From assembly GCA_963701075.1 (NCBI GenBank), contig OY969559.1:512001-576000 (forward strand): a DNA stretch of 64,000 nucleotides, given 5' to 3'. Within the stretch, counting starts at the first letter, position 1; every line of letters begins with the position of its first letter. This document shows, one piece after another, positions 1-64,000 of the stretch. A program made the translations under genes and the position numbers. The DNA is from an uncultured Nitrososphaerota archaeon (GTDB lineage: Archaea > Thermoproteota > Nitrososphaeria > Nitrososphaerales > Nitrosopumilaceae). The notes under the pieces were generated by a model. The model was not told the DNA's origin and made no database searches. It saw nothing but the letters and a program-made list of their open reading frames with translations.

Positions 1-632
1 TACTTTCACAGAATAACGTCGATGGAGTTGTAAATCAACTAGTCAAGTACAACTATGGAACCATCCTGATGCAGCATCTTGAGACCTATCAAAAGACAGG
101 AAACCAAGGGCCAATGATGTCTGCACTGCAGGCTCATTACTATCAGAATTTGTTGGAATCACTCAAGTTCTTCCAAGGTGACGAGGGTATCATTCGTGAT
201 CTCTTTAGAACAGAGATAGACAAAAAGAATGTCTTGATCCTTCTAAAGGCAAAAGAATCTAACCTTGACAAAGACATACTGAATAGGCACATTATAGAGG
301 GAGGAAAGATCTCAAAAAGCGAACTCTTGGAGATCTATAACGCAAAGGATGTACCAGAAATAGTGGGCAGAATCGAGAATCGCTTTATGTTAGTTAATGC
401 ATTGGCTTTATACAAGAAATCAAAAAGTCTAATTGATTTTGAAGTTGCTTTGGATAAATTCATAAATTCCGAATATGTGAACAAATTGAAAAATATTGCA
501 TTATCAATTGGAACTATATTCTACTTTATTCTTAAAATGGAACAAGAGCTTGAAAACATTAAAAGAATTGCATATGGCAAGCGCTATAACCTTTCAACCG
601 AGCACATCAACTCGTTATTGCTAATAGAGTGA
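1..632 (+). CDS. atpC: V/A-type ATP synthase subunit C (5' partial)
   Basis: Frame is open from the window edge; C-terminus 'YFILKMEQELENIKRIAYGK' typical of subunit C; directly precedes F-A-B-D. Confidence 0.85.
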   Translation, partial: LSQNNVDGVVNQLVKYNYGTILMQHLETYQKTGNQGPMMSALQAHYYQNLLESLKFFQGDEGIIRDLFRTEIDKKNVLILLKAKESNLDKDILNRHIIEGGKISKSELLEIYNAKDVPEIVGRIENRFMLVNALALYKKSKSLIDFEVALDKFINSEYVNKLKNIALSIGTIFYFILKMEQELENIKRIAYGKRYNLSTEHINSLLLIE

Positions 633-636
633 GATA

Positions 637-975
637 ATGTCTACACAAAAAACCCAATCAAGTGGCAAGATCGCGGTGGTAGGAGAGCGTGAACTTGTGA
701 TAGGATACAGGCTTCTTGGAATGGAAGATACCTTTGTTGTAAGTGGTGAAGAAGCTAGCAAAACTATCCAAGACTTGTATCATTCAGGAAAGTTTAGTCT
801 TATTATTGCAAGCGATTCTGTAAGAACTACCATCCCAGCAATCTTTAGGAAAAAGATCGAGGCGTCAATAGAGCCGCTAGTTCTATTTATGCCCGCACTG
901 GAAGGAAACATTCAAGAAGAGTCAATTGCGGCACTGGCAAAGAGAGTGTTAGGAATAAGTATACCCACAAGTTGA
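637..975 (+). CDS. atpF: V/A-type ATP synthase subunit F
   Basis: 'KIAVVGERELVIGYRLLG' N-terminal motif; operon position. Confidence 0.92.
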   Translation: MSTQKTQSSGKIAVVGERELVIGYRLLGMEDTFVVSGEEASKTIQDLYHSGKFSLIIASDSVRTTIPAIFRKKIEASIEPLVLFMPALEGNIQEESIAALAKRVLGISIPTS

Positions 976-984
976 TGATAATAA

Positions 985-2748
985 ATGGCTGATGGAATAA
1001 TTTCAAGAATTTCGGGTCCGGTAGTCATCGCTAGTGGACTTGAGGGAGCCCAGATGTTCGACGTCGTCCGTATAGGTGAGATGGGGCTAGTCGGTGAAAT
1101 AATCAGATTAGAAGGAAACAAGGCAACAGTACAGGTTTATGAAGACACTACAGGTCTGCGTCCAGGCGAGAAGGTAACCAACACAAAAAGACCGCTTTCA
1201 ATGCAGCTTGGTCCGGGTCTGCTTACTTCAATTTATGATGGAATTCAAAGACCGCTTGATGTTCTAAGAGAACAAAGTGGAGACTTTATCAGCAGAGGAA
1301 AAGTGATCCCTGCTCTTGATCAAACCAAAAAGTGGGACTTTGTTCCACTGAAGAAAAAAGGAGATAATGTATCTCCTGGTGAAATAATTGGTCAAGTTCA
1401 AGAAACTCCGCTTATCATGCACAAAATTATGGTGCCATACAATGTTGAAGGTCAATTGTCAGAAATTTCAGAAGGCAAGTTTACAGTTAACGATATTGTT
1501 GCAACTGTACAAAACAGTGCCAAAACAGATATCGGTCTTTCAAGCTGGTGGACCGTAAGAACTCCAAGACCAGTTCTTCGAAAACTGGCACCAGAAGAAC
1601 CGTTACTTACTGGTCAAAGAGTACTTGATACGTTCTTCCCCGTTGCAAAGGGTGGAACAGCTGCAATTCCGGGTCCATTTGGAAGTGGAAAGACAGTAAC
1701 TCAACAGCAGCTTGCAAAGTGGGCAGACAGCAATGTTATCGTGTATGTAGGTTGTGGTGAGAGAGGGAACGAAATGACTGAAGTTCTTTCAACTTTTCCA
1801 AAACTCGAAGATCCAAAATCAAAAAGACCATTAATGGAACGTACCATTCTTGTAGCTAACACTTCTAACATGCCAGTTGCAGCAAGAGAAGCAAGCATCT
1901 ACACCGGAATCACAATGGGCGAATACTATCGTGACATGGGTTATGGTGTTGCCTTGATGGCAGACAGTACTTCCAGATGGGCAGAAGCATTAAGAGAGAT
2001 CTCAGGTAGATTGGAAGAGATGCCAGGTGAAGAAGGATATCCAGCTTATCTTGGTAGAAGACTAGCAGAATTTTATGAAAGAGGAGGAAAGGCAATTGTC
2101 ATCTCTCCAGAAGAGCGTGTTGGCTCTCTTACCCTTGTCGGCGCAGTATCACCTCCTGGTGGAGACTTTTCGGAGCCGGTCTCTCAGAACACGCTTAGAG
2201 TGACTCGAGTTTTCTGGGCACTTGATGCAAGCTTGGCATCAAGAAGACACTTCCCATCAATTAACTGGCTTACAAGTTATTCATTATATGCAGATGACAT
2301 GGGAGATTGGTACAAGAAGAATGTTGCACCTGAATGGACAGCACTAAGAAAGGAAGCGCTTGAAATCTTGCAGAAAGAATCAGAGTTACAAGAAATCGTT
2401 CAACTTGTCGGTTATGATGCATTACCAGAACCAGAAAAGGGAGTTCTTGATACAGCACGAACAATCAGAGAAGACTATCTACAACAAAGTGCATATGACG
2501 ATGTGGATACATACACATCAATTAGGAAACAATTCCTGATGCTTGCTGCAATCATAGAATTTGGCAAAATGGAAGCAGATGCAATCAAGAAAGGAATTCC
2601 ATCTACAAAGATAGGAACATTAGAATCAAGAAAGATGATATCAAAAATAAAATGGACAAAAGAAGATCAGGTTGAACAACTAATTAAAGACTTTAAGAAC
2701 AAAATGCAGCAAGAGTTTGAAAGTCTCTTAGTGGAGGTTACACGCTAG
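985..2748 (+). CDS. atpA: V/A-type ATP synthase subunit A
   Basis: Walker A GPFGSGKT, GCGERGNEM, PSINWLTSYS. Confidence 0.98.
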   Translation: MADGIISRISGPVVIASGLEGAQMFDVVRIGEMGLVGEIIRLEGNKATVQVYEDTTGLRPGEKVTNTKRPLSMQLGPGLLTSIYDGIQRPLDVLREQSGDFISRGKVIPALDQTKKWDFVPLKKKGDNVSPGEIIGQVQETPLIMHKIMVPYNVEGQLSEISEGKFTVNDIVATVQNSAKTDIGLSSWWTVRTPRPVLRKLAPEEPLLTGQRVLDTFFPVAKGGTAAIPGPFGSGKTVTQQQLAKWADSNVIVYVGCGERGNEMTEVLSTFPKLEDPKSKRPLMERTILVANTSNMPVAAREASIYTGITMGEYYRDMGYGVALMADSTSRWAEALREISGRLEEMPGEEGYPAYLGRRLAEFYERGGKAIVISPEERVGSLTLVGAVSPPGGDFSEPVSQNTLRVTRVFWALDASLASRRHFPSINWLTSYSLYADDMGDWYKKNVAPEWTALRKEALEILQKESELQEIVQLVGYDALPEPEKGVLDTARTIREDYLQQSAYDDVDTYTSIRKQFLMLAAIIEFGKMEADAIKKGIPSTKIGTLESRKMISKIKWTKEDQVEQLIKDFKNKMQQEFESLLVEVTR

Positions 2749-4140
2749 ATGTCTACCATATCATACAAGACTATTGACAAGATTGCAGGTCCGCTGATGT
2801 TTGTACAAGGAGTAGATAATGCCGCTTATGGTGAAATGGTAGAAATAAAACTTGCAAATGGAGAAAGAAGACAAGGACAGGTTCTTGATACAAGTCAAGG
2901 ACTTGCGGTAGTTCAGGTATTTGGCTCAACTATGGGATTGAACACAACTGGAACTTCAGTCAAGTTCCTTGGAGAGACCGCACAGATTTCAGTATCTGAC
3001 GATATGCTTGGCAGAGTCTTTGATGGACTAGGAAATCCAAAAGACAATGGCCCAAAGATCGTCTCAAAACACAAAGTCGACTTGGTCGGCTCTGGTATTA
3101 ACCCGTATTCAAGGGAAGAACCATCAGAGTTCATTCAAACCGGCATGTCTAACATAGATGCAATGAATACTCTTGTAAGAGGCCAGAAGCTTCCAGTTTT
3201 CTCTGGTGCTGGTCTTCCTCACAACCTACTTGCATCACAAATTGCAAGACAGGCCAAAGTTCTTAGTGCCTCTGAGAATTTTTCAGTGGTCTTTGCAGCA
3301 ATGGGAATTACAAGTGAAGAAGCAAACTTTTTCGTAAAACAATTTGAAGAAAGCGGCGCACTTGGCAGAACTTCGCTTTTCCTGAACTTGTCATCAGATC
3401 CATCAATGGAGCGTTTGCTTACTCCAAGACTTGCATTAACTACAGCGGAATATCTGGCATATGAAAGAGACATGCATGTGCTGGTTATCATGACTGATAT
3501 GACAAACTATTGTGAAGCATTAAGAGAAATTTCAGCTGCAAGAGAAGAAGTTCCTGGCAGAAGAGGATATCCAGGTTACATGTACACTGACTTGGCTTCT
3601 CTCTATGAAAGAGCAGGCAAGATCAAGGGCAGAAACGGTTCTGTTACACAGATTCCAATTCTAACCATGCCAGCTGATGATATTACTCATCCGATTCCAG
3701 ACCTTACTGGTTACATTACTGAGGGACAGATCGTCATGAGCAGAGACCTTCATAGAGCAGATATCCATCCTCCAGTAGATGTTTTGACCAGCCTTTCGCG
3801 TTTGATGAATCAGGGTATTGGAAAGGGAAGAACAAGAGAAGATCATCGAAGTCTTGCAGACCAACTCTATTCTACATATGCACAAGGTAAGGATGCAAGA
3901 TCGCTTGCAGCTATTGTGGGTGAAGAAGCATTAAGTGATCTTGACAGAAAATTCCTAAAGGTGGCTAACAGCTTTGAAAGGAAGTTTGTCAACCAAGGAA
4001 TGGATGAAAACCGTTCCATTGAGCAGACTTTGGATATTGGCTGGGAATTACTTGACGAACTTTCAGACTCTGAATTGAACCGTATCAAGCCTGAGTTTAT
4101 CGAGAAATACAGAAAGAGGACTAGTCCAGGTGGAAAGTAG
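2749..4140 (+). CDS. atpB: V/A-type ATP synthase subunit B
   Basis: [40 protein letters not shown]. Confidence 0.98.
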
Positions 4141-4142
4141 GG

Positions 4143-4811
4143 TTGCCATCAGTAACTAACATTCGACCTACTCGTCTTGAATACATCCGCACAAAAAGAA
4201 GAATAAAGATAGCACAAAAGGGCCTAAAGTTACTAAAACTAAAAAGGCAGGCTCTGATTTTAGAATTTTTCAATACCAGCAAAACTGCAGCCTCTCTGAG
4301 AAGTGCCTTGCAAGCAGAGATCATCAAGGGCTACCAGAGCATAATGATGGCAGAGATGTTGGCCGGTTCCATGAGGTTGGAAAACGAGGCAATGAAGATT
4401 CCCCAGCTTAGTAAATTACAAATCACTTCAAAAAATGTAATGGGTGTTAAAATTCCAAAGATTGGCGGGGGGCAGAGTGACCAGTCTCTTACAGAACATT
4501 TGCTAGAGTTACCGCCATCGATTAACGAAGCAATAAAGGCTTTCCAAAATGTCCACAAGATGGTACTTGAGGTGGCAGAAAAGGAAACAGCACTGCGCAA
4601 ACTTTTGCTGGAAATAGAAAAAACAAAGCGTAAATCAAATGCAATCGAGAATTTATTTATACCTAGATTGCAAGCTGCTGTCAAGTTCATCATTTTTAGA
4701 TTAGATGAGATGGAACGTGATACTTTCATAATGCTAAAGACAGTCAAGCGAAAGATGGGAGAAAGAGAAGAGAAAGCTCGACTCAAAAAGGAGAAGGAGA
4801 TAATTGCCTAG
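4143..4811 (+). CDS. atpD: V/A-type ATP synthase subunit D
   Basis: PTRLE...LLKLKR, KNVMGVKIP, EIEKTKRKSNAIEN. Confidence 0.95.
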   Translation: MPSVTNIRPTRLEYIRTKRRIKIAQKGLKLLKLKRQALILEFFNTSKTAASLRSALQAEIIKGYQSIMMAEMLAGSMRLENEAMKIPQLSKLQITSKNVMGVKIPKIGGGQSDQSLTEHLLELPPSINEAIKAFQNVHKMVLEVAEKETALRKLLLEIEKTKRKSNAIENLFIPRLQAAVKFIIFRLDEMERDTFIMLKTVKRKMGEREEKARLKKEKEIIA

Positions 4812-4930
4812 CTTTAAGAACGCACAACAGAGAAAGTTATACTTGATAATGAGAGCTTTCAAGTTTGGAAATATCTTTGGAACAGTTGCTCTGGTATTAT
4901 ATGCAGGAAGGCATTTTCTAGGAGTTTAAA

Positions 4931-5254
4931 ATGTCAACTGCAGAAAAATACGTCCATTCACTCAAGCAGATAAAAGAAGCAGAAGATAGGACACAAACAC
5001 AAATAGACGAGCACAAGAAAAAAGTTTCAGAAGAATTTAGAAATTTTGAAAGTTATGTATCTCAAACAATCACCACTGTAAAGATTGATGGCGAAAAATT
5101 AGTGGAATCAAATGTGGAACAATCAAGAAAAAAGGCCACAACCGAAACAGAAAAGATAATCGACGATGCAACTAACAAATCAAAAACAGTCTCCGCTAAA
5201 ATTGACGCACAAACTGTACAAGAAATAATCAATACTTTGTTAAAAGAGGTATAG
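4931..5254 (+). CDS. atpH: V/A-type ATP synthase subunit H (G-like peripheral stalk)
   Basis: 107-aa charged helical protein 'LKQIKEAE' immediately upstream of subunit I. Confidence 0.7.
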   Translation: MSTAEKYVHSLKQIKEAEDRTQTQIDEHKKKVSEEFRNFESYVSQTITTVKIDGEKLVESNVEQSRKKATTETEKIIDDATNKSKTVSAKIDAQTVQEIINTLLKEV

Positions 5255-5256
5255 AT

Positions 5257-7270
5257 TTGGTTCTAAAACCTATACCAATGGCACGTATTGCCGTGCTTGG
5301 ATTGAGAAAAGATAGGCAGACTGTAGTCTCAGTTCTTCATGATCTAAATGCAGTTCAACTTGAACCCCTTTCAAAAGACGTTGCGGCACTGTTGAGAAAT
5401 GAACGCGATGATGATACGTACAGGCAAGTCTCAGACCAGCTTTTAAGAATGAAGGCTTTGAAAACTGTCCTGCCTCCAATGTCGGTCACACAATGCCAGA
5501 GATTTGGTTCCATAGGACAACTCTTGGAGGGCGCAAAATCTATTGATATAGACGACAAGGTTGCGTCCTTGGAGCGAGAAAAGGAAACCCTCCTGACCCA
5601 ACTCAAAGAAAATGGAAACAACATAAAGCTGGTTGAAGAGTTCTCATTTTTCCCTGAAGATTTTAATGTGTTGCAACTTTCATCTGCTCATTCTTATTTT
5701 GGTAGAGTGGATCAAAAGAACGCTGCTGGTTTTAAGCAAGCATTACAAATACATGGCCAAGATGTCTTCCTGTATTCAAAGGAAGAAAAAGACGCAACAC
5801 GAATTATTCTAGTCACTTTTCCAAACTTTCCTGCACACGCATTAGCTACTGTAGTCCAAGGGTATAATGTCAAACTTGAGGCCGTGCCCAAACTAAAAGG
5901 AAAGGCGGCAGAACTGAGCCAAAGTCTAAAGAACAAACAAAATGAAATTACTCAAAAAATAAATGAAATTGATAAACAATTAGCAGAAATTTCAAAGGAT
6001 CATTATGTAAATATCATATGCCTCGAAGAACAACTAGAAATTGAGAACAAGAAACTCGAGGTAGTCGATAACCTTGGCGTTACTTCAGATTCCTTTGCAC
6101 TCGAGGGATGGATACCAAAGTCAAAGGTAAGCCAACTAAAGAATAGCTTTGACCAGCATTCCAAGGGAACACTACTTTTTGAGCTGAGAAACCGACGAGA
6201 ACCCTCCAACCTTATTTGGCAATCCAAAGAGATTCAAACTGTTTGAGGCCTTTATCCGATTCTACTCCTTGCCGTCAGGAAAAGAATTCGATCCTACTCT
6301 GATCTTCGGTCTAATCTTTCCTGTCTTCTATGGTATGATGGTAGGAGACTTTGGTTATGGCCTTGTCATCTTACTTGTCTGTAGGTGGGTAATTCGAAGA
6401 GTAGAGGGAGGAAAGAAGAACTTTAACATCATGCCCACACCACTGCGTAAGTTTGCCTTGACTATATTGAAACCACGACAAATGGTAAAGCTAGCAAAGG
6501 CCATGACACCTGGAGCAATTATTGCAATGATTTTGGGATTCACATTTAACCTGTATTTTGGATTCCACCTTAACAATTACCTGTTCAACTATCTTAGCAG
6601 CACATTTGGAATGCACTTTCCGGCAGACGGGGCAATATTCAATCCAATTACTGGCCTAAGACATCTACTGTTGCTTGCTGGATATATTGGACTGGGCATG
6701 GTTACATTTGGGTTAATCCTTGGCATACTTAACACCTTAAGAGAAGGAGAGAAAAAACATGCAATAGGCAAGGTAGGCTGGATACTCTTTGGATGGGGGG
6801 TAGTCCTTACTGGATTGGCGCTATTGCACCACCAGCATGTCAACCCACTTCATCACATAGAGGGAGTTGGCTATGTTGGCCTGATGCTTGCTGGAATTGG
6901 TCTCATGTTCTATGGCGAGGGTGTAAGGGCAGTAATGGAATTGCCCTCAATAGTGAGTCACATTCTTTCATACACAAGAATTATTGGAATTTTGCTTGCA
7001 TCAGTTATTTTAGCTGACGTAATTGACTTTATTTTCACAAAGACACTGCATCACACAATACCTTTCATAGTGCTTGGCACCGTCATACTCTTCATAGGAC
7101 ACATATTCAATATCATCATAGGTGTCTTTGAGCCTGGCATACAGGGGGCAAGATTAGTCTATGTGGAATTTTTCTCCAAATTTTATCACGGTAACGGAAG
7201 ACCATTTAGACCATTTGGATCAACAAGAAAGTATACCTCTGATCAGTACGAGATAAAGGCCAAAGAATAA
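5257..7270 (+). CDS. atpI: V/A-type ATP synthase subunit I (split by a +1 frameshift at ~6186, probably a sequencing error)
   Basis: ORFs 5257-6246 and 6269-7270 join if one base after GAGCT(6181-6185) is removed (…LFEL-ETDENPPTLFGNPK…FYSLPSGKEFDPT); motifs MMVGDFGYG, SHILSYTR, RLVYVEFFSKFY. Confidence 0.9.
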
Positions 7271-7278
7271 TTCTGAAA

Positions 7279-7740
7279 TTAATAGTACTTTAGTTCGTTA
7301 ACATCCAATATTCTAGTACAGAATCTGCATCTTAGAACAAGCCCTGTCTTGTCCACTACATCCATCACAGGCTCAATATCTTCATCACTATTTGAGATGC
7401 AATCAGGATTCGAACACTTGAAAATTCGCTCTATCTCATTTGGCAACGTTACGCGCCTCTTCTCAACCAATTTGTATTCCTTGATTATGTTTACCGTTGC
7501 CTTTGGTGCAATGAGTGCAAGCTTGTTAGTATCAGAATCTTGTAGGAATCTATTCTCCACCTTTATGATATCCTTTTTTGCTACCTTTGAGCTGGGAACG
7601 TTGAGTGCTATTGTAATTACATTGCCATCCTTTCCATCTATCCCAAGTGCATTGAGTACCTTGAGACCCTTTCCAGCTTCAACATGATCAATCACGGTGC
7701 CATTTTTGATTTTTCGAACGATTAGGTCTGATTCTGACAT
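7279..7740 (-). CDS. pyrI: Aspartate carbamoyltransferase regulatory subunit
   Basis: IKNGTVIDH, KKDIIKVE, Zn ligands CSNPDC and CRFC; likely start MSESDL at 7740. Confidence 0.95.
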   Translation of the reverse strand: MSESDLIVRKIKNGTVIDHVEAGKGLKVLNALGIDGKDGNVITIALNVPSSKVAKKDIIKVENRFLQDSDTNKLALIAPKATVNIIKEYKLVEKRRVTLPNEIERIFKCSNPDCISNSDEDIEPVMDVVDKTGLVLRCRFCTRILDVNELKYY

Positions 7741-7782
7741 TGGAATAGTTTTTGTACTACTCATATATAACAGTGAACTACG

Positions 7783-8716
7783 ATGAGCAATACTTTTTTC
7801 CAAAAAGATATTGTCTCGGTACGTGATTTTGATAAACAAAAATTTGAGGAAGTTTTCCAAGCTACCGATAAAATAATTGAGATGAATCCAAACGAGAGAA
7901 GAGAACTTGCGCGAGGAAAAACTCTTGGCTATCTTTTCTTTGAGCCAAGTACCAGAACTCGATTGAGCTTCGAGTCTGCAATGGCTTCCTTGGGGGGCAC
8001 CTCTCTTGGCATAACTGATGCTTCATCATCTTCTGCAAAAAAGGGTGAAAGCCTCTCTGATACAGTCAGAATAATGTCGCTATATTCAGATGTAGTTATT
8101 TTACGGCACCAACTTGACGGGTCCAGTAGATTTGCTGCCGAAGTATCAGAAAAACCACTTATCAATGCTGGCAGTGGAACAGAAGAGCATCCAACACAGG
8201 CAATACTTGACCTCTATACAATTAGAAAGGAAAAGAAACGAATTGACGGTCTTAAGATTGGAATAGTTGGAGACCTAAAATATGGAAGAACTGTATACTC
8301 ACTTTTGTATGCTCTGAGCAACTACAAGGTAGATGTTCGGTTGATATCTCCACCAGCCTTGAAGATACGTTCAGACTCTACATATGAGATAAGAAAAAGA
8401 CTTTCGTATACGGAAACAACAGACCTGGAAGAAAGTCTCGATGATCTAGACGTTGTATACGTAACAAGAATCCAGAAGGAAAGGTTTGCTGATATGGAAG
8501 AGTATGTCAAAGTAAAGGGCAGCTACAAGATTGGACTGGAGCTGACTAAAGAAAATGAAACAAGATGCCATAATAATGCACCCATTGCCACGCCTCGACG
8601 AGATCTCACACAAGCTTGATTCCACAAGTAATGCAAAATATTTCAAACAGGCTCAATATGGAAAGGACACGCGTGCTGCTCTGCTTGCACTAATTCTCAA
8701 CGAGAAAGGAATTTAG
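7783..8716 (+). CDS. pyrB: Aspartate carbamoyltransferase catalytic subunit (+1 frameshift at ~8544)
   Basis: [28 protein letters not shown]; the C-terminal [11 protein letters not shown]…YFKQAQYG continues in the shifted frame to TAG at 8714-8716. Confidence 0.93.
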
Positions 8717-9892
8717 CTATTTCACTATACCTGATTGCTTTAGATATTTTATCTCGTTGACAACGTCATCTACTGGAACATTATTGTATATCATGTAATT
8801 GACAGTATTTTTCACCCATGGTGGAACATAGCTACCATGGATTCCAAGTACGTCTAGCAGTTTGGAATCAGATATCGTAAACGTTGAAAAGCCAGCCCAG
8901 GCTATCAGCGCAGATTTTGCGTCAAGATAAAAGTATTCATCAGTGTTTGGAATGTAATTTGGATCAAAGCCTGAAATCACCACTTTGTGCTGGCCATAGT
9001 TTACGTTGAATGCAACGTGCCAATTTTGTGTATCATTATCTTTACTAGTCAAGGAATTGACTTCCTTGCCGTCTATAGATACCGTAAAGTCTCCGGTGCT
9101 TGACCCGTTAGGAAACATGAAATTAGCAAAATATGGTATCTGCCAAGGATTGGCAGCATCAAAAGATATTGAATCACCATTTTCATCAAAGTTTTGATTA
9201 GTAAAATAGACAATTGAGAGTACGCTAAAATAGAATGTCTTGCCTTTTAACGGAGCTGATATTTCTATGGAACTATCAGTTCCTGGAATGAAACAACTGT
9301 AATAATATACCTGTTTTACAACGGCTGGATCAGGATACATTACAAATTCTGCCTTGGCTCCGGGGTCAATCTTTGGTATGGTCCAAGTGCTTTGTACCTC
9401 GTCGAGGTATTGATTATTTTTGTTATGTACCAATGCATAGACATCAATGTTGGTTACCGTATTATTTCCAGTATTTGTGATAAAGCCTGTCAGGTGACCA
9501 TCAGGATATTTTACAAGGGTTCTGTCATAGTTTACCTCTATGTTTAGGGGGTTACTATTGGTAAGAATAAATGAAACTTGGGGTTTTTGCAAAAGAGGCT
9601 CTCCACTAGTTATCTGTGGAAACTTGAATTTGAAAGGCATGTCCTTTAACGAATAGATTGCAGGAAGGATGCGAGATTCTGAAAATGTAGCATCTCCATT
9701 ATTTACTGTAATCTGGACCTTTGCAAGAACAGTCTGGTTATCGGTATTTTTCACTGAGCCATACACAACATAGATTCCATCGTGATCAAAATATCCCGCA
9801 TATTCATTATCAGGTATGTATACTTCTGCGCTTGCAACATGAAACAAGATGCCAAGCAACACAAAGACAGGTATTATGTAGAAGATTTTCAT
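8717..9892 (-). CDS. Secreted thaumarchaeal protein with Ig-like domains and C-terminal 'VPPWVKN…YLKQSGIV' module
   Basis: N-terminal signal peptide; beta-rich repeats 'G.VKNT'/'GFITNTG'; recurrent C-terminal module. Confidence 0.6.
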   Translation of the reverse strand: MKIFYIIPVFVLLGILFHVASAEVYIPDNEYAGYFDHDGIYVVYGSVKNTDNQTVLAKVQITVNNGDATFSESRILPAIYSLKDMPFKFKFPQITSGEPLLQKPQVSFILTNSNPLNIEVNYDRTLVKYPDGHLTGFITNTGNNTVTNIDVYALVHNKNNQYLDEVQSTWTIPKIDPGAKAEFVMYPDPAVVKQVYYYSCFIPGTDSSIEISAPLKGKTFYFSVLSIVYFTNQNFDENGDSISFDAANPWQIPYFANFMFPNGSSTGDFTVSIDGKEVNSLTSKDNDTQNWHVAFNVNYGQHKVVISGFDPNYIPNTDEYFYLDAKSALIAWAGFSTFTISDSKLLDVLGIHGSYVPPWVKNTVNYMIYNNVPVDDVVNEIKYLKQSGIVK

Positions 9893-9991
9893 CCTGATAT
9901 CGCATGAACTTCATTTAATTTGTATTTATCTTACATTATCACGCGCTTGTTCTACACGTATCAATAGTAGACGCTTCACAATCGTCTTTCG

Positions 9992-10558
9992 TTATTCCTT
10001 GATGATTGAAATGATCTCTGAATCTTCTTCAAATAACTCTGAATTGATCTCGTGTGCCAATCCCCAAGTCATGGCTTCATCTGGAGTAAACGTAGTTCTT
10101 TGGTGCATAATGCTTAGAACCTCAAGGACTGACTTTCCCGTGTTGGCTGCTATGACATTTGCAATGTTTTGTTTGTATACTGTCAAGCGTTTTAGTGTCT
10201 CATCAATCTCTCCTTCATCTAAATTTGATTGCTGAAATGACCAATAGGGCTCATGAATCAAAAAGTTTGCATGAGGTACTGAAATACGTCGGCTACCAGC
10301 ACAATACAACAGTACAGCAATGGAAGATACAGTTCCGATATTGAACGTGGTTATTTTTATGGGTACCCCCTTTAGATAGTTGTATCCTGTTAAACCAGCA
10401 GCCGTATCACCGCCATGAGAAGAAATGAGGATCATAAATTCTCTCATTCCTTCTTTCATCTTGTTGTCTACTGTATTCATTAACGAATTAATTGTAGAAT
10501 TGTTGATCTGACCATTGAGCTTAATCACAACAGATTTTGATTTTAGTGCTTGTGTCAT
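9992..10558 (-). CDS. ClpP-like serine protease (S14-type fold)
   Basis: ISSHGG, GTVSSIA (Ser), FLIHEP (His), 'TPDEAMTWGLAHEI' C-terminal pattern of ClpP. Confidence 0.8.
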   Translation of the reverse strand: MTQALKSKSVVIKLNGQINNSTINSLMNTVDNKMKEGMREFMILISSHGGDTAAGLTGYNYLKGVPIKITTFNIGTVSSIAVLLYCAGSRRISVPHANFLIHEPYWSFQQSNLDEGEIDETLKRLTVYKQNIANVIAANTGKSVLEVLSIMHQRTTFTPDEAMTWGLAHEINSELFEEDSEIISIIKE

Positions 10559-10561
10559 ATC

Positions 10562-10957
10562 TTATTTTAAATCTGCTTTTTCTTCAAGTTGTAGTATCTG
10601 CTGTATTTCTGTTGATGATGTGTCCAGTACTCTTGAAATGAATATCCATCCGTGTGTTTCTTCGATAATATCTTTTGCGGGATGCCACTCTGAAGTTCCA
10701 GGATTAAACTTGATAACCTTGCTTATTTCTGTTGCATTTTTTAGATTTTTGCTCTTTACATAGTAGATGTTGATATCAGTCAAATCTCCATCGGAGAAAT
10801 ACAATGGCTTGTAAAAAATATCAGTAGATTCAATTTGAAAAATCGTAGTAGAATTAGAACCACGATAATCTAGAATGCATGTAAAAAGATCTATCTCACT
10901 TTCAAGCTTGTATATGTGATACTTTGCCTTTGATTTTAACTTGTGAATTATGCTCAT
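10562..10957 (-). CDS. Hypothetical protein, co-oriented 3 bp upstream of the ClpP-like gene
   Basis: ORF track 10562-11020; ATG at 10957 avoids overlap with the next gene. Confidence 0.5.
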   Translation of the reverse strand: MSIIHKLKSKAKYHIYKLESEIDLFTCILDYRGSNSTTIFQIESTDIFYKPLYFSDGDLTDINIYYVKSKNLKNATEISKVIKFNPGTSEWHPAKDIIEETHGWIFISRVLDTSSTEIQQILQLEEKADLK

Positions 10958-10982
10958 ATTTTTCCATAAAACAAAAAAAGGT

Positions 10983-11237
10983 TTAGTGGCAAGAAATATT
11001 CCTTGCCTCAAATGCCTCATTCATTGTGAGGTATTCTTCTATCTTCATCTTGACATCTTCTGGAGTCGTATCGTCCATGCCAGAAAATCCGATCTTAAAT
11101 GCGATCTTATTTCCTGATACGTGAAGATCAGAGAGTTCGATATCTGCATACACGTTAGATAACTCTCTTGTCCACTCCTCTGGATTTGATACACCAAATC
11201 CGTTTGTCTCGATGTTTACAGAAACCATTTTTGTCAT
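10983..11237 (-). CDS. Small acidic hypothetical protein
   Basis: 84-aa ORF with AT-rich TATA-like upstream region. Confidence 0.6.
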   Translation of the reverse strand: MTKMVSVNIETNGFGVSNPEEWTRELSNVYADIELSDLHVSGNKIAFKIGFSGMDDTTPEDVKMKIEEYLTMNEAFEARNISCH

Positions 11238-11355
11238 CTTGTTATTATTAACTAATTGCTTAATATATAACCCTTCTTAATATTAAGGAAAGTATACTAT
11301 AATTACTATTAATAATATGTAAAAAGTTAATATAGTAATTTATGATACACCTGAC

Positions 11356-11530
11356 ATGAAGGAATGGGAGGCATATGATGTGAAAGCACGAAAGAAGGTG
11401 AAGATACTGGATCCAAAAATAGTTCAGCTGAAAAAATAAGAGATGGGCAGTAGTTGGCAAGAGTCCTGTTACTGGGATCAAAGTTGTCAGGATTCTGGGT
11501 AAAGAAGATGCATTAAAAGCAAAAAAATGA
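11356..11530 (+). CDS. Small basic CC1/DUF5679-like putative chromatin protein (+1 frameshift at 11430)
   Basis: Removing G11430 gives MKEWEAYDVKARKKVKILDPKIVQLKNKRWAVVGKSPVTGIKVVRILGKEDALKAKK; YDVKA…KSP.TGIKV.R.LGK resembles crenarchaeal CC1. Not in the ORF track. Confidence 0.7.
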
Positions 11531-11775
11531 ACAAAGAAAAATATTTGTTTTCATAACTAAAAATACCATATAACCAAAAGATACTTGCTACTCTGGCAGA
11601 TGTCAAAACTACATAATTTTATTTCCTACTGTAGGCAAACACCACTAGCTCTCTTCTACGAATATTGATTTCCTATGAAATATTACTTGCAATAAACTTT
11701 CAAAGTTGGGGGAACTAGCGCTTGTCAAAAAATCCAAATCATTACAACATTGAGAATTATATTTCTAAATAGAGC

Positions 11776-12159
11776 TCAGGCAGTTATCAATTTTACATGT
11801 TCCATTTCATCACTTGCTTGGAATTCTTGTGTCATTTCACGAACCTTTGATGCCTTACCATTGAGCACAAACAGCTCCAAACATTTGTTGTTTCTTACCT
11901 TGCAATGTAGATGTGTCTGTATTATATCTTCAAATCTATGTTTTATTTCGGTGACAGATGTCTCGCCGTCTTCTTCATGTGTAACCGTGAGCACACATCC
12001 TATGTCTCCTGTCTGCTTTTCCTTTTCCATCTTGTCTGTCAAAAGCATCCTTATTCCGGCCCTGATTAATTCAGATCTGCCCGTAAAACCAAATTCTTTT
12101 TGCAACTGATCCATTTCTTTTAAGATGTTGTCATTTAATGAGATGCTAACAATTCCCAT
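11776..12159 (-). CDS. NikR/CopG-family ribbon-helix-helix metal-responsive regulator
   Basis: IVSISL…RSELIRAGIR RHH domain; C-terminal HLHCK…CLELFVL metal-binding domain; divergent from a metal ABC transporter. Confidence 0.88.
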   Translation of the reverse strand: MGIVSISLNDNILKEMDQLQKEFGFTGRSELIRAGIRMLLTDKMEKEKQTGDIGCVLTVTHEEDGETSVTEIKHRFEDIIQTHLHCKVRNNKCLELFVLNGKASKVREMTQEFQASDEMEHVKLITA

Positions 12160-12169
12160 GCCATTTTTC

Positions 12170-12270
12170 GGTTATTAACCGTATATAAAGTTAATATGAG
12201 TAAATTATTAATTTTCAATATTTCATAGTAGTAATTTTAATAACAAAAGTATATATTATTATTAATTTAA
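12170..12270. promoter_or_regulatory. Divergent promoter with TTAWTAA-N15-TTAWTAA candidate operator (12237-12265)
   Basis: TTAATAA(12237-43)/TTATTAA(12259-65) flank AAAAGTATATA; the arrangement is conserved in a second copy at 15159-15187. Confidence 0.55.
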
Positions 12271-12280
12271 TCTGCATGAA

Positions 12281-13255
12281 GTGGCTAAGAAAAACCAAAT
12301 TATTATTGCGGTTATAATTGCAATAGCAATAGGCGCAGTTTCAGTAGGTCTAATTTACAATAATTCTGAAAAGAATCAAAACAGCAGTACCCCTGTCAGC
12401 TCTAGTTCAGTTTCCAGTCCGAGTTCAACATCAACAATACAAATAGTAGCAGCTGAAAACTTTTGGGGTAGTTTAGTATCTCAGCTTGGCGGAACGCACG
12501 TACAAGTGTTGAGCATTGTTTCAGATCCTAATGCAGATCCACATGAATACGAAAGCAATACTGCAGATGCCCAAGCAATCACTAATGCTAATTATGTAAT
12601 TGTCAATGGAGCCGGATATGACGATTGGGCACTAAAAATTATTGCAGCAAGCAATAATCCAAATCAAAAAGTTTTGAACGTGGCAGATCTTATCGGAAAA
12701 AAAGAGGGTGACAATCCCCATTTTTGGTATAGTCCTTATTATGTGAATGATACTGTGAACAAGATGTATCATGATCTTATTTCTATCGATCCATCTAATA
12801 CCGCATATTATACACAGCAATACGCTAGCTTGAATGCATCACTTGGCATATACAACACTCGAATCGACGAGATCAAGCAGCAATACCATGGCACACGCGT
12901 GGCAGCTACTGAGAGCATCTTTGTATATCTGGCAAACGCTACAGGTCTTGACCTTGTCTCTCCACCTGAATTTATGGAAGCTGTTGCAGAAGGAAACGAC
13001 CCGCCGGCACCGAGCGTCGTGCAATTTCAGCAGCAGCTTCAGGGTCAGGGAGGGAATGTGACCATGTTGGTCTATAATGAACAAACGGTAACGCCGCTCA
13101 CACAAAGTATCAAGGCATTGGCCGCTGCACAAGGCATTCCAATTGTTGGTGTAACAGAAACCATACAACCACCAGATGTCTCCTTCCAGGATTGGATGAA
13201 TGGAGAATTGCTTGCTCTTCAAAACGGTCTTAACTCCCAAGCTCTGGGACAATAA
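12281..13255 (+). CDS. Zn/Mn ABC transporter substrate-binding protein (ZnuA/TroA family)
   Basis: DPHEYE, NGAGYDDW, NPHFWY motifs; N-terminal membrane anchor. Confidence 0.9.
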   Translation: MAKKNQIIIAVIIAIAIGAVSVGLIYNNSEKNQNSSTPVSSSSVSSPSSTSTIQIVAAENFWGSLVSQLGGTHVQVLSIVSDPNADPHEYESNTADAQAITNANYVIVNGAGYDDWALKIIAASNNPNQKVLNVADLIGKKEGDNPHFWYSPYYVNDTVNKMYHDLISIDPSNTAYYTQQYASLNASLGIYNTRIDEIKQQYHGTRVAATESIFVYLANATGLDLVSPPEFMEAVAEGNDPPAPSVVQFQQQLQGQGGNVTMLVYNEQTVTPLTQSIKALAAAQGIPIVGVTETIQPPDVSFQDWMNGELLALQNGLNSQALGQ

Positions 13256-13258
13256 TGA

Positions 13259-14077
13259 ATGAGCACGGCAGATTCTAGGACTACGGATTCAACGCAGGAG
13301 GAGATTGTTACTGCTGAAAATCTAGCAGCTGGTTATCCAGGTAAAACCGTTTGGCAAGGTGCAAATTTTAGTTTTGCCCGCGGTGAGTTTGTGGCAATTA
13401 TAGGCCCTAACGGTGCAGGTAAGACAACTTTATTTCGTTTGCTCCTTGGATTGCAGCAACCTATTCGCGGTACAATCAAAATGTTCAATACTCCGCCAAA
13501 GCGTGGCAATTCACGGATTGGCTATGTACCACAACGCCATCTAATTGATAGCGATACCAATATCGAATGTCTCCAACTGGTGAAGTTGGCGCTTTCAGGC
13601 AACAGGTGGGGATTGAGTTTGTCTTCCCAGAATGAACAAAGATCTGCTTTTGATGCACTTGAAGCTGTTGGGGCAGCAGAGTTTGCGCATAATACACTCA
13701 ATAGTTTGTCAGGTGGAGAGTTGCAGCGCATATTTTTAGCAGAGGCATTGGTAAGTAACCCTGAAATGTTATTACTCGATGAACCATTGTCAAATCTTGA
13801 CATTAGACGCGCAAAAGAATTGGTTCAGCTCATCAACAAAGTGGTTCGCTCACGTAACGTGACAGCATTGCTTGTGGCTCATGACATCAATCCTCTTTTA
13901 CCCTTTCTTGACAAGGTAGTTTATGTCGCCAATGGCAAGGTAGCAACAGGAAAACCAGAAGAGGTCCTGACATCAGAGTCGCTTACTGCATTGTATGGTG
14001 TTCACATAGAAGTTATTCATGATTCTAGGGGCAACATAGCCATTATAGGAATCGAGGATCATCATGGTCACGAATAG
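13259..14077 (+). CDS. Zn/Mn ABC transporter ATP-binding protein
   Basis: GPNGAGKT, GYVPQ, LSGGE, LLLDEP; His-rich tail EDHHGHE. Confidence 0.93.
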   Translation: MSTADSRTTDSTQEEIVTAENLAAGYPGKTVWQGANFSFARGEFVAIIGPNGAGKTTLFRLLLGLQQPIRGTIKMFNTPPKRGNSRIGYVPQRHLIDSDTNIECLQLVKLALSGNRWGLSLSSQNEQRSAFDALEAVGAAEFAHNTLNSLSGGELQRIFLAEALVSNPEMLLLDEPLSNLDIRRAKELVQLINKVVRSRNVTALLVAHDINPLLPFLDKVVYVANGKVATGKPEEVLTSESLTALYGVHIEVIHDSRGNIAIIGIEDHHGHE

Positions 14078-15002
14078 TAATATCTTTAGTATCAATTTGT
14101 TGGCCGACTTGCAACAGATGTTCCAGTTCCAGTTTATGCAACATGCTTTCGAAGCAGGTACAGTAGTTGCAATCATCGCAGGAATTGTCGGCTATTTCGT
14201 GGTCTTGCGTCGCTCTTCCTTTGCAGCTCATGCACTTTCTCACATTGGCTTTGCTGGAGCGGCAGGAGCCGTATTGATTGGGGTCAATCCTGTTTTTGGC
14301 CTTCTTGCATTTACAAGCGGAGGCGGTGTTGGCATGGCCATGCTTGGACCACGTGCCGTTAATCGAGATGTGCAGATAGGTACAGTTCTTGCATTTTTGC
14401 TTGGCCTAGGAGTGTTATTCATTAGTCTCTATACAGGTTATGCGACCGAGGCATATTCTATCTTGTTTGGAGAGATACTTGGCATAAGCAGTAATGACGT
14501 TCTTGTAACAGTTGTTGCTTGTTTGATAATCTTGACTGCAGTAGGCATTGTGTATAGGCCACTTTTGTTTGCATCGCTTGATGAAGATGTGGCAGAAGCA
14601 AAAGGATTGTCCATGCCTTTGCTTGGTATAATCTTCATGCTCCTAGTCGCGGTTGCCACATCGATGGCCGTCCAAGTTGTTGGGGTACTTCTAATATTTT
14701 CATTGATGGTCACACCAGCTGCAATTGCGCAACGATTGGTAAAACGAACTAGGAGCGCCATGATAGTCTCTGTACTTGTTGCCCTAATAGCAACATGGTC
14801 AAGTCTCTTTATTGCTTTTTACGAACCATATCCTGTAAGCTTTTTCATAACAAGTATAGTGTTTGTTTCTTACTTGTTTGTCAGGTTTGTCTATCCAAGC
14901 AGAATATGCTTGGTGTGCCGTGAAAAGTTTAGCAGTCTGTCTCTCCCAAAACACCTGGAGAAAAAACATCCCAGTACCTTCATGTCAGAAGACAAATCAT
15001 AA
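14064..15002 (+). CDS. Zn/Mn ABC transporter permease with C-terminal C2H2-like finger
   Basis: HALSHIGFAG, LFGEIL, VVGVLLIFSLMVTPAAIA; tail CLVC-x11-H-x4-H. Confidence 0.9.
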   Translation: MVTNSNIFSINLLADLQQMFQFQFMQHAFEAGTVVAIIAGIVGYFVVLRRSSFAAHALSHIGFAGAAGAVLIGVNPVFGLLAFTSGGGVGMAMLGPRAVNRDVQIGTVLAFLLGLGVLFISLYTGYATEAYSILFGEILGISSNDVLVTVVACLIILTAVGIVYRPLLFASLDEDVAEAKGLSMPLLGIIFMLLVAVATSMAVQVVGVLLIFSLMVTPAAIAQRLVKRTRSAMIVSVLVALIATWSSLFIAFYEPYPVSFFITSIVFVSYLFVRFVYPSRICLVCREKFSSLSLPKHLEKKHPSTFMSEDKS

Positions 15003-15030
15003 ATTCAAAATTATTGATGACCACACTCGG

Positions 15031-15081
15031 TCTCATCTCTTTTAGAATATTGTTGTTCAATGAAATGCTGACAATTCCTAT
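15031..15081 (-). pseudogene. Relic 5' fragment of the NikR-family gene (start codon mutated to ATA)
   Basis: Translates as IGIVSISLNNNILKEMR versus MGIVSISLNDNILKEMD of 11776-12159; adjacent 15082-15190 resembles the intergenic 12160-12270. Confidence 0.8.
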
Positions 15082-15201
15082 GCAACTTTGTGATTATTAA
15101 TCATATATAACGTCAATATGGGAAAATTATTAATTTTAAATAAATCGTAATATGGAAATTAATAAGAAAAGTATATATTGTTAATAACCAATGTACTGGT
15201 G

Positions 15202-16083
15202 ATGAAGTACGAGACGCAAAGTATAATCGGAATTATAGTTTTAGGTATAATTTCAGCAGGTCATTATGCTAGTGCTGACACAAATCAGCAGCTGCCAGAG
15301 TGGTTCCATGACAAGGCAATACTTTATGCTAATGGACAAATCAGTGATCAGGAATTCATTCAAGCAATGAATGATCTTAATATGACAAACTCTACCATGT
15401 CCTCTTCAAACACAAATAGCACGAGTGGCATGTCAGGGATGTTTTCATCTGACAACAGTACGAATGCAACCGGTTTGAACATGAATGTCTCTATGTCATC
15501 TAATGTTATTCCTCACTCGAAAAATTGCAATGACCAAAACTTTCCACTAGTAGACTGGCATGGGTGTAATCACTCAAACGAATATCTTAGCCATGCCGAC
15601 CTCAACAATGCAAATCTTCGAGGCGCAAACCTTTCACATGCAAATCTTTTGAAGGCCTATCTGGTAGAGACGCATCTTAATAATGCCAACCTCAATTACG
15701 CTGAAATGACAAACGTTGACCTGCCAGAGTCAGATCTTTATGGTGCAAGCTTGATAGGTGTAGACGCCCCATTTGCTGATTTTCGCTATGCAAACATGAG
15801 TAACGCAAATTTCACAGACGGAAATTTCCATGATAGTACTTTTTGCTGGGCGCACCTTAGAGACGCAATCTTCCGAAATGCTAATCTTGTTAATGCCCAG
15901 CTGTACCAACTTGACCTTTCTGGTGCAGACTTGAGCAATGCCAACATTTCCGATGCACGATTTGACGGTTCAAACCTGACAAATGCCAATCTGGATGGTG
16001 CAAACCTGCACAGTGCAGATCTTTCAGGTGCAATTCTTACCGGTGCTCATCTTCATTGTCTGAATAATCCAGTTTGTAATTAG
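15202..16083 (+). CDS. Secreted pentapeptide-repeat protein
   Basis: Signal peptide, Met/Ser/Asn-rich linker, many A(D/N)LxX repeats. Confidence 0.88.
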   Translation: MKYETQSIIGIIVLGIISAGHYASADTNQQLPEWFHDKAILYANGQISDQEFIQAMNDLNMTNSTMSSSNTNSTSGMSGMFSSDNSTNATGLNMNVSMSSNVIPHSKNCNDQNFPLVDWHGCNHSNEYLSHADLNNANLRGANLSHANLLKAYLVETHLNNANLNYAEMTNVDLPESDLYGASLIGVDAPFADFRYANMSNANFTDGNFHDSTFCWAHLRDAIFRNANLVNAQLYQLDLSGADLSNANISDARFDGSNLTNANLDGANLHSADLSGAILTGAHLHCLNNPVCN

Positions 16084-16316
16084 AATTGGAAGTAAAAACA
16101 TTTGATAAATAAAAGTCACAACCTAGGTCACATCAAAATACGAACAATATCTGGCATTATTCTATCCACCTACCTGGCATCTCATGATACATAGATATGA
16201 TTTGGTGTCAATGTATGTTGAAGCCTTGATGATAAGGCGTTCAGGTCTATTTTCAAAGAAAACAATATGGCAAGAAATTCCACGACTCTAAAAAATCTAT
16301 TTTGTTATTTCTTCAA

Positions 16317-17225
16317 TCAGGGGGCAAATTCTGGTCTTACTGTACTGAGCGATATTGCATGATCATCAATTAATACGCCTACGCCAACATTGACACTTGC
16401 TATTCTTACCACAACCTTTGGCAGATCATCACTGGTAAGATTGTATTGTTTGGCAAGAATTTCCTTCACCCTATCTTCCGTATTGGATAGTTGGTTGAGG
16501 GTTGAGGGAACAGAAATGTCAAGTGTCTGTCTCATCATATTTGTTGGAATTTTGCCTGTCCCATCTTGTATTATGTAAAACACGATCTTGTCTACAACTA
16601 CCTCGTGAGGTAGTGTGTCTAGATCATTTGCAGTATAGAAAACCTGTACCTCTAAAGGATCAGTGTTATAGTTTTCATTCGATATTACGGCACCTTTTGA
16701 AGGCTGTAAGACTGAATCAAATGGTACATTAATTATAATGAATCCTTCTAGAAAATTGTCATTATAGTTATCAAGAACTCTTCTTACGTCTTGGCATGTG
16801 ATGCCAGTAGCATTTTCTGAACCCAAATTTACTAGTACCGCATTAGAACTAGGCCCATCATTTACTACAACATTCCAAAACATGGTTGATTCAGATCCAC
16901 CTTTATTGAAAATGCTTACATCTGTATCATAATGGCCTGGTCTGAGAGGTCCCTCGCCAGCAAAGATGGAACCACACTCAAATTTTGCAGTATACATTAT
17001 TCCAGTTGGGTTTTCAGTTGAATTGGTTTCTCCAGCAACTGATGGAGACATGGATAAAGTAGAATTGGTTGTTGGAATAGTTCCTAATAATTTGTTTGTA
17101 TTTGATCCGGCAGGTTGACCCTGAGCCAAGACAGGATTGTGCTCTTGGGCTAGAAAACTAATGGCAATAACAGAAATGATTGCTGCAGCAACCAGAACTA
17201 TGGAAGATCTTTGCCACCTTTTCAC
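16317..17225 (-). CDS. Secreted/membrane-anchored hypothetical protein (YxAKFxCG motif)
   Basis: N-terminal hydrophobic segment; MYTAKFECG…PGHYDTDVSIFN. Confidence 0.6.
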   Translation of the reverse strand: MKRWQRSSIVLVAAAIISVIAISFLAQEHNPVLAQGQPAGSNTNKLLGTIPTTNSTLSMSPSVAGETNSTENPTGIMYTAKFECGSIFAGEGPLRPGHYDTDVSIFNKGGSESTMFWNVVVNDGPSSNAVLVNLGSENATGITCQDVRRVLDNYNDNFLEGFIIINVPFDSVLQPSKGAVISNENYNTDPLEVQVFYTANDLDTLPHEVVVDKIVFYIIQDGTGKIPTNMMRQTLDISVPSTLNQLSNTEDRVKEILAKQYNLTSDDLPKVVVRIASVNVGVGVLIDDHAISLSTVRPEFAP

Positions 17226-17319
17226 AAACTCAATTAAATTCTTCTAATAATATATGTTAGTGAGAATAGAGCTAACATTAAATATGAAGCTGGTCACATC
17301 GTCAATCGGGTACTGTTAA

Positions 17320-19095
17320 TTGCAAAAAACTTTCAAGTTTTTACTGTTTGCATTTTTGCTCGTCTCTGTGGTATTTTCCTCATTGCCACGTAACGCTTTT
17401 GGTGACGGCTTTGCCATGGAAAATCTCCCGCCTGCATCAGTTGGAAACAGGGAAGTACAGCTCTTCATCAAACTTAATCCTACAATACTCTATTCAGGAT
17501 CTGGCGTACAGCCAACGATATTTTTCAGGTGGTTTGACGCAAACACTAACGAGACACTGCAACACATATCATTTTTCCTCACCATTACAAAACATAATCA
17601 GCTTTTGTTTAGGGAACTTCTCCACACCCATACTGGAATACTCAACATGGATATCACTCCAACTAACGAAACTAATTGGACAGTTTATGCAGACAAGGAA
17701 CCGATTTTGGGTGGATGGGTGCCTGATAATGATGATGATCCAATTGATGTGATAGGTCCAATTTTTAATGAAGGTGGATTGTATCACTTTAACATGCAAA
17801 TGTTTTCAATAGATTACGACAATAACATATTTGATACAACCGACAACCCTGCAAGTGTACCAAACTTTGATGCTTATCTTAGTGTTGGAGATGTTTCCGG
17901 CCATGATATGGTATACAATGGAAACACCTACAATTCTACCGTAATTTCTTATTATGATAAAATCAATGACGACTTTAACTTTGACCCATCAAAATTACAG
18001 ATTTCATATTCTATGCCCTTTGACTGGAACATGACAAGAATAGCTAGCCAGCCAATCTTTGTGCACGAAGAAATCCATATTCCAAAAGCTTTCAAGGAAT
18101 TTACAAATACGCCAACATACTCTGCAACCATGAACGGCTATCAAATCACAGGCCGTAGACTTATTGTGGACCCGTATACATCAGGAAGCAGCGTTATTGC
18201 TCACATATTGCTAAACAAGATAGACATACAGGACATGTCAAAACAAATGCCACCTGGAACTGATACCATGAACTTTACTCTTGCGCCGGCCGCGCCCAAT
18301 GTACAAACATCAAACAGTGCCCTTACTGACTTTGGTGGTTGGGGAGTCAAGTTGGGATGGAATCCAACTCAGATCACACCAAACTCAGTAAATAATTTGC
18401 AACTTTCCTTCTTTGACGCATTTACTGAACAACCAGTTAATGGGGACGTAAATTACGATCTAAAACTATTGGACAGTGCTGGTGACACTATTCTTTCCAA
18501 GGTAGGTTTGACTGCAAAAAATTCCATAGATACACAATCTCTGAACCTACCAGGTAATGGAATATACCATCTCTTATTGAACATCACGTCTATAGTAGGT
18601 CCAACAGGACTGCCTGACACATCCAGACTTGGTGTGGCAAGAGCTGACTTGGTTATTCCATCAACAGTGGGTACGGATCAAGGGGTTGTAGCCATACAAG
18701 GAAACCAATCTGGAATTATGGGCGTACAATCAACTAGCAACCAACCCACTACAACTGGCAACCAAATCACTACAACTAGCAATCAAACAACTACAACTGG
18801 AAATCAAACAACTACGACTAGCCAAATTTCAATTCCAGCCTGGGTAAAGAACAATGCCAAGTGGTGGTCAGAAAACTCTATAGATGATTCCACTTTTGCT
18901 TCCGGAATTCAATATTTGATAAAACAAGGAATAATTCAGATACCTGCAACAACTCAGGGTCAAGCTTCTCCCGGTGTCCAGATACCTCAATGGGTAAAAA
19001 CAAATGCTGGTTGGTGGTCTAGTGGACAGATAGATGACCAAACATTTGTGGCTGGAATTCAGTATCTTATCAAAATTGGAATAATTACAGTCTAG
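17320..19095 (+). CDS. Large secreted thaumarchaeal protein with two C-terminal 'IPxWVKxNAxWW' modules
   Basis: Signal peptide; Thr-rich linker; tandem C-terminal modules. Confidence 0.75.
   Translation: MQKTFKFLLFAFLLVSVVFSSLPRNAFGDGFAMENLPPASVGNREVQLFIKLNPTILYSGSGVQPTIFFRWFDANTNETLQHISFFLTITKHNQLLFRELLHTHTGILNMDITPTNETNWTVYADKEPILGGWVPDNDDDPIDVIGPIFNEGGLYHFNMQMFSIDYDNNIFDTTDNPASVPNFDAYLSVGDVSGHDMVYNGNTYNSTVISYYDKINDDFNFDPSKLQISYSMPFDWNMTRIASQPIFVHEEIHIPKAFKEFTNTPTYSATMNGYQITGRRLIVDPYTSGSSVIAHILLNKIDIQDMSKQMPPGTDTMNFTLAPAAPNVQTSNSALTDFGGWGVKLGWNPTQITPNSVNNLQLSFFDAFTEQPVNGDVNYDLKLLDSAGDTILSKVGLTAKNSIDTQSLNLPGNGIYHLLLNITSIVGPTGLPDTSRLGVARADLVIPSTVGTDQGVVAIQGNQSGIMGVQSTSNQPTTTGNQITTTSNQTTTTGNQTTTTSQISIPAWVKNNAKWWSENSIDDSTFASGIQYLIKQGIIQIPATTQGQASPGVQIPQWVKTNAGWWSSGQIDDQTFVAGIQYLIKIGIITV
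18733..18822 (+). repeat. 21-bp coding tandem repeat (T-S/G-N-Q-x-T-T) x4
   Basis: TSNQPTT-TGNQITT-TSNQTTT-TGNQTTT. Confidence 0.8.
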
Positions 19096-19198
19096 TCAGC
19101 AAATGCTCTAAAGGGAAAAAAGATACCTAGAGCTTCAAGTCTAAAACGGTACCTAACAATTCCCAAGAAATAAATCTCATAAATTTAACAAAAACAAC

Positions 19199-19375
19199 AT
19201 GCCACTGATAACCATCTCTATGTATCCTGGCAGAACTGAAAAACAAAAAGAGGAATTTGCAAAAGCAGTCACAAAATCTGCAGTAGAAATTCTCAAAACC
19301 AAGGAGAATCATGTAATTGTAGTTTTCGAAGAGAATCCAAAAGAAAACTGGTACATGGCTGGAAATCCTCTTTAA
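19199..19375 (+). CDS. 4-oxalocrotonate tautomerase family protein
   Basis: MPLITISMYPGRTEKQKEEFAKAVT…ENWYMAG; N-terminal catalytic Pro; 58 aa, below ORF-track cutoff. Confidence 0.88.
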   Translation: MPLITISMYPGRTEKQKEEFAKAVTKSAVEILKTKENHVIVVFEENPKENWYMAGNPL

Positions 19376-19409
19376 ACACATTTTTATTTTATACAAAATT
19401 ACAAAGTCT

Positions 19410-20219
19410 GTGACAAAAATTGCGATAGTACAGATGAAGGCTGATACCGAGAAGGAAAAAAACCTTAAAAAAATTCTTGGCTACATTGCACAGGCAGCAA
19501 AAAGAAATTCAGCACTGTGTGCATTTCCGGAATTTATGATGTTTTACACTCCATCTCACCAATCTGCGTCCGAACTTGCAAGCTTGGCAGAAAAAATAAC
19601 TGGAGAGTTTGTCACTTCGATATCAGAAGTGGCAAGAAAACATTCAGTCCAAGTTGTAGGAACATTTTACGAAAAAAGCCCAAAGGCAAACAGAGTTTAT
19701 GACACTTCATTTCTAACTGACCAAAATGGAAGAATAGTATCAAAATATAGGAAAATTCATCTCTATGATGCACTTGGTTTCAAGGAATCTGCAAAACTTT
19801 ACCCAGGTTCTTCAGTTGCAAGGCCCATTAAAACAAGTGTTGGCAAGATTGGCATGATGATTTGTTATGATTTGAGATTTCCTGAGATGTCACGCATGCT
19901 TGCATCTTCTGGTTCTGAGATTCTCATTGCTCCTTCTGCATGGGTGCAAGGAAAAATGAAGGAGGAGCACTGGATAACCATTAACAAGACAAGAGCAATA
20001 GAGAACGGATGTTATGTTGTTGCACCAGACCAGGTGGGAAACATTTACTGTGGAAGAAGCTTGATAGTGGATCCGTTTGGGAAAGTTCTTCTAGACATGA
20101 AAAAAAGGGAGGGTATTGGCATAGCTGATATCTCGCTAGATCAAGTAAAACAAGTACGCAAAAAATTGCCCCTTTTGAAAAACCGACGAACTGACATATA
20201 CACTGACTTTAAGATTTGA
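19410..20219 (+). CDS. Carbon-nitrogen hydrolase (nitrilase/Nit family)
   Basis: E-K-C triad: FPEF, YRKIHL, ICYDLRFPE. Confidence 0.92.
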   Translation: MTKIAIVQMKADTEKEKNLKKILGYIAQAAKRNSALCAFPEFMMFYTPSHQSASELASLAEKITGEFVTSISEVARKHSVQVVGTFYEKSPKANRVYDTSFLTDQNGRIVSKYRKIHLYDALGFKESAKLYPGSSVARPIKTSVGKIGMMICYDLRFPEMSRMLASSGSEILIAPSAWVQGKMKEEHWITINKTRAIENGCYVVAPDQVGNIYCGRSLIVDPFGKVLLDMKKREGIGIADISLDQVKQVRKKLPLLKNRRTDIYTDFKI

Positions 20220-20676
20220 TGGTTCTGCTTGAGCATCGTATGTTACAGCATTGCCTTATCCATTTCTGTTTCACTGAATATCTAAACACAATCATGGGCC
20301 AAAAGCAAATCTTACATGGAATCTTTGTCGCACATATCATTCCTTTCTGGATTAGCGGAGAAGAGGCTCTACATCCATTGTAATAGTTAGAGCATCCCAT
20401 GAAGCGTTTTCTTGTCTGCCTAGAACGTATGACCAAAAGCTTCCCAATCTTACATTCTGGGCACTCAACCAGCCCATTTGCAGGAGTATTTGTGCCTAGA
20501 ATGACATATTTTCCCTTCTTCTCTGACCATGAAAGATAGCCATTCTTGTCATAGTATTGGCGTATCTCTTCTCTTATTCTTACAACTTTTTTATCAGTAA
20601 TTCGAACAGAATTTCTTGCGCCTGATCTTTTTTTGAGCACAATTATCTGGGAAATATTTTCTTTCATTGATATCAT
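20209..20676 (-). CDS. Topoisomerase I C-terminal zinc-ribbon-like protein
   Basis: CPEC…FMGCSNYYNGC, further CxxC motifs. Confidence 0.75.
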   Translation of the reverse strand: MISMKENISQIIVLKKRSGARNSVRITDKKVVRIREEIRQYYDKNGYLSWSEKKGKYVILGTNTPANGLVECPECKIGKLLVIRSRQTRKRFMGCSNYYNGCRASSPLIQKGMICATKIPCKICFWPMIVFRYSVKQKWIRQCCNIRCSSRTIKS

Positions 20677-20740
20677 CTGATCTGACTGATTAAAGAATAG
20701 TAGTGAAGAATTTTTATATGGAATCTAGTCAGCAAGATTT

Positions 20741-21895
20741 GTGGAAAAGGTCTGTGTTATTGGTGCTGGCAGCACAAAATATGGCAAGCTGCAAGACAGT
20801 ATTACCGATATTGCACTTCAAGCATCTGTAGAAGCAATAGAGAGTGCAGGAATAGGACCAAAGCAAATCCAAGCTGGATACATATCAAATGTATTTGGTA
20901 TTGCAGACAAGCAAGTTCATTTGGGTCCAGTAATAATGAGTAACCTTGGCATCCCAGAAGTTCCATCATTATCAATCGAGTCTGCATGTGGAAGCGGTTC
21001 GGTATCATTTCGAGAAGCATATGCAAATGTAGCTGCAGGATTTTATGATGTAGTTTTAGCAACTGGTGTTGAAAAAGTAACTCACACTGGTACTGAATGG
21101 ACTACTACATACTTTTCTTATTGTTCTGATTTCTTTTATGAAGGAGGTGACGGCGCATCATTTCCGGGATTGTTTGCATCTATGGCAAGAGCATATCTTG
21201 CAGAGTTCAAAGCAACTGAAGAAGATCTTGCAATGGTTGCAGTAAAAAATCACGATAATGGTTTACTTAATCCAAAAGCACATCTTCGCAAAAAAATTAC
21301 TATCGATGATGTATTAAAATCAGCAGTAGTTGCAAGCCCGCTGAAGCTATATGACTGCTGTCCATTTTCAGATGGAGCAAGTGCTGTAATTTTGTGTAGC
21401 GAAAAATTTGCAAAGGCTCATTCAAAAAATTACATTGAAGTAATTGGATCAGGAAGGGGTGGCTCACCTGCTGCACTGCAAGGAAGAGAGCATATTACTA
21501 CAATTCCAAGTACCCAGATTGCAGCTCAAGCCGCATACAAGATGGCTGGAATCACTCCAAAGGATGTAGATTTTGCTGAAGTCCACGATTGTTTCACAAT
21601 TGCCGAACTAGTTGACACTGAAGATCTCGGATTCTTCGAAAAGGGACAAGCTGCACAAGCAGTACGAGAAGGAAGAACAAAACTCAATGCAGATATTTCT
21701 ATAAATCCATCAGGAGGCCTAAAGTCAAAGGGACACCCAATAGGGGCAACCGGAATAGGACAGGTAGCTGAAGTCTTTGATCAATTGACAGGAAAGGCAG
21801 GAGAAAGAACTGTCAAAGATGCAAAAATCGGGCTAACTCACAACTTTGGTGCAACTGGCGCAAGCTGCGCAGTTCATATTTTCAAAAGTGTATAA
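20741..21895 (+). CDS. Archaeal thiolase (acetyl-CoA C-acetyltransferase)
   Basis: ESACGSG, EVHDCF, GHPIGATG. Confidence 0.93.
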   Translation: MEKVCVIGAGSTKYGKLQDSITDIALQASVEAIESAGIGPKQIQAGYISNVFGIADKQVHLGPVIMSNLGIPEVPSLSIESACGSGSVSFREAYANVAAGFYDVVLATGVEKVTHTGTEWTTTYFSYCSDFFYEGGDGASFPGLFASMARAYLAEFKATEEDLAMVAVKNHDNGLLNPKAHLRKKITIDDVLKSAVVASPLKLYDCCPFSDGASAVILCSEKFAKAHSKNYIEVIGSGRGGSPAALQGREHITTIPSTQIAAQAAYKMAGITPKDVDFAEVHDCFTIAELVDTEDLGFFEKGQAAQAVREGRTKLNADISINPSGGLKSKGHPIGATGIGQVAEVFDQLTGKAGERTVKDAKIGLTHNFGATGASCAVHIFKSV

Positions 21896-21897
21896 TT

Positions 21898-22264
21898 TTG
21901 CTATCTAAAGAGGAATTTATCACTAATGCAAAGGTAGGAAAGATATTAGCAAGAAAATGCACTAAATGTGGACATCCTCATCTGGTAACTACATACTTTT
22001 GCCAAAATTGTGGAAACAAGGGATTTGAGAATGTAATAATTGATGGCAAGGGCACAGTCAGCTACCTATACCATAATAACCGTCCCGCCAGAAGGTTTTG
22101 AGAAAGCTGTTCCATATGCCTGGGTTGTTATGAATGTGGATAATTTCGAATTACGAATTTCCGGCTTTATGGCAAATATCAAATCGCCAGCAGATCTGCC
22201 TTTGGGTACAAAAGTAAAGATAACCGGATATGATGAACACGGAATGATCATCGAAAAGCAGTAA
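21898..22264 (+). CDS. DUF35 Zn-ribbon/OB-fold thiolase partner (+1 frameshift at ~22059)
   Basis: CTKC…CQNC then YTIITVPPEGFEKAVPY; the two ORFs join on removing one base before AGCT. Confidence 0.85.
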
Positions 22265-22335
22265 ATCAATTTTACCGAGTTAATTAAAAAAAACTAGGAC
22301 ATTTCTTTTATAACATTATCTGAGATCCCTTCTTA

Positions 22336-22497
22336 ATGTCAGTAGATGTTGTATGTGACAAATGTGGATCTAAAATAGCAAACATGCGGATGTTAAAATC
22401 GATCAAAGATGTAATGCGACCATACAACAGCAAATGCCCATCCTGCGGTCAAACGTTGTCATCATCGGAATTTACTGTAGACGTGCAAAAGAACTGA
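22336..22497 (+). CDS. Small zinc-finger protein (53 aa)
   Basis: MSVDVVCDKCG…KCPSCGQTL; TTTTTATAA about 25 nt upstream; not in the ORF track. Confidence 0.75.
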   Translation: MSVDVVCDKCGSKIANMRMLKSIKDVMRPYNSKCPSCGQTLSSSEFTVDVQKN

Positions 22498-22565
22498 TCT
22501 AAAAAGTTTGCGTATCGATCAAACTAGTCACAAATCTTATTTACCGACATCAAGTAGACTTTGCT

Positions 22566-24662
22566 ATGGAACTGAGTGAAGACTTTGGTGATCAAAAGCG
22601 AGGAGGAATTTTACAGTCTGCATCCAAGCGAGTAAGAATGATCTTTTCTGTCATGGCAAGCCCTAACAGAATAGATATTTTAAGAATCTTAAACTCAAAA
22701 GGTCCACTCACATATTCAGAACTAAAGTCACTTGCTGGATTCAAATCAAAGAAAGAAAGCGGCAAGTTTGCATATCATCTTCGAAAATTATTACGCCAGT
22801 CTCTTGTGGCCTTGAACAAGTCTGAGAGAAGATACACCATTACAAATTTGGGCAAATTAGTACTAAGTCTTGCCAGGCAGATCGAGGAACGCTCAATTAT
22901 TGAGAGCGGCAAGATGTACGTACGTACATCACACGAATCTATAGAGGAATTTAACTCTCATAAAATAATCCAGTCTCTTGTTCGGGAAGGAAGTCTGCCT
23001 CTTGAACTTGCACAAAAGATAACAGAAGAGGTTGAAAACCGCATATACAAATTCCAGACATCATATCTTACCTCTTCATTAATACGTGAAATGGTCAATT
23101 CCGTGCTTTTGGAGCAAGGCCATGAGGACTATAGGCACAAACTAACACGATTTGGCCTTCCTGGATATGATATACATGAATTGCTGACTAATGTGGACGG
23201 TATCCATAACGGGGTGGAAGGTATGCTATTTAAAACAGGTCAAACCGTTTTCGGGGAGTATCTGGTATTGAACACACTGCCCAAGGATGTTGCTGATTCT
23301 CATCTTTCAGGCGATATTCATATTACAAACGCTGGTTTGTGGTCACTTCTTCCTGATACCATATTTGTAAACATCAAGGAGTTGATAGAAGACGGCATTG
23401 ATCTACGAGGCAAATTCTTGGGAGTAACAAGAACATCTGCTCCAAACTCTCTTGATGATCTGTCTACCTCTCTTTCAATTATAACATCACTTCTTATCAA
23501 AGAGGCCTCTCAGGAGGTTGTTATTGACGGACTGGTAGGATTATTACAAAAATATCCAAAAAATATGTCAGAAATTGAAGAAAAAATTGCAAATTCTTTT
23601 GCCAAAATATCTACTGCGCCTAAATATGGAAAAAATGAAGCGCTCGCATCGTTCAGAATTTCACTAGGCACAGAACCAAAACTTGTCGGCTCTATTCTTG
23701 CTGCCTATAAAAAATATGTAAAATCTACACCTTTGCCATCAATAGGCATCATAATAGATTATGAAAAAGGAAAGATTAACGAGTTTTCCGATATTCTGTC
23801 TGACATTATTGCATTAGGAGGGCGTGTAATGTTCTCAAAGGGATTGGCATCAAGCAAAGGTCTCTTTAAGGGAGATGCAAAGAGCACTTCGGTTACCTCA
23901 ATTAACTTGCAATCTTTGTCGATCAATATGCCACGACTTGCATTTGAATCAAACAAAGATGAAACTTACTTTAGGGCAAGGCTGGCATTGTTAATGAAAC
24001 CTGCTCTAGCAGCAATGTCTATACGAAAAAAGGAGATATCTGATCTTACGCGTAGAGGACTCAACCCGATCCTTGCAAATAATACGCAGTACATGCAAAA
24101 GGGTTCAGTTACATTAGTTGTTAATTTGTTAGGACTAAAGGAAGCAGTTTATGGAATACTCGGTTATGAGAATAACAAGGCTGGACAGGAAATTTTGGCA
24201 AAAGTTATAGCTACTGCTATTGAGGTGGCAGCCAAGAAAGGAAAAGAAATGGGTGACAATGTTACAATTTCTATAACTGAAAGTGATGCATCTGCTCGCT
24301 TTTCTTCATTGGATGGTGAAAAGTACGGTAAAATGTCAATTCATCCGCACGTAGAAGGTGAATCCTATTCGGAAGGAGTTACTATTGACGCCTCAGAAAT
24401 TGATGGAATGACTCCTAAGAGTGAAAAGATAGTCGAATCTAACCATCTTTCAAAGATGCTTAACGGCGGAGTACTAGTCCAACTCAAGATTCCAGACGCA
24501 ATGGATTCCTCAGGAATTAAGAAAGCAATAGAAAAAGCTGGAGAATTATTAGGTTCATTTAGGCCAATCAAAAAGGTGCCTATTTGTAGCAACTGCGGAC
24601 TTAAAGAAGAAACGATTGCAGAAAAATGCCCTGTCTGCAAATCGCCTTACATCCTAGCATAG
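22566..24662 (+). CDS. ArsR-type HTH + ATP-cone + degenerate class III RNR (NrdD)-like protein
   Basis: N-terminal wHTH (NRIDILRIL…FAYHLRKL), ATP-cone (VRTS…EEFNSHKI), NrdD-like HLSGDIHI, C-terminal CxxC…CxxC; no glycyl-radical RxxGY seen. Confidence 0.8.
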   Translation: MELSEDFGDQKRGGILQSASKRVRMIFSVMASPNRIDILRILNSKGPLTYSELKSLAGFKSKKESGKFAYHLRKLLRQSLVALNKSERRYTITNLGKLVLSLARQIEERSIIESGKMYVRTSHESIEEFNSHKIIQSLVREGSLPLELAQKITEEVENRIYKFQTSYLTSSLIREMVNSVLLEQGHEDYRHKLTRFGLPGYDIHELLTNVDGIHNGVEGMLFKTGQTVFGEYLVLNTLPKDVADSHLSGDIHITNAGLWSLLPDTIFVNIKELIEDGIDLRGKFLGVTRTSAPNSLDDLSTSLSIITSLLIKEASQEVVIDGLVGLLQKYPKNMSEIEEKIANSFAKISTAPKYGKNEALASFRISLGTEPKLVGSILAAYKKYVKSTPLPSIGIIIDYEKGKINEFSDILSDIIALGGRVMFSKGLASSKGLFKGDAKSTSVTSINLQSLSINMPRLAFESNKDETYFRARLALLMKPALAAMSIRKKEISDLTRRGLNPILANNTQYMQKGSVTLVVNLLGLKEAVYGILGYENNKAGQEILAKVIATAIEVAAKKGKEMGDNVTISITESDASARFSSLDGEKYGKMSIHPHVEGESYSEGVTIDASEIDGMTPKSEKIVESNHLSKMLNGGVLVQLKIPDAMDSSGIKKAIEKAGELLGSFRPIKKVPICSNCGLKEETIAEKCPVCKSPYILA

Positions 24663-24879
24663 CCGGCACATTTCCAGAATAAAAAAATTAGAAAATATTA
24701 TTGAATTTGTTCACAAATTTTCACAGAATTCTTTTACGATTATATTGACGTATGGCGATCTATTACTATGAAAATCATAATGGTGTCAACAAAATTGATG
24801 CAAAGCTCAGCAATGCGAAAAAAAATTTTGCCGCAGACTTTATTTAACTCTCGTTTGATACTGGTACGGGGAGTGTAAA

Positions 24880-27537
24880 ATGACAGATTTTTCACAAATA
24901 GAGAATTCGATCATCGATGTAAAGAAGCGTGACGGCCGCGTATCTTCGTTCCAGAAGGATAAAATTTCAAACGCGATCTATAAAGCACTAGTAGCTTGTG
25001 GTAGGCCAGATCATGGATCAGCCGATAAACTAGCAAATCGTGTTATGGAAAAACTTGTGACTCATGGTTATTCGTCTTCAGCGTTACCAAGCGTAGAAGA
25101 TGTTCAAGATATGGTAGAATCAACCCTAATTGATGAAGGATTAGGGGAGATCGCTAAAGCATACATACTGTATAGACACGAACGCAGAAAGGTACGAGAA
25201 GAGAAATCAAAGGTACTTGAATCCACTACTCTTGATTCTGTTGCCAAGAAATTTGATCTTAATTGCCTTAGAGTCCTTGCCTCTAGATATCTACTCAGAA
25301 ACAACAAGGGCCAGATAACTGAAAGTCCTGGTGAGATGTTTGAAAGAGTTGCAACGCTTGTTGGAATCTCTGATGTTCTAAAAGATCCCTCTATCTTTAA
25401 TGTGGAGAGAGGTAACACACAAAATACAGAGGAAGCAGCAAAATATCTAGACAAGCTGGATGACTTTAACTGCAAATTCAAAATAGGAAAATATTATCTC
25501 AGCAAATATCACTTTAGATCACTAATACAGCACTACATTGACCTTGCCAAACGGGGCCAGATGAAGGTTAGCATCAAAGAATTTCTTACAATGCTGGCAG
25601 CAAACAAGTTCGAACAACATGCTGAAAGAATCAACGAATATTATGAAATGATGGCTTCTCAAGACTTTCTACCAAATTCTCCTACAATGATGAATGCAGG
25701 AGCACGACTTGGACAACTTTCTGCCTGTTTTGTGCTTGCAATGCCTGATGACATGGAAAAGATAATGAAGTCATCTTCTGACGCTGCTTTGATATTCAAA
25801 TCAGGCGGTGGTGTTGGTATCAATTATTCTGACTTGAGGCCAGAAGGAGATATGGTTGCATCAACATCGGGAGTTGCATCAGGCCCAGTCTCTTTCATGA
25901 ATATAATTAACACTGTTACAGAAGTGGTCAAGCAGGGAGGAAAACGAAGGGGTGCAAACATGGGAATCATAGAGTCATGGCATCCAGATATTGAGAAATT
26001 CATTACTGCTAAAACAAAGCCAGGTGTACTAGAGAACTTTAATGTAAGTGTAGGAGTCTGGGAAGACTTTTGGGAAGCATTGGTAAATTCACAAGATGGC
26101 AAATACACACTACGAAGTCCTCTGGACATGTCACCAGTCCGAGAAGTAAATGCGCATCATATTATTGATTTGATAGCACTATCTGCATGGAAGAGTGCAG
26201 AACCTGGATTGATCTTCTTTGATATAATCAACAAGTACAATGTATTTGCAAAGGCTCGCGGCGCACCACTTCGTGCAACAAATCCTTGTGGGGAACAAAG
26301 CTTGTATCCATACGAATCCTGCAATCTGGGATCAATCAATCTGGCTAACTTTGTAAAGAGAAAGGCAGATGGACAATACGAATTTGACTGGCAAAGATAT
26401 GAAGAAGCAATTAGAAAAACGACCAGATTCCTAGACAATATAATTGATGTCAACAACTATCCAATTCCAGAAATAGATCAGGCATCTAAGGACTCTAGAA
26501 GAATAGGGCTTGGAGTAATGGGAGTTGCCGACCTGTTATTCAAACTAAGGATCCCATACAATTCACAAGAAGGATATGAATTCCAAGAAAAATTAGCCGA
26601 GGCATTAACCTATTATTCTACAGAAGAAAGCATTGCACTTGCAAAAACACGAGGACCGTTTCCACTATGTTCAAAAACAGAATATCCCGAAGGGAAGATT
26701 CCAGTGGCAGGTTATTATGAAAAACCAAAGAATACTCGCACCTATGACTGGGATGCCTTGATAACAAAGATCCAAAAGCATGGAATCAGAAATGTTCTCA
26801 CCACTACAGTAGCACCCACTGGAACCTTGTCCATGATTGCAGATTGCTCCAACGGAATGGAACCAATGTTTGCACTAGTATTTGAAAAGCGAGTAACCGT
26901 AGGAAGATTCTTCTACACAAACAAGATATTTGAAGCAGTTCTCAAGGAACATGGCCTATACAGTGATCAGTTACTGGAAAAGATTGCAAATAACTATGGT
27001 TCAGTAAAAGGAATCCCAGAGATTCCAGAATGGATGCAGAAAATCTTTGTCACAGCAATGGACATTCACTGGACAGATCACCTGATGGCACAGGGTGTAT
27101 GGCAAAGATGGATAGGAAATGCCATAGCAAAGACAATCAATATGCCAAACGATGTATCATCTGACGATGTAAAGGCCGCATATCTGTTAGCACATGAACT
27201 CGGACTAAAGGGAATCACTGTATACAGAGACGGCTCAAGACATGAACAGGTACTTCACATGACAGGCGATGACGTACAAAAGACATTCCAAGTTACCCCT
27301 AGCGCGTATGTAACTGATTACATTTCAAAGAATATCACAAACGCTTATCTGAGAGTCCAAGTGGAGCGAGCACTTCAGATCAAGATTCCAGAAAGTGGAG
27401 TCATGCAATTGCCGCCAAAACTTACGGCTGAACAAATTGAAGAGATGCTATGTCCAACATGTAAAAATGCACTTGTGTTCGCAGAAGGCTGTAACATATG
27501 CATTGAATGTGGATACAGTGGATGCACATCTGGATAG
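24880..27537 (+). CDS. nrdJ: Adenosylcobalamin-dependent (class II) ribonucleotide reductase
   Basis: ATP-cone, PNSPTMMNAG, SACFV, TNPCGEQ, CNLGSINL, APTGTLS, C-terminal Zn ribbon. Confidence 0.96.
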   Translation: MTDFSQIENSIIDVKKRDGRVSSFQKDKISNAIYKALVACGRPDHGSADKLANRVMEKLVTHGYSSSALPSVEDVQDMVESTLIDEGLGEIAKAYILYRHERRKVREEKSKVLESTTLDSVAKKFDLNCLRVLASRYLLRNNKGQITESPGEMFERVATLVGISDVLKDPSIFNVERGNTQNTEEAAKYLDKLDDFNCKFKIGKYYLSKYHFRSLIQHYIDLAKRGQMKVSIKEFLTMLAANKFEQHAERINEYYEMMASQDFLPNSPTMMNAGARLGQLSACFVLAMPDDMEKIMKSSSDAALIFKSGGGVGINYSDLRPEGDMVASTSGVASGPVSFMNIINTVTEVVKQGGKRRGANMGIIESWHPDIEKFITAKTKPGVLENFNVSVGVWEDFWEALVNSQDGKYTLRSPLDMSPVREVNAHHIIDLIALSAWKSAEPGLIFFDIINKYNVFAKARGAPLRATNPCGEQSLYPYESCNLGSINLANFVKRKADGQYEFDWQRYEEAIRKTTRFLDNIIDVNNYPIPEIDQASKDSRRIGLGVMGVADLLFKLRIPYNSQEGYEFQEKLAEALTYYSTEESIALAKTRGPFPLCSKTEYPEGKIPVAGYYEKPKNTRTYDWDALITKIQKHGIRNVLTTTVAPTGTLSMIADCSNGMEPMFALVFEKRVTVGRFFYTNKIFEAVLKEHGLYSDQLLEKIANNYGSVKGIPEIPEWMQKIFVTAMDIHWTDHLMAQGVWQRWIGNAIAKTINMPNDVSSDDVKAAYLLAHELGLKGITVYRDGSRHEQVLHMTGDDVQKTFQVTPSAYVTDYISKNITNAYLRVQVERALQIKIPESGVMQLPPKLTAEQIEEMLCPTCKNALVFAEGCNICIECGYSGCTSG

Positions 27538-27580
27538 ATCCGCTGCTCTGAAATCAAAACTCTTTTAGTATCATCATTTA

Positions 27581-28705
27581 TTGAAAATAGCGTTGCAGAG
27601 AAAAACTATCGGGATTGTTATAGGTGGAGCAGCTGTTGCAGTTGCTGTTGCAGTATTCTTTCTTGTTATGCAGCCTCAAGTGCAACCACAACCTCAGACT
27701 CAAGTGACACCAAATCCAAAACTTGGCCTAGTCATCATGCCACCAACTGAGAGACCAACCTTTGATGAAGTGCATAATGCCTACATCCAGGCTGCATCAA
27801 CAGGTATAGGTCGAAGCAACGTCTACATGTTGTGGCCAATCATAGAACCACAACCGGGAACTTTCAATTGGCAAACCTATGATATTCTCATGGGCCTAAA
27901 CAGGGAACAACACCTCAACGTCACACTCTACTTTTCTATAATAAACAACGAAGAGCTTGGACCATTTCCAAATTGGTTGGGACATCCAAGTCTTGATGCA
28001 AATTTAGCAAACCAGACAGCAAGTGCGCTTGACGCAATTCTATCAAGATACTACATTGTGGATTATGTAATTATAGGTGGAGATGTTGATATTTACTTTA
28101 GAGATCATCCAAATGACATTCCAAAATATGTGGACTTTTTCAATTCCGTTTATGCTGATCTTAAGGCAAAACACCCCAATGTTAAGTTTGGAAACTGGTT
28201 TTCATTAAATGACCTGATAAATCACTCTGATTCTGATACGGTAAAAAAACTCAATCAGGGTGATTTTGTAGCGTATTCTTATGCTCCAGTTGATCTGGAA
28301 TTTTATCAAACCCAGAGTCCTGACGAAGAGGGACAAAATCTTCAGAAGATGATAGATTATGCAGGCGGGAAGAACATTGCATTAATGGAGATTGGGTGGA
28401 GCACGGATAAAGCAGTTAACGGAACAGAGGCAGATCAGGCACAATTTGTAAAGACTGCATTTGACTTTTACAGGAAAAATGAATCTCAATTTGAGTTTAT
28501 GACATGGTACAGGCAATATGACAGACCATTTGATACATGTTATAACGGCCTGAACGCAAACGTACAAACTTCATTTAGTAACAGTATTCTCTTGAATAAT
28601 ACAGCAGCATATCTTTGTAGTACGGGACTGATTGATGATAACAACAACACAAAGCCGGCATGGGATGAATTTAAGAATCAAATACAACAGAGTCCTAATT
28701 CTTAA
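27581..28705 (+). CDS. Membrane-anchored glycoside-hydrolase-like (TIM barrel) protein
   Basis: WPIIEPQPGTFNW, IALMEIGWS, TGLID…KPAW resemble clan GH-A patterns. Confidence 0.55.
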   Translation: MKIALQRKTIGIVIGGAAVAVAVAVFFLVMQPQVQPQPQTQVTPNPKLGLVIMPPTERPTFDEVHNAYIQAASTGIGRSNVYMLWPIIEPQPGTFNWQTYDILMGLNREQHLNVTLYFSIINNEELGPFPNWLGHPSLDANLANQTASALDAILSRYYIVDYVIIGGDVDIYFRDHPNDIPKYVDFFNSVYADLKAKHPNVKFGNWFSLNDLINHSDSDTVKKLNQGDFVAYSYAPVDLEFYQTQSPDEEGQNLQKMIDYAGGKNIALMEIGWSTDKAVNGTEADQAQFVKTAFDFYRKNESQFEFMTWYRQYDRPFDTCYNGLNANVQTSFSNSILLNNTAAYLCSTGLIDDNNNTKPAWDEFKNQIQQSPNS

Positions 28706-29878
28706 TTGCAAAAAAGTGAATTTGCTAGTTTGAAAAATATATGTCTGGCAATTGTTGCTCTGCTCTCTACAAGTTTTGTCTCAGTATATGCAACTTATGA
28801 GCCTCCAACAACCCAAGAGCAAACTCTTTTCAATCAATTGCTTGCTCAACTTGAGAAGACCACTGTTCCTAAGACAGATGTAACAGACGTAATTCAGACA
28901 TTTGAAAGGCCACTTATCATAAGTTTTTCATGCAATGCTAATGACACAAATAATTTTGTAGTATCTGTAATCACTACTAAATTAGCTAAATTTGATGAAA
29001 ATAATTCTCATCAGGATGTGGTTACAGGAGGGACTTATACATGGAACTGTCTTGTTACAACAGAAGCAGGCAAGGTCACGCTTCAATGTAACAATGAGCT
29101 AAGACTTAATCCAGAAATTTTGTTAAATGGAACAGATGTAAACCCTACAGTTCATCAGGTGGAAAATCAAGTAGTCCTATATCATGAACTGCTTCATGGC
29201 CAATTAATGATTAATGCAATAAAATCCCTTGGTACTTGGAGGCATGAGATTTGCAACAAGACTCCCCAGCAACCAGTAGATTATTCGTATGCTGATCCTG
29301 ATCATAAAATAATCAATCCCCTACAAACCCAGTTTGCGTCTGAGCTGATGGAGGCGCAGGGAGGAGAAGTAATCACTAAAAATGTAATGCCAAATGATAC
29401 CGAAAATGGAAGATTTGCAATCAGAGTTTTCAATATACATGATTATCCCAAGCTCATAACTGGAGGTGAGGTAACTCTTAGGGCAGTTAACATGGATGAT
29501 ACTAAATTTGGCTCTTTCAACAATACAGTTCTTTTGGAAGGAACCCTTATCAATAAAACAGAATCGGGCATAGCGTGGTTTTATCTTTTTGATAATCAAA
29601 CTAGCAAAGAATCTACTCACAATTCCACCAGTGCTGTATGGGCAAAAAGAGTGGCAGGTCTATGGGCAAATGGAAAAGCAAGTGATTCTGATTTTTATAA
29701 TGTGATACAATATCTGACTCAACAAAACGCCACGGCATCAAATAATGAGGAATCCAGTGTAAATGTAATTCCTTATTGGTTAAAAAATACTGCTAATTGG
29801 TGGTTTGAGGGAAAGATAGATGATGCAACGTTTCTAAACTCAATTCAATATCTCATATCCAATAAAATAATTTCATAA
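28706..29878 (+). CDS. Secreted protein with HExxH motif and C-terminal thaumarchaeal modules
   Basis: LYHELLHG; IPYWLKNTANWWFEGKIDD…IQYLI. Confidence 0.65.
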   Translation: MQKSEFASLKNICLAIVALLSTSFVSVYATYEPPTTQEQTLFNQLLAQLEKTTVPKTDVTDVIQTFERPLIISFSCNANDTNNFVVSVITTKLAKFDENNSHQDVVTGGTYTWNCLVTTEAGKVTLQCNNELRLNPEILLNGTDVNPTVHQVENQVVLYHELLHGQLMINAIKSLGTWRHEICNKTPQQPVDYSYADPDHKIINPLQTQFASELMEAQGGEVITKNVMPNDTENGRFAIRVFNIHDYPKLITGGEVTLRAVNMDDTKFGSFNNTVLLEGTLINKTESGIAWFYLFDNQTSKESTHNSTSAVWAKRVAGLWANGKASDSDFYNVIQYLTQQNATASNNEESSVNVIPYWLKNTANWWFEGKIDDATFLNSIQYLISNKIIS

Positions 29879-29889
29879 AAGTAGAACAA

Positions 29890-29963
29890 TGCGGTCGCCG
29901 GGATTTGAACCCGGGTAACGGGCTTGGAAGGCCAGTGTACTAACCAAACTATACTACGACCGC
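29890..29963 (-). tRNA. tRNA-Gly (TCC)
   Basis: Reverse complement GCGGTCGTAGTATAGTTTGGTTAGTACACTGGCCTTCCAAGCCCGTTACCCGGGTTCAAATCCCGGCGACCGCA; 7-bp acceptor stem, T-loop GTTCAAA, anticodon TCC. Confidence 0.93.
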
Positions 29964-29983
29964 TCACACTGCCAATCTTATAC

Positions 29984-30652
29984 CTACATAATAATTCTTT
30001 TTTCGCACTCGTATAGTATGCGAGAAATAATTATGTGAGCTTCAAGAGGACTCTTGTCAACTGATATCATCTTGTCAAAGTGCTTCTTGATATCATCAGA
30101 AAACTGTCCTTTTGCAAAACCTCCAACCACAATGCATGTGTCTTTGTCTGTTTCTTCTGCAAGTTGCTGATAAGAAGATGATATTCCTTTGCTTGAGAGC
30201 CCAATCACCTGCTTGGGACTGATTTTTTTGATCAGGTCATCAAAATTCATTTTTTTTATTTCAAGCAGATTTTTACCGTCTTCTTCAATCTTGCCTTCCA
30301 AATATAATTTCTCGATGAGGCCTGCAAATCGGTGATAGGACTTTGGCAATCTTACTGACTTGTCAAAGAATATGACCCTGTCATCAATTGTGTGTACAAA
30401 GACTTGGAGCCTATTTTCAAAATAGATGGGTATACTGCAAGCCTCAAGAAGGCAAAAATGTACCAAATCTGGCCTACCTCTTTTTATCTCATTTTTTATC
30501 TTCTTCATAGCAGCAAAGTGCCATGATACATCAAGGAGAATTTCAGATGGTTTTTTGTTAAATTTCCTAGCTGACGCAAGAACGGAATTGTGATTTTGAA
30601 GCTCTTTAGGTACTAACTCCAATGCTGATTCTGCTATTACTAGTGCAAGCAA
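29984..30652 (-). CDS. nep1: 16S rRNA pseudouridine methyltransferase Nep1/EMG1
   Basis: ESALELVP, RGRPDLVH, RLPKSYHRF, VVGGFAKG. Confidence 0.92.
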   Translation of the reverse strand: MLALVIAESALELVPKELQNHNSVLASARKFNKKPSEILLDVSWHFAAMKKIKNEIKRGRPDLVHFCLLEACSIPIYFENRLQVFVHTIDDRVIFFDKSVRLPKSYHRFAGLIEKLYLEGKIEEDGKNLLEIKKMNFDDLIKKISPKQVIGLSSKGISSSYQQLAEETDKDTCIVVGGFAKGQFSDDIKKHFDKMISVDKSPLEAHIIISRILYECEKRIIM

Positions 30653-30687
30653 GATTGTATTTTAAGGGTAGGCATTATTTAATCAAC

Positions 30688-31008
30688 ATGAAGGATAGAT
30701 TGCGGGATCTCATCATAGAGAGAATGCAAATCTTGATTCAAAATGCAATATCAAACGCAAGGCGCGATCCAGAGATATCTCAAAGACAAGCAAGTCTGGC
30801 AAAGAGGCTTAGCACAAAATATCGTGTTAGAATGCCTTATGAGATGAGAATGAACTTTTGCAAAAAATGCAAAAAATTTATCGTTCCGGGGCTCACAGCA
30901 AGAATTCGACTGGGAAGATCCGACGTGAAATCAATACGCATAACCTGCAAATTTTGTAATCACACGTACAGAAAAATAATAAAAAAACAAGCTGCCAAAG
31001 GTCAATGA
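30688..31008 (+). CDS. rnp4: RNase P protein Rpr2/Rpp21
   Basis: ERMQIL…FCKKC…ITCKFC. Confidence 0.88.
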   Translation: MKDRLRDLIIERMQILIQNAISNARRDPEISQRQASLAKRLSTKYRVRMPYEMRMNFCKKCKKFIVPGLTARIRLGRSDVKSIRITCKFCNHTYRKIIKKQAAKGQ

Positions 31009-31039
31009 TTTATAAGACGAACTTTGAATTTTGGATTTT

Positions 31040-31492
31040 ATGGCAAAGGCATATGACGTACCGGCTGATTTACTGATTACTAGGTTATCGGAGATTCTAA
31101 AGACTGAAGACATAACTACACCTAGCTGGATTCCATTTGTCAAGACAGGTGCACACGCAGTTAAACCTCCTCAACAAAATGACTGGTATTATACAAGATG
31201 CGCTTCACTTTTGAGAAAGATTTACTTGCACGGCCCAATTGGCGTACAAGATCTAAGAACAATGTATGGTGGAACAAAACCAGTTGGATATGGTGGAGCA
31301 CATCACAGAGATGCTGGCGGTGCAATAATTAGAACTGCCATACATAACTTGGAAAAGCTAGGTTATCTTGATAAGGTTGAAGGAAAAGGAAGAACAATAT
31401 CTCACGAGGGAATGAAAAAAGTTGATCGAGTTTCAACTGAGTTACTAAATGAACTGATTGTAAAAAATCCAAATCTAAAAAAGTATTCCTAG
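31040..31492 (+). CDS. rps19e: 30S ribosomal protein S19e
   Basis: FVKTG…WYYTRCASLLRKIY…GGAIIR. Confidence 0.97.
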   Translation: MAKAYDVPADLLITRLSEILKTEDITTPSWIPFVKTGAHAVKPPQQNDWYYTRCASLLRKIYLHGPIGVQDLRTMYGGTKPVGYGGAHHRDAGGAIIRTAIHNLEKLGYLDKVEGKGRTISHEGMKKVDRVSTELLNELIVKNPNLKKYS

Positions 31493-31499
31493 TGATCTT

Positions 31500-31778
31500 A
31501 TGAGTAACCAAGATCCAAATGATGAGAAAAATCCTACTGACGCAGAAGTTACAGCAATGAAAGAGCAAGCCATGAGAACTCTCCTTGCGCCAGAAGCAAG
31601 ATTGAGATTGAATAATGTACGGCTGGTTAAACCCGATCTTGCAGCTATGGTAGAGAACTATCTTCTAGGTATGGCATCTCAGGGAAAACTGCATAACCAG
31701 ATATCTGATGATCAACTAAAGCAGATCCTGCTTTCTATCCAGCAACCAAAGCGTGATTTTAAGATAAACAGAAGATAA
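31500..31778 (+). CDS. PDCD5-like dsDNA-binding protein
   Basis: LLAPEARLRLNNVRLVKP…ISDDQLKQIL; usual neighbour of rps19e. Confidence 0.9.
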   Translation: MSNQDPNDEKNPTDAEVTAMKEQAMRTLLAPEARLRLNNVRLVKPDLAAMVENYLLGMASQGKLHNQISDDQLKQILLSIQQPKRDFKINRR

Positions 31779-31822
31779 ACCTTAGCGAAAATATATTAGG
31801 GGTAAATTAGTCGAAACCATCT

Positions 31823-32873
31823 ATGAAAGCAGTTGTTTATGAAAAATATGCTCCAAACGATGATTACAAATCAATTTTGCAAGTAAAAGAAGTTCCAGAT
31901 CCAAAACCAAAACCAAATGAAGTTGTCTTTAGCGTAAAGGCCGCCGCATTAAATTATAATGATATTTGGGGAATGAGGGGCCAGCCAGTTCCCGTTCCAT
32001 TACCACACATCTCTGGTTCCGACGCCGCAGGAGATGTAGTTGCTGTTGGCGAAGATGTCACAGGTTTCAAAGTTGGTGACAAAGTTGTTTCTCACTCAAA
32101 CATGTCCTGCAGAGTGTGTCAAGCATGCACTGACGGTCGTGAATATGATTGCCAGAAGAGAAGCATCTGGGGATTCCAGACAGGTCCTCTATGGGGTGCA
32201 TTTTCTGAGCTTACTCATTTACCTGAAGTTAATGTAGCAAAGATTCCTGACGGTGTAAGTTATGATGAAGCGGCGGCAGCTTCAATGACATTACTTACTT
32301 CTTGGCACATGTTAGTAGGCCGAGCAAAAATTCGACCAGGTCAAGTAGTCCTTATCATGGGAGGGGGTTCTGGTGTAGGAAGCTTTGGAATTCAAATTGC
32401 AAAACTGTACAATTGTACTGTAATCTCAACCGCAAGTGGAGATAAACTAGACAAGCTAAAACAGACTTGGCGCAGATTATGCAGTAGACCACAGGAAAGA
32501 AGACTGGAGCAAACAAGTAAGAGATATAGCAAAACCATACGGTGGCATCGATATCTCATTTGACCACATTGGTCAGACACACTGGAATGCTCAACTCACA
32601 TTGCTAAAGTATGGTGGAACACTTGTTTCATGTGGTGCAACAACCGGATATGACGCAAAGACTGACTTGAGGCATATCTTCTTCAAAGGAACAAACATCC
32701 TAGGTTCAACACAAGGAACAAAAGCTGAACTAGAGCATGGCCTGTTCTGGATGGGTAAAAAGAAGATAAAAGCTGTAATTGATTCTTCATATAGCTTTGA
32801 AAATGCCGCAGAAGCACACACCAAAATGTTAACCGGTAAGGGACTCTTCGGCAAAATCTTATTGAAGCCATAG
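31823..32873 (+). CDS. Zn-dependent alcohol dehydrogenase/MDR family protein (+1 frameshift at 32465)
   Basis: PHISGSD, CRVCQAC…C, GGGSGVG; removing A32465 puts the frame in register with 32601-32873. Confidence 0.88.
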
Positions 32874-32886
32874 TACCACCAACTTT

Positions 32887-33747
32887 ATGGCAAGACTCTT
32901 ACGCAGTCTCCTGTTTGTACCAGGTAACAACCAACGTTTCTTAGAAAAAGCCAAGACACTTTCTGCTGACATTATTTGCTTTGATCTTGAAGATTCTGTA
33001 CCGCTTGAAGAAAAAAAATCTGCCAGAAATATCATCAAAGGGGCGCTGGAAAGACGCACAGACTATCAAGCTGAAATCTATGTCAGAACAAATTCACCAG
33101 TGTCAGGATTAATTGGAGAGGATCTTGCTGCAATTGTTCAGAAGGGAATTGATGGTATAGTTATACCAAAAGTCAATAATGCTAGTGAGATAAAAAAAAT
33201 AGAAAAAGTACTGGCAAATTTAGAAAAGAAGCGAAAATTGAAACCAATAGAGCTAATGGCATCTATCGAATCCACTGAAGGAGTAGTAAATGCATATTCC
33301 ATCGCATCTGCCAGCAAACGCGTATCTTCCCTGATATTTGGCGTCTTTGACCTGCTCAATGATTTGGGAATAGAATACACAAAACAAGCAGAGGGAGCAA
33401 AATACGCAAGGGCAAAGATTCCCATAGATGCCAGAGCAGCAGGGAAATATGCACTAGATGCAATCTGGCAGGACCTAAACGACGAGGCTGGCCTTGAGCA
33501 AGACTGTACTATGGCAAAGAACTTGGGCTATACAGGAAAAACCATTATTCACCCAAATCAGATTCAAACCACTCATAGAATATTTTATCCAACAAGTTCT
33601 GAGATTCAATGGGCAAAAAAAGTGATTGATGCATATGTATCAGCAAAGAAAAAGAAGAAAGGTGCAACAAAGGTGGAAGGAAAAATGATAGATGAGGTGC
33701 ACTTTAAGAGAGCACAAACATTACTCCAGTCTGTTAATTCTGCATGA
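32887..33747 (+). CDS. CitE/HpcH-HpaI family CoA-ester lyase
   Basis: RSLLFVPG, DLEDSV, GKTIIHPNQI, GKMIDE. Confidence 0.9.
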   Translation: MARLLRSLLFVPGNNQRFLEKAKTLSADIICFDLEDSVPLEEKKSARNIIKGALERRTDYQAEIYVRTNSPVSGLIGEDLAAIVQKGIDGIVIPKVNNASEIKKIEKVLANLEKKRKLKPIELMASIESTEGVVNAYSIASASKRVSSLIFGVFDLLNDLGIEYTKQAEGAKYARAKIPIDARAAGKYALDAIWQDLNDEAGLEQDCTMAKNLGYTGKTIIHPNQIQTTHRIFYPTSSEIQWAKKVIDAYVSAKKKKKGATKVEGKMIDEVHFKRAQTLLQSVNSA

Positions 33748-33812
33748 CCGTATAATGTACCAAAGACATATCCAACGATGAACATAAATCATGTTTAGTC
33801 CATAAAATCGTT

Positions 33813-34403
33813 ATGTTTACTGGAATTATTGAAGGGCTGGGCACGATAATACGATTTGATAAGAATACGAAAACCCGTAGCGAAGCAAAGATGATGGTAA
33901 ATCTTGGTAATCTTGCAAAGGGGCTCAGAGTTGGAGATAGTGTTGCAATAAACGGCGTATGCCTAACGGCGATACATATTGCAAAAGGCATGGCAAAATT
34001 TGAAATGGTTGGAGAGACAATAAAGAAAACCAACCTTGGCTCTTTAGAAAATGGCGATAGAGTAAATATAGAACGCAGTCTCAAGATGGGCGATCGACTA
34101 GAAGGGCATTTTGTGCTTGGACATGTTGACGGGTCTGGAATAATTTCAAAAATAAATAAACAACCCAATCAAGTCCAAATCTGGATAGAATTACCAAAAC
34201 AATTATCAAAATATGTAGCTAAAAAAGGATCTATAACAGTAGATGGTATTAGTTTGACGATAGTTGATAAAATAAAAAACAAATTCTCAGTTTCTATAAT
34301 TCCACATACTATGAAAGTAACAAATCTTGGACTGAAGAAAATTGGCGATAAAGTTAATATTGAAACTGATGTTCTTGGAAAGTATATTTTATCAAAAGAT
34401 TAA
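33813..34403 (+). CDS. ribC: Riboflavin synthase (bacterial alpha type)
   Basis: MFTGII, GDSVAINGVCLT, GHFVLGHVD. Confidence 0.95.
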   Translation: MFTGIIEGLGTIIRFDKNTKTRSEAKMMVNLGNLAKGLRVGDSVAINGVCLTAIHIAKGMAKFEMVGETIKKTNLGSLENGDRVNIERSLKMGDRLEGHFVLGHVDGSGIISKINKQPNQVQIWIELPKQLSKYVAKKGSITVDGISLTIVDKIKNKFSVSIIPHTMKVTNLGLKKIGDKVNIETDVLGKYILSKD

Positions 34404-34407
34404 CTAT

Positions 34408-34443
34408 TTACCACTTTTGTGGTAATAACCAATTTTGTAGTAA
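34408..34443. promoter_or_regulatory. Tandem 18-bp palindromic sites upstream of ribB (candidate riboflavin-regulon operator)
   Basis: TTACCACTTTTGTGGTAA followed directly by TAACCAATTTTGTAGTAA, just before TTTATAATTAT. Confidence 0.55.
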
Positions 34444-34476
34444 GATTTATAATTATAATTCCAAGCTGATCATATC

Positions 34477-35157
34477 ATGTCCTTAGAAGAAACTATAACT
34501 TCGCTGAAAAGAGGAGATTTTGTCTTACTTCATGATGGAAATACGCGAGAAAATGAGGTAGATATGGTAGTTGCTGCTGATTTTGTTACCCCTGAACATA
34601 TTGCAAGAATGCGACAGGATGCAGGCGGGCTCATTTGCTTATCCATAAACCATGCTTTTGCAAAAAATCTTGGCCTAAACTATATGCATGATATACTTTC
34701 TAATTCTCAGAATATTGATGCAGAATCCAAAAGGATGATTATTGGAAAAGCACCATATGGAGACAGACCGTCATTTTCAATCTCAATTAATCATCAAAGT
34801 ACCTATACTGGAGTTACGGACAGAGATAGAGCACTGACAATGTCAGAAATAGCTCGTCTATACAAAAGCCCAAATAAAAACAAGAAGGAAATTTTTAATT
34901 CAAGTTTTAAAACACCTGGTCATGTTTCCATTCTCATTGCATCAGAAGGACTATTATCTAGTAGATTGGGACATACGGAGATGTCAGTTTATTTGGCCAC
35001 TCTTGCAGGTTTGTCGCCTGTGACTGTTATTTGTGAAATGTTAGATTCAGAAACATATGGAGCACTTTCTACTGAAAAGGCAAAAAAATACGCAAAGCAA
35101 AATGCCATACCATATTTTGACGGTAGCAAACTTGTAGAATACGCCAAGGAGCATTAA
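34477..35157 (+). CDS. ribB: 3,4-dihydroxy-2-butanone-4-phosphate synthase
   Basis: RENEVDM, GGLICL, PGHV, GHTE, VICEML. Confidence 0.95.
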   Translation: MSLEETITSLKRGDFVLLHDGNTRENEVDMVVAADFVTPEHIARMRQDAGGLICLSINHAFAKNLGLNYMHDILSNSQNIDAESKRMIIGKAPYGDRPSFSISINHQSTYTGVTDRDRALTMSEIARLYKSPNKNKKEIFNSSFKTPGHVSILIASEGLLSSRLGHTEMSVYLATLAGLSPVTVICEMLDSETYGALSTEKAKKYAKQNAIPYFDGSKLVEYAKEH

Positions 35158-35159
35158 TT

Positions 35160-35570
35160 TTGAATATTGCAATTGTTGTAGCAGAATTCAACGATGAAGT
35201 AACCTCAAAAATGCTCGAGGTAGCGCTTGAAAAGGCAAGATCTCTCAAGATGACAATAACTCATATCTGCAAGGTTCCAGGCGTATTTGATATGCCTCTT
35301 GTAATAGATATCTTACTGAAAAAGAAAGAGGTTGATGCCGTAATAACACTTGGCGCAGTAATAAAAGGTCAAACAAAACATGATGAGCTTATTGCAAATG
35401 TTGTGGCAAAAGCATTAACTGAGCTATCATTGAAGTATCAAAAACCAATTTCTCTTGGAATAACAGGTCCTGGTATGAGTGATAGACAAGCTCATCAGCG
35501 AATAAGGCCAGTTGCAGAAAGGGCTGTGGAGGCTACACAAAAAATATTTGATGAATTAAAAAAGATTTGA
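35160..35570 (+). CDS. ribH: 6,7-dimethyl-8-ribityllumazine synthase
   Basis: IVVAEFN, VPGVFDMP, LGAVIKGQTKHDE. Confidence 0.95.
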   Translation: MNIAIVVAEFNDEVTSKMLEVALEKARSLKMTITHICKVPGVFDMPLVIDILLKKKEVDAVITLGAVIKGQTKHDELIANVVAKALTELSLKYQKPISLGITGPGMSDRQAHQRIRPVAERAVEATQKIFDELKKI

Positions 35571-35571
35571 A

Positions 35572-36324
35572 ATGATTCAACTTACTATACTGAAAATAAC
35601 AGGATACGGCCCATGGACTCTTACTTTGGGAAGTGACAGGGAACACAGGCTTCAGATGCTCCAGTCATCACTATACAAGGAGATTCAAAATCTGTTTTCA
35701 GAGAAGAACTGTCTTGCCTTTCCTAACAGATTCGATGAGATTTTTGTCATCACAAATGGACTCACAATAAGGGATCATGTGGAAATTCAAGAAAAGTTGT
35801 CAAAACTCTTCGATCTAGGCCTATCAATGACAATAGGACAAGGAGGGACTCCCTTTGAAGCAAACTCAAACGCAGATAATGCACGAAGGGCAAATCTTGT
35901 TTTGGACAAGGAACACAATATTTTCGGACAATCCCTGCAAAATGGCGACGACCTAGTACAGGTAATACACATGGACGTAGATGGCTCTACATCCATTTCG
36001 GCCAAGAAATCCCCCTATGAGGTTTCATCGCTTATACTCAAACTGTACTCAGAGATGTCTGAATTTTTTCTAAAAAAGAACTCTCTTACATTCTTTATGG
36101 GCGGAGATAATTTTATGATAGTTAGTTCATCTGTTGAGCAAGAAACCATATCTGAATTTCTTGAATTGATAAAAGGGCGTCATGGCATATCGTTTAATTG
36201 CGGTATAGGAACTGCAAGGACAGGACGAGACGCAGCAAAGCTAGCAACCAAATCGCTTGACAAAATACGAGAGATTCGCGATTCTGGTAAAAATGAACAG
36301 AGAATTCTTGAGCTTACATGTTAA
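35572..36324 (+). CDS. gch3: GTP cyclohydrolase III/IIa
   Basis: GYGPWTLTLGSDREH, RFD, FMGGDNFM. Confidence 0.9.
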   Translation: MIQLTILKITGYGPWTLTLGSDREHRLQMLQSSLYKEIQNLFSEKNCLAFPNRFDEIFVITNGLTIRDHVEIQEKLSKLFDLGLSMTIGQGGTPFEANSNADNARRANLVLDKEHNIFGQSLQNGDDLVQVIHMDVDGSTSISAKKSPYEVSSLILKLYSEMSEFFLKKNSLTFFMGGDNFMIVSSSVEQETISEFLELIKGRHGISFNCGIGTARTGRDAAKLATKSLDKIREIRDSGKNEQRILELTC

Positions 36325-37508
36325 TACGAAATGTTAGTCTTCTTTATGGCAAAGACCTGGATTATATTGTTAAAACAAACGTAAGAATTTCTAAAAAATA
36401 TATTGAATCAATAGGAGAAGGCCTGATACCTCACAGTAAAGAGAAAGTTATTGATTGCGAGGGTCTCTTGATGATGCCTAGTTTTGTTAATTCACATACT
36501 CACATAGGAGATTCTATAGGAAAGGATGTAGGAATCAATTCAGATGTGGAATCAAAGATTCACCCTGTAAGTGGATTTAAACAAAGAATTCTCAAAAATT
36601 CAGAGATCTCTCATCTTACAAATTTTATTAGAAATTCTTGTATTGCTATGATTCGAAAAGGAATAACCACCTTTATTGACTTTAGAGAGGGAGGCCTCGA
36701 AGGAGTCAAAATACTGAAAAACGCATCATCTAAAATTCCTATAAGACCAATAGTTTTGGGCAGAATAAATTATTATCAAGATTCTAAATTAATCAAGAAA
36801 AATGATTTTCTGCCAGAATCAAAAAAGACAGATCTTAAAAATCTTATAAAAAATTGTGATGGCTTAGGAATCAGTGGACCAAATGAGTTCAGCGATTCTG
36901 TCCTGAAATATTTCTCAAAACAGAAAAGCATGCGTGCGATTCACTCTGCAGAGACCGAGGAAAGCAATAGTATATCAAAAAAAATAACACAAAAAACAGA
37001 AACCCAGAGGGCTTTGCTTGCAAAACCAAACCTGCTCATTCATATGACATATGCCTCAAAAAGTGACCTTCTGCTTGCTGCCGGAAATAAAGTGGGTGTT
37101 GTAGTATGTCCACGCGCAAATGGTGCCCTTGCTGAGGGCATACCGGACATTAGTCTGATGATGAAAGCAGGATGTAATCTTACGATTGGCACGGATAATG
37201 TAATGATAAACTCTCCTGACATGTTCAGGGAGATGGACTATCTCTGGAAAGTTTCTATGGGCATGAACAAAACGCGAATATCTCCAAAATCTATACTAAA
37301 AATGGCAACGGTTAATGCCACAAATACACTTGGCAATAAAGTTGGAACTATTCAAAGAAATAGCTTTGCAGATTGTATATTCATAGAAAAACATGCAATT
37401 GATCTGGAACCCATGCATAATCCTTACGCGGCTATTGTACATCGCGCATCAGAGAGCACAATTAGAGCAGTAATGTTTGAGGGAGAACTAGTACATGGCA
37501 AATTCTAA
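36318..37508 (+). CDS. Metal-dependent amidohydrolase in the riboflavin cluster
   Basis: NSHTHIGD, IHSAE, CPRAN, GTDN. Confidence 0.85.
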   Translation: MLIRNVSLLYGKDLDYIVKTNVRISKKYIESIGEGLIPHSKEKVIDCEGLLMMPSFVNSHTHIGDSIGKDVGINSDVESKIHPVSGFKQRILKNSEISHLTNFIRNSCIAMIRKGITTFIDFREGGLEGVKILKNASSKIPIRPIVLGRINYYQDSKLIKKNDFLPESKKTDLKNLIKNCDGLGISGPNEFSDSVLKYFSKQKSMRAIHSAETEESNSISKKITQKTETQRALLAKPNLLIHMTYASKSDLLLAAGNKVGVVVCPRANGALAEGIPDISLMMKAGCNLTIGTDNVMINSPDMFREMDYLWKVSMGMNKTRISPKSILKMATVNATNTLGNKVGTIQRNSFADCIFIEKHAIDLEPMHNPYAAIVHRASESTIRAVMFEGELVHGKF

Positions 37509-38142
37509 ACCATATGTTATCTTGAATGCAGCTATGAGCATAGATGGAAAGATAGCTACACGTAAGGGAAAATCAAAATTTTCTTCAAGCAAAGATCTTG
37601 CGCGTGTTCATAGACTTCGTGGTAGTGTAGATGCTATACTAGTTGGAAGAAATACTGTATCTGTAGACAACCCCTCTCTTACGGTAAGACATGTAAAAGG
37701 TAGAAACCCAATTAGAATAATTCTTGATCCTAAAGCAACAATTTCTTCTAACTCAAAAATTGTAAAAACCTCCAAGAAGATCCCCACTATGGTAATAGTA
37801 TCAGAAATTGCACCAGCAAGGCATGTATCTCTTCTCACAAAGAAAGGATTGGAAGTGATCAAGTGTGGTAAAATCAGAATTGATCTCAAAAAACTGTTAT
37901 CGATCTTAGCAAAGCGAGGCATCAGAAAGATACTCGTTGAGGGTGGAGGGACAACTAACTGGTATTTCTTAAAAGAAAAACTAATTGATGAAATTATTGT
38001 AACTGTCACTCCATACGTGGTTGGTGGCAAAGAATCTATCTCCCTAGTCGAAGGACATGGATTTGACAATATATCATATCCCTTAAAACTAACGCACGTC
38101 AAAAAGGTGGGCGACGAGATAGTTTTACACTATATCACTTAG
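37495..38142 (+). CDS. 2,5-diamino-6-ribosylamino-4(3H)-pyrimidinone 5'-phosphate reductase (RibD_C)
   Basis: AMSIDGKIA, DAILVG…DNPSLT, LVEGGG. Confidence 0.92.
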   Translation: MANSKPYVILNAAMSIDGKIATRKGKSKFSSSKDLARVHRLRGSVDAILVGRNTVSVDNPSLTVRHVKGRNPIRIILDPKATISSNSKIVKTSKKIPTMVIVSEIAPARHVSLLTKKGLEVIKCGKIRIDLKKLLSILAKRGIRKILVEGGGTTNWYFLKEKLIDEIIVTVTPYVVGGKESISLVEGHGFDNISYPLKLTHVKKVGDEIVLHYIT

Positions 38143-38648
38143 TGTTTCAAGTCATCACGTAACTGATCAATTTTTACTTGCATTGCTTTTTTCAGCTTGT
38201 CATTTTTTGAAAGGTTAACAAGCTTTCCACAGGTAGGGCACTTGAAGGACAGGTCTAAAGCTTTTTCAAACGTTAATTTTTGACAGTCCATGTTGCCACA
38301 ATGATAAAAATCTGCAGAATTCTCATAATCGAGCCTTTGTTGTAGCCTCTCGACAATCTTTTTCTTCTGGTTTCCTATGAAATTGTCTACTTCGTCTCTT
38401 CTGGCTCTCCATCTGTAAACAAACCATCCTTTCTTTTCGTCCTTTACCCTTATTCCAGTTATCAGGGCTTTTCCAAAAAGGTCATACAGCACCTTTCTGA
38501 CAATGTTGATTCTAAGACCCGTAGAGTCTGCAATCTCCTCATCCGTTGCATCCTCTGTATTTAGTAGGGAACGAGCCACCTTTAGATATTCATCGCCGCC
38601 AATCAAGGCAGCTATTTTAACAAAAGGATCTTCATGCTCTACATTCAT
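38139..38648 (-). CDS. tfe: Transcription factor E
   Basis: TDEEIA…VRKVLYDL…GWFVYRW, Zn ribbon FKCPTCG. Confidence 0.93.
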   Translation of the reverse strand: MNVEHEDPFVKIAALIGGDEYLKVARSLLNTEDATDEEIADSTGLRINIVRKVLYDLFGKALITGIRVKDEKKGWFVYRWRARRDEVDNFIGNQKKKIVERLQQRLDYENSADFYHCGNMDCQKLTFEKALDLSFKCPTCGKLVNLSKNDKLKKAMQVKIDQLRDDLKH

Positions 38649-38675
38649 GTCAAAATCTTTCCTCTTCTCTCATAT

Positions 38676-39206
38676 TTAATCAATGGTTTTATTCATTACT
38701 CTTTTTCCCTTTTTTGTAGGAATTATTTCACGCTGCGCATTGCCAAGTTTCTTTTGTAGTTGTTTTCCATCTAGTATTCTATCAAGCAAGATGGCTAATG
38801 CCGATATTTCTGAATGAGGTTGGTTCCCTATCGCTATGTTATAATCTGCAATATCGTAAACTTCTCTTGGTACCTTTTCTGCCCCCACCACAACCAAGAT
38901 CTTGTCTTCTTTTTTTAGTTCAGTTTCTATCGTATTGATATTTTCACCATACATTGTTAGATGGACAATTTTGTACAAATCAGATTTCTTAGATCTGAGA
39001 GCTTTCTTCCAATCCTCAATGATTTCCACTTGAAAATCACCCCCCCACATTTTGTTTACTTTGGAAACAGTGTCTTTTATCTCTGGATTGGCGTCATACA
39101 TCAATATTTTTGATGCACCAAATGCTCTTGACACAAGGGCAACATGAGTGGTTACTCTGTCATCCCTTACCAATCTCTGGCCTATTCGTAAAACTTCAAT
39201 CTTCAT
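38676..39206 (-). CDS. trm56: tRNA (cytidine-56-2'-O)-methyltransferase
   Basis: [30 protein letters not shown]. Confidence 0.93.
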
Positions 39207-40323
39207 GGTTGATTTTTATTTCTTGTTTTGCTATTTCATTTTTCTCATTCAATAAGGGATGATTTTCTAGTATGTTGTAAATGAGGTTCTCAAGGGCCGG
39301 AATGTTTTTGCCCGTTGCCGCTGATACGGGCAGACATTTTTTATTCTCTTTCAAGCCCAGTTGATCTGCCTTTTCAATAATCTCTTCTTCTGAAACCAAG
39401 TCTGACTTGTTTAGAGCAAAAATTATCTTATCTTGATTTACACCTATTTCATCAAGGGTAGACACGCAACTTCTGAACTTCTTTTTTAATTCTGGAAAGG
39501 GATCGCTTGAATCTATTACCACTATTACAATATCTGTGTAAACTAATTCCTCAAGAGTAGACTTGAACGCATCAATCATGTATGCTGGAAGCTTGCTTAT
39601 GAAGCCAACCGTGTCAGATATCAGTATCTCAGTACCGCGTAACACTATTTTTCTTGTGGTTGTTGAAAGGGTAGTGAAGAGCTTCGGACTTTCTTCTTTT
39701 TGCTCTCCAGTCAATGTGTTAAACAATGTAGTTTTTCCAGCCGATGTGTATCCAGCAAGAGAAATGGTCTTAAATCCAATTCTTTTTCTTGCCTGCCTGT
39801 GAAGTTCGCGCTGTTTTGACGACTTGACTAGTCTAGACTTGGTGTTATTCATTCTATTTTTGATATCATTATGGTACACGTCTACTTCGAATTTTCCAAT
39901 GCCCATAAAGCCTGGCTGCTCTCCCATCTTTGCAAGCCTTACCCGTTCCTTGGCTCTTGACATCTCGTATCTTAGATGGGCCAACTTGACTTGCAGCATT
40001 GATTCCGAACTTTTGGCTCTGCGTTGGAAAATTTCCAATATCAGCATTTCCCTGTCTAGAATTTTGGTTTTGAGAGTAGATGCAAGATTGTAATTCTGGC
40101 TGGGCCTTAGTATTTCGTCATATATTATAACATCTGGCCTTAAGGAACCGATAAACTCCTTGAGTTCCTCAACCTTTCCCTCTCCTAGTCCAAATTTAGA
40201 TCTGTTAAGGAATTTTTGTCGTATTATTTTTTTTATCTCATAGCCTGCGGCATCACAAAGAGCAATGGCCTCCTTGACAACGTCCTCTTTATCGTATGTT
40301 ATCAGGATGGCAGAATCTTTCAA
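39196..40323 (-). CDS. hflX: GTPase HflX
   Basis: [25 protein letters not shown]. Confidence 0.93.
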
Positions 40324-40348
40324 TATGTACAGTCCTTTTTTTCGTATA

Positions 40349-41392
40349 TCATTGCCTTCGCAGACTCTTTTCTATGGTCATATTCATTACGATTTCAGCA
40401 ATATCGCTGGCGTATTCCGCTATTCTACGTATGTTTTCGTTCATTCGCCTAACGCGGTATATCTCTTCGTCATCTCTGAGTGACTTGATGCTGTCTAGGA
40501 TTTTTTTTTCATACTTGGAAATTTCAGCGCTCTTTTCCACTGTACGCTCTGCCTGATTGAAATCCCTCTTGAAAAGAGATAGACAAGCTTCATCAAGCAC
40601 AGTTAGTGCAAATGTATTCAATTCCTGAATTGGTTCAAGTACTGACTTTTTGATAGGTTTTTTAAATTCTCGAAGATCCTTGGCTAATTCTGTGGCATGG
40701 TCTCCAACACGTTCAATGTTTTTAACAATTAATCTATAGCCCAGGCAATGGTGTGGGCTCTCTATTCCCATCTCCTTTAACATATGCTCGTTTTGAATTG
40801 CAATTTTTAGCTGTCGTATTATGTAGAAACTAAATCTATCAACTTCATCATCGCTATCGATAACTTCCTCTGCCAAGTCATAGTTGGCTTCTTCTAAAGC
40901 AAGTAATGCGTCATTTTGCATGGATTTTGCAATTATCAACATTCTCTTTAATGCACCATCCACTGAAAGCTCAAAGAGATTTATCAGAACCTGAATGGTA
41001 AGTCCCTCTGTTGAATCTGCAATGATCTCAGTACCCATTAAAATTCCCTTTACTGCCTCCTTGACAGCATTTCTCTGAGACGGTTTTAGTCTTCCAATTT
41101 TTGGTTTAACGTTTATGATGTTAAAGCCAAGCAAGTATAACGAAATAAGCTTCCTGATAATTACAGCGCCCTCATCCTCTGGTTTTATCTCAATAGTTGC
41201 ATCTTCTGTAACCACAGGTTTGTTGTGGTGCTTTAGTGGAACAATCTGCAATGTGGAAATTCCCTGTCGAACTACGGCCACTTGATCTCCCTGTTTTAAT
41301 CCCATATCGGCAACCCATTGTTTTGGAAGTGAAACAATATAGGAAGACTTGCCGGTGAACTGTATTTTTCTCATCTCTTCGGTATTTCCCAT
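40349..41392 (-). CDS. AbrB-PhoU phosphate uptake regulator
   Basis: [19 protein letters not shown] (AbrB), [15 protein letters not shown] (PhoU repeats); likely start at 41392. Confidence 0.9.
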
Positions 41393-41497
41393 ATAGTATT
41401 GCATTATGATCTGTTCTATATAGTTCTTCAGTTATACTATATAGTATGATACTCATTATAAAAATAATTATGGGGCTTTGCAAATGACAAGTTAGAG

Positions 41498-41956
41498 ATG
41501 GACTCCATTTTGAAGATCAAGTATACCCTTGATGCTCTTTTTGGTATTGGTGTATCAAAATACCTGCCAAAAGATGTTAGATTCACTTATTCAAAAAAAA
41601 CTGGTAGAATCCAACATGTGTATCAAAATGATATGCTATTGTGTACATTACGAATAGACGGCGGGCTTGCAATCACTCCAAATTTTGCCCAAATGCTAAT
41701 GAAAAGCAAGAAATTTCGAGAAAACTGTGTGGAAGTAGACGATGATTCAAAGCCATTTGTTGAAAATGGTAACTCGGTCTTTTGCAGTCATATTACACGG
41801 TGTGGCAAGAATATCCTAATTGGCTCTGATGTTCCGGTTTTACACGGGAATAAAGTTATTGCCGTCGGTAGAGCCATTCTTTCGTCAAAAATGATGAGTT
41901 CTTTGAAGAGAGGGGTTGCTGTGAAGATCAGAGATAGTTTAAAAAGTCTAGATTGA
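41498..41956 (+). CDS. PUA-domain RNA-modification protein (TGT C-terminal-like)
   Basis: SKKTGRI…SVFCSH…AVGRA…RGVAVKIR. Confidence 0.8.
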   Translation: MDSILKIKYTLDALFGIGVSKYLPKDVRFTYSKKTGRIQHVYQNDMLLCTLRIDGGLAITPNFAQMLMKSKKFRENCVEVDDDSKPFVENGNSVFCSHITRCGKNILIGSDVPVLHGNKVIAVGRAILSSKMMSSLKRGVAVKIRDSLKSLD

Positions 41957-41972
41957 GGAATATGAGTAGAAA

Positions 41973-42314
41973 ATGATGCGTGGCGGAAACCGAGAAATGC
42001 GTAGGATGTTGGATAGGATGGGCCTAGAAATGAAGGAGCTCAATAATGTTCAGGAGGTTATAATCAAGACTGATACAAAGGAGATTATAATTGCCAAGCC
42101 AGCTGTTACAGAAATGAAGGCAAAAGACAACTCTATCTTTCAAGTAATTGCTGAAAGTTATGAAGAAAGAGAACTAGAAGTACCAGTCTTTAGCCAAGAT
42201 GACATAATGCTTGTGGCACAACAAGCCAATGTTTCGCCAGAAGAAGCAACCAAAGCACTGACTGAAGTTAAGGGTGATCTAGCAAGAGCGATACTCTTGT
42301 TGACAACTAAATGA
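41973..42314 (+). CDS. nac: Nascent polypeptide-associated complex protein
   Basis: MRRMLDRMG…VIIKT, C-terminal UBA 'DIMLVAQQANVS…GDLARAIL'. Confidence 0.93.
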   Translation: MMRGGNREMRRMLDRMGLEMKELNNVQEVIIKTDTKEIIIAKPAVTEMKAKDNSIFQVIAESYEERELEVPVFSQDDIMLVAQQANVSPEEATKALTEVKGDLARAILLLTTK

Positions 42315-42403
42315 GCTCCGTTGATCAACAATAGAATACAAAAAAACTTTAAATTTTCAAAGAAAGCAGGCTAGTCATAGCGTATCAAACACAAAGTAAC
42401 ATT

Positions 42404-43030
42404 GTGGTTGCGACTGTATATGGTAGATCTTATTTTAAATTCGTAAATACGCTAAAAAATCTAAAATTAGATTATGACTCTGTCCTGCCAGAAGAAATTA
42501 CAAATTCTGATAGGAGATTAATCCTTACGACAGTTAGAGAATCGTCTAAAATACCAAGCAATCTTGTTCTATTTGATGATGAATTTGATCATGATCCTAC
42601 GATAGTACGGGGTAGAATAGTGCAAAAACTGGAATCAGGAATTCATCATAGTTCATTAATAATAGGAATTGATCCTGGTAACAGAATAGGGCTTTCTGTG
42701 TTTTATTATGAGAAGGAGATAGAGAGCTCTATTTACACATCAGTTGACGACCTGATCTCTCATATAGTAAAAGTTCTTGTTGGACTGAATGCAGAACAAA
42801 AAGTAGTCAAGGTAGGAAATGGAAATATGCAAATTGCAAAACAGATAGCCAATTTGCTAAATCTTCGCTTCTGTTCCCATTTTGAATTAGAATTTGTTGA
42901 TGAACGCAGAACATCACTTAGGGTTAAGAACTATAACAAGCGAGGAATACGTGACAAGTTATCTGCAAGATACATTACTCAAAGAGAGGGATATCGTCAT
43001 CTTGTACTGCCTCTTTCAAGAATAGGGTAA
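42404..43030 (+). CDS. Hypothetical protein with RNase H-like (YqgF-like) motifs
   Basis: IIGIDPG…VDERRTS…D.LSA. Confidence 0.6.
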   Translation: MVATVYGRSYFKFVNTLKNLKLDYDSVLPEEITNSDRRLILTTVRESSKIPSNLVLFDDEFDHDPTIVRGRIVQKLESGIHHSSLIIGIDPGNRIGLSVFYYEKEIESSIYTSVDDLISHIVKVLVGLNAEQKVVKVGNGNMQIAKQIANLLNLRFCSHFELEFVDERRTSLRVKNYNKRGIRDKLSARYITQREGYRHLVLPLSRIG

Positions 43031-43286
43031 CAAAATCAAAAAGCGATCAGGCATCTTTAAATACATGCTCGAAAAAGTTGTTCAAAATTTGGGGAATCTT
43101 GATTTTTAAAATAACATACATATTTATAGAACATTTCCTCGTTTTTTCTGAAAACTGTTGCCCTGATCTTGGAAGATACATGTAATTTCTATAAAAAATA
43201 GCACTCTAAACTATAAAAATTTCTGATCCATGCTTAAATCGTACTATTACTATATGAAATTACACAAGGTAAAAAGTGACTATAGA

Positions 43287-43700
43287 ATGACATGTAAAGG
43301 AATATGCACAAGATACAAGGCACAGAAGCCAGTAGGTACGGGACGTTACGCATCAGGACAAAAAAGATGCCAAATCTGCGAGATCTTCATAAAATGGGAA
43401 GGTCTTTGGTGTCCTTGCTGCGGATACAGACTCAGAACTAAACCACGAAACCTCAAGTATAAAGCAAAACTACGAGCAAGAGTCGAAGCTGATCAATTAG
43501 AAGCTGTTGCTGTAAAGGCTATGGAAGTAGAAGAGATAGCACCAGTGATAGTAAAATCTCCAAGAAAGGCAAAGACGACTAAGGCTAAGGCTATGGAAGT
43601 AGAAGAGATAGCACCAGTTGTAGTAAAGTCTCCAAGAAAGGCAAAGACGACTAAGGCTAGTACTATAAGGAAAGTAGCAATAGAACCTGTAGCAGTATAG
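43287..43700 (+). CDS. Cys-rich zinc-ribbon protein with basic repeat tail
   Basis: MTCKGIC…RCQIC…CPCCG…LRTKPR, then a duplicated 24-aa unit. Confidence 0.75.
   Translation: MTCKGICTRYKAQKPVGTGRYASGQKRCQICEIFIKWEGLWCPCCGYRLRTKPRNLKYKAKLRARVEADQLEAVAVKAMEVEEIAPVIVKSPRKAKTTKAKAMEVEEIAPVVVKSPRKAKTTKASTIRKVAIEPVAV
43515..43658 (+). repeat. 72-bp coding tandem duplication (KAMEVEEIAPVxVKSPRKAKTTKA) x2
   Basis: Near-identical units 43515-43586 and 43587-43658. Confidence 0.9.
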
Positions 43701-43713
43701 GCGTAGTTAGCTG

Positions 43714-44055
43714 TTGATATCACAAGTCGGGTATAAGAAAAAAACCGTCAGCGTGAATCAACGAGAATTTTTGGTTCAAATAGTTCCCTTCGATAATGGA
43801 GATTTTATTTCTATAACTGAAGGAAAGGAAAAGATTGGAACACTTGTTGTTTCAATAGGTTCTGCTGGGCGTACTACAAGTACTGCCACAGTAATACCAT
43901 CGAAATCAGAAACAATTTTTCTCAAGATGGTAGCTGAACGCGTAGCTTCAACTATTAATGGCATTTGTATTTTTTCATTAAATATTCAAAAAGAATTGGA
44001 ACTTGATAGTATGAAGGTTCTAATGAATGAAGTAATGGAGATTATACGACCATGA
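43714..44055 (+). CDS. Hypothetical protein (proteasome assembly chaperone-like)
   Basis: 113-aa ORF overlapping the start of the ubiD-like gene; family assignment from recollection only. Confidence 0.5.
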   Translation: MISQVGYKKKTVSVNQREFLVQIVPFDNGDFISITEGKEKIGTLVVSIGSAGRTTSTATVIPSKSETIFLKMVAERVASTINGICIFSLNIQKELELDSMKVLMNEVMEIIRP

Positions 44056-45386
44056 CTGCAGACTTGAGAGGGTATCTAAGCCAAGTTTCTAAGGCAAAAG
44101 AGTTGGCAATTGTAAAAAAGCGGGTCTCTACAAAATATGAGATTGCAGCTGTAACAGCAAAACTTGATGGCTCAAAAGCGGTCTTGTTTGAAAATATTAA
44201 AGAAAGCAAATTTCGTGTAGTATCAAATCTTGTTGGTACAAAGAAAAGATTTGCACTTGCAGTAGGAGCTACAGAAGACAAGATTCACGACAAAGTAATC
44301 CATGCGATAAATCATGCATCAAGGCCCAAGATAATAAGAAAAGGCAGATTCATGGAAAATCATTCACAAGACCTCTACGATCTGCCTATAATAACACATT
44401 TTGAAAAGGAGCCAGGTGCCTTTATCACATCTTCCATAATTTATACAAAAAATCAGGAGACTCAAACCCAAAACTCGTCTTTTCATAGGCTTCTCAGGCT
44501 TGACAAGAGCCACTTTTCAGTAAGAATGGTCGAAGGAAGACATCTACATAGATCCTATATGTATGCCAAAGAGCATGGTGAAGACCTGCGTGTAGCCATT
44601 ACTGTAGGAGTACACCCTGCTGTATCAATAGCAGGCGCCTATCAGGCTGAATGGGGCAAGGATGAGCTTGAGATAGCAAACGAACTGCTAACCAGGAAAC
44701 TGACACTGGCAGCGTGTTCTTACTCTGGTATGCTGGTGCCATCCGAATCCGAAATAGTCTTGGAGGGGCGTATACTCAAGGACAAGACCCACAAGGAGTG
44801 GATGGTGGAGATGCTTCGCACATATGACTTTAAGAGAGAACAGCCAGTCTTTGAGCTCGATAGGATGTATTTTAGAAACAATCCCATCTTTCATGATATC
44901 TTGTCAGGATATGCAGAACACAGATTACTCATGGGAATGCCAATTGAAGCAAAACTAAACAAAAATCTCAAGCAGATATTGCCACAGATAAAAAGTGTAG
45001 TACTAAGTGATGGGGGATGCAATTGGCTTCATGCCATAGTGCAAATTTCAAAGAAGAAAGAATCCGATCCAAAGAAGGCAATCAATGCAACCTTTGGTGC
45101 TCACAGGTCACTCAAACAGGTAACTGTGGTAGATGATGATATTGATCCGTCCAATCCAGTGGAGGTTGAATATGCCATAGCAACAAGATTTCAGGCAGAC
45201 AAGAATCTTGTAATAATACCAAAGGTACGCGGTTCAAGCCTTGACCCATCAAGTGATCAAAAAAATTTACTTACAACAAAAATGGGAATAGATGCAACCA
45301 AATCTTTCTCAAAACGTCCGGAAGGATTTGAGATTGCAAAGATTCCACGATCAGAAAAAGTCTCTCTGAAAAATTATCTCAAGTAA
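44052..45386 (+). CDS. UbiD family decarboxylase
   Basis: DLRGYL…YEIAA, SEIVLEG, VVDDDID, GSSLDPS, KMGIDAT. Confidence 0.93.
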   Translation: MTADLRGYLSQVSKAKELAIVKKRVSTKYEIAAVTAKLDGSKAVLFENIKESKFRVVSNLVGTKKRFALAVGATEDKIHDKVIHAINHASRPKIIRKGRFMENHSQDLYDLPIITHFEKEPGAFITSSIIYTKNQETQTQNSSFHRLLRLDKSHFSVRMVEGRHLHRSYMYAKEHGEDLRVAITVGVHPAVSIAGAYQAEWGKDELEIANELLTRKLTLAACSYSGMLVPSESEIVLEGRILKDKTHKEWMVEMLRTYDFKREQPVFELDRMYFRNNPIFHDILSGYAEHRLLMGMPIEAKLNKNLKQILPQIKSVVLSDGGCNWLHAIVQISKKKESDPKKAINATFGAHRSLKQVTVVDDDIDPSNPVEVEYAIATRFQADKNLVIIPKVRGSSLDPSSDQKNLLTTKMGIDATKSFSKRPEGFEIAKIPRSEKVSLKNYLK

Positions 45387-45387
45387 A

Positions 45388-46290
45388 CTATCTTAGAGCA
45401 GAGTCTACCATGAGTGCAATAAACAAGATTGCAAGGTATGGACTAGAGAACTTGAACAATGTCCAAGATGCCCTCTCAGAAGGTTTCACAAGAAGCCATA
45501 TGCTTAACGCTATCATTATTGCACCTGATGCTATTGCGCTGTAAAGATAGGTTGCATGGAACAAATGTTTTCCAGAAGCGTCTGTCATGAAAAATGGTAA
45601 CACGCTGAACAACACCATCATCAAGGTGGTGCCAGCTATTACTCGAACCGATGTCTTTTCAGATTCAACTGCAGTAAGCATTGGGACTTTGACTTTGTTG
45701 TAATCGTCCTTGACATGTAACGTGAGACTCCAGATGTGCATTGGAATCCAGACAAAGACCAATCCTGCCATGACCAATCCGAGATCCCACATGCCGGTTG
45801 TTGTTACTGCCACATAGCCAATCATTGCGGGAGCTCCTCCTGAGAACCCTCCCAAAACAATATTTGTCCTGCTTCTTCGCTTTAGAAATTTACTATAAAC
45901 TAGAATGTTGTCTGCAAGACCAAATGCCATAAAGATACCAGCCCATATGTTAATTGCAAATGCACAAACTAGTGATATGCCGGCAAGAATTAATCCAAAA
46001 TACAACGCCTTCTTTGCTGGATATATTCTCCTGCTTGGGATCGGCCTTTCCTTTGTTCTTTCCATGATGGCATCAATGTCCCTGTCATTGTAGTTTGTTA
46101 GTGTGTTAGCTGCGGCAGAGCCTGCTATGACACCAAAGGTTACAAGTGCCCAAGTCAGGGCAGATACTGGAATATGATATAGATTAGAAGCAGTATATGT
46201 TGCACCCATTGCGGTAAAGACCAAAAGGTACCATATCTTAGGCTTGGTTACTTCATAGTACGTCTTAATTCTGGAACTAGACTTTTGTTG
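45388..46290 (-). CDS. ctaB: Protoheme IX farnesyltransferase (heme o synthase)
   Basis: YYEVTKPKIWYLL upstream of the ORF-track start, DRDIDAIMERTKERPIP, WIPMHIW; start codon unclear (in-frame TAA at 46291-46293). Confidence 0.9.
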   Translation of the reverse strand, partial: QQKSSSRIKTYYEVTKPKIWYLLVFTAMGATYTASNLYHIPVSALTWALVTFGVIAGSAAANTLTNYNDRDIDAIMERTKERPIPSRRIYPAKKALYFGLILAGISLVCAFAINIWAGIFMAFGLADNILVYSKFLKRRSRTNIVLGGFSGGAPAMIGYVAVTTTGMWDLGLVMAGLVFVWIPMHIWSLTLHVKDDYNKVKVPMLTAVESEKTSVRVIAGTTLMMVLFSVLPFFMTDASGKHLFHATYLYSAIASGAIMIALSIWLLVKPSERASWTLFKFSSPYLAILFIALMVDSALR

Positions 46291-46350
46291 TTAGCACACT
46301 CTCTGCCCTTTTTGGAGACTTTTTGTTATTTATAGGTTGAAAATATTGGA

Positions 46351-46809
46351 TTATTTAGCAGTCTTATAGGGCATTGGCTTTGTGGTTCTTTTCATCTCAA
46401 TGAAGCTCTCAGAACGCTGAACTCCTTGTATTCGTCCGACCCTCTCTGATATGAGCCTGTGCATCTCATCTAGATTCTTGGCATACATTGTAACAATGAT
46501 GTCAAACCTGCCTGTTACTTCTGAGATCTCCCTTACCTCAGATATCTTTAGCAGCTCCTCAATTACGTGGTCCCTCATCTTCGAGTCCATGTTTATGCCC
46601 GTTAGGGCTTTCACAGTATAGCCAAGCTCCCTGTCATTTACTACGATGGTAAAACGCTCAATCAACTTTCTTTTGATGAGCCTTTTGATTCTGCTGTAAA
46701 CAACAGACGAGTTTACGTTTATCTTCTTTGAGATTCGAGGAACTGAAATATTTGCGTCCTGTGACAACTCCGATAAAATTATCATATCTAAATCATCAAC
46801 TTTTGCCAT
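46351..46809 (-). CDS. Lrp/AsnC family transcription regulator
   Basis: VDDLDMIILSEL HTH, EVTGRFDI. Confidence 0.92.
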   Translation of the reverse strand: MAKVDDLDMIILSELSQDANISVPRISKKINVNSSVVYSRIKRLIKRKLIERFTIVVNDRELGYTVKALTGINMDSKMRDHVIEELLKISEVREISEVTGRFDIIVTMYAKNLDEMHRLISERVGRIQGVQRSESFIEMKRTTKPMPYKTAK

Positions 46810-46884
46810 TCAAAACACCATTTATTGTGAATAAATGGATCTTAATAAACTTGTTATTATAATTTTTCTATAATTCACAGTAGA

Positions 46885-47964
46885 CTAGATGTAGCCTTTC
46901 TTGTATAGCATTTCAGCTAACAAGACAGCTCCCTTGGCAGAGCCCATCTTCTCGTTATGTGAGAATAACACGTACTTTATGCCGTTATCAAAAACTGTAT
47001 CCTCTCTGATTCTGCCAACCACTGTTGTCATGCCGTCATTAATTTCACGATCTAGTCTTGGCTGTGGTCTTGTTGGATCTTCATGAACCAAAAGATACTC
47101 TTTTGGGGCAGATGGAAGACCCGTGACACTTATCTTGCTTGAAAACTCTTGCATGGCCTTCTTTACACTTTCTGGGTCAGTGTGAGATGCCATTTCGACG
47201 AAAACAGTTTCTGTATGCCCATCAATTACAGGAACTCTTGTGCATGTACAGCTAACTTTCAGTTTGGCCGGGTCTATCTTACCATCTACTAGTTTGCCAA
47301 GAATTTTTCCTGTTTCAAGCCTAACCTTGTCTTCTTCTTTTGGAATGTATGGAATTATGTTATCTGTAATATCCAACGCAGAAACACCAGGAGACCTTCC
47401 GGCTCCGGACATTGCCTGCATCGATGTCATGATTATTTTTTGTGCGCCAAACTTGTCCAAGAGTGGCTTCATTGTAATTGCAAGACCAGTAGTGGTACAA
47501 TTTGGTAGAGGTGCTACAAATCCCTTCCATCCTCTGTTTTTTCTCTGCTGATCTAAGAGTGCAACATGATCGTCATTTATTCCTGGAATCAAAATTGGTA
47601 CATCTGCTTCATATCTGTACGCTGCAGAGGTGCTAATGACAGGTATGTCCTGTGCAAATTTTGACTCTATATCTCTCGCAGCTTCGCTTTCAACGGAGCT
47701 GAAAACTAGATCGAGGTTTTCTGGTTTGATATCATCAACTGATTCAATTATCATATCCTTAACGTATTCAGGAATGGGTTCCCTGAGATGCCATCTAAGT
47801 ATACCGCTATTTGGGTCTCTTATTGCATCGACAAACTTTTTCTTTGCAGACCTTTCTGATGCAGCTATCTGCTTTACCTCAAACCATGGATGGTTGTTTA
47901 GGGCTAACACAAACTCCTGTCCTACTGCTCCAGTAACGCCTATTACAGCTACCCGTTTCTTCAT
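46885..47964 (-). CDS. asd: Aspartate-semialdehyde dehydrogenase
   Basis: GVTGAVGQ, PNCTT, QAMSGAG, RVPVIDGH. Confidence 0.96.
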   Translation of the reverse strand: MKKRVAVIGVTGAVGQEFVLALNNHPWFEVKQIAASERSAKKKFVDAIRDPNSGILRWHLREPIPEYVKDMIIESVDDIKPENLDLVFSSVESEAARDIESKFAQDIPVISTSAAYRYEADVPILIPGINDDHVALLDQQRKNRGWKGFVAPLPNCTTTGLAITMKPLLDKFGAQKIIMTSMQAMSGAGRSPGVSALDITDNIIPYIPKEEDKVRLETGKILGKLVDGKIDPAKLKVSCTCTRVPVIDGHTETVFVEMASHTDPESVKKAMQEFSSKISVTGLPSAPKEYLLVHEDPTRPQPRLDREINDGMTTVVGRIREDTVFDNGIKYVLFSHNEKMGSAKGAVLLAEMLYKKGYI

Positions 47965-48031
47965 ATGAAAAAATTCTGCTCATACAATTAATATTCCTTT
48001 AGCAGGGGATCCAAAACACAACTAAATACCC

Positions 48032-49129
48032 ATGAGATATCATGAGGGTGTGAGACTCAGAGTAGAACCTCATGTTGCCAATCACAAAACCGTAATCCAT
48101 GGAGGAGTCTATTCTGCAGGACTTGAATTTGATCCAAAAATACTAGACTTTAGCTCAAACGTCAATCCATTGGGGTTTCCGCATGCAATAAGAAATGATC
48201 TAAAAAAAAATTCTGCTTTGTTTTCCGTATATCCTGATTCCGATTCAACTAAACTAAGGGATCATTTGGAAAAATATACTGGAGTTCCAAAAAGTCAGAT
48301 AATAGTAGGCAATGGGGCCACTGAGATAATTTACAACTTTAGCAAGGCATTTTTGAACAAGCGCAATGTGTCAATTCCAATACCGACATTTGGAGAATAC
48401 GAGTCGGCAGCAAAACTGAATGGTGCCAGAGTTTCTTATTTTAAGACCATGAACCTAAATCAAGACATTGATAATTTTTTAAAAACAATCTCAAAAAACC
48501 ACTGCATCTTTGTTTGCAACCCAAACAATCCTACCGGTGTTCTCACTAGCCAAAAAAACATGCTCAAGATCTTAGATCTCTCGCATAACAAGTCTGCTCT
48601 GGTCTTTGTAGATGAGTGTTTCATCGAACTTGCTTCAAACCCAAAAGAAAGCATAGTATCCAAGCTGCATGAATTTGATAACCTCTTTATCTTGAGGTCT
48701 ATGACAAAATCCTTTGGGCTTGCAGGCCTACGAGTAGGATATGGACTTGGAAGCAAGAAGATGGTTGGGTTTCTAAACAAGATCAAGATTCCATGGAATG
48801 TCAGTGGCATTGCCCAAAATATTGCGATAAGAGCACTATCAAGCAGATCACATCTAGAAAAGACAAGAAAACTAATTGAAAAAGAACGCAAGTTTCTGAA
48901 TAGTTCAATATCAAAGATTGATGGATTTCGATGCTATGACTCTGACGCAAATTTTATTTTGATAAAATCAAAAATAAGCTCAAAGCAATTACAGAAAAAA
49001 CTGTTGAAAAAAAATATTTTGATAAGGAATTGTAGCTCGTTTAGAGGGCTAGACAGCAAGTTCATTCGTATTGCTGTACGAACCCATGGTGAAAATCAGA
49101 GACTTGTCAAAGAGTTTGGAAAGTCATGA
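48032..49129 (+). CDS. cobD: Threonine-phosphate decarboxylase (PLP-dependent)
   Basis: HGG, LDFSSNVNPLG, NPNNPTG, RSMTKSFGLAGLR; in cob cluster. Confidence 0.85.
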   Translation: MRYHEGVRLRVEPHVANHKTVIHGGVYSAGLEFDPKILDFSSNVNPLGFPHAIRNDLKKNSALFSVYPDSDSTKLRDHLEKYTGVPKSQIIVGNGATEIIYNFSKAFLNKRNVSIPIPTFGEYESAAKLNGARVSYFKTMNLNQDIDNFLKTISKNHCIFVCNPNNPTGVLTSQKNMLKILDLSHNKSALVFVDECFIELASNPKESIVSKLHEFDNLFILRSMTKSFGLAGLRVGYGLGSKKMVGFLNKIKIPWNVSGIAQNIAIRALSSRSHLEKTRKLIEKERKFLNSSISKIDGFRCYDSDANFILIKSKISSKQLQKKLLKKNILIRNCSSFRGLDSKFIRIAVRTHGENQRLVKEFGKS

Positions 49130-49968
49130 CAAAAACATTAATGATTCAAGGAACATCTTCTGGTGCAGGCAAGACAACTCTTGTCACTGCACTGTGCAGA
49201 ATTTTTGCAGACGAAGGTTACAGGGTGACCCCATTCAAGTCACAAAACATGTCATCATATTCTTATCGAAGAGATGATTTTGAGATCTCAAGGGCTCAGG
49301 CAATTCAGGCCATTGCAGCCAGGACAGATATCTCTGTGCATATGAATCCTATTCTATTAAAACCGCTTGGAGATTACAAAAGTGAAGTCTTTGTCAAGGG
49401 AAAATTCTACAAAAAGATGCACGCTGGTGAATATTACAAAAAGTTCTCTCTCACGAGGGGTCTTGACATAGCAAAGGAATCGCTTGATCATCTAAGAGAG
49501 AGGTATGATCTTGTTATTCTAGAAGGAGCAGGTTCTCCTGCAGAGATAAACATGCAAAAGTATGATATCGCTAACATGAAAATGGCAAAGTATTGTTCAT
49601 CACCCGTAATTTTAGTATCTGATATAGATAAGGGAGGAACATTTGCTAGTATAGTAGGAACACTGGAACTGCTTGAGGGAGAATACAAGAGATTTGTCAA
49701 GGGATATGTGATAAACAAGTTCAGAGGCGACATTGAGATTTTACGTCCGGGTTTTATGATGTTAAAGAAGAAGACTGGCAGGCCAGTATTTGGAACAATT
49801 CCGCTCTTAAAATTTGATATTCCAGATGAGGACTCGTTGCATGCAAATCCAAAACAAGTATCATTTACTACAAAATACATTAGATCCCTTGACAAAGAGA
49901 TAGAGAATTTAAGTCGCGTTGTGAGATCAAGTCTAAATATGAAAGCAATACGTGGTCTTTTGAAATGA
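49126..49968 (+). CDS. cobQ: Cobyric acid synthase (synthetase domain only)
   Basis: QGTSSGAGKT, PFKSQNMS, EGAGSPAEIN, NKFRGD; ends shortly after EDSL. Confidence 0.9.
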   Translation: MTKTLMIQGTSSGAGKTTLVTALCRIFADEGYRVTPFKSQNMSSYSYRRDDFEISRAQAIQAIAARTDISVHMNPILLKPLGDYKSEVFVKGKFYKKMHAGEYYKKFSLTRGLDIAKESLDHLRERYDLVILEGAGSPAEINMQKYDIANMKMAKYCSSPVILVSDIDKGGTFASIVGTLELLEGEYKRFVKGYVINKFRGDIEILRPGFMMLKKKTGRPVFGTIPLLKFDIPDEDSLHANPKQVSFTTKYIRSLDKEIENLSRVVRSSLNMKAIRGLLK

Positions 49969-50957
49969 TGCTAGTACTTGCTCTCTCAGTTGTACTTGCA
50001 ATTGGACTTGATCTTGCCCTTGGCGATCCAAAAAACAGGTATCACCCAACAGTTTGGATCGGAACCCTGATTGGCAAGTTTGCACCATTGGTAAGATCAA
50101 ACAATCCCATGTCTGAAAAATTAGGGGGACTAATTCTTGTTGTCTCTGTAGCAACACTTGTTGCTGTTTTAGCGTTTTACATTGATCAAGCCTTTGCGTA
50201 TCTTAACCGCCTTGATCTGATTGAATTCTCAAAGGTTCTAGTCTTGGCAACTTCTGTGTTTGCAATTGGATTGTTGCTAAAGACTACTATTGCAGTCAAG
50301 GGAATGCAAATGCATGCATCGCAAATCATGGACTCTCTGTCACGAGATGATCTAGATGATGCAAGGGCAAAACTATCAATGATAGTGAAGAGAAACACAA
50401 AAAATCTGGACAAGCAACACGTCATATCTGCTACACTTGAGAGCATAAGTGAGAATACTGTGGATGGAATCACGGGTCCTCTGTTTTACTTTGCATTTTT
50501 TGGACTTGTGGGAGCCTTTGTTTATCGAACCATAAACACTGTAGATTCAATGATTGGATACAAGACTGACCTTTTTAGAAACTTGGGATGGTTTGGAGCA
50601 AATTGTGATAAGATGCTAAATTTTGTACCCTCAAGATTGACAAGTCTGATTATGATACTTGCAAGCATAATTGTAGGAGGTAACTGGAAACACTCACTTG
50701 AAGTAATGAAGCGAGATGGTCCAAAGACTGAGAGCCCAAATGCTGGATATCCAATGGCAACAATGGCTGGCGCACTGGGAGTTAAATTTGAAAAACTAGA
50801 TCACTATGTATTGGGTGATGGCAGCACAGAGTTTACAGAGAAACATTTCAAGGCTGCCATTTCGATAATGAAAGTTACAACCATTCTGTTTGCTATATTG
50901 TTTACAATTCCCATGATTGTAATCTTGTCTTACTTGGGATGGTGGAGTCTTGTTTAA
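49965..50957 (+). CDS. cbiB: Adenosylcobinamide-phosphate synthase
   Basis: GDP…HP, ESISENTVDG, NTVDSMIGY, SPNAGYP. Confidence 0.93.
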   Translation: MMLVLALSVVLAIGLDLALGDPKNRYHPTVWIGTLIGKFAPLVRSNNPMSEKLGGLILVVSVATLVAVLAFYIDQAFAYLNRLDLIEFSKVLVLATSVFAIGLLLKTTIAVKGMQMHASQIMDSLSRDDLDDARAKLSMIVKRNTKNLDKQHVISATLESISENTVDGITGPLFYFAFFGLVGAFVYRTINTVDSMIGYKTDLFRNLGWFGANCDKMLNFVPSRLTSLIMILASIIVGGNWKHSLEVMKRDGPKTESPNAGYPMATMAGALGVKFEKLDHYVLGDGSTEFTEKHFKAAISIMKVTTILFAILFTIPMIVILSYLGWWSLV

Positions 50958-51675
50958 AGGAATCACATCGGTAATTTCATTTCTAACAATTATTCCGTCA
51001 AAAAGCGCCGAGCTTGATACTGTTGCAAAAAACATGTATCTCTTCCCAATTGTCGGTGCATTGATTGGACTGATGATTGGTACCGCAGGTTATGGACTCT
51101 CTTTGTATGTTCAGCCACTAATTGTAGGTCTTGTTCTAACAGGTGCACTTGTAATCATTACGGGAATACATCATACAGACGCTCTCTGCGATTTTGCCGA
51201 TGGTATGATGGCAAAGGGAACAAAGGAAAAGAAACTCAAAGCGATGAGGGACCCGGCAGTTGGCTCAGCAGGTGTAGTTACTGTAGTTCTTTACGTAGCT
51301 GGAATGATAATGTCAATTTCCATGATGAAGGGTTTTGTTCTCTTTGAGGCAATATTGGTTAGCGAGCTTATGGCAAAGTTTGCCATGGTTCTACAAGCAA
51401 ATCGAGGTTCCTCTGCATGGCAAGGGCTCAGCTCTCCATTTACACAATCCATGAAAAGTCCAGCCAAATTGGCTGTGGCAGCTACATTGGCAATAGTGCC
51501 TACCATTATTCTAGGCGGCATTACCGGAATCATAGTAACAGGTGTTACTGTTGGGATGTCATTTTTGCTTCTTGCTGTGGCAAACAGGAGCTTTGGGGGA
51601 ATTTCAGGCGACGTCTTTGGGGCAAGCAATGAACTTGTAAGACTTGCATCGCTTATACTTTTTGCATCGAGATGA
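50950..51675 (+). CDS. cobS: Adenosylcobinamide-GDP ribazoletransferase
   Basis: FLTIIP, TGIHHTDALCDFADG, GGISGDVFGA. Confidence 0.93.
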   Translation: MFKGITSVISFLTIIPSKSAELDTVAKNMYLFPIVGALIGLMIGTAGYGLSLYVQPLIVGLVLTGALVIITGIHHTDALCDFADGMMAKGTKEKKLKAMRDPAVGSAGVVTVVLYVAGMIMSISMMKGFVLFEAILVSELMAKFAMVLQANRGSSAWQGLSSPFTQSMKSPAKLAVAATLAIVPTIILGGITGIIVTGVTVGMSFLLLAVANRSFGGISGDVFGASNELVRLASLILFASR

Positions 51676-52256
51676 TTGGCCTTGTAATGTGTGGAGGCAA
51701 GGGTACAAGGATGGAGTTAGCCCAGGAAAAACTCCTCCTCAAATACAGAAAACCCATTATCCAACATGTTATTTCCGCATTAGAAGAATCTGGATGTTTC
51801 TCAAAAATAATATGCGCTACAAGTTGTAATGCTCCAAAAACATCCAAGTTTGTAAAAGATCTTGGTATGTCAACAGTTGAAACAAGGGGAGAAGGATACG
51901 TGAAGGATCTAAATGAGGCACTGAAAAGTTTTGATGATAATGTCTTTGTAGTGTCCGGTGATCTTGCATTGCTAGATTCTGAAATCATACAAAAAATTGT
52001 AAATGATTTTGAAAACAGGCAATCGTGGACAAGTGTTCTTGTAAGCAAGAAATTCTTAGACTTGATTGGAATAAAACCAGAATATCTTGTAAATTACAAC
52101 GGAAAAGAATGTGCATTTACAGGCATATCAATTGTAAACCCAAAAGCGATTGTAGGAATGGAACATGTACAAGAATCCTATATTGTCATTGATGACAAAC
52201 GTATTGCGATAAATCTTAACACAAAAAGCGATTACGAGCTACTCGGCGCTGCCTAA
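51672..52256 (+). CDS. cobY: GTP:adenosylcobinamide-phosphate guanylyltransferase
   Basis: MCGGKGTRM…EKLL, GEGYVKDL, INLNT. Confidence 0.88.
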   Translation: MIGLVMCGGKGTRMELAQEKLLLKYRKPIIQHVISALEESGCFSKIICATSCNAPKTSKFVKDLGMSTVETRGEGYVKDLNEALKSFDDNVFVVSGDLALLDSEIIQKIVNDFENRQSWTSVLVSKKFLDLIGIKPEYLVNYNGKECAFTGISIVNPKAIVGMEHVQESYIVIDDKRIAINLNTKSDYELLGAA

Positions 52257-52436
52257 AACTTTACCATTAATCTCTGCGATAGAACCTGTTGGTTCAGCCA
52301 ATGTATTGCCACAAGCCTTGCATGCAACTGTGGTAGAAACATGGGAATAAACAACACTTTCTTCTCCGCATTCTTTACACTGGACTCGCTGGAATCTACT
52401 TCCTGGTTTTGGGATAAGGATTTGGGCCTTTTTCAT
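52239..52436 (-). CDS. rps27e: 30S ribosomal protein S27e
   Basis: PKPGSRFQRVQCKEC…CKACG…PTG. Confidence 0.95.
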   Translation of the reverse strand: MKKAQILIPKPGSRFQRVQCKECGEESVVYSHVSTTVACKACGNTLAEPTGSIAEINGKVLGSAE

Positions 52437-52717
52437 TATGCAGCAACCAACTCCAACTTTCTTAGTCTTATTCCTGGCACATTCCATTTCTTTTTACATT
52501 CAGGACATGCAAAAATAGGTGTCATCTTCTTTGTAGTCTTTGCCGGCTTGGCTAACTTGGGGAATTTCTGACCGCCGTATCCTTTCTTGTCTTCGGCGTG
52601 TCTTCTTTCACCTATTGCAGAACCTCGTCTTTTTCCTGCCTTGTACAAGGAGACCTTCTGTAGCGTATGTTTCTTACACTTGCGACAGTATCGCCTGATC
52701 TCCTTTGGCATGTTCAT
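52436..52717 (-). CDS. rpl44e: 50S ribosomal protein L44e
   Basis: PKEIRRYCRKCKKHT…GYGGQ…KTTKK…CPEC. Confidence 0.97.
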   Translation of the reverse strand: MNMPKEIRRYCRKCKKHTLQKVSLYKAGKRRGSAIGERRHAEDKKGYGGQKFPKLAKPAKTTKKMTPIFACPECKKKWNVPGIRLRKLELVAA

Positions 52718-52773
52718 AAAAGAAGACGATGGCTGACCGTAATTTAAACATCGCTATACCTAATGTCAAGCGT

Positions 52774-53886
52774 ATGTTAAATGAGAACGCACAAACTGAT
52801 ATCGTGGAGAAAAGTTTGCTGGTATTTGAAAAATATACCAGATCTAATGCTACAAGAAAGATGTATCGCTATCTCTTTGTAAGGTTTTTGAATTGGACTA
52901 AAATTAACGATGTGGATGGAATATTACAACTCAAGGAATCCTATCTACAACAATTAGTTGAAGATTATATTTTGTATATGCGAAAACAAATACTGCCAAA
53001 TTCATTCCAGCCTATTGTTGCATCATTAGAATTATTTTTTTCAATGAATGACAAGACCCTTAATTGGAAAAAAATCCGTAAGATGATACCTTCTCCTGTT
53101 AAGAAATCTGGATACAATGCTTGGCAAACAAAAGATATTGAAAAAATGCTTCAGCTTACCACATCCTTGAGAAACAAGGCTCTTCTTCACTTTCTTGCTT
53201 CTACTGCATGCAGGATAGGGGCAATATCGGAATTAAAGATAAAACATCTCTCTGACATGCCTGATAATTGCAAATCGGTATTGTTCTATGAGGGTACAAA
53301 CGAAGAATATGATGGATTTCTGACACCTGAAGCAAGTCAAATCATTAATGAATATCTAAACAAACGAAGAAAGGATGGCGAATATCTTAATGATGAATCA
53401 CCGCTTTTTAGAGCATCATACCAAGTAGGGGTACAAAAGGCTAAACCTCTTTCATTAAACTCGATTACCCAGATATTACACAGACTTGTCAAGCAAATTG
53501 ATACTAGAAAGAGGATTGGAAATAGGTTTAACGTAATGATGGCTCACGGATTTAGAAAGAGATTTGCTACGATCATCAAACTTGACAACAAGATAAGCTG
53601 GTCAGTTGGAGAAAGACTGCTTGGACACAAAACCTATCTTGAACGAGAATATTTCAGGCCAGTCAAGAATGAACTTTTTACAGAATTTAAGAAGATAATG
53701 CCTGATTTGATAATAGACCAGTCGGAGAAGCTAAGAGTAGAAGCACATCTCAAAGATGAACAAATGAGAAGGATAGAATCTCAAAAAGATGGTCTAATTC
53801 AGCAGCTCCAAGAACAGATTAAGGAAAATGAAAAAACTAAGACTAGCGTACAGAAGATATTAAATCATCTGAAGCTGGCATGCTGA
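52774..53886 (+). CDS. Tyrosine recombinase/integrase
   Basis: R (TACRIG), HxxR (HGFRKRF), LLGH, Y (REYFRP); C-terminal coiled coil; ATG 52774 preferred over 52729. Confidence 0.93.
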   Translation: MLNENAQTDIVEKSLLVFEKYTRSNATRKMYRYLFVRFLNWTKINDVDGILQLKESYLQQLVEDYILYMRKQILPNSFQPIVASLELFFSMNDKTLNWKKIRKMIPSPVKKSGYNAWQTKDIEKMLQLTTSLRNKALLHFLASTACRIGAISELKIKHLSDMPDNCKSVLFYEGTNEEYDGFLTPEASQIINEYLNKRRKDGEYLNDESPLFRASYQVGVQKAKPLSLNSITQILHRLVKQIDTRKRIGNRFNVMMAHGFRKRFATIIKLDNKISWSVGERLLGHKTYLEREYFRPVKNELFTEFKKIMPDLIIDQSEKLRVEAHLKDEQMRRIESQKDGLIQQLQEQIKENEKTKTSVQKILNHLKLAC

Positions 53887-54464
53887 AATACCATTTTATT
53901 TGATACTTGTACGAAGAATTCTCTATGCATTGCAGGATCTGATTGCTCGAGTAGTTCGAATAAATTCTTAATTTTGCTCAAACCTGAATCCCCAAATCTC
54001 TTAATCGTTTTCTCAGTGATTTTTGCCGTATTGCCAGAAATTACTGTTAGTGTCAATATGCGATAGGTCTGGAACCAATCAAGAGTTTTCCTGACCAATA
54101 TTTTCATAAGACTAGATTTAATCTTCTTATTTTCACGAGTATTTTTTTTATGAAAATCTAGTGTGGACTTGACCGTGTCCGTTAATTTATCCAAAATATT
54201 AAGTTCATTTTCTAACCAGTACTGAATACTATCGTTCACCGTTTTAAGTCCAGAAGGTATCCAATACTTGCCTTTTTCTTTTTTTGTTGGTGGTGTAAAC
54301 TCTACTATTCCTTTTTTTACCATTTTCTTAAGATGTTCATTGAAAGTTCTAGTAGTACATTTCTTGATAGTCTGAACTTCATCAAACAATTCGTTGTAAC
54401 GGAAACTTTCTTCTCTAATCAAAGATCTAAGAATTGCATCTTCAAAATCTAAATTTTCACTCAC
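53865..54464 (-). CDS. Winged-helix DNA-binding protein (candidate element repressor)
   Basis: FRYNELFDE…TFNEHLKKMVKKGIVE…GKYWI. Confidence 0.7.
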   Translation of the reverse strand: MSENLDFEDAILRSLIREESFRYNELFDEVQTIKKCTTRTFNEHLKKMVKKGIVEFTPPTKKEKGKYWIPSGLKTVNDSIQYWLENELNILDKLTDTVKSTLDFHKKNTRENKKIKSSLMKILVRKTLDWFQTYRILTLTVISGNTAKITEKTIKRFGDSGLSKIKNLFELLEQSDPAMHREFFVQVSNKMVFQHASFR

Positions 54465-54514
54465 TATACTTGAGGTATAGCCGATTATTTATTTAACTAC
54501 TGAGATGATGAGTT

Positions 54515-54655
54515 ATGGCACAAATACACATAAAGGATCAAACGATCGACCGCATTGAAAAAATAACAAGAAAAAAATTTACTCGAGGTGGTGATCGATT
54601 AATCAATGAGGTTATTGACATTCTAGAAATGAGGAAAAATAATGAAAACATCTAA
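54515..54655 (+). CDS. Small ribbon-helix-helix-like protein (46 aa)
   Basis: MAQIHIKDQTIDRIEKITRKKFTRGGDRLINEVIDILEMRKNNENI; divergent from the wHTH gene; not in the ORF track. Confidence 0.6.
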   Translation: MAQIHIKDQTIDRIEKITRKKFTRGGDRLINEVIDILEMRKNNENI

Positions 54656-54884
54656 GCCTAATTTTCCATTCGAGGATCCTAAGTACATTGATGATTCTAT
54701 TAACACAGAAATATGCCCTTCTTGTAATTTGTCTTTTTCAGAACATACCAACCATGAGATTGTAAAATGTGCATTAGACGAGCTAAGAGGTGGAAAGAAG
54801 CGGACTATTGACTTGACTGATCTGGAAAATAACGAATGGGTATGTGAAAAGTACCCGTCTAATAATCAAAATTGCGATCCATAG
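54642..54884 (+). CDS. Small protein with CxxC-x6-H-x7-C putative Zn site
   Basis: CPSCNLSFSEHTNHEIVKC; GAGG upstream. Confidence 0.6.
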   Translation: MKTSKPNFPFEDPKYIDDSINTEICPSCNLSFSEHTNHEIVKCALDELRGGKKRTIDLTDLENNEWVCEKYPSNNQNCDP

Positions 54885-54898
54885 CAAAGAAAGGAGGA

Positions 54899-55063
54899 TT
54901 GAGTACAATATCCACTGATTCATTCTCGAATTTAACAACGATTACAATAACCGCTGAGACTCGCAGGAGATTAGAGGTATTATGCAAGAAAGATCAAGAT
55001 TTTGACAGTGTGATAAACAAGCTTATTTTACTCTCGTCTGACAAATTGGAGGATTTTTGGTGA
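54899..55063 (+). CDS. Small RHH/antitoxin-like DNA-binding protein
   Basis: TTITITAETRRRLEVL…DFDSVINKLI; AGGAGG before TTG 54899. Confidence 0.65.
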   Translation: MSTISTDSFSNLTTITITAETRRRLEVLCKKDQDFDSVINKLILLSSDKLEDFW

Positions 55064-55890
55064 GTAACGGATCAGTAACACATCGAGGTCACGGATCAGA
55101 GTATGATATTGAACAGTTTTACAAAAGGGCTCTATCTATATGTGAAACTGGAAAGAGACCGTTTTGCTTTAAGGATTTTGATGATATCAGCCCAGGCAAC
55201 TTTAGGCAATATGTTCACAGATCAGGAAGCAAGATAGAGATTGTAAAAAAGGGAAGGCCAACACTGTACAAAGTTAGAGGAATTGAACTTGCAGGCGATT
55301 CCCATAGAATAACGAATAGGGTAACGGGGGTTAATCCAGAATTTGAACATCTACTAGAATCGCTCAGAGACCAACCTCCAATGATTCATGATATTCATCT
55401 AAAATTTGAATCTGAGTTGCATTCTAGTCTTGTTTCTAAAGGGTTATCGGTCAATCCAACTAATCACGCCATAGAGAACATAAGATATGCCGCACTTGAC
55501 AACAATATCAAAACCAAGATCCTGGTGTATCCATATACAACCCAGATTATCATAGGGTGTACTTGCAAACCAATTATCTATGATGCTTCAGGAATTTGGT
55601 CTCTATTTTCATATCTTTCTCAGGTACAATTTCATTTATCAGAACTAACAAACCATCAAGTCGTAATTCCAGAGGTAAAAACATGGATTGTTACACGTTA
55701 TGATTTCAATAAAGATGGTTCGGAATCAGTTATTGGAGGGCCTTTTTGCATGGAATTTCAAGATGTTTCAAATGGACTTATACGATTTTACCTAAAGAAG
55801 ATGCCAAACGGTGAAAGGATTCCAAGACTTGAACAAACTAGGACTCCTAACAAGTCGATTTCAGATATTGTGCAGGAGATCCTGTCGTAA
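55057..55890 (+). CDS. Putative Rep_trans-like rolling-circle replication initiator
   Basis: Ordered motifs VTRYDFNKD, LIRFYLKK, PRLEQ resemble the Rep_trans R-x-D-x-x-x-D, R-x-Y-x-K and R-x-E motifs; N-terminal wHTH-like region. Assigned by eye. Confidence 0.5.
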   Translation: MVSNGSVTHRGHGSEYDIEQFYKRALSICETGKRPFCFKDFDDISPGNFRQYVHRSGSKIEIVKKGRPTLYKVRGIELAGDSHRITNRVTGVNPEFEHLLESLRDQPPMIHDIHLKFESELHSSLVSKGLSVNPTNHAIENIRYAALDNNIKTKILVYPYTTQIIIGCTCKPIIYDASGIWSLFSYLSQVQFHLSELTNHQVVIPEVKTWIVTRYDFNKDGSESVIGGPFCMEFQDVSNGLIRFYLKKMPNGERIPRLEQTRTPNKSISDIVQEILS

Positions 55891-55906
55891 TGAACAATTG
55901 AGCCAA

Positions 55907-56137
55907 ATGACCCCACCAAAGCCTCCCTCGTTTAAAGCTAAAACGGGAAGAAAGACAAAACGTGAAAGGATCCAACAAGACGGAAGATTAATGACAAACG
56001 CCATTCTGGGAGATAGTCCTTGGGAAGCTTCTCTTTACGCAGGATGTGGCTATGAATATGCGGTGAAAAAATTCCTAGAGTTTGGATTCATTTTTGATCA
56101 TAAAACACGACTATGGATCAGGATCAAACGATTCTAA
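55907..56137 (+). CDS. Small basic hypothetical protein
   Basis: 3' part of ORF 55811-56137, following the Rep-like stop. Confidence 0.5.
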   Translation: MTPPKPPSFKAKTGRKTKRERIQQDGRLMTNAILGDSPWEASLYAGCGYEYAVKKFLEFGFIFDHKTRLWIRIKRF

Positions 56138-56156
56138 GTAAATGTAGAGACTCATT

Positions 56157-56625
56157 TTTACGTAAAATACGTAAATTTAGGCACGTAATGTTACAGGTTT
56201 TAGGGAATGGAGTCAGGATATGAAATTTTACGAAAAGTTCGTAAATTTAGGCACGTGATTTTACGGAATTTTCACAAAATGTGAAAATTTAGGCACGTGA
56301 TTTTTCACATTTTTGGTGAACTGGAAATAGAGGTTATGAAATTTTACCTATTTTGGGTAAATTTAGGCACGTGATTTTACACATTTTTATGAGTAGAAGG
56401 GGGAATGAAATTTATGAATACAAAACATCGTCCCGAGTTTCGTTCCTAGAATAGGGGGATCACCAGGGAAAAATAGACAAAAAAGAAGGTGTGATACCGA
56501 TCCCGAGTTTTAGATAGCGTTAATGGAAGATATCTACGAAATTTTTGAGTAATTGTGGGGGTACTGATCTGCGTTTTATTATTTTATGTCATATCATCCT
56601 AATTTTAGGCACGAAAATATGGCAT
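56157..56625. repeat. Array of four structured units (variable palindrome + invariant TTTAGGCACGT) plus one orphan core
   Basis: Cores at 56176, 56246, 56288, 56362 (spacing 70/42/74) and TTTAGGCACG at 56604; each of the four preceded by an 8-bp/3-nt-loop inverted repeat. Confidence 0.9.
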
Positions 56626-56745
56626 CATATGACCGAGGTAAAATTTCTGCTTGAAAGACATACTAACTTCGGTATAAAAAAAGATGAGATACGATCTAGA
56701 ATTTGTGGTCTTGCATGTGTATGATCAGAGATAATTTCTAAAACA

Positions 56746-56916
56746 TCAAACATCAGTACTTTTTGCAAGGTAAATTTTGTCATTTTCTTCTACGAACATG
56801 ATAGTCTCTCCTTCCTGAAGATGATATTTCTCTCTGACCTTCTTTGGTATGGTTACCTGGAACTTGTAGCTTATGGTCGTCATTCCAAGTATCTCTTTCT
56901 TTGAATCCTTTATCAT
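56746..56916 (-). CDS. AbrB/MazE/SpoVT family DNA-binding protein
   Basis: TTISYKFQVTIPKKVREKYHLQEGETIMF. Confidence 0.88.
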   Translation of the reverse strand: MIKDSKKEILGMTTISYKFQVTIPKKVREKYHLQEGETIMFVEENDKIYLAKSTDV

Positions 56917-57090
56917 TATTACTTGCCTTGATTGTAATGAATGTAAAGCAAGATTCATTAATTAGACCCAAGAAAGTAAAGAATTCTTGGAAAGTAAAGA
57001 TAATTTCATTCATGGATTAAGAGATTCCAGAGTTGGGATGAAGATAGAACCGTACCAAGTTCTATTTGTTAAATTTTACAATCGAGAACT

Positions 57091-57744
57091 ATGAAGCTTA
57101 ATCTCAATTATTCTGTCACTAGTACTTGCAAGCTCTGTCATAGGATATGGTGTACAAGCATCTGCTCAGATGACAGGTGGCGGGATCTGTGGTAATCATC
57201 CATGTGCACCAGGAGAGGTCTATCCGCCAAGTACCCCTTCATCAGGAACTGGAATTACAGTCTCAACTGACAAACCGTCATATAATTATGGTGACACCAT
57301 TACCATATCGGGTACAACGAGTGTTTATCTTGGTGATACCCCTCTTACGCTTATTCTAAGAAATCCAGTTGGAAATATTGTCATAGCAACACAACTCACA
57401 GTGGGAACAGACGATACCTTTTCTGAGACTGCGGTTGCTACAGGTGCACTGTGGCAATCTGCTGGTACGTATACAATATCTGCCATATATGGTAACACAA
57501 ACATGTCTGCTACAACCACATTCCAGTTCTCAGGTTCTTCTTTACTCCATCAAGTCCAAGTACTGTACCAAACGCTGGCACAAATGCTACTATTCAACAA
57601 CCACCATCTTCTACCACCCCGCAATCAAAGATTCCCGCTTGGGTCAAAAACATCTTCATCTGGTATGGCAGGGGCAGCATCTCAGACGATGAATTGATAG
57701 GTGCCATACAGTTTCTTATACATCAGGGAATAATCAAAGTCTGA
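57091..57744 (+). CDS. Secreted Ig-like protein with C-terminal thaumarchaeal module (apparent frameshifts at ~57099 and ~57542)
   Basis: Repaired: MKLISIILSLVLASS… signal peptide, VSTDKPSYNYGDTITISG, …KIPAWVKNIFIWYGRGSISDDELIGAIQFLIHQGIIKV. Confidence 0.7.
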
Positions 57745-57915
57745 AATTTTTGAATTACAAAACATCAACCTGAATTTCAGAAAACTTGATTCTCTTTGCG
57801 GTATCTATGGCATCACTCATACACAATTAATATGTAATACTAGTAAAAAATCATGATAACGATTACTAATGATTTGTACATTAGAGAAGAAAACTAAACA
57901 GAATTAGTTTTGCAT

Positions 57916-59355
57916 CTACTCAGTAATATAATGACGATTCTTAGGCCACATTTTGAATATTGGTTTATACTTATCCATTTTCAAGTAATTCTTTACAATT
58001 TTTATCTTGTTTTCTAGTTTTTCTGAACCTTGTTGGAATTGTGCATTTTCCAGCATAATGTATAATTCGTCTTTTGTTTTGTTTAAAATAACATATGTTG
58101 CAATAATTATTCTCGCATAATCCATCATCAAGAAGCCAAATTCATCCTTATTCTTGAATCGTTTTTTTATTGCCTTTTCAGTTTTATTACTCATTTTATC
58201 GCCATGAACATATTTGCTTCTTACATCATATGCAGTCAACATATCATCATACACCTTCTTCGAATCTAGTCCGATTAAACCTAATAATTTTGAAGAATTT
58301 AACGCAAATCGTAACTTTTGATCTCCCTCGGATTTAATCAATAATGCTTCGATAGCCATAACTGCATATGATACTGAAATTCGGATTAAATGAATTGATT
58401 TTAATCCATTCATATATCGTGATAATGATATTTCTAGTTCATTATCTTCCCTGTAATGGTTAACTATAGATCTAGTTAATCGTTTTTCCATTACTCCATA
58501 AAATAGCTTAAGATATTCTATCTCATTTTCTTTAATTCTTGCGTAGTATTGTAATCCTGGATCATGATAAAACCCCAATCTATACGTGCCATGAAATGTA
58601 CGTTCTATGTTTGAAGATTTGTTACTTATTCCAATACAATCAGGCGATGATAATTTGAATAATGTAAGAATTAATTCGATTTTTTTTAATGTTTCAAAAC
58701 TGTGATCATATTTCAAATCTTGTTTATACGTAAATTCTAATATGCAAAAACATTGCTCTACTACCTCATTATAATCATCCCATTCCTCTGGTTTAACTTC
58801 GATCTCAAAATCTTTCTTGTTGGCTTTTCTTATTCTAAGATATTTGTTTACGATGATTTCGTTTTGTTCTATCATAATTCCTGAAAGATAAGATGTTGTT
58901 TTGATTATCGGCAGTTCATCTTTAATCGAGTTAATAAGGTATTTCACTAAATTCTTAACATTAAAAAATTTTGTATCATGCTCATAACAAAAAACAAATA
59001 ATGCTTTTTCTACAAACGCTCCAAAAAGAAATTTATCTTCGTTCTTACTAATTTTGTTTATTCTTTCATTCATTTTTTTGTAAAAATCATCTTGTTTCAA
59101 ATCATTATGTGCAACGTAAAGGAGTCGATCCCAATCAATTTTTTCTTTAGTATCTGTAAATCTGTCAATAGAATACCATTTGTGAAACTTTGACCATCTT
59201 ACATTTGGAATTTTATAATATTTTTTACCCAGGGGGTGGTTTCTTTTTTTCAAATCTAGAACTAAATTTCGTAGATATGTGGTATACCTATACAGATCTA
59301 TCTCAATCTGTTTTAATTCTTGATCTGATGAAGACATGGAGTCATTATCTTTCAA
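57916..59355 (-). CDS. HEPN-domain protein (ApeA-like), putative defence RNase
   Basis: AVMAIEALL helix and YDVRSKYVHG (RxxxxH) in the C-terminal third; very AT-rich. Confidence 0.78.
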   Translation of the reverse strand: MKDNDSMSSSDQELKQIEIDLYRYTTYLRNLVLDLKKRNHPLGKKYYKIPNVRWSKFHKWYSIDRFTDTKEKIDWDRLLYVAHNDLKQDDFYKKMNERINKISKNEDKFLFGAFVEKALFVFCYEHDTKFFNVKNLVKYLINSIKDELPIIKTTSYLSGIMIEQNEIIVNKYLRIRKANKKDFEIEVKPEEWDDYNEVVEQCFCILEFTYKQDLKYDHSFETLKKIELILTLFKLSSPDCIGISNKSSNIERTFHGTYRLGFYHDPGLQYYARIKENEIEYLKLFYGVMEKRLTRSIVNHYREDNELEISLSRYMNGLKSIHLIRISVSYAVMAIEALLIKSEGDQKLRFALNSSKLLGLIGLDSKKVYDDMLTAYDVRSKYVHGDKMSNKTEKAIKKRFKNKDEFGFLMMDYARIIIATYVILNKTKDELYIMLENAQFQQGSEKLENKIKIVKNYLKMDKYKPIFKMWPKNRHYITE

Positions 59356-59463
59356 TTGTTTTTATTGATAAAGTAATCTGAAGTTTTAGAATTAGTATAA
59401 CAATAGGCCAGAACAAAATTGGCCTGATTCAAGATTATATACAATGTTCTGCTTCGTAATCTA

Positions 59464-60834
59464 TTGAGCATATTTTCTAAAAAAATCGATTCAATAACCC
59501 GAGAAGACTTGGAATCTCTGATAAGAGAATCTGAACGAGAGAGCATACAACTTGATTATAAACAAGGCATAAATCCTTCAGAAAATGGCAAACATGATTT
59601 GGTGAAGCTGGTAGTAGGAATGGCAAACACAGAAGGGGGATACATAATTTTTGGAATTAATGAAGACAAACAAAAGGGAATACCGACTAAAATGGAAGGA
59701 ATAGATCCATCTGTTGGAGGACAAAAGGTTGACGAATGGCTAGAAAATGTCATCAATCCCCACATAAGTCCAAGAGTTGTAATTAGGATTAAAACTATAG
59801 CACTTGAAACCAAAATAGCATTAGTTTTGTGGGTACCGCAAAGTACAAGAAAGCCGCACATGTCGACCCTTGATAATGACTTTAGGATTTACCGACGTTA
59901 TAATACTCAGTCACTGCCTGCCAGTGAAGGAGAATTAAGAGAAATGTATCTTGCATCTAATAAAATTGAAAGAGTAAGAGAAGATTTCATATTGAAAAAA
60001 AATCTTACTAATGTCTCAAATAAGGAATTTGGTCTAACAACAAATTCTGATAACCTCCTGTCAAAGCTTGGCATAGAAAATAAGTATGAATATCCAATTG
60101 TGACGCTTTCATCCTGCCCTAGGTTTCTAGAAGAGAAAGTAAATTTCTCATCTGACACTTTTCAATCATGGCTGTCGAAAAATTCTTTTACAAAAATCCA
60201 GAATCAAGATATAGAAATTTTTCGTTATAATCCACCTATTCTAGAACAAAATTCGATAACAATATTGCGTAAGATGGGAATGAATGATAAAATATTGGAA
60301 TACCTTGAAATCCAAAGAAATGGATTTATTGAACAATGTAAAACATTACAACTTATTCATTCTGATGGAAACAAATTTGTATTAAATCTTGGGAGATTAA
60401 CTGTTGCACTTTGGGCATTTTTATATTATGTAAAAAATTTCTATCAACAAATTGATTATTTAGATGAATTTTCTATTTTTATGTCCATTAGAAATTCTAA
60501 TCGCCTTGAACTATGCGGTTTGTTAGGACTATCCGAAAGAGGACACCCGTATTCTACTGAATCAGATGACCTTTTTAGATATCTGGATATTACCCCCATG
60601 TATACTGCCACTACGTATGATCCAGTTTTTCCTACTACTCAAAAGGAACAAAATCTATCACATTCAGTTAATTTAACTATGAATAATCTCACGGATGAAG
60701 AGATCTATGACATTGTGAAAAATTTTGCAGATAGGATAAGTAATGCATTTGGTTTGGCTAAAGCACATTGTTATAATAACGATGGAACATTTGTTAATAG
60801 ACACTTAGACTTTTACAACAAACTACTATCTTAA
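59464..60834 (+). CDS. Schlafen/AlbA_2 domain protein
   Basis: ESIQLDYKQ, GMANTEGGYIIFGINE, KPHM…IYRR. Confidence 0.85.
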   Translation: MSIFSKKIDSITREDLESLIRESERESIQLDYKQGINPSENGKHDLVKLVVGMANTEGGYIIFGINEDKQKGIPTKMEGIDPSVGGQKVDEWLENVINPHISPRVVIRIKTIALETKIALVLWVPQSTRKPHMSTLDNDFRIYRRYNTQSLPASEGELREMYLASNKIERVREDFILKKNLTNVSNKEFGLTTNSDNLLSKLGIENKYEYPIVTLSSCPRFLEEKVNFSSDTFQSWLSKNSFTKIQNQDIEIFRYNPPILEQNSITILRKMGMNDKILEYLEIQRNGFIEQCKTLQLIHSDGNKFVLNLGRLTVALWAFLYYVKNFYQQIDYLDEFSIFMSIRNSNRLELCGLLGLSERGHPYSTESDDLFRYLDITPMYTATTYDPVFPTTQKEQNLSHSVNLTMNNLTDEEIYDIVKNFADRISNAFGLAKAHCYNNDGTFVNRHLDFYNKLLS

Positions 60835-60881
60835 CGCAGTATACTTGTGATCATTGAAGAAGATTCAATTATTTATGACAT

Positions 60882-61184
60882 TCAAACAGGTCTCAGAAGC
60901 TCTTCGATTTTTGTGAGGATTACTTCATTTTCCACAGTTTTTTTTCTTACCTCTTCATTCATCTGTTCTTGATTTTTCTTGTATGTTCTGAGTAATTCAT
61001 AAATTGAAAGCCTTTCCTTTGCACGATCCTCAGTGGTTTTGAAAAGATTATGATCTGCCCAGAATCGTTGGTGACATTTACTACACATCGGTTCAGATAC
61101 TCCAGATGAAAAGACACGTTTACACGTAGGTCTGGGACACTGGACATATCTTGGTTGATGGGTACGCATCCAAATACCGCCCAT
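60882..61184 (-). CDS. Small Zn-ribbon plus coiled-coil protein
   Basis: QCPRPTC…CSKC followed by a charged helix. Confidence 0.6.
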   Translation of the reverse strand: MGGIWMRTHQPRYVQCPRPTCKRVFSSGVSEPMCSKCHQRFWADHNLFKTTEDRAKERLSIYELLRTYKKNQEQMNEEVRKKTVENEVILTKIEELLRPV

Positions 61185-61280
61185 GTTATATAGATAACAT
61201 TTTTTTGTATTTTAATGTTATTGGATAACAGAACTTTTAATATATACACTACTAGTATAGTAGTGTGGAGAAGTAGTGTA

Positions 61281-61923
61281 ATGCAAATAGAATTAGATCA
61301 AAAGAAAATAGCAAGAAGCGGAGGAAGCACCGTATTGTACCTATCTAATGATGCTAAAAAATACATTCACGAAGGTGACCTTGTAGATTATCAAGTAATT
61401 CTAGACGATAACGTAGTAAAGATATTCATAACAAAAAAGCTGTTCAATTTTACTCTTGAAGATATCAAGAATCTCGTAAAAAAACATGAATTTGAAATAG
61501 AATATGATAAAACACTAGATCATATTCTGGTATTTAACGCAATAAAAAATCATCTTTCATTAAGACTATACTAAGAATGTTAATGAAAAAATATCTCCAG
61601 CAAATATTGCACTTTCTTTAACATGGCCTGACGTGAATGATTATGAAAAATACAAACATGTAACAGAACAGATAGATCAATTAAAAAATAAATACGATTT
61701 GATTACAAGAACTGAAGGAGATTTGGATGTGATTAACATACTGAAAGAACCATCTAGATATAAAGTGGACATAGTAGAGGCATTAAAACTACTTAAGAAA
61801 GCTGGCAAGAAAATAGGCTTATCAGCTGTAATTCGATTTGATGATGGAAAAGACGATCTTAATCGTATATCTAGTGCCCTCAACGAATTAATGACCTTAG
61901 ATTCCAAGATCTCTTTTCAATAA
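61281..61923 (+). CDS. AbrB-like N-terminal domain protein (+1 frameshift at 61565)
   Basis: KKIARSGGSTVLYL…EGDLV; removing A61565 fuses ORFs 61215-61574 and 61633-61923. Confidence 0.62.
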
Positions 61924-62511
61924 GTGTGCTAGCCGTAACATTATAGGTGTAACCGTAGGTTTTCTATCTAGACCGCTTATTTCTGCTTCAATGATAGTGT
62001 CAGATGAAATAATTTTCTCATCCCCATTAAGTTTAGAAACTATTATCACTACAACACGAACTCCAATTTTTTTAAAGAATTGCTTCCATTCATCAATCTT
62101 TTCAGTTTCATCTTCTTTACACACTATTATTCCATGTGTAGCCACTTTGAAAATCATCTCTGATTCTTTTGATATACGACCTGGGCCATCGCCAATTGCA
62201 ATAACATGACTTTGAGAAAGACTCTTAAATTCTTGAACCGCGGTTGTTACCTCTTTTGTTGTAACATTCGTTCGTTTACGGGAATCTCTATCTTCTTTTG
62301 TCATATTGCCAATGATAAATTCAATTGTTTGAGACCATAAATCCAATTCTTTGTGATCTGCATCTACGGCTATATCTTGTAAGGCTCTTGTAATACGTAC
62401 CGCAAATGTACTTTTTCCAGAATTGGGTGGACCACCAATAATGATTCTAATTGAGGATTTTTTCTCTATGCCTAGCTCTTTTCTGTGTTTGTGATGACTC
62501 ATCTTAACCAC
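61897..62511 (-). CDS. P-loop NTPase
   Basis: IIIGGPPNSGKST Walker A; IAIGDGPG Walker B-like. Confidence 0.8.
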   Translation of the reverse strand: MVKMSHHKHRKELGIEKKSSIRIIIGGPPNSGKSTFAVRITRALQDIAVDADHKELDLWSQTIEFIIGNMTKEDRDSRKRTNVTTKEVTTAVQEFKSLSQSHVIAIGDGPGRISKESEMIFKVATHGIIVCKEDETEKIDEWKQFFKKIGVRVVVIIVSKLNGDEKIISSDTIIEAEISGLDRKPTVTPIMLRLAHLLKRDLGI

Positions 62512-62512
62512 A

Positions 62513-63607
62513 ATGAGTGTAGTAATCCTTTATATATTAGGTTTTAATGCCTATAGCATGGCTGTTAGGGCCAATTCACGCACACGAAAGATGGAAATTC
62601 TGCAATTTACCTTACTTGCATCTGAACTAGTTTGGCGGGGGCGAACTCCATTTTTTGCCATAAATTCCAACAGATTTGGTAAACCATGGGAAGTTGAAAT
62701 AAACTATGGCCACGGTGAAGTAAAAGATATCCGAAAAAGAACAGAAAACGGTCCAAGCCGAAAGATCTTCCGGCAGTACCTTCCAGAACTACTCAAAGAG
62801 CGACTACTTACTAGAATAATTACAAAAGATAAAAAATCAAAATATTATTCAATTACTCCTCTTGGAATCATACATTTAATAAAATCTGAAATGTTTTTTG
62901 ATGGCGTCAGATATCCTCATCCTGAACGTAATTATGTATTATTGAGACTGGAAACATTTGCTGAACAAAATGTAAAGCCCTATAAGAGTATAATTTTTGA
63001 AAATGAGAAATTTTTCAAGTCTGATATCGATTTATTGAATGATATGTGGAAATCTCATCTTATTAGTCTTAGAGAAGAAATAACGCATGTTTTTACAAAC
63101 GTTGACATAATACAAGAACAAATGAATACAGAATATGAGTGGAATCACATGGAATACTATATTACAAATGGATATTCTGACGGAAATAGAATAAGATTAG
63201 CAAGCTTTGATTTAGAAAATAATAACTATGTAAAAATAACAGAATTAAATCAACTTCCTTCAGTAAGAGGCAGTGATTCTTCTGAACGTGAAGATAACGC
63301 TTTGATCCTAGATTCAGATCAGTTTAATCATTATCTGGCAAATCTTATGCTTTGTTCATTAATTTACGATAGTATAATGGCACACTATGATATAGCTAGA
63401 TATAGAAAAGTAAAGTGGGGTAGGAAAAAAGAATCAACAAAGACCATGGATGAGGAATTCAAAGAAGATCTGAAAAATATCCCGGAATATTTTTTGCGAA
63501 TACTCTTCTTATTTAGTAAACATATTTTACGCATAACGCAAGACCAATATCAATTAACAGTCAGATTTAGTGATAATTTGACTAAAACTCAATTCATAAA
63601 AAACTGA
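62513..63607 (+). CDS. Hypothetical protein with possible N-terminal winged helix
   Basis: LPELLKERLL…YYSITPLGIIHL; start uncertain. Confidence 0.55.
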   Translation: MSVVILYILGFNAYSMAVRANSRTRKMEILQFTLLASELVWRGRTPFFAINSNRFGKPWEVEINYGHGEVKDIRKRTENGPSRKIFRQYLPELLKERLLTRIITKDKKSKYYSITPLGIIHLIKSEMFFDGVRYPHPERNYVLLRLETFAEQNVKPYKSIIFENEKFFKSDIDLLNDMWKSHLISLREEITHVFTNVDIIQEQMNTEYEWNHMEYYITNGYSDGNRIRLASFDLENNNYVKITELNQLPSVRGSDSSEREDNALILDSDQFNHYLANLMLCSLIYDSIMAHYDIARYRKVKWGRKKESTKTMDEEFKEDLKNIPEYFLRILFLFSKHILRITQDQYQLTVRFSDNLTKTQFIKN

Positions 63608-63625
63608 TTAGTATATCATGATTCC

Positions 63626-63772
63626 ATGATCGGTATACTTCCTTATTTTTACTTAAGGAAGAGCGACAGAAATCGAGCTAAAAAATGTTTGATATTAGGA
63701 ATTGTTGCTATTCCTGTCTCGTTTGTGGTTGGATTGTTCGCTATTGTAGCGAGTATTTTGATCAATCATTGA
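63626..63772 (+). CDS. Small membrane protein (48 aa)
   Basis: MIGILPYFYLRKSDRNRAKKCLILGIVAIPVSFVVGLFAIVASILINH; not in the ORF track. Confidence 0.45.
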   Translation: MIGILPYFYLRKSDRNRAKKCLILGIVAIPVSFVVGLFAIVASILINH

Positions 63773-64000
63773 CCCATACTCAAAGCCCACTTGGACTAGA
63801 ATATCTGATCTAAAATTTATAACTATAATTTAGCTGGTTTGTAATTGTTTATAATCAATTAGTAATTTAGTTATCAAGGTGTACCATAACTACTCTTTAC
63901 TAACTGTCAAAAAATTATTTAGTCTTCATAATAATCACTGTGCATTTCTTGGATGTAAGCAGGAATTAATTACAACAGACAAGAAAATCAATGTTTCAGA

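Follow-up and report, generated by a model that had tools for sequence, protein, structure and literature searches.

Errors induced by base modification, mainly C-to-T and G-to-A, survive in nanopore-only bacterial assemblies (PMC11610603), and the strongest error enrichment was reported at a motif associated with 4mC (bioRxiv 10.64898/2026.01.14.699587). In the portions of these two sources available to us, methylation-linked nanopore errors are described mainly as substitutions, and motif-specific single-base insertions are not described. For ammonia-oxidising archaea, two further papers report two methylated motifs, AGCT (m4C) and GATC (m6A), with 82-96% of AGCT sites methylated (PMC6329791; PMC8919816). 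In a Ca. Nitrosoarchaeum genome, AGCT was found to carry m4C at 96% of its sites; the same paper cites the mark for Ca. Nitrosomarinus catalina (PMC6329791), and it was also seen in two marine Thaumarchaeota MAGs (PMC8919816). This agrees with what an earlier note on the DNA studied here, made from the sequence, had stated about Nitrosopumilus-type archaea. A REBASE-derived table lists enzymes for AGCT m4C from three Thaumarchaeota/Nitrososphaerota genomes, under the entries M.NspBD3I, M.Nca01I and M.TarMY3I (PMC11033074). Our literature search found no published methylome for the soil lineage of ammonia-oxidising archaea considered below.

Surplus bases at AGCT in the window

The window analysed here is a stretch of 64,000 nucleotides from the genome of an ammonia-oxidising archaeon, as indicated by an archaeal amoA gene (PF12942, 348.9 bits, C1:15456-16004). 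The earlier note had described seven genes in which the frame is broken by a single base inserted in or beside AGCT. Strings of the forms AGCTg, cAGCT, AGaCT and AGCTt were found at all seven coordinates, and at each of them the base was surplus in comparison with homologues (Table 1). The note had also placed two other lesions outside the motif. For the lesion near 57542 this was correct: it does not fit AGCT and might be a homopolymer-length error. The lesion at the start of the ctaB-like gene, however, turned out to be a further AG-a-CT site, the eighth AGCT site in the window. The PF01040 match of this UbiA-family gene lies at window 45445-46224, the N-terminus of its homologue in the same-genus genome G009 is spread across two frames in the window, and the DNA alignment places a single extra base within AG^CT.

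In the small CC1-like gene, the frame break is confined to the zone 11429-11440, and the A6 run is equally long in the window and in the only relative spanning the site, from which it follows that the surplus base is a G. The region 54500-63700 has almost no DNA-level match among 62 other genomes of the genus, and the sites 57099 and 61565 were therefore compared with paralogues and protein-level homologues. Once a base is removed at 57099, the reading frame runs from the ATG through a signal-peptide-like N-terminus. The frame break of the AbrB-like gene falls in the zone 61561-61574, where deletion of the middle A alone restores a serine conserved in all three homologues. Three other positions (40364, 50948 and 55827) were flagged by a score for merging ORFs, but they correspond to ordinary gene boundaries in genomes G009 and G022.

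Table 1. Motif-associated errors in the window, with the genes affected and the comparison sequences that lack the surplus base
Position	Assembly string	Error	Gene and effect	Comparison
6182..6186	AGCTg	surplus G 6186	ATPase subunit I gene (atpI), split into ORFs 5257-6246 and 6269-7270	7/7 same-genus genomes
8540..8544	AGCTg	surplus G 8544	pyrB, truncated, ORF 7783-8619	5/5 same-genus loci
11426..11430	AGCTg	surplus G 11430	small CC1-like gene	L018, the sole relative spanning the site
22059..22063	cAGCT	surplus C 22059 before AGCT	DUF35-like gene, split into ORFs 21898-22101 and 22040-22264	5/5 same-genus loci
32463..32467	AG-a-CT	surplus A 32465 within AGCT	dehydrogenase gene, ORF 31823-32563	5/5 same-genus loci
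46279..46283	AG-a-CT (AG-t-CT on the gene's strand)	surplus base 46281	UbiA-family (ctaB-like) gene on the minus strand, five codons in	
57095..57099	AGCTt	surplus T 57099 or the next A (the two are indistinguishable)	secreted-protein gene, three codons in, start 57091, ORF 57170-57697	4/4 homologues, including one paralogue of the same genome
61563..61567	AG-a-CT	surplus A 61565	AbrB-like gene, split into ORFs 61215-61574 and 61633-61923	three full-length homologues (211-248 aa), uninterrupted across the junction
8012..8015	AACT (AGCT in reads)	substitution, A at 8014 should be G		
11160..11163	AACT (AGCT in reads)	substitution, A at 11162 should be G		

Public reads and a genome-wide census of frame breaks

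Contigs from four public soil-metagenome runs (X1, X2, X3 and X5) were aligned to window positions 5200-23000 (17,801 bases), a stretch that holds four of the eight window sites; 32465, 46281, 57099 and 61565 lie outside it. One base was absent at 6186, 8544, 11430 and 22059 in the contigs of X1, X2 and X3. X1 and X2 may share samples with the assembly and are thus independent in technology only. Run X5 belongs to another study and is independent, although its depth is low (2.5 at 6186, 3.9 at 22059); it lacked the base at these two sites, the two insertion sites it covers, had no cover at 8544, and matched the other runs at every discrepant place within its cover. All four runs compared showed A>G at 8014 and 11162. 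Apart from the four omitted bases and these two substitutions, the contigs of X1-X3 differed from the assembly by no indel or substitution in the 17,801 bases, and no homopolymer differences were seen in this 17.8-kb stretch, indicating that the assembly is not generally error-prone. All six discrepant places are TAGCT/AGCTA sites: 6 of the 23 such sites in the read-compared stretch were affected, and none of the 43 other AGCT sites. In runs X6-X21 just a small fraction of the query words occurred, and these runs stayed outside the comparison.

For a genome-wide view, an internal test, in which k-mers were scored by how often deletion of a base merges two long ORFs, proved too noisy: AGCTG/CAGCT was enriched only 1.78-fold and ranked behind compositional confounders, which scored equally in an insertion control. 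A homology census was used instead, with 2732 ORFs of G009 aligned to this genome by tblastn. Of the 142 frame junctions that it returned, 119 had a single surplus base. Among 110 well-localised +1 breaks, 77, 98 and 99 could be repaired to AGCT at a tolerance of 0, 1 and 2 bases, respectively, compared with 3.3%, 5.6% and 7.7% of random conserved-coding positions (20,000 draws); for 98 of 110 against 5.6%, the binomial p is about 3e-108. AGCT, which occurs 5719 times in 1,915,938 bases (one per 335), ranked first among the 256 tetramers at frame breaks genome-wide. Of the 12 +1 breaks left over, 5 fit GATC (null 7.1%, p 9e-4). The census caught four of the eight window sites, and substitutions are under-counted, since only frame breaks are detected. 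The other 23 junctions, with one base missing or two surplus, form a mixed class. Two of these, at window 5256-5268 and 7780-7783, show no indel in the reads and are census artefacts or real differences, and at least two more (654686 and 1202265), each with two AGCT-type words, may be double insertions.

The 110 localised breaks include 45 AGCTGA/TCAGCT words and 41 AGACT/AGTCT words. These error forms make up strand-symmetric pairs, and their context preferences extend beyond the motif (AGCTA versus a different flank, a G at -1 and a purine at +5), the pattern that a basecalling artefact should leave; G stands at -1 in 26 of the 45 AGCTGA/TCAGCT cases, against a background of 18%. Of 37 cases of the form AGCT-g-A, 32 are on the sense strand, compared with a split of 677 to 460 for intact AGCTA sites, a skew that we tentatively attribute to the extended purine-rich context.

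The errors are thus absent from accurate reads at four sites and concentrated at AGCT genome-wide. Both outcomes bear out the earlier note, which had judged real pseudogenisation unlikely and had proposed a test for AGCT enrichment at indels across the genome: four of its seven sites (6186, 8544, 11430 and 22059) read without the surplus base, and 98 of 110 breaks can be repaired to the motif.

Candidate methyltransferases and the origin of the errors

A search for methyltransferase genes returned a candidate for the AGCT enzyme, namely one full PF01555 DNA methyltransferase of 288 aa (140 bits, C1:910512-911378) with an SPPY motif, the single SPPY-type N4/N6 enzyme in the genome. SPPY is a signature of N4-cytosine (m4C) methyltransferases; M.Mma5219II and M.NspBD3I are characterised enzymes of the AGCT m4C type. 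Among the best solved relatives of the protein in the PDB are two chains that carry the name DNA cytosine-N4 methyltransferase. Its gene is an orphan and adjoins an Alba gene. A second PF01555 match (C1:343832) belongs to a THUMP-domain tRNA methyltransferase and not to a DNA enzyme. A Dam-family gene (PF02086) is present and adjoins amoA, and no C5 methylase (PF00145) was found in the genome.

We consider it highly probable that the surplus bases are consensus errors of long reads, not present in the DNA of the organism, and that methylation of AGCT is their most likely cause; the apparent gene breaks are spurious. The single 1.9-Mb contig together with the uncorrected errors suggests that the assembly was made from long reads of native DNA without effective short-read polishing, probably on the nanopore platform. 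We infer a modification of the m4C type, introduced by the SPPY enzyme and misread by nanopore sequencing. According to this model, the cytosine of AGCT would be N4-methylated, most likely by the SPPY-type methyltransferase, and the methylated base would distort the signal that reaches the basecaller, giving rise to errors at AGCT. The outcome would be set by the wider sequence context: AGCTA would be read as AGCT-g-A or AGCT-t-A or, seen as TAGCT on the opposite strand, would have its G replaced by A (AACT), and other AGCT sites would become AG-a-CT (AG-t-CT on the other strand).

Errors of this kind could also arise, independently of methylation, if the basecaller, assembler or polisher mishandled k-mers that contain AGCT, but we regard such a sequence-specific bias as unlikely. 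It would suit the strong dependence of the error form on extended context, as well as the proportion of TAGCT/AGCTA sites hit, which is about a quarter, whereas the bulk of AGCT sites are methylated in the published relatives. On the other hand, the motif is the exact palindromic tetramer reported to carry m4C in related archaea, the minor motif GATC is exactly the second methylated motif of those archaea, matching methyltransferase genes are present in the genome, and such a bias sits poorly with an assembly otherwise free of differences over 17.8 kb. Real mutations, produced by motif-directed mutagenesis or genome decay, with the public runs representing a different, intact strain, are very improbable. 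Contigs drop rare variants, and a minority strain with the insertions could go unseen in them; however, at least 119 conserved genes, among them atpI (ATPase subunit I) and pyrB, would have to be broken, the lesions were absent wherever reads were compared, and a different strain would differ elsewhere, whereas the contigs of the possible source runs, over pieces as long as about 9 kb, match the window in all but 0-2 further letters. Programmed +1 ribosomal frameshifting or recoding signals at AGCT would account for the shared motif and the essential genes affected, but we give this practically no credence, as the extra base is missing from all aligned relatives and from the DNA reads at four of the four sites compared, which contradicts it there, and the motif is hit irrespective of orientation and codon phase.

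Consequences and comparison with known systems

The value of the result lies mainly in quality control. Essential genes are broken by the errors, and the completeness estimate (94.96%) is lowered. By extrapolation from eight insertions in the 64-kb window, four indels and two substitutions in 17.8 kb and 119 breaks in the census, the genome would carry about 200-400 false single-base insertions at AGCT, plus substitutions. Such errors would seed false calls of pseudogenes, frameshifts or recoding, and AGCT-linked frame breaks in this genome should be discounted. The footprint of errors is also a cheap pointer to likely methylation motifs where modification data are lacking. More tentatively, and with somewhat less than even confidence, we suggest that the error pattern may serve to read out the methylome of this soil lineage of ammonia-oxidising archaea, with two motifs: AGCT m4C would be introduced by the orphan SPPY enzyme and GATC m6A by the Dam-family enzyme. 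At E ≤ 1e-20, the SPPY enzyme has matches, many of about 50% identity, in 80 of the 151 genomes sampled from the order, including 22/23 and 13/13 genomes in two other families. Given this distribution of the enzyme, AGCT m4C could be an epigenetic mark that dates far back and has been widely retained across the whole order, and not a trait linked to defence.

Homopolymer-length errors of long-read assemblies likewise appear as single-base frameshifts in otherwise intact genes; here, in contrast, the A6 run beside 11430 is as long as in the relative, and the 17.8 kb compared with reads are free of homopolymer differences. The nanopore-only bacterial assemblies (PMC11610603; bioRxiv 10.64898/2026.01.14.699587) offer a closer parallel, with errors at a short methylation-type motif kept in the final consensus and with G-to-A substitutions, which are found here too at 8014 and 11162. 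In this genome, however, the dominant detectable form is the single-base insertion, and the host is an archaeon. With the ammonia-oxidising archaea whose methylomes have been described, this organism shares amoA, one SPPY-type gene and one Dam-family gene. The published cases come from lake and marine settings, whereas soil metagenome runs match here, and the two error motifs of the present genome, AGCT and GATC, are the two motifs reported as methylated in those archaea.

Surplus bases at AGCT in the window

The source contig is a single sequence of 1,915,938 bases with 38.6% G+C, of which the window represents bases 512001-576000. The genome contains 5719 AGCT sites (one per 335 bases), 194 of which fall within the window; with an observed/expected ratio of 1.07, the tetranucleotide is not avoided. 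The earlier note, made from the sequence alone, described seven frameshifts as one-base insertions in or beside AGCT. All seven AGCT-type strings were present at its coordinates, and each site had a surplus base in comparison to DNA or protein homologues. The start of ctaB had been set apart as not fitting the motif, which proved incorrect: the first five codons of this UbiA-family gene are in a different frame, and the surplus base lies inside AGCT. The window therefore contains eight such sites.

Sites with a surplus base (window coordinates) and genes outside the window (C1, contig of the genome under study, G000; lower case, surplus base; ^, gap position)
Feature	Position	Relation to AGCT	Observation
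atpI	6186	after AGCT	exactly one base more than in 7/7 aligned relatives
pyrB	8544	after AGCT	exactly one base more than in 5/5 aligned relatives
CC1-like	11430		G absent from the sole spanning relative
DUF35-like	22059	before AGCT	exactly one base more than in 5/5 aligned relatives
Dehydrogenase	32465	AG^CT	exactly one base more than in 5/5 aligned relatives
ctaB/UbiA	46281	AG^CT	one base absent from G009 (same genus)
Secreted protein	57099	AGCT-t-A	one base absent from four homologues (one a paralogue within the same genome)
AbrB-like	61565	AGaCT	three full-length protein homologues of the order (211-248 aa) uninterrupted across the junction
PF01555 DNA methyltransferase	C1:910512-911378		full, SPPY motif, 288 aa; only such gene in the genome
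Alba-like gene and PF01555 gene	G000:C1:909900-911378 (L156)		methyltransferase gene directly downstream
Dam-family PF02086 DNA methyltransferase gene	G000:C1:14478-16004 (including amoA)		same strand as amoA, directly adjoining

The sites were aligned with homologous DNA of same-genus genomes. An unpublished genome (G011) was among the relatives for 6186, 8544, 22059 and 32465, and the result was unchanged without it. At 11430 the A6 run is equally long in the window and in the spanning relative, which rules out a homopolymer error. Once the surplus base at 57099 is deleted, the ATG at 57091 shares its reading frame with an N-terminus resembling a signal peptide. The neighbourhood of 61565 has almost no DNA match within the genus, and a serine present in all three protein homologues is restored only by deleting the middle A of AGaCT.

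The secreted-protein gene carries a second lesion at 57520-57545: next to a short T run, a variable linker is one base short, and translation shifts there into the frame of the conserved C-terminal tail. As the earlier note stated, this lesion (near 57542) does not fit the motif. It lies away from any AGCT, and a base is missing rather than surplus; either a homopolymer error or a real difference could account for it. Between 54500 and 63700, DNA-level matches are almost wholly lacking among 62 other genomes of the genus, the exceptions being a small conserved gene (~56731-57026) and the multi-copy secreted-protein family, which would fit a variable or integrated region.

Comparison with public metagenome runs

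Logan contigs of three soil-metagenome runs from one study (X1, X2 and X3, the first two possibly being source samples of the assembly) and of one run from another study (X5) were aligned to window 5200-23000. The only indels were single absent bases at 6186, 8544, 11430 and 22059. X1-X3 lacked the surplus base at all four positions (depths 5.7-13), and X5 lacked it at 6186 (depth 2.5) and 22059 (depth 3.9), 8544 and 11430 being outside its coverage. The only substitutions, found in all four runs, were A>G at 8014 and 11162, each converting AACT of the assembly to AGCT. All six differences in this 17.8-kb stretch thus fall at AGCT, specifically at TAGCT/AGCTA, where 6 of the 23 sites were affected, as opposed to none of the remaining 43 AGCT sites. 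Loose contig ends in X1-X3 resemble a transposase adapter, which suggests that these are short-read libraries. The earlier note had named accurate reads carrying the inserted bases as evidence against its interpretation; at the four sites compared, the reads lacked them.

Genome-wide census and forms of the error

As a census reference we used the whole genome of G009 (99% complete, 13 contigs, 1.79 Mb), whose 2732 ORFs of at least 90 aa were compared with the genome under study by tblastn. The 179 candidate HSP pairs yielded 142 frame junctions, 119 with one surplus base in the genome under study and 23 with residue 2; the census detected 4 of the 8 window sites. To place each junction, all possible deletions of one base were scored against G009 DNA, and 110 were kept after nine of the 119 were excluded for poor localisation. 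Deletion restored AGCT at 77, 98 and 99 of the 110 junctions at tolerances of 0, 1 and 2 bases, against null rates of 3.3%, 5.6% and 7.7% (20,000 random conserved-coding positions from 1,367,194 covered bases). Enrichment of AGCT, which the earlier note had proposed to examine at all indels, was evident genome-wide at these one-base-surplus junctions (98/110, binomial p ~3e-108). AGCT ranked first of 256 tetramers, followed by overlapping words such as TAGC/GCTA. "One base missing" junctions were also recorded at window 7780-7783 (pyrB N-terminus) and 5256-5268 (an antisense ORF); since the aligned metagenome contigs have no indel at either place, they represent either artefacts of the census or genuine differences in start site.

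The localised junctions comprised AG-a-CT (39), AGCT-g (37, next base A in all), AGCT-c (12, some of which describe the same event from the opposite strand), AGCT-t (5, next base A in all), other forms (5) and junctions without AGCT (12). Counted by words, 45 belonged to AGCTGA/TCAGCT and 41 to AGACT/AGTCT. In the former class, G preceded AGCT in 26/45 (intact AGCTA sites, 18%) and a purine stood two bases past AGCT in 34/45 (versus 45%); in the latter, A was at -2 in 27/41 (versus 30%). AGCT-g-A lay on the sense strand in 32/37 cases, against 677 to 460 for intact AGCTA sites; the excess probably reflects an extended purine-rich context. Five of the 12 non-AGCT junctions were repaired to GATC, four as AGAATC (null 7.1%, p 9e-4), which suggests that GATC is the site of a second, minor class of errors. 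The AGAATC words, where relatives imply AGATC, include +1 frame breaks at G000:C1:363004, 1410218, 1410817 and 1796180.

Methyltransferase genes and the likely cause of the frame breaks

The genome contains archaeal amoA. The search for a methyltransferase gene yielded one candidate, the single PF01555 protein with the SPPY motif, of the N4/N6 type; its specificity for AGCT is putative. The Alba-like chromatin protein encoded upstream was identified from the ORF translation alone. The four ORFs of at least 120 aa at this locus include no recognisable restriction enzyme, so that, judging from sequence, the protein is apparently an orphan methyltransferase. Among the solved structures closest to it are two chains deposited under the name DNA cytosine-N4 methyltransferase. 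Of 151 genomes sampled from the order, 80 contain matches to it (E <= 1e-20), the best ~50% identical. A second PF01555 match was rejected as a THUMP tRNA methyltransferase, and no PF00145 C5 methylase was found in the genome.

The reads at four sites and the census support the earlier view that the frameshifts are not real pseudogenes; they are artefacts, and both their type and the motif are already known. Methylation of AGCT is the likely cause, given amoA, the SPPY and Dam-family genes, the published AGCT/GATC methylomes and modification-linked nanopore errors; we infer the methylation, its type, the enzyme and the platform alike. That a methylation-independent k-mer bias produces the errors seems improbable. 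Real mutation or recoding is effectively excluded at 6186, 8544, 11430 and 22059 by reads without the surplus base, and is implausible elsewhere because 119 conserved genes would be broken. The biological novelty of the frameshifts is low, and throughout this genome frame breaks linked to AGCT, as well as AACT/AGTT variants, are to be discounted.

Assemblies made from nanopore reads only retain C-to-T and G-to-A errors due to base modifications (PMC11610603), and in a 2026 preprint G-to-A changes were most strongly enriched at a motif associated with 4mC (bioRxiv 10.64898/2026.01.14.699587); motif-specific insertions are not described in the passages of these papers drawn on here. As the earlier note stated, AGCT m4C is reported in related archaea. 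In a Ca. Nitrosoarchaeum genome, 96% of AGCT sites carried m4C and 98% of GATC sites m6A, and the same pair, termed likely conserved within the group, occurs in Ca. Nitrosomarinus catalina (PMC6329791). AGCT was modified at 82-91% in both Thaumarchaeota MAGs of another study (PMC8919816), and AGCT m4C enzymes are tabulated for three Thaumarchaeota/Nitrososphaerota genomes (PMC11033074).

Follow-up and report, generated by a model that had tools for sequence, protein, structure and literature searches.

Tandem three-arm palindromes beside a TBP-fold protein gene in an integrated element of Nitrosotalea: candidate rolling-circle origin modules

Introduction

pT181 plasmids carry a single origin, which is located inside the rep gene. 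In plasmids of the pMV158 type, the double-strand origin is divided into separate nic and bind loci, the latter being made of direct repeats, and the initiator RepB is of the HUH type. Theta-plasmid iterons, direct repeats of 17-22 bp to which a Rep_3/RepA-type initiator binds, are phased regularly at ~22 bp and do not have unit-specific compensating palindromes. To our knowledge, almost nothing is known about the replication of cryptic integrated elements in ammonia-oxidising archaea, and we know of no genetic tools for these globally important nitrifiers. The rolling-circle origins of the pT181/pC221 family, with their initiators RepC, RepD and RepDE (Rep_trans, PF02486), were reportedly treated by Carr et al. 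in NAR in 2016.

TBP-fold initiators of archaea have been described in the temperate pleolipovirus SNJ2, whose initiator RepSNJ2 belongs to the Rep-Arvir family (PF25227/DUF7845; Wang et al., NAR 2026, PMC13107129). In this family, rep is followed within 210 bp by the origin, in which a conserved hairpin is preceded by an inverted repeat that is not conserved; the surrounding operon is composed of small ORFs and contains an integrase (PMC13107129). The same article presents the pT181-type origin as bipartite: the nick hairpin is conserved, and the inverted repeat at its side varies and confers specificity. It also gives Y283, E25 and E303 as Rep-Arvir residues as well as D46, D142, Y191 and E214 of RepDE, and makes use of A0A345MNV4, a Rep_trans protein of Inoviridae (PMC13107129). 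For Thaumarchaeota, a survey of integrated elements names MCM, primpol, Cdc6/Orc1, helicases and one HUH-type rolling-circle initiator as replication genes, and states that these elements have no signature gene (Krupovic et al. 2019, PMC6563490).

Here, we analysed a repeat array in a 64,000-nt stretch of DNA (the window, from the first letter of which all positions are counted) belonging to the 1.92-Mb genome of a Nitrosotalea, a soil ammonia-oxidising archaeon. A previous sequence-only reading of the window had presented this array as its best candidate for an undescribed system, which was overstated since the architecture has a precedent published in 2026 (PMC13107129). We propose tentatively, with a probability of about 40%, that an integrative plasmid-like element of 12.3 kb has its cis-acting origin region in this array, in the form of amplified rolling-circle double-strand-origin modules.

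Results and discussion

The array lies in an integrated element

The array is part of an integrated mobile element of ~12.3 kb that is bounded by 13-bp direct repeats. The left att repeat, TTTAAACATCGCT, is an exact 13-bp repeat at 52743-52755 (no strand assigned) and, by alignment of the junctions, the right copy falls at the window-equivalent positions 65053-65065, past the window end. In all five same-genus genomes examined, the flanks align up to 52758 and pick up again at 65053, so that the island site is empty in 5/5 of them. Also, contigs of runs X5, X6 and X11 diverge after 52755.

The junction sequence indicates that the att repeat is straddled by the first nine codons of a tyrosine integrase gene (52729-53886, + strand), whose 385-aa product is XerA-like (PF00589, E 2.7e-10; phrog_216). 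Next to it lie a 199-aa ORF on the - strand (53865-54464), without Pfam or PHROG match and with a single weak NCBIfam match far under the cut-off, and three small overlapping ORFs of 46, 80 and 63 aa on the + strand (54515-55063). The overlaps in this run, which leads into the Rep-like gene, are 14, 13 and 7 nt; the 80-aa product is Cys-rich and the 63-aa one has a weak DUF7557 match (PF24434, E 2.1e-5, just under the cut-off). The Rep-like gene itself, that is the candidate initiator gene (55057-55890, + strand), encodes a 277-aa protein with a winged helix and a TBP-fold domain. Between it and the array, a 76-aa ORF (55907-56137, + strand) is the last of the overlapping + strand run. For this ORF we found only a lead to a winged-HTH fold (Atlas structures, TM ~0.5 to IclR/BrxR wHTH, under the bar). 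Unit 1 of the array begins 20 nt past its end and 267 nt past the stop of the 277-aa gene (55890). On the other side, a gene for a small DNA-binding protein of the AbrB/MazE type (56746-56958, - strand; PF04014, E 4e-8) is convergent on the array, which sits in a 608-nt gene-free gap between convergent genes.

This layout is like that of SNJ2: an integrated archaeal element with an integrase, small overlapping ORFs and then a TBP-fold protein with a winged helix, with a non-coding element just downstream in which a variable inverted repeat stands beside a conserved hairpin, the SNJ2 counterpart being essential (PMC13107129). The host here is thaumarchaeal, a group that the main text of PMC13107129 does not name. 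The island is also like those of the thaumarchaeal survey in being small, integrase-bearing, flanked by short direct repeats, outside a tRNA gene and composed mostly of ORFans, and the sections of that survey drawn on here mention neither the 277-aa family nor the hairpin modules (PMC6563490).

Four units share an invariant core

Each unit consists of an arm A, a 3-nt loop, an arm A', a 14-nt core and a third arm. The four units start at 56157, 56227, 56269 and 56343 with a spacing of 70/42/74, and the number of units, coordinates, sequence strings and spacing given by the sequence-only reading could all be confirmed. Unit 1 (56157-56197; all units are on the + strand) has arm A at 56157-56164, the loop at 56165-56167, A' at 56168-56175, the core (TTTAGGCACGTAAT) at 56176-56189 and a poor third arm at 56190-56197. 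In unit 2 (56227-56267), A, A', core and third arm occupy 56227-56234, 56238-56245, 56246-56259 and 56260-56267, respectively. The same parts are at 56269-56276, 56280-56287, 56288-56301 and 56302-56309 in unit 3 (56269-56313), and at 56343-56350, 56354-56361 (with one G-T pair), 56362-56375 and 56376-56383 in unit 4 (56343-56383).

The core TTTAGGCACG occurs exactly at five positions (56176, 56246, 56288, 56362 and 56604). With one mismatch allowed we counted six matches, for a shuffle mean of 1.99, and six were reached in none of 100 shuffles. Over the 1.92-Mb genome, the core 16-mer is confined to the array, with four forward and no reverse matches and none for the controls. The core is the same in three units and one base off in unit 1, and the 58-nt units are 64-81% identical overall. 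The full repeated module measures ~70 nt and includes a G-rich box and ATGAAATTT. In module 1, the linker with the G-rich box (TTTTAGGGAATGGAG) followed by ATGAAATTT spans 56198-56226 (+ strand); it belongs to a repeat family of three copies, and its counterpart linkers are at 56310-56344 and 56384-56413. Tiny ORFs of 12, 12 and 14 codons open at 56220, 56336 and 56405.

Uneven gaps (46, 18 and 50 nt) separate the conserved blocks of 24 nt, whose flanks are related to one another, which, in agreement with the sequence-only reading, argues against a CRISPR array. The same reading had set aside simple iterons, and rightly so: the array does resemble iteron origins in that an invariant word of 14-24 bp recurs several times in direct orientation next to the gene of a candidate initiator, but the 70/42/74 spacing and the lack of any Rep_3/RepA-type Pfam family in the scanned island ORFs speak against such an origin. 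Like pMV158, the locus combines direct repeats and a hairpin near a candidate rolling-circle initiator gene; unlike in the array, the pMV158 repeats are 11 bp long and without palindromes of their own.

Paired arms and what could maintain them

The covariation analysis covers four sequences, all of them paralogous copies from one genome. In helix A/A', all 32 cells of the four units are paired, only one of them as G-T, and three of the eight pairs changed on both sides, which bears out the claim that the arms differ between units yet stay complementary. The covariation score of this helix was reached by 3 of 500 shuffles, and slid controls pair 6-50% of cells. For helix A'/third arm, 28/32 cells are paired and three of eight pairs are compensatory (score reached by 11/500 shuffles), the unpaired cells being three in unit 1 and one in unit 4. 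Therefore, the statement that the third arm tracks its own unit holds fully only in unit 3 and well in unit 2, while it is weak in unit 1 and leaves one unpaired cell in unit 4. In unit 3 this helix is lengthened to 12 perfect bp (56276-56287 with 56302-56313). The hairpins are weak and AT-rich, with energies as + strand ssDNA from -4.1 to -9.8 kcal/mol (z -1.5 to -3.4); they are equally good on both strands, and 17 and 12 of 200 shuffles folded as well as units 1 and 4, respectively.

Covariation among four paralogues could come from template-switch palindrome correction without selection, which goes against the proposal of origin modules. Indeed, the array might have arisen by a recent tandem duplication and be without function, in an island that is decaying, with arms kept complementary by intrastrand template switching. 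Its restriction to one genome lineage and to a single place in its own genome would fit, and so would the lack of a true match in 400 family genomes or viral contigs and of an array in metagenome contigs, the single module that the close relative X11 appears to have, and the degenerate copies at 56600-56650 and 57696-57780. However, divergence is uneven, with one change in four copies of the core versus 64-81% identity for whole units. Neutral decay is disfavoured since under it a stretch of 14-16 nt would not stay intact in all copies, and the core word is enriched beside homologues in other genera (see below). We regard a non-functional array as quite improbable.

A structured RNA, or a small-RNA array, transcribed from the + strand would turn the alternative hairpins into switch or processing sites. 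As RNA, the 281-nt stretch does fold at -59.6 kcal/mol (z -3.19, none of 200 shuffles being as good), and in units 3 and 4 the third arm is followed by runs of 4-5 T, oligo-T being the archaeal termination signal. Yet both strands fold equally well, as expected of a DNA palindrome, G-T pairs are limited to the single cell mentioned above, and Rfam gave no match on 54000-58000 at E up to 1, so that an RNA function seems very unlikely to us.

The sequence-only reading had also considered folded single-strand recombination sites for the integrase. If the units were such attC-like sites, or arm-type sites, their user would be the tyrosine integrase encoded 2.3 kb upstream, and attC sites indeed conserve structure while their sequence varies. 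However, the att core of the island, TTTAAACATCGCT, is a different 13-mer at the island ends, 3.4 kb off and unrelated to the units, and arm-type sites usually lie within ~150 bp of the att core. Moreover, there are no cassettes between the units, which are 42-74 nt apart, and in contigs of four runs no rearrangement joints among units were seen, apart from the shorter form of X11. We consider the idea barely credible.

A winged-helix, TBP-fold protein as candidate initiator

The 277-aa protein comprises an N-terminal winged helix (residues ~10-76), the model of which matches winged helices with Z 8.0-8.4, and a C-terminal TBP-fold domain (~100-274; AF2 model with pLDDT 95.5 and pTM 0.89). The best structural neighbours of the C-terminal domain are TBPs (Z 6.9-7.0, 134-138 residues aligned, Foldseek E 6.6e-5). 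Among 48,161 chains, RepDE (4cwc_A) comes 10th, with Z 5.5 over 139 aligned residues at rmsd 4.9; TBP stands above it, and RepSTK1 (4cij) follows at Z 4.3 (Foldseek E 0.016, prob 0.94). A search of BFVD returned viral TBPs and Inoviridae proteins, including A0A345MNV4 (E 0.045); structural matches to TBPs and to A0A345MNV4 are shared with Rep-Arvir (PMC13107129). Judging from these models, a non-catalytic DNA-binding TBP-fold protein would suit the fold equally well, all C-terminal Z scores being below 8.

Across 55 diverse members (22-43% identical), H110, P171, D219, Y244 and R256 are invariant and K246 and E258 are conserved in at least 90%, and the same was found in 81 sequences. The Tyr has the context R-x-Y-x-K, and the AF2 model places Y244/K246 and R256/E258 on adjacent strands. 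Along the sequence, the order acid, acid, Tyr, Glu agrees with that of D46, D142, Y191 and E214 in RepDE. The family counts at least 554 clusters at 50% identity, and the closest homologues are P0002 (80% identical, on a 45-kb contig) and P0003 (77%, on a 12-kb contig).

No match for the 277-aa protein was found in Pfam, PHROG or NCBIfam, a sequence profile search of the PDB had no hits and Atlas gave no usable match. None of 26 family members matched PF25227 or PF02486 at E values up to 10, and a search for PF25227 gave 0/301 phylum genomes with a match, Haloferax volcanii serving as a positive control. In viral contigs, none of 256 pattern matches to 277-aa homologues was confirmed. The protein differs from Rep-Arvir in the lack of a PF25227 sequence match, in size and domain order (277 aa with the winged helix first, versus ~500 aa with the catalytic domain first and a central wHTH) and in its Tyr context, which reads KHYYM in Rep-Arvir (PMC13107129). 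With the pT181/pC221 systems, the locus shares a TBP-like fold and a variable inverted repeat by a conserved element; unlike Rep_trans proteins, the family has no PF02486 match and shows YxK instead of YxxK, and pT181 plasmids are bacterial.

The core word in other genomes

The flanks of homologues had been suggested as the place to look for the core, and this was fruitful only in part. TAGGCAC lies at most 500 nt downstream of the homologue in 4/19 other loci, where 0.41 would be expected from the nine hits in the other 209 kb, that is a ~10-fold enrichment; it is missing in 15/19. An ATAGGG box is found within 60 nt of TAGGCAC in three of those four loci versus 0/9 other cores (0.023 expected per core). 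In contrast, none of the 19 loci has an array or any full core copy, and widening the flanks to ~6 kb added none. In the closest representative genome (71% protein identity), we saw no more than a core look-alike with three mismatches. As for gene neighbours, a related integrase is immediately upstream of the 277-aa homologue in 5/19 loci and an AbrB-type gene was kept beside it in 3/19.

Broader scans returned unrelated sequences. The exact core gave no hit in viral contigs, ten stretches in genome contigs, all of them bacterial tandem repeats beside unrelated genes, and six stretches in metagenome contigs, which are single matches in unrelated contexts, without array; the latter are uninformative because the search pattern itself enforces a small stem. 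Using blastn with the array against 400 family genomes, we obtained no true match: none of the 14 best non-self loci inspected has the core, and what they show are isolated look-alikes or an AT-rich palindrome within the coding sequence of a conserved gene. One look-alike (L083), which precedes an ammonium-transporter gene, was set aside after inspection, and GGCACGAAA near homologues gave three hits, one of which (L121) is within a transposase-like ORF and was discarded as chance.

A related 14-mer, TTTAGGCACGAAAT, is found inside two unrelated MITE-like families, G014 (with 8-bp target duplications) and G059. Neither the MITE-like loci nor the metagenome hits encode a 277-aa homologue, as searched by tblastn and with the family HMM. 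The presence of TTTAGGCACGAAAT in MITE-like repeats without the 277-aa homologue in their flanks means that the core may serve another purpose. The numerous copies of TTTAGGCACGAAAT in G080 are those of one insertion sequence, since 11 of the 12 copies fetched have identical flanks.

Possible promoter or operator modules

Under another explanation, the units are tandem promoter/operator modules, in which the A+T-rich start of the core is TATA-like and the CACGTG-containing core and palindrome are operators. The binder could be the AbrB protein, the DUF7557-like ORF, the wHTH-like ORF of 76 aa or the TBP-fold protein in a regulatory role. Each module would drive a leader of short length or a tiny ORF, which might run antisense to the AbrB gene. 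Several observations point this way, and the first two also count against the proposal of rolling-circle origins. First, a G-rich, Shine-Dalgarno-like box with an ATG is present in each module, and the box together with ATGAAATTT closes three modules, where the tiny ORFs of 12, 12 and 14 codons are found. Second, the A+T-rich core start is at a promoter-like distance from two ATGs: across 599 upstream regions of the same genome, TATA-like words are most frequent at positions -30 to -26 relative to constrained ATG starts, while TAAATTTA of unit 4 (56358) is 31 nt ahead of the ATG at 56389, the start of a 21-codon ORF, and TAATTTTA of the fifth copy (56600) is 29 nt ahead of the ATG at 56629. 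Third, the TBP fold is primarily DNA-binding and the island encodes several small candidate DNA-binding proteins.

On the other hand, no ATG is found at leaderless distance from the box in units 1-3. The tiny peptides differ where the arms vary (EKF versus LFW), which suggests that they are not under coding selection, and a dimer operator needs no complementarity of the variable inner 3+3 nt. Moreover, the region is found behind genes that converge on it and lacks a gene that it could regulate, and four tandem promoters are without obvious use. A sigma-70/terminator scan, with models not applicable to archaea, gave nothing above shuffles. Weighing these points, we consider promoter/operator modules unlikely; if they were the answer, the array would be an ordinary regulatory repeat of a mobile element.

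Proposed rolling-circle origin modules

Rolling-circle sites for the Rep-like protein, already among the proposals of the sequence-only reading, are favoured by the TBP fold with RepDE among its structural neighbours, the invariant Tyr, the origin layout and the enrichment of the core word. The constraint on core and arms, the related integrase upstream of homologues and the apparent single module of X11 also speak for them. What does not stand as firmly is the likeness to known initiators, as TBP resembles the domain more closely than RepDE does; none of the homologous elements carries the array, and nicking is put forward by analogy. The 15/19 loci lacking TAGGCAC, the weak hairpins, the missing PF25227 and PF02486 matches, and the domain order and Tyr motif count against them as well. 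In keeping with pT181 and Rep-Arvir origins, the array is near a candidate initiator gene, has a variable inverted repeat adjoining a conserved element and presents conserved bases that can be looped on a stem, albeit of low stability.

In such a scheme, the 277-aa protein would bind the array and nick DNA at the core, and the element would replicate by rolling circle. The integrase would excise and circularise the element, and the 277-aa protein would then bind a module. The unit-specific palindrome A/A' would be the double-stranded bind site and the invariant core the putative cut site, exposed as a single-stranded loop once A' pairs with the third arm instead of A. The putative Tyr-dependent cleavage would fall inside TTTAGGCACGTGAT. 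Both hairpins need A' and only one of them can form at a time, so that a module would be either bound or presented. The four tandem units may come from the recent amplification of one ~70-nt module, and the copy number of tandem direct origins would be expected to rise and fall as rolling-circle replication initiates and terminates. Against this scheme, tandem direct nick sites should be unstable in such a replicon. Compared with SNJ2, there are four to five modules in tandem instead of one (PMC13107129) and, unlike in SNJ2, palindrome and core hairpin share an arm.

A wider claim would be that the large family of the 277-aa protein in ammonia-oxidising archaea, with its compact size (~280 aa), winged helix and TBP fold, consists of tyrosine enzymes and is a third branch of the Rep_trans/Rep-Arvir rolling-circle initiators, using a three-arm-switch origin amplified here into a multi-origin array. 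In this switch, the shared arm would toggle between the double-stranded bind palindrome and the hairpin presenting the putative nick core, and the copy number of the array would shift by initiation at one unit and termination at another. All parts taken jointly, we find this claim doubtful.

If origin modules they are, the initiator and the ~70-nt module would be a candidate minimal replicon for a Nitrosotalea or Nitrosopumilaceae vector. TBP-fold rolling-circle initiators, which in archaea were recognised only in 2026, would gain a new phylum-level host range and a new form, much smaller and with a different domain order. The array would be a case of natural tandem origins with a built-in two-state hairpin, and a currently unannotated protein family of several hundred clusters would obtain a function.

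Additional copies and a relative with a probable single module

Four features had been missed in the sequence-only reading: the ~70-nt module and the 76-aa ORF described above, a fifth core and a degenerate sixth module. The fifth copy (56588-56633, + strand), with the core form TTTAGGCACGAAAA, has an outer imperfect 19-nt inverted repeat and an inner stem of 5 bp (56602-56606 with 56614-56618), whose 7-nt loop AGGCACG (56607-56613) corresponds to the core. Its fold of -4.9 kcal/mol (z -0.69) is no better than that of shuffles.

A contig of run X11, from a peat relative, is ~89% identical. The alignment spans unit 1 up to 56205, is followed by 62 nt resembling the stretch behind unit 4 and rejoins at 56456; accordingly, X11 appears to carry a single module. 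Finally, the degenerate sixth module lies at approximately 57696-57780 (+ strand). Its core is decayed, and TGAAATTTTTGAATTACAAAACATC within it resembles 56406-56429 (25 nt, 92% identity, E 0.014).

Unit arms covary around an invariant core

By re-reading positions 55800-56800, we found that all strings and coordinates of the array, as given in an earlier sequence-only reading, are correct. The array lies downstream of a 277-aa "Rep-like" gene (55057-55890), and its four units start at 56157, 56227, 56269 and 56343 (spacing 70/42/74), each consisting of an 8-nt arm A, a 3-nt loop, a complementary arm A', a 14-nt core TTTAGGCACGT(G/A)AT and an A-like third arm. Five exact copies of the 10-mer TTTAGGCACG are present in the window, four in the array and one at 56604; allowing one mismatch raises the count to 6, whereas shuffles average 1.99 and 0/100 of them reached 6. 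The 16-mer core has no further copy elsewhere in the 1.92-Mb genome, and Rfam gave no match in the 608-nt gap containing the array.

Covariation was then tested on a gap-free alignment of the four 58-nt units. As first noticed, the arms vary between units and stay complementary, with A/A' paired in 32/32 cells, 3/8 pairs changed on both sides and a covariation score matched by 3/500 shuffles. For the helix between A' and the third arm, its alternative partner, 28/32 cells were paired, with 3 compensatory pairs and a score matched by 11/500 shuffles; the proposal that each third arm tracks its own unit holds perfectly in unit 3 and well in units 2 and 4, but poorly in unit 1. When the units are folded as ssDNA, all four have the A/A' hairpin as their lowest-energy form, whichever strand is taken. 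The stability of these hairpins is low (-3.7 to -10.2 kcal/mol, z -1.5 to -4.2), and for units 1 and 4, 8 to 17 of 200 shuffles fold equally well. The observation of the array stands, with the caveat that its support comes from four paralogous copies in one genome.

Our leading reading, to which we give a probability of roughly 0.4, is that the array is a set of rolling-circle origin modules that has undergone amplification. Neutral duplication does not account for the sparing of 14-16 nt in every copy when the units are just 64-81% identical. To a structured RNA we assign a low probability.

The repeated module extends beyond the palindrome

The repeat described at first was confirmed in its four units, but its module spans ~70 nt and not 44. 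On the 3' side of the third arm we found a G-rich box and then the word ATGAAATTT, repeated at 56220, 56336 and 56405, where tiny ORFs of 12, 12 and 14 codons begin and extend into the next unit. Two further copies had been missed: a fifth core at 56604, which reads TTTAGGCACGAAAA and presents the loop AGGCACG on a 5-bp stem (56602-06 / 56614-18) within a longer imperfect inverted repeat, and a sixth, decayed module at ~57696-57780.

This anatomy makes it viable that the units are promoter/operator modules. In 599 upstream regions whose start codons are constrained by an upstream stop, TATA-like words (TTTAWA, TTAAAT, TTATA) form a sharp peak 26-30 nt before the start, which indicates that transcripts in this genome would be mostly leaderless. 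The A+T-rich start of the core is found 31 nt before the ATG at 56389 and 29 nt before that at 56629, and every module closes with a Shine-Dalgarno-like box and an ATG. However, units 1-3 have no ATG at such a distance, the tiny peptides are unconserved, no gene lies downstream, and a dimer operator leaves the complementarity of the variable inner bases unexplained.

A contig from X11, a sequencing run of a peat metagenome, is ~89% identical to the window and aligns from the gene end through unit 1 to 56205; 62 nt like the sequence 3' of unit 4 follow, and the alignment rejoins at 56456. Seen through its differences from the window alone, this relative would look like a single-module form, so that units 2-4 would either have been amplified in this lineage or been lost from the relative by deletion. 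X11 record 4 also holds ~520 nt (record 6568-7092) without window counterpart, opposite 55896-55914, after the end of the Rep-like gene.

The 277-aa protein combines a winged helix with a TBP-like domain

The 277-aa protein has no match in Pfam, PHROGs, NCBIfam or PDB sequences. Its family is nonetheless real and widespread: 306 candidates included 30 close relatives, 554 cluster representatives match at E <= 0.001, and homologues occur in 16/151 genomes of the taxonomic family and 5/63 of the genus (the genomes scanned here and for the 14-mer below include G077, G092, G093, G206, G228, G260 and G338, marked as unpublished, from which no match was used).

The full-length model (pLDDT 73.8) has an N-terminal winged helix (Z 8.0-8.4 over ~60 residues). 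When the C-terminal domain was modelled alone from 81 sequences (pLDDT 95.5, pTM 0.89), its neighbours were TBPs (Foldseek E 6.6e-5; Z 6.9-7.0, 134-138 residues) and archaeal-type seryl-tRNA synthetase, through its TBP-like N-domain. Two rolling-circle initiators were also recovered, RepDE (4cwc_A; Z 5.5 over 139 residues, 10th of 48,161) and RepSTK1 (4cij; Z 4.3, Foldseek E 0.016), and a search of viral models matched giant-virus TBPs and Inoviridae proteins. Among 55 members 22-43% identical to the query, H110, P171, D219, Y244 and R256 are invariant and D39, Y70, W209, K246 and E258 are at least 90% conserved; the conserved C-domain residues hold again in the 81 sequences. In the C-domain model, Y244/K246 and R256/E258 lie on neighbouring sheet strands. 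An invariant Tyr with acidic and basic neighbours on the sheet of a TBP fold, as predicted here, is the defining trait of Rep_trans-type nickases (RepDE/RepSTK1/pT181-type), but falls short of proof because, for this domain, TBP gives the closer structural match and no Z reaches 8.

A published precedent comes from the Rep-Arvir initiators (PF25227). According to the main text of Wang et al. (NAR 2026, PMC13107129), RepSNJ2 of SNJ2 is a TBP-fold protein with a wHTH, kin to Rep_trans at the structural level only, whose gene ends an integrase-containing operon of small ORFs. The same text reports that RepSNJ2 and a 210-bp region just 3' of its gene drive replication; in this region, an inverted repeat that is not conserved (the proposed bind site) lies upstream of a hairpin that is (the proposed nick site), an architecture likened by the authors to pT181. 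Its structural evidence, namely viral TBPs and the Inoviridae protein A0A345MNV4, is reproduced by our C-domain model (A0A345MNV4 at rank 36, E 0.045). By sequence, the Nitrosotalea protein is not in the Rep-Arvir family as PF25227 defines it: that profile matches 0/26 members of the 277-aa family and 0/301 phylum genomes, with a positive Haloferax control. In contrast to Rep-Arvir, the domain order is reversed and the size is about half. Thaumarchaea are not mentioned in the main text of PMC13107129, and the accessible literature yielded only the Rep-Arvir papers and a 2019 survey of thaumarchaeal integrated elements as prior description, with no thaumarchaeal TBP-fold initiator among the papers listed.

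Under the rolling-circle origin reading, a compact, so far unnamed TBP-fold initiator would serve the modules, and the shared arm A' would toggle each one between a palindrome bound as double-stranded DNA and a hairpin that presents the core. The assignment of "nickase and nick site" is an inference.

The array sits in an integrated element

The flanking genes are archaeal, with ribosomal proteins S27e and L44e (read by us from the sequence) and CobD/CobS, and the names of homologous proteins suggest Nitrosotalea. The left flanks of five same-genus genomes align to 52758 and resume at window-equivalent 65053, the 13-mer TTTAAACATCGCT occurs at both junctions, and metagenome contigs of relatives diverge past 52755. 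Together, these data place the array in an integrated element of 12.3 kb; in 5/5 relatives examined, its site is empty.

The element opens with a tyrosine integrase (52729-53886), the first codons of which straddle att, the direct repeat at the ends of the element, followed by a 199-aa ORF on the opposite strand, three small overlapping ORFs, the Rep-like gene and a 76-aa ORF that ends at 56137, directly before the array; an AbrB/MazE-type gene (56746-56958, minus strand) is convergent on the array. The idea that the units are recombination sites for the integrase is unlikely, as the att core lies 3.4 kb away and bears no relation to them.

The integrase start codon (52729) lies within host-side sequence, and the att repeat supplies codons 5-9 (52715-52790; window-equivalent 65025-65100, past the end of the window). 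In a circular form, the integrase frame would run upstream into the right end of the island, joining the plus-strand ORFs 62513-63607, 63879-64505 and 64623-64928 ahead of the integrase. This predicted ORF-integrase junction resembles SNJ2, where the operon is formed only upon excision. Cargo at 59464-60834 and 61897-62511 comprises a protein with a Schlafen/AlbA_2 domain (PF04326, E 1.2e-16) and a P-loop NTPase, the latter a weak match, and a Cys/His-rich ORF of 208 aa lies at window-equivalent 63879-64505; this cargo is possibly defence-type. Within a 175-aa ORF (57170-57697), metagenome depth jumps at 57325-57540, where contigs of several runs are joined or broken off in large numbers, with joints that skip 68-165 nt and many loose ends, pointing to a domain-coding segment that is repeated or shared widely.

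A core-like word recurs beside homologues

The array might have been expected in homologous elements. The full core, or an array of at least three copies, is absent from 19/19 homologous loci, and in the representative genome closest to ours (71% identity) the nearest thing is a core look-alike with 3 mismatches, 60 nt past the stop; this counts in part against the earlier reading, but the 7-mer TAGGCAC does recur. In 4/19 loci it lies no more than 500 nt downstream of the homologue (+68, +70, +379, +443), where 0.41 would be expected from its 9 copies in the other 209 kb of these loci. Moreover, an ATAGGG box, also found after the window's own modules, lies within 60 nt of TAGGCAC at 3/4 downstream sites versus 0/9 others (0.023 expected per site). 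A core-like word with a G-rich box is thus a recurrent, not universal, companion of the 277-aa gene. A related integrase stands directly upstream of the homologue in 5/19 loci.

Three homologous elements carry small repeat clusters of their own (L120 of genome G134, ~130 nt beyond its TAGGCACGAAA core; L008 at 1433-1483; L009 at 1141-1201), one of each type: five palindrome-bearing TAACGT-containing repeats after the operon, three ATAGTCACACTA copies with a 20-nt period just upstream of the homologue, and two 28-nt repeats whose inner 12-mers are mutually reverse complementary.

The core word also occurs away from the protein family

The variant 14-mer TTTAGGCACGAAAT, the form of the fifth copy, is present in other genomes of the taxonomic family, mostly with (T)AGGCACG looped out by a short AATTT/AAATT stem. 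The ~29 copies in the 3.2-Mb genome G080 were set aside as one insertion sequence, coincidental here (identical flanks in 11/12 copies fetched, L042-L053), and single-copy occurrences are near chance (by our estimate, ~3 expected in 151 genomes). Two unrelated repeat families, both in Nitrosopumilaceae, also carry it: a ~105-nt MITE-like repeat with 8-bp target duplications in G014 (5 copies, L101-L105), and an 80-nt MITE-like element in G059 (5 copies, L107-L111), in which the 14-mer is central and fixed while the long terminal arms co-vary between copies. The fetched flanks of these MITE-like copies hold no homologue of the 277-aa protein, which weakens an exclusive link between core and protein. 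Such copies could be mobilisable mini-origins, or the word could have another role.

Finally, TTTAGGCACGT turns up in intergenic tandem repeats of bacteria, with periods of 22, 41 and 42 nt (L062, L064 and L068 from one Prevotellaceae MAG; L067, L070, L071), one 22-nt repeat having 16 nt (AATTTAGGCACGTGAT) in common with the archaeal core. Given the search design and their unrelated housekeeping neighbours, these matches are probably due to chance.
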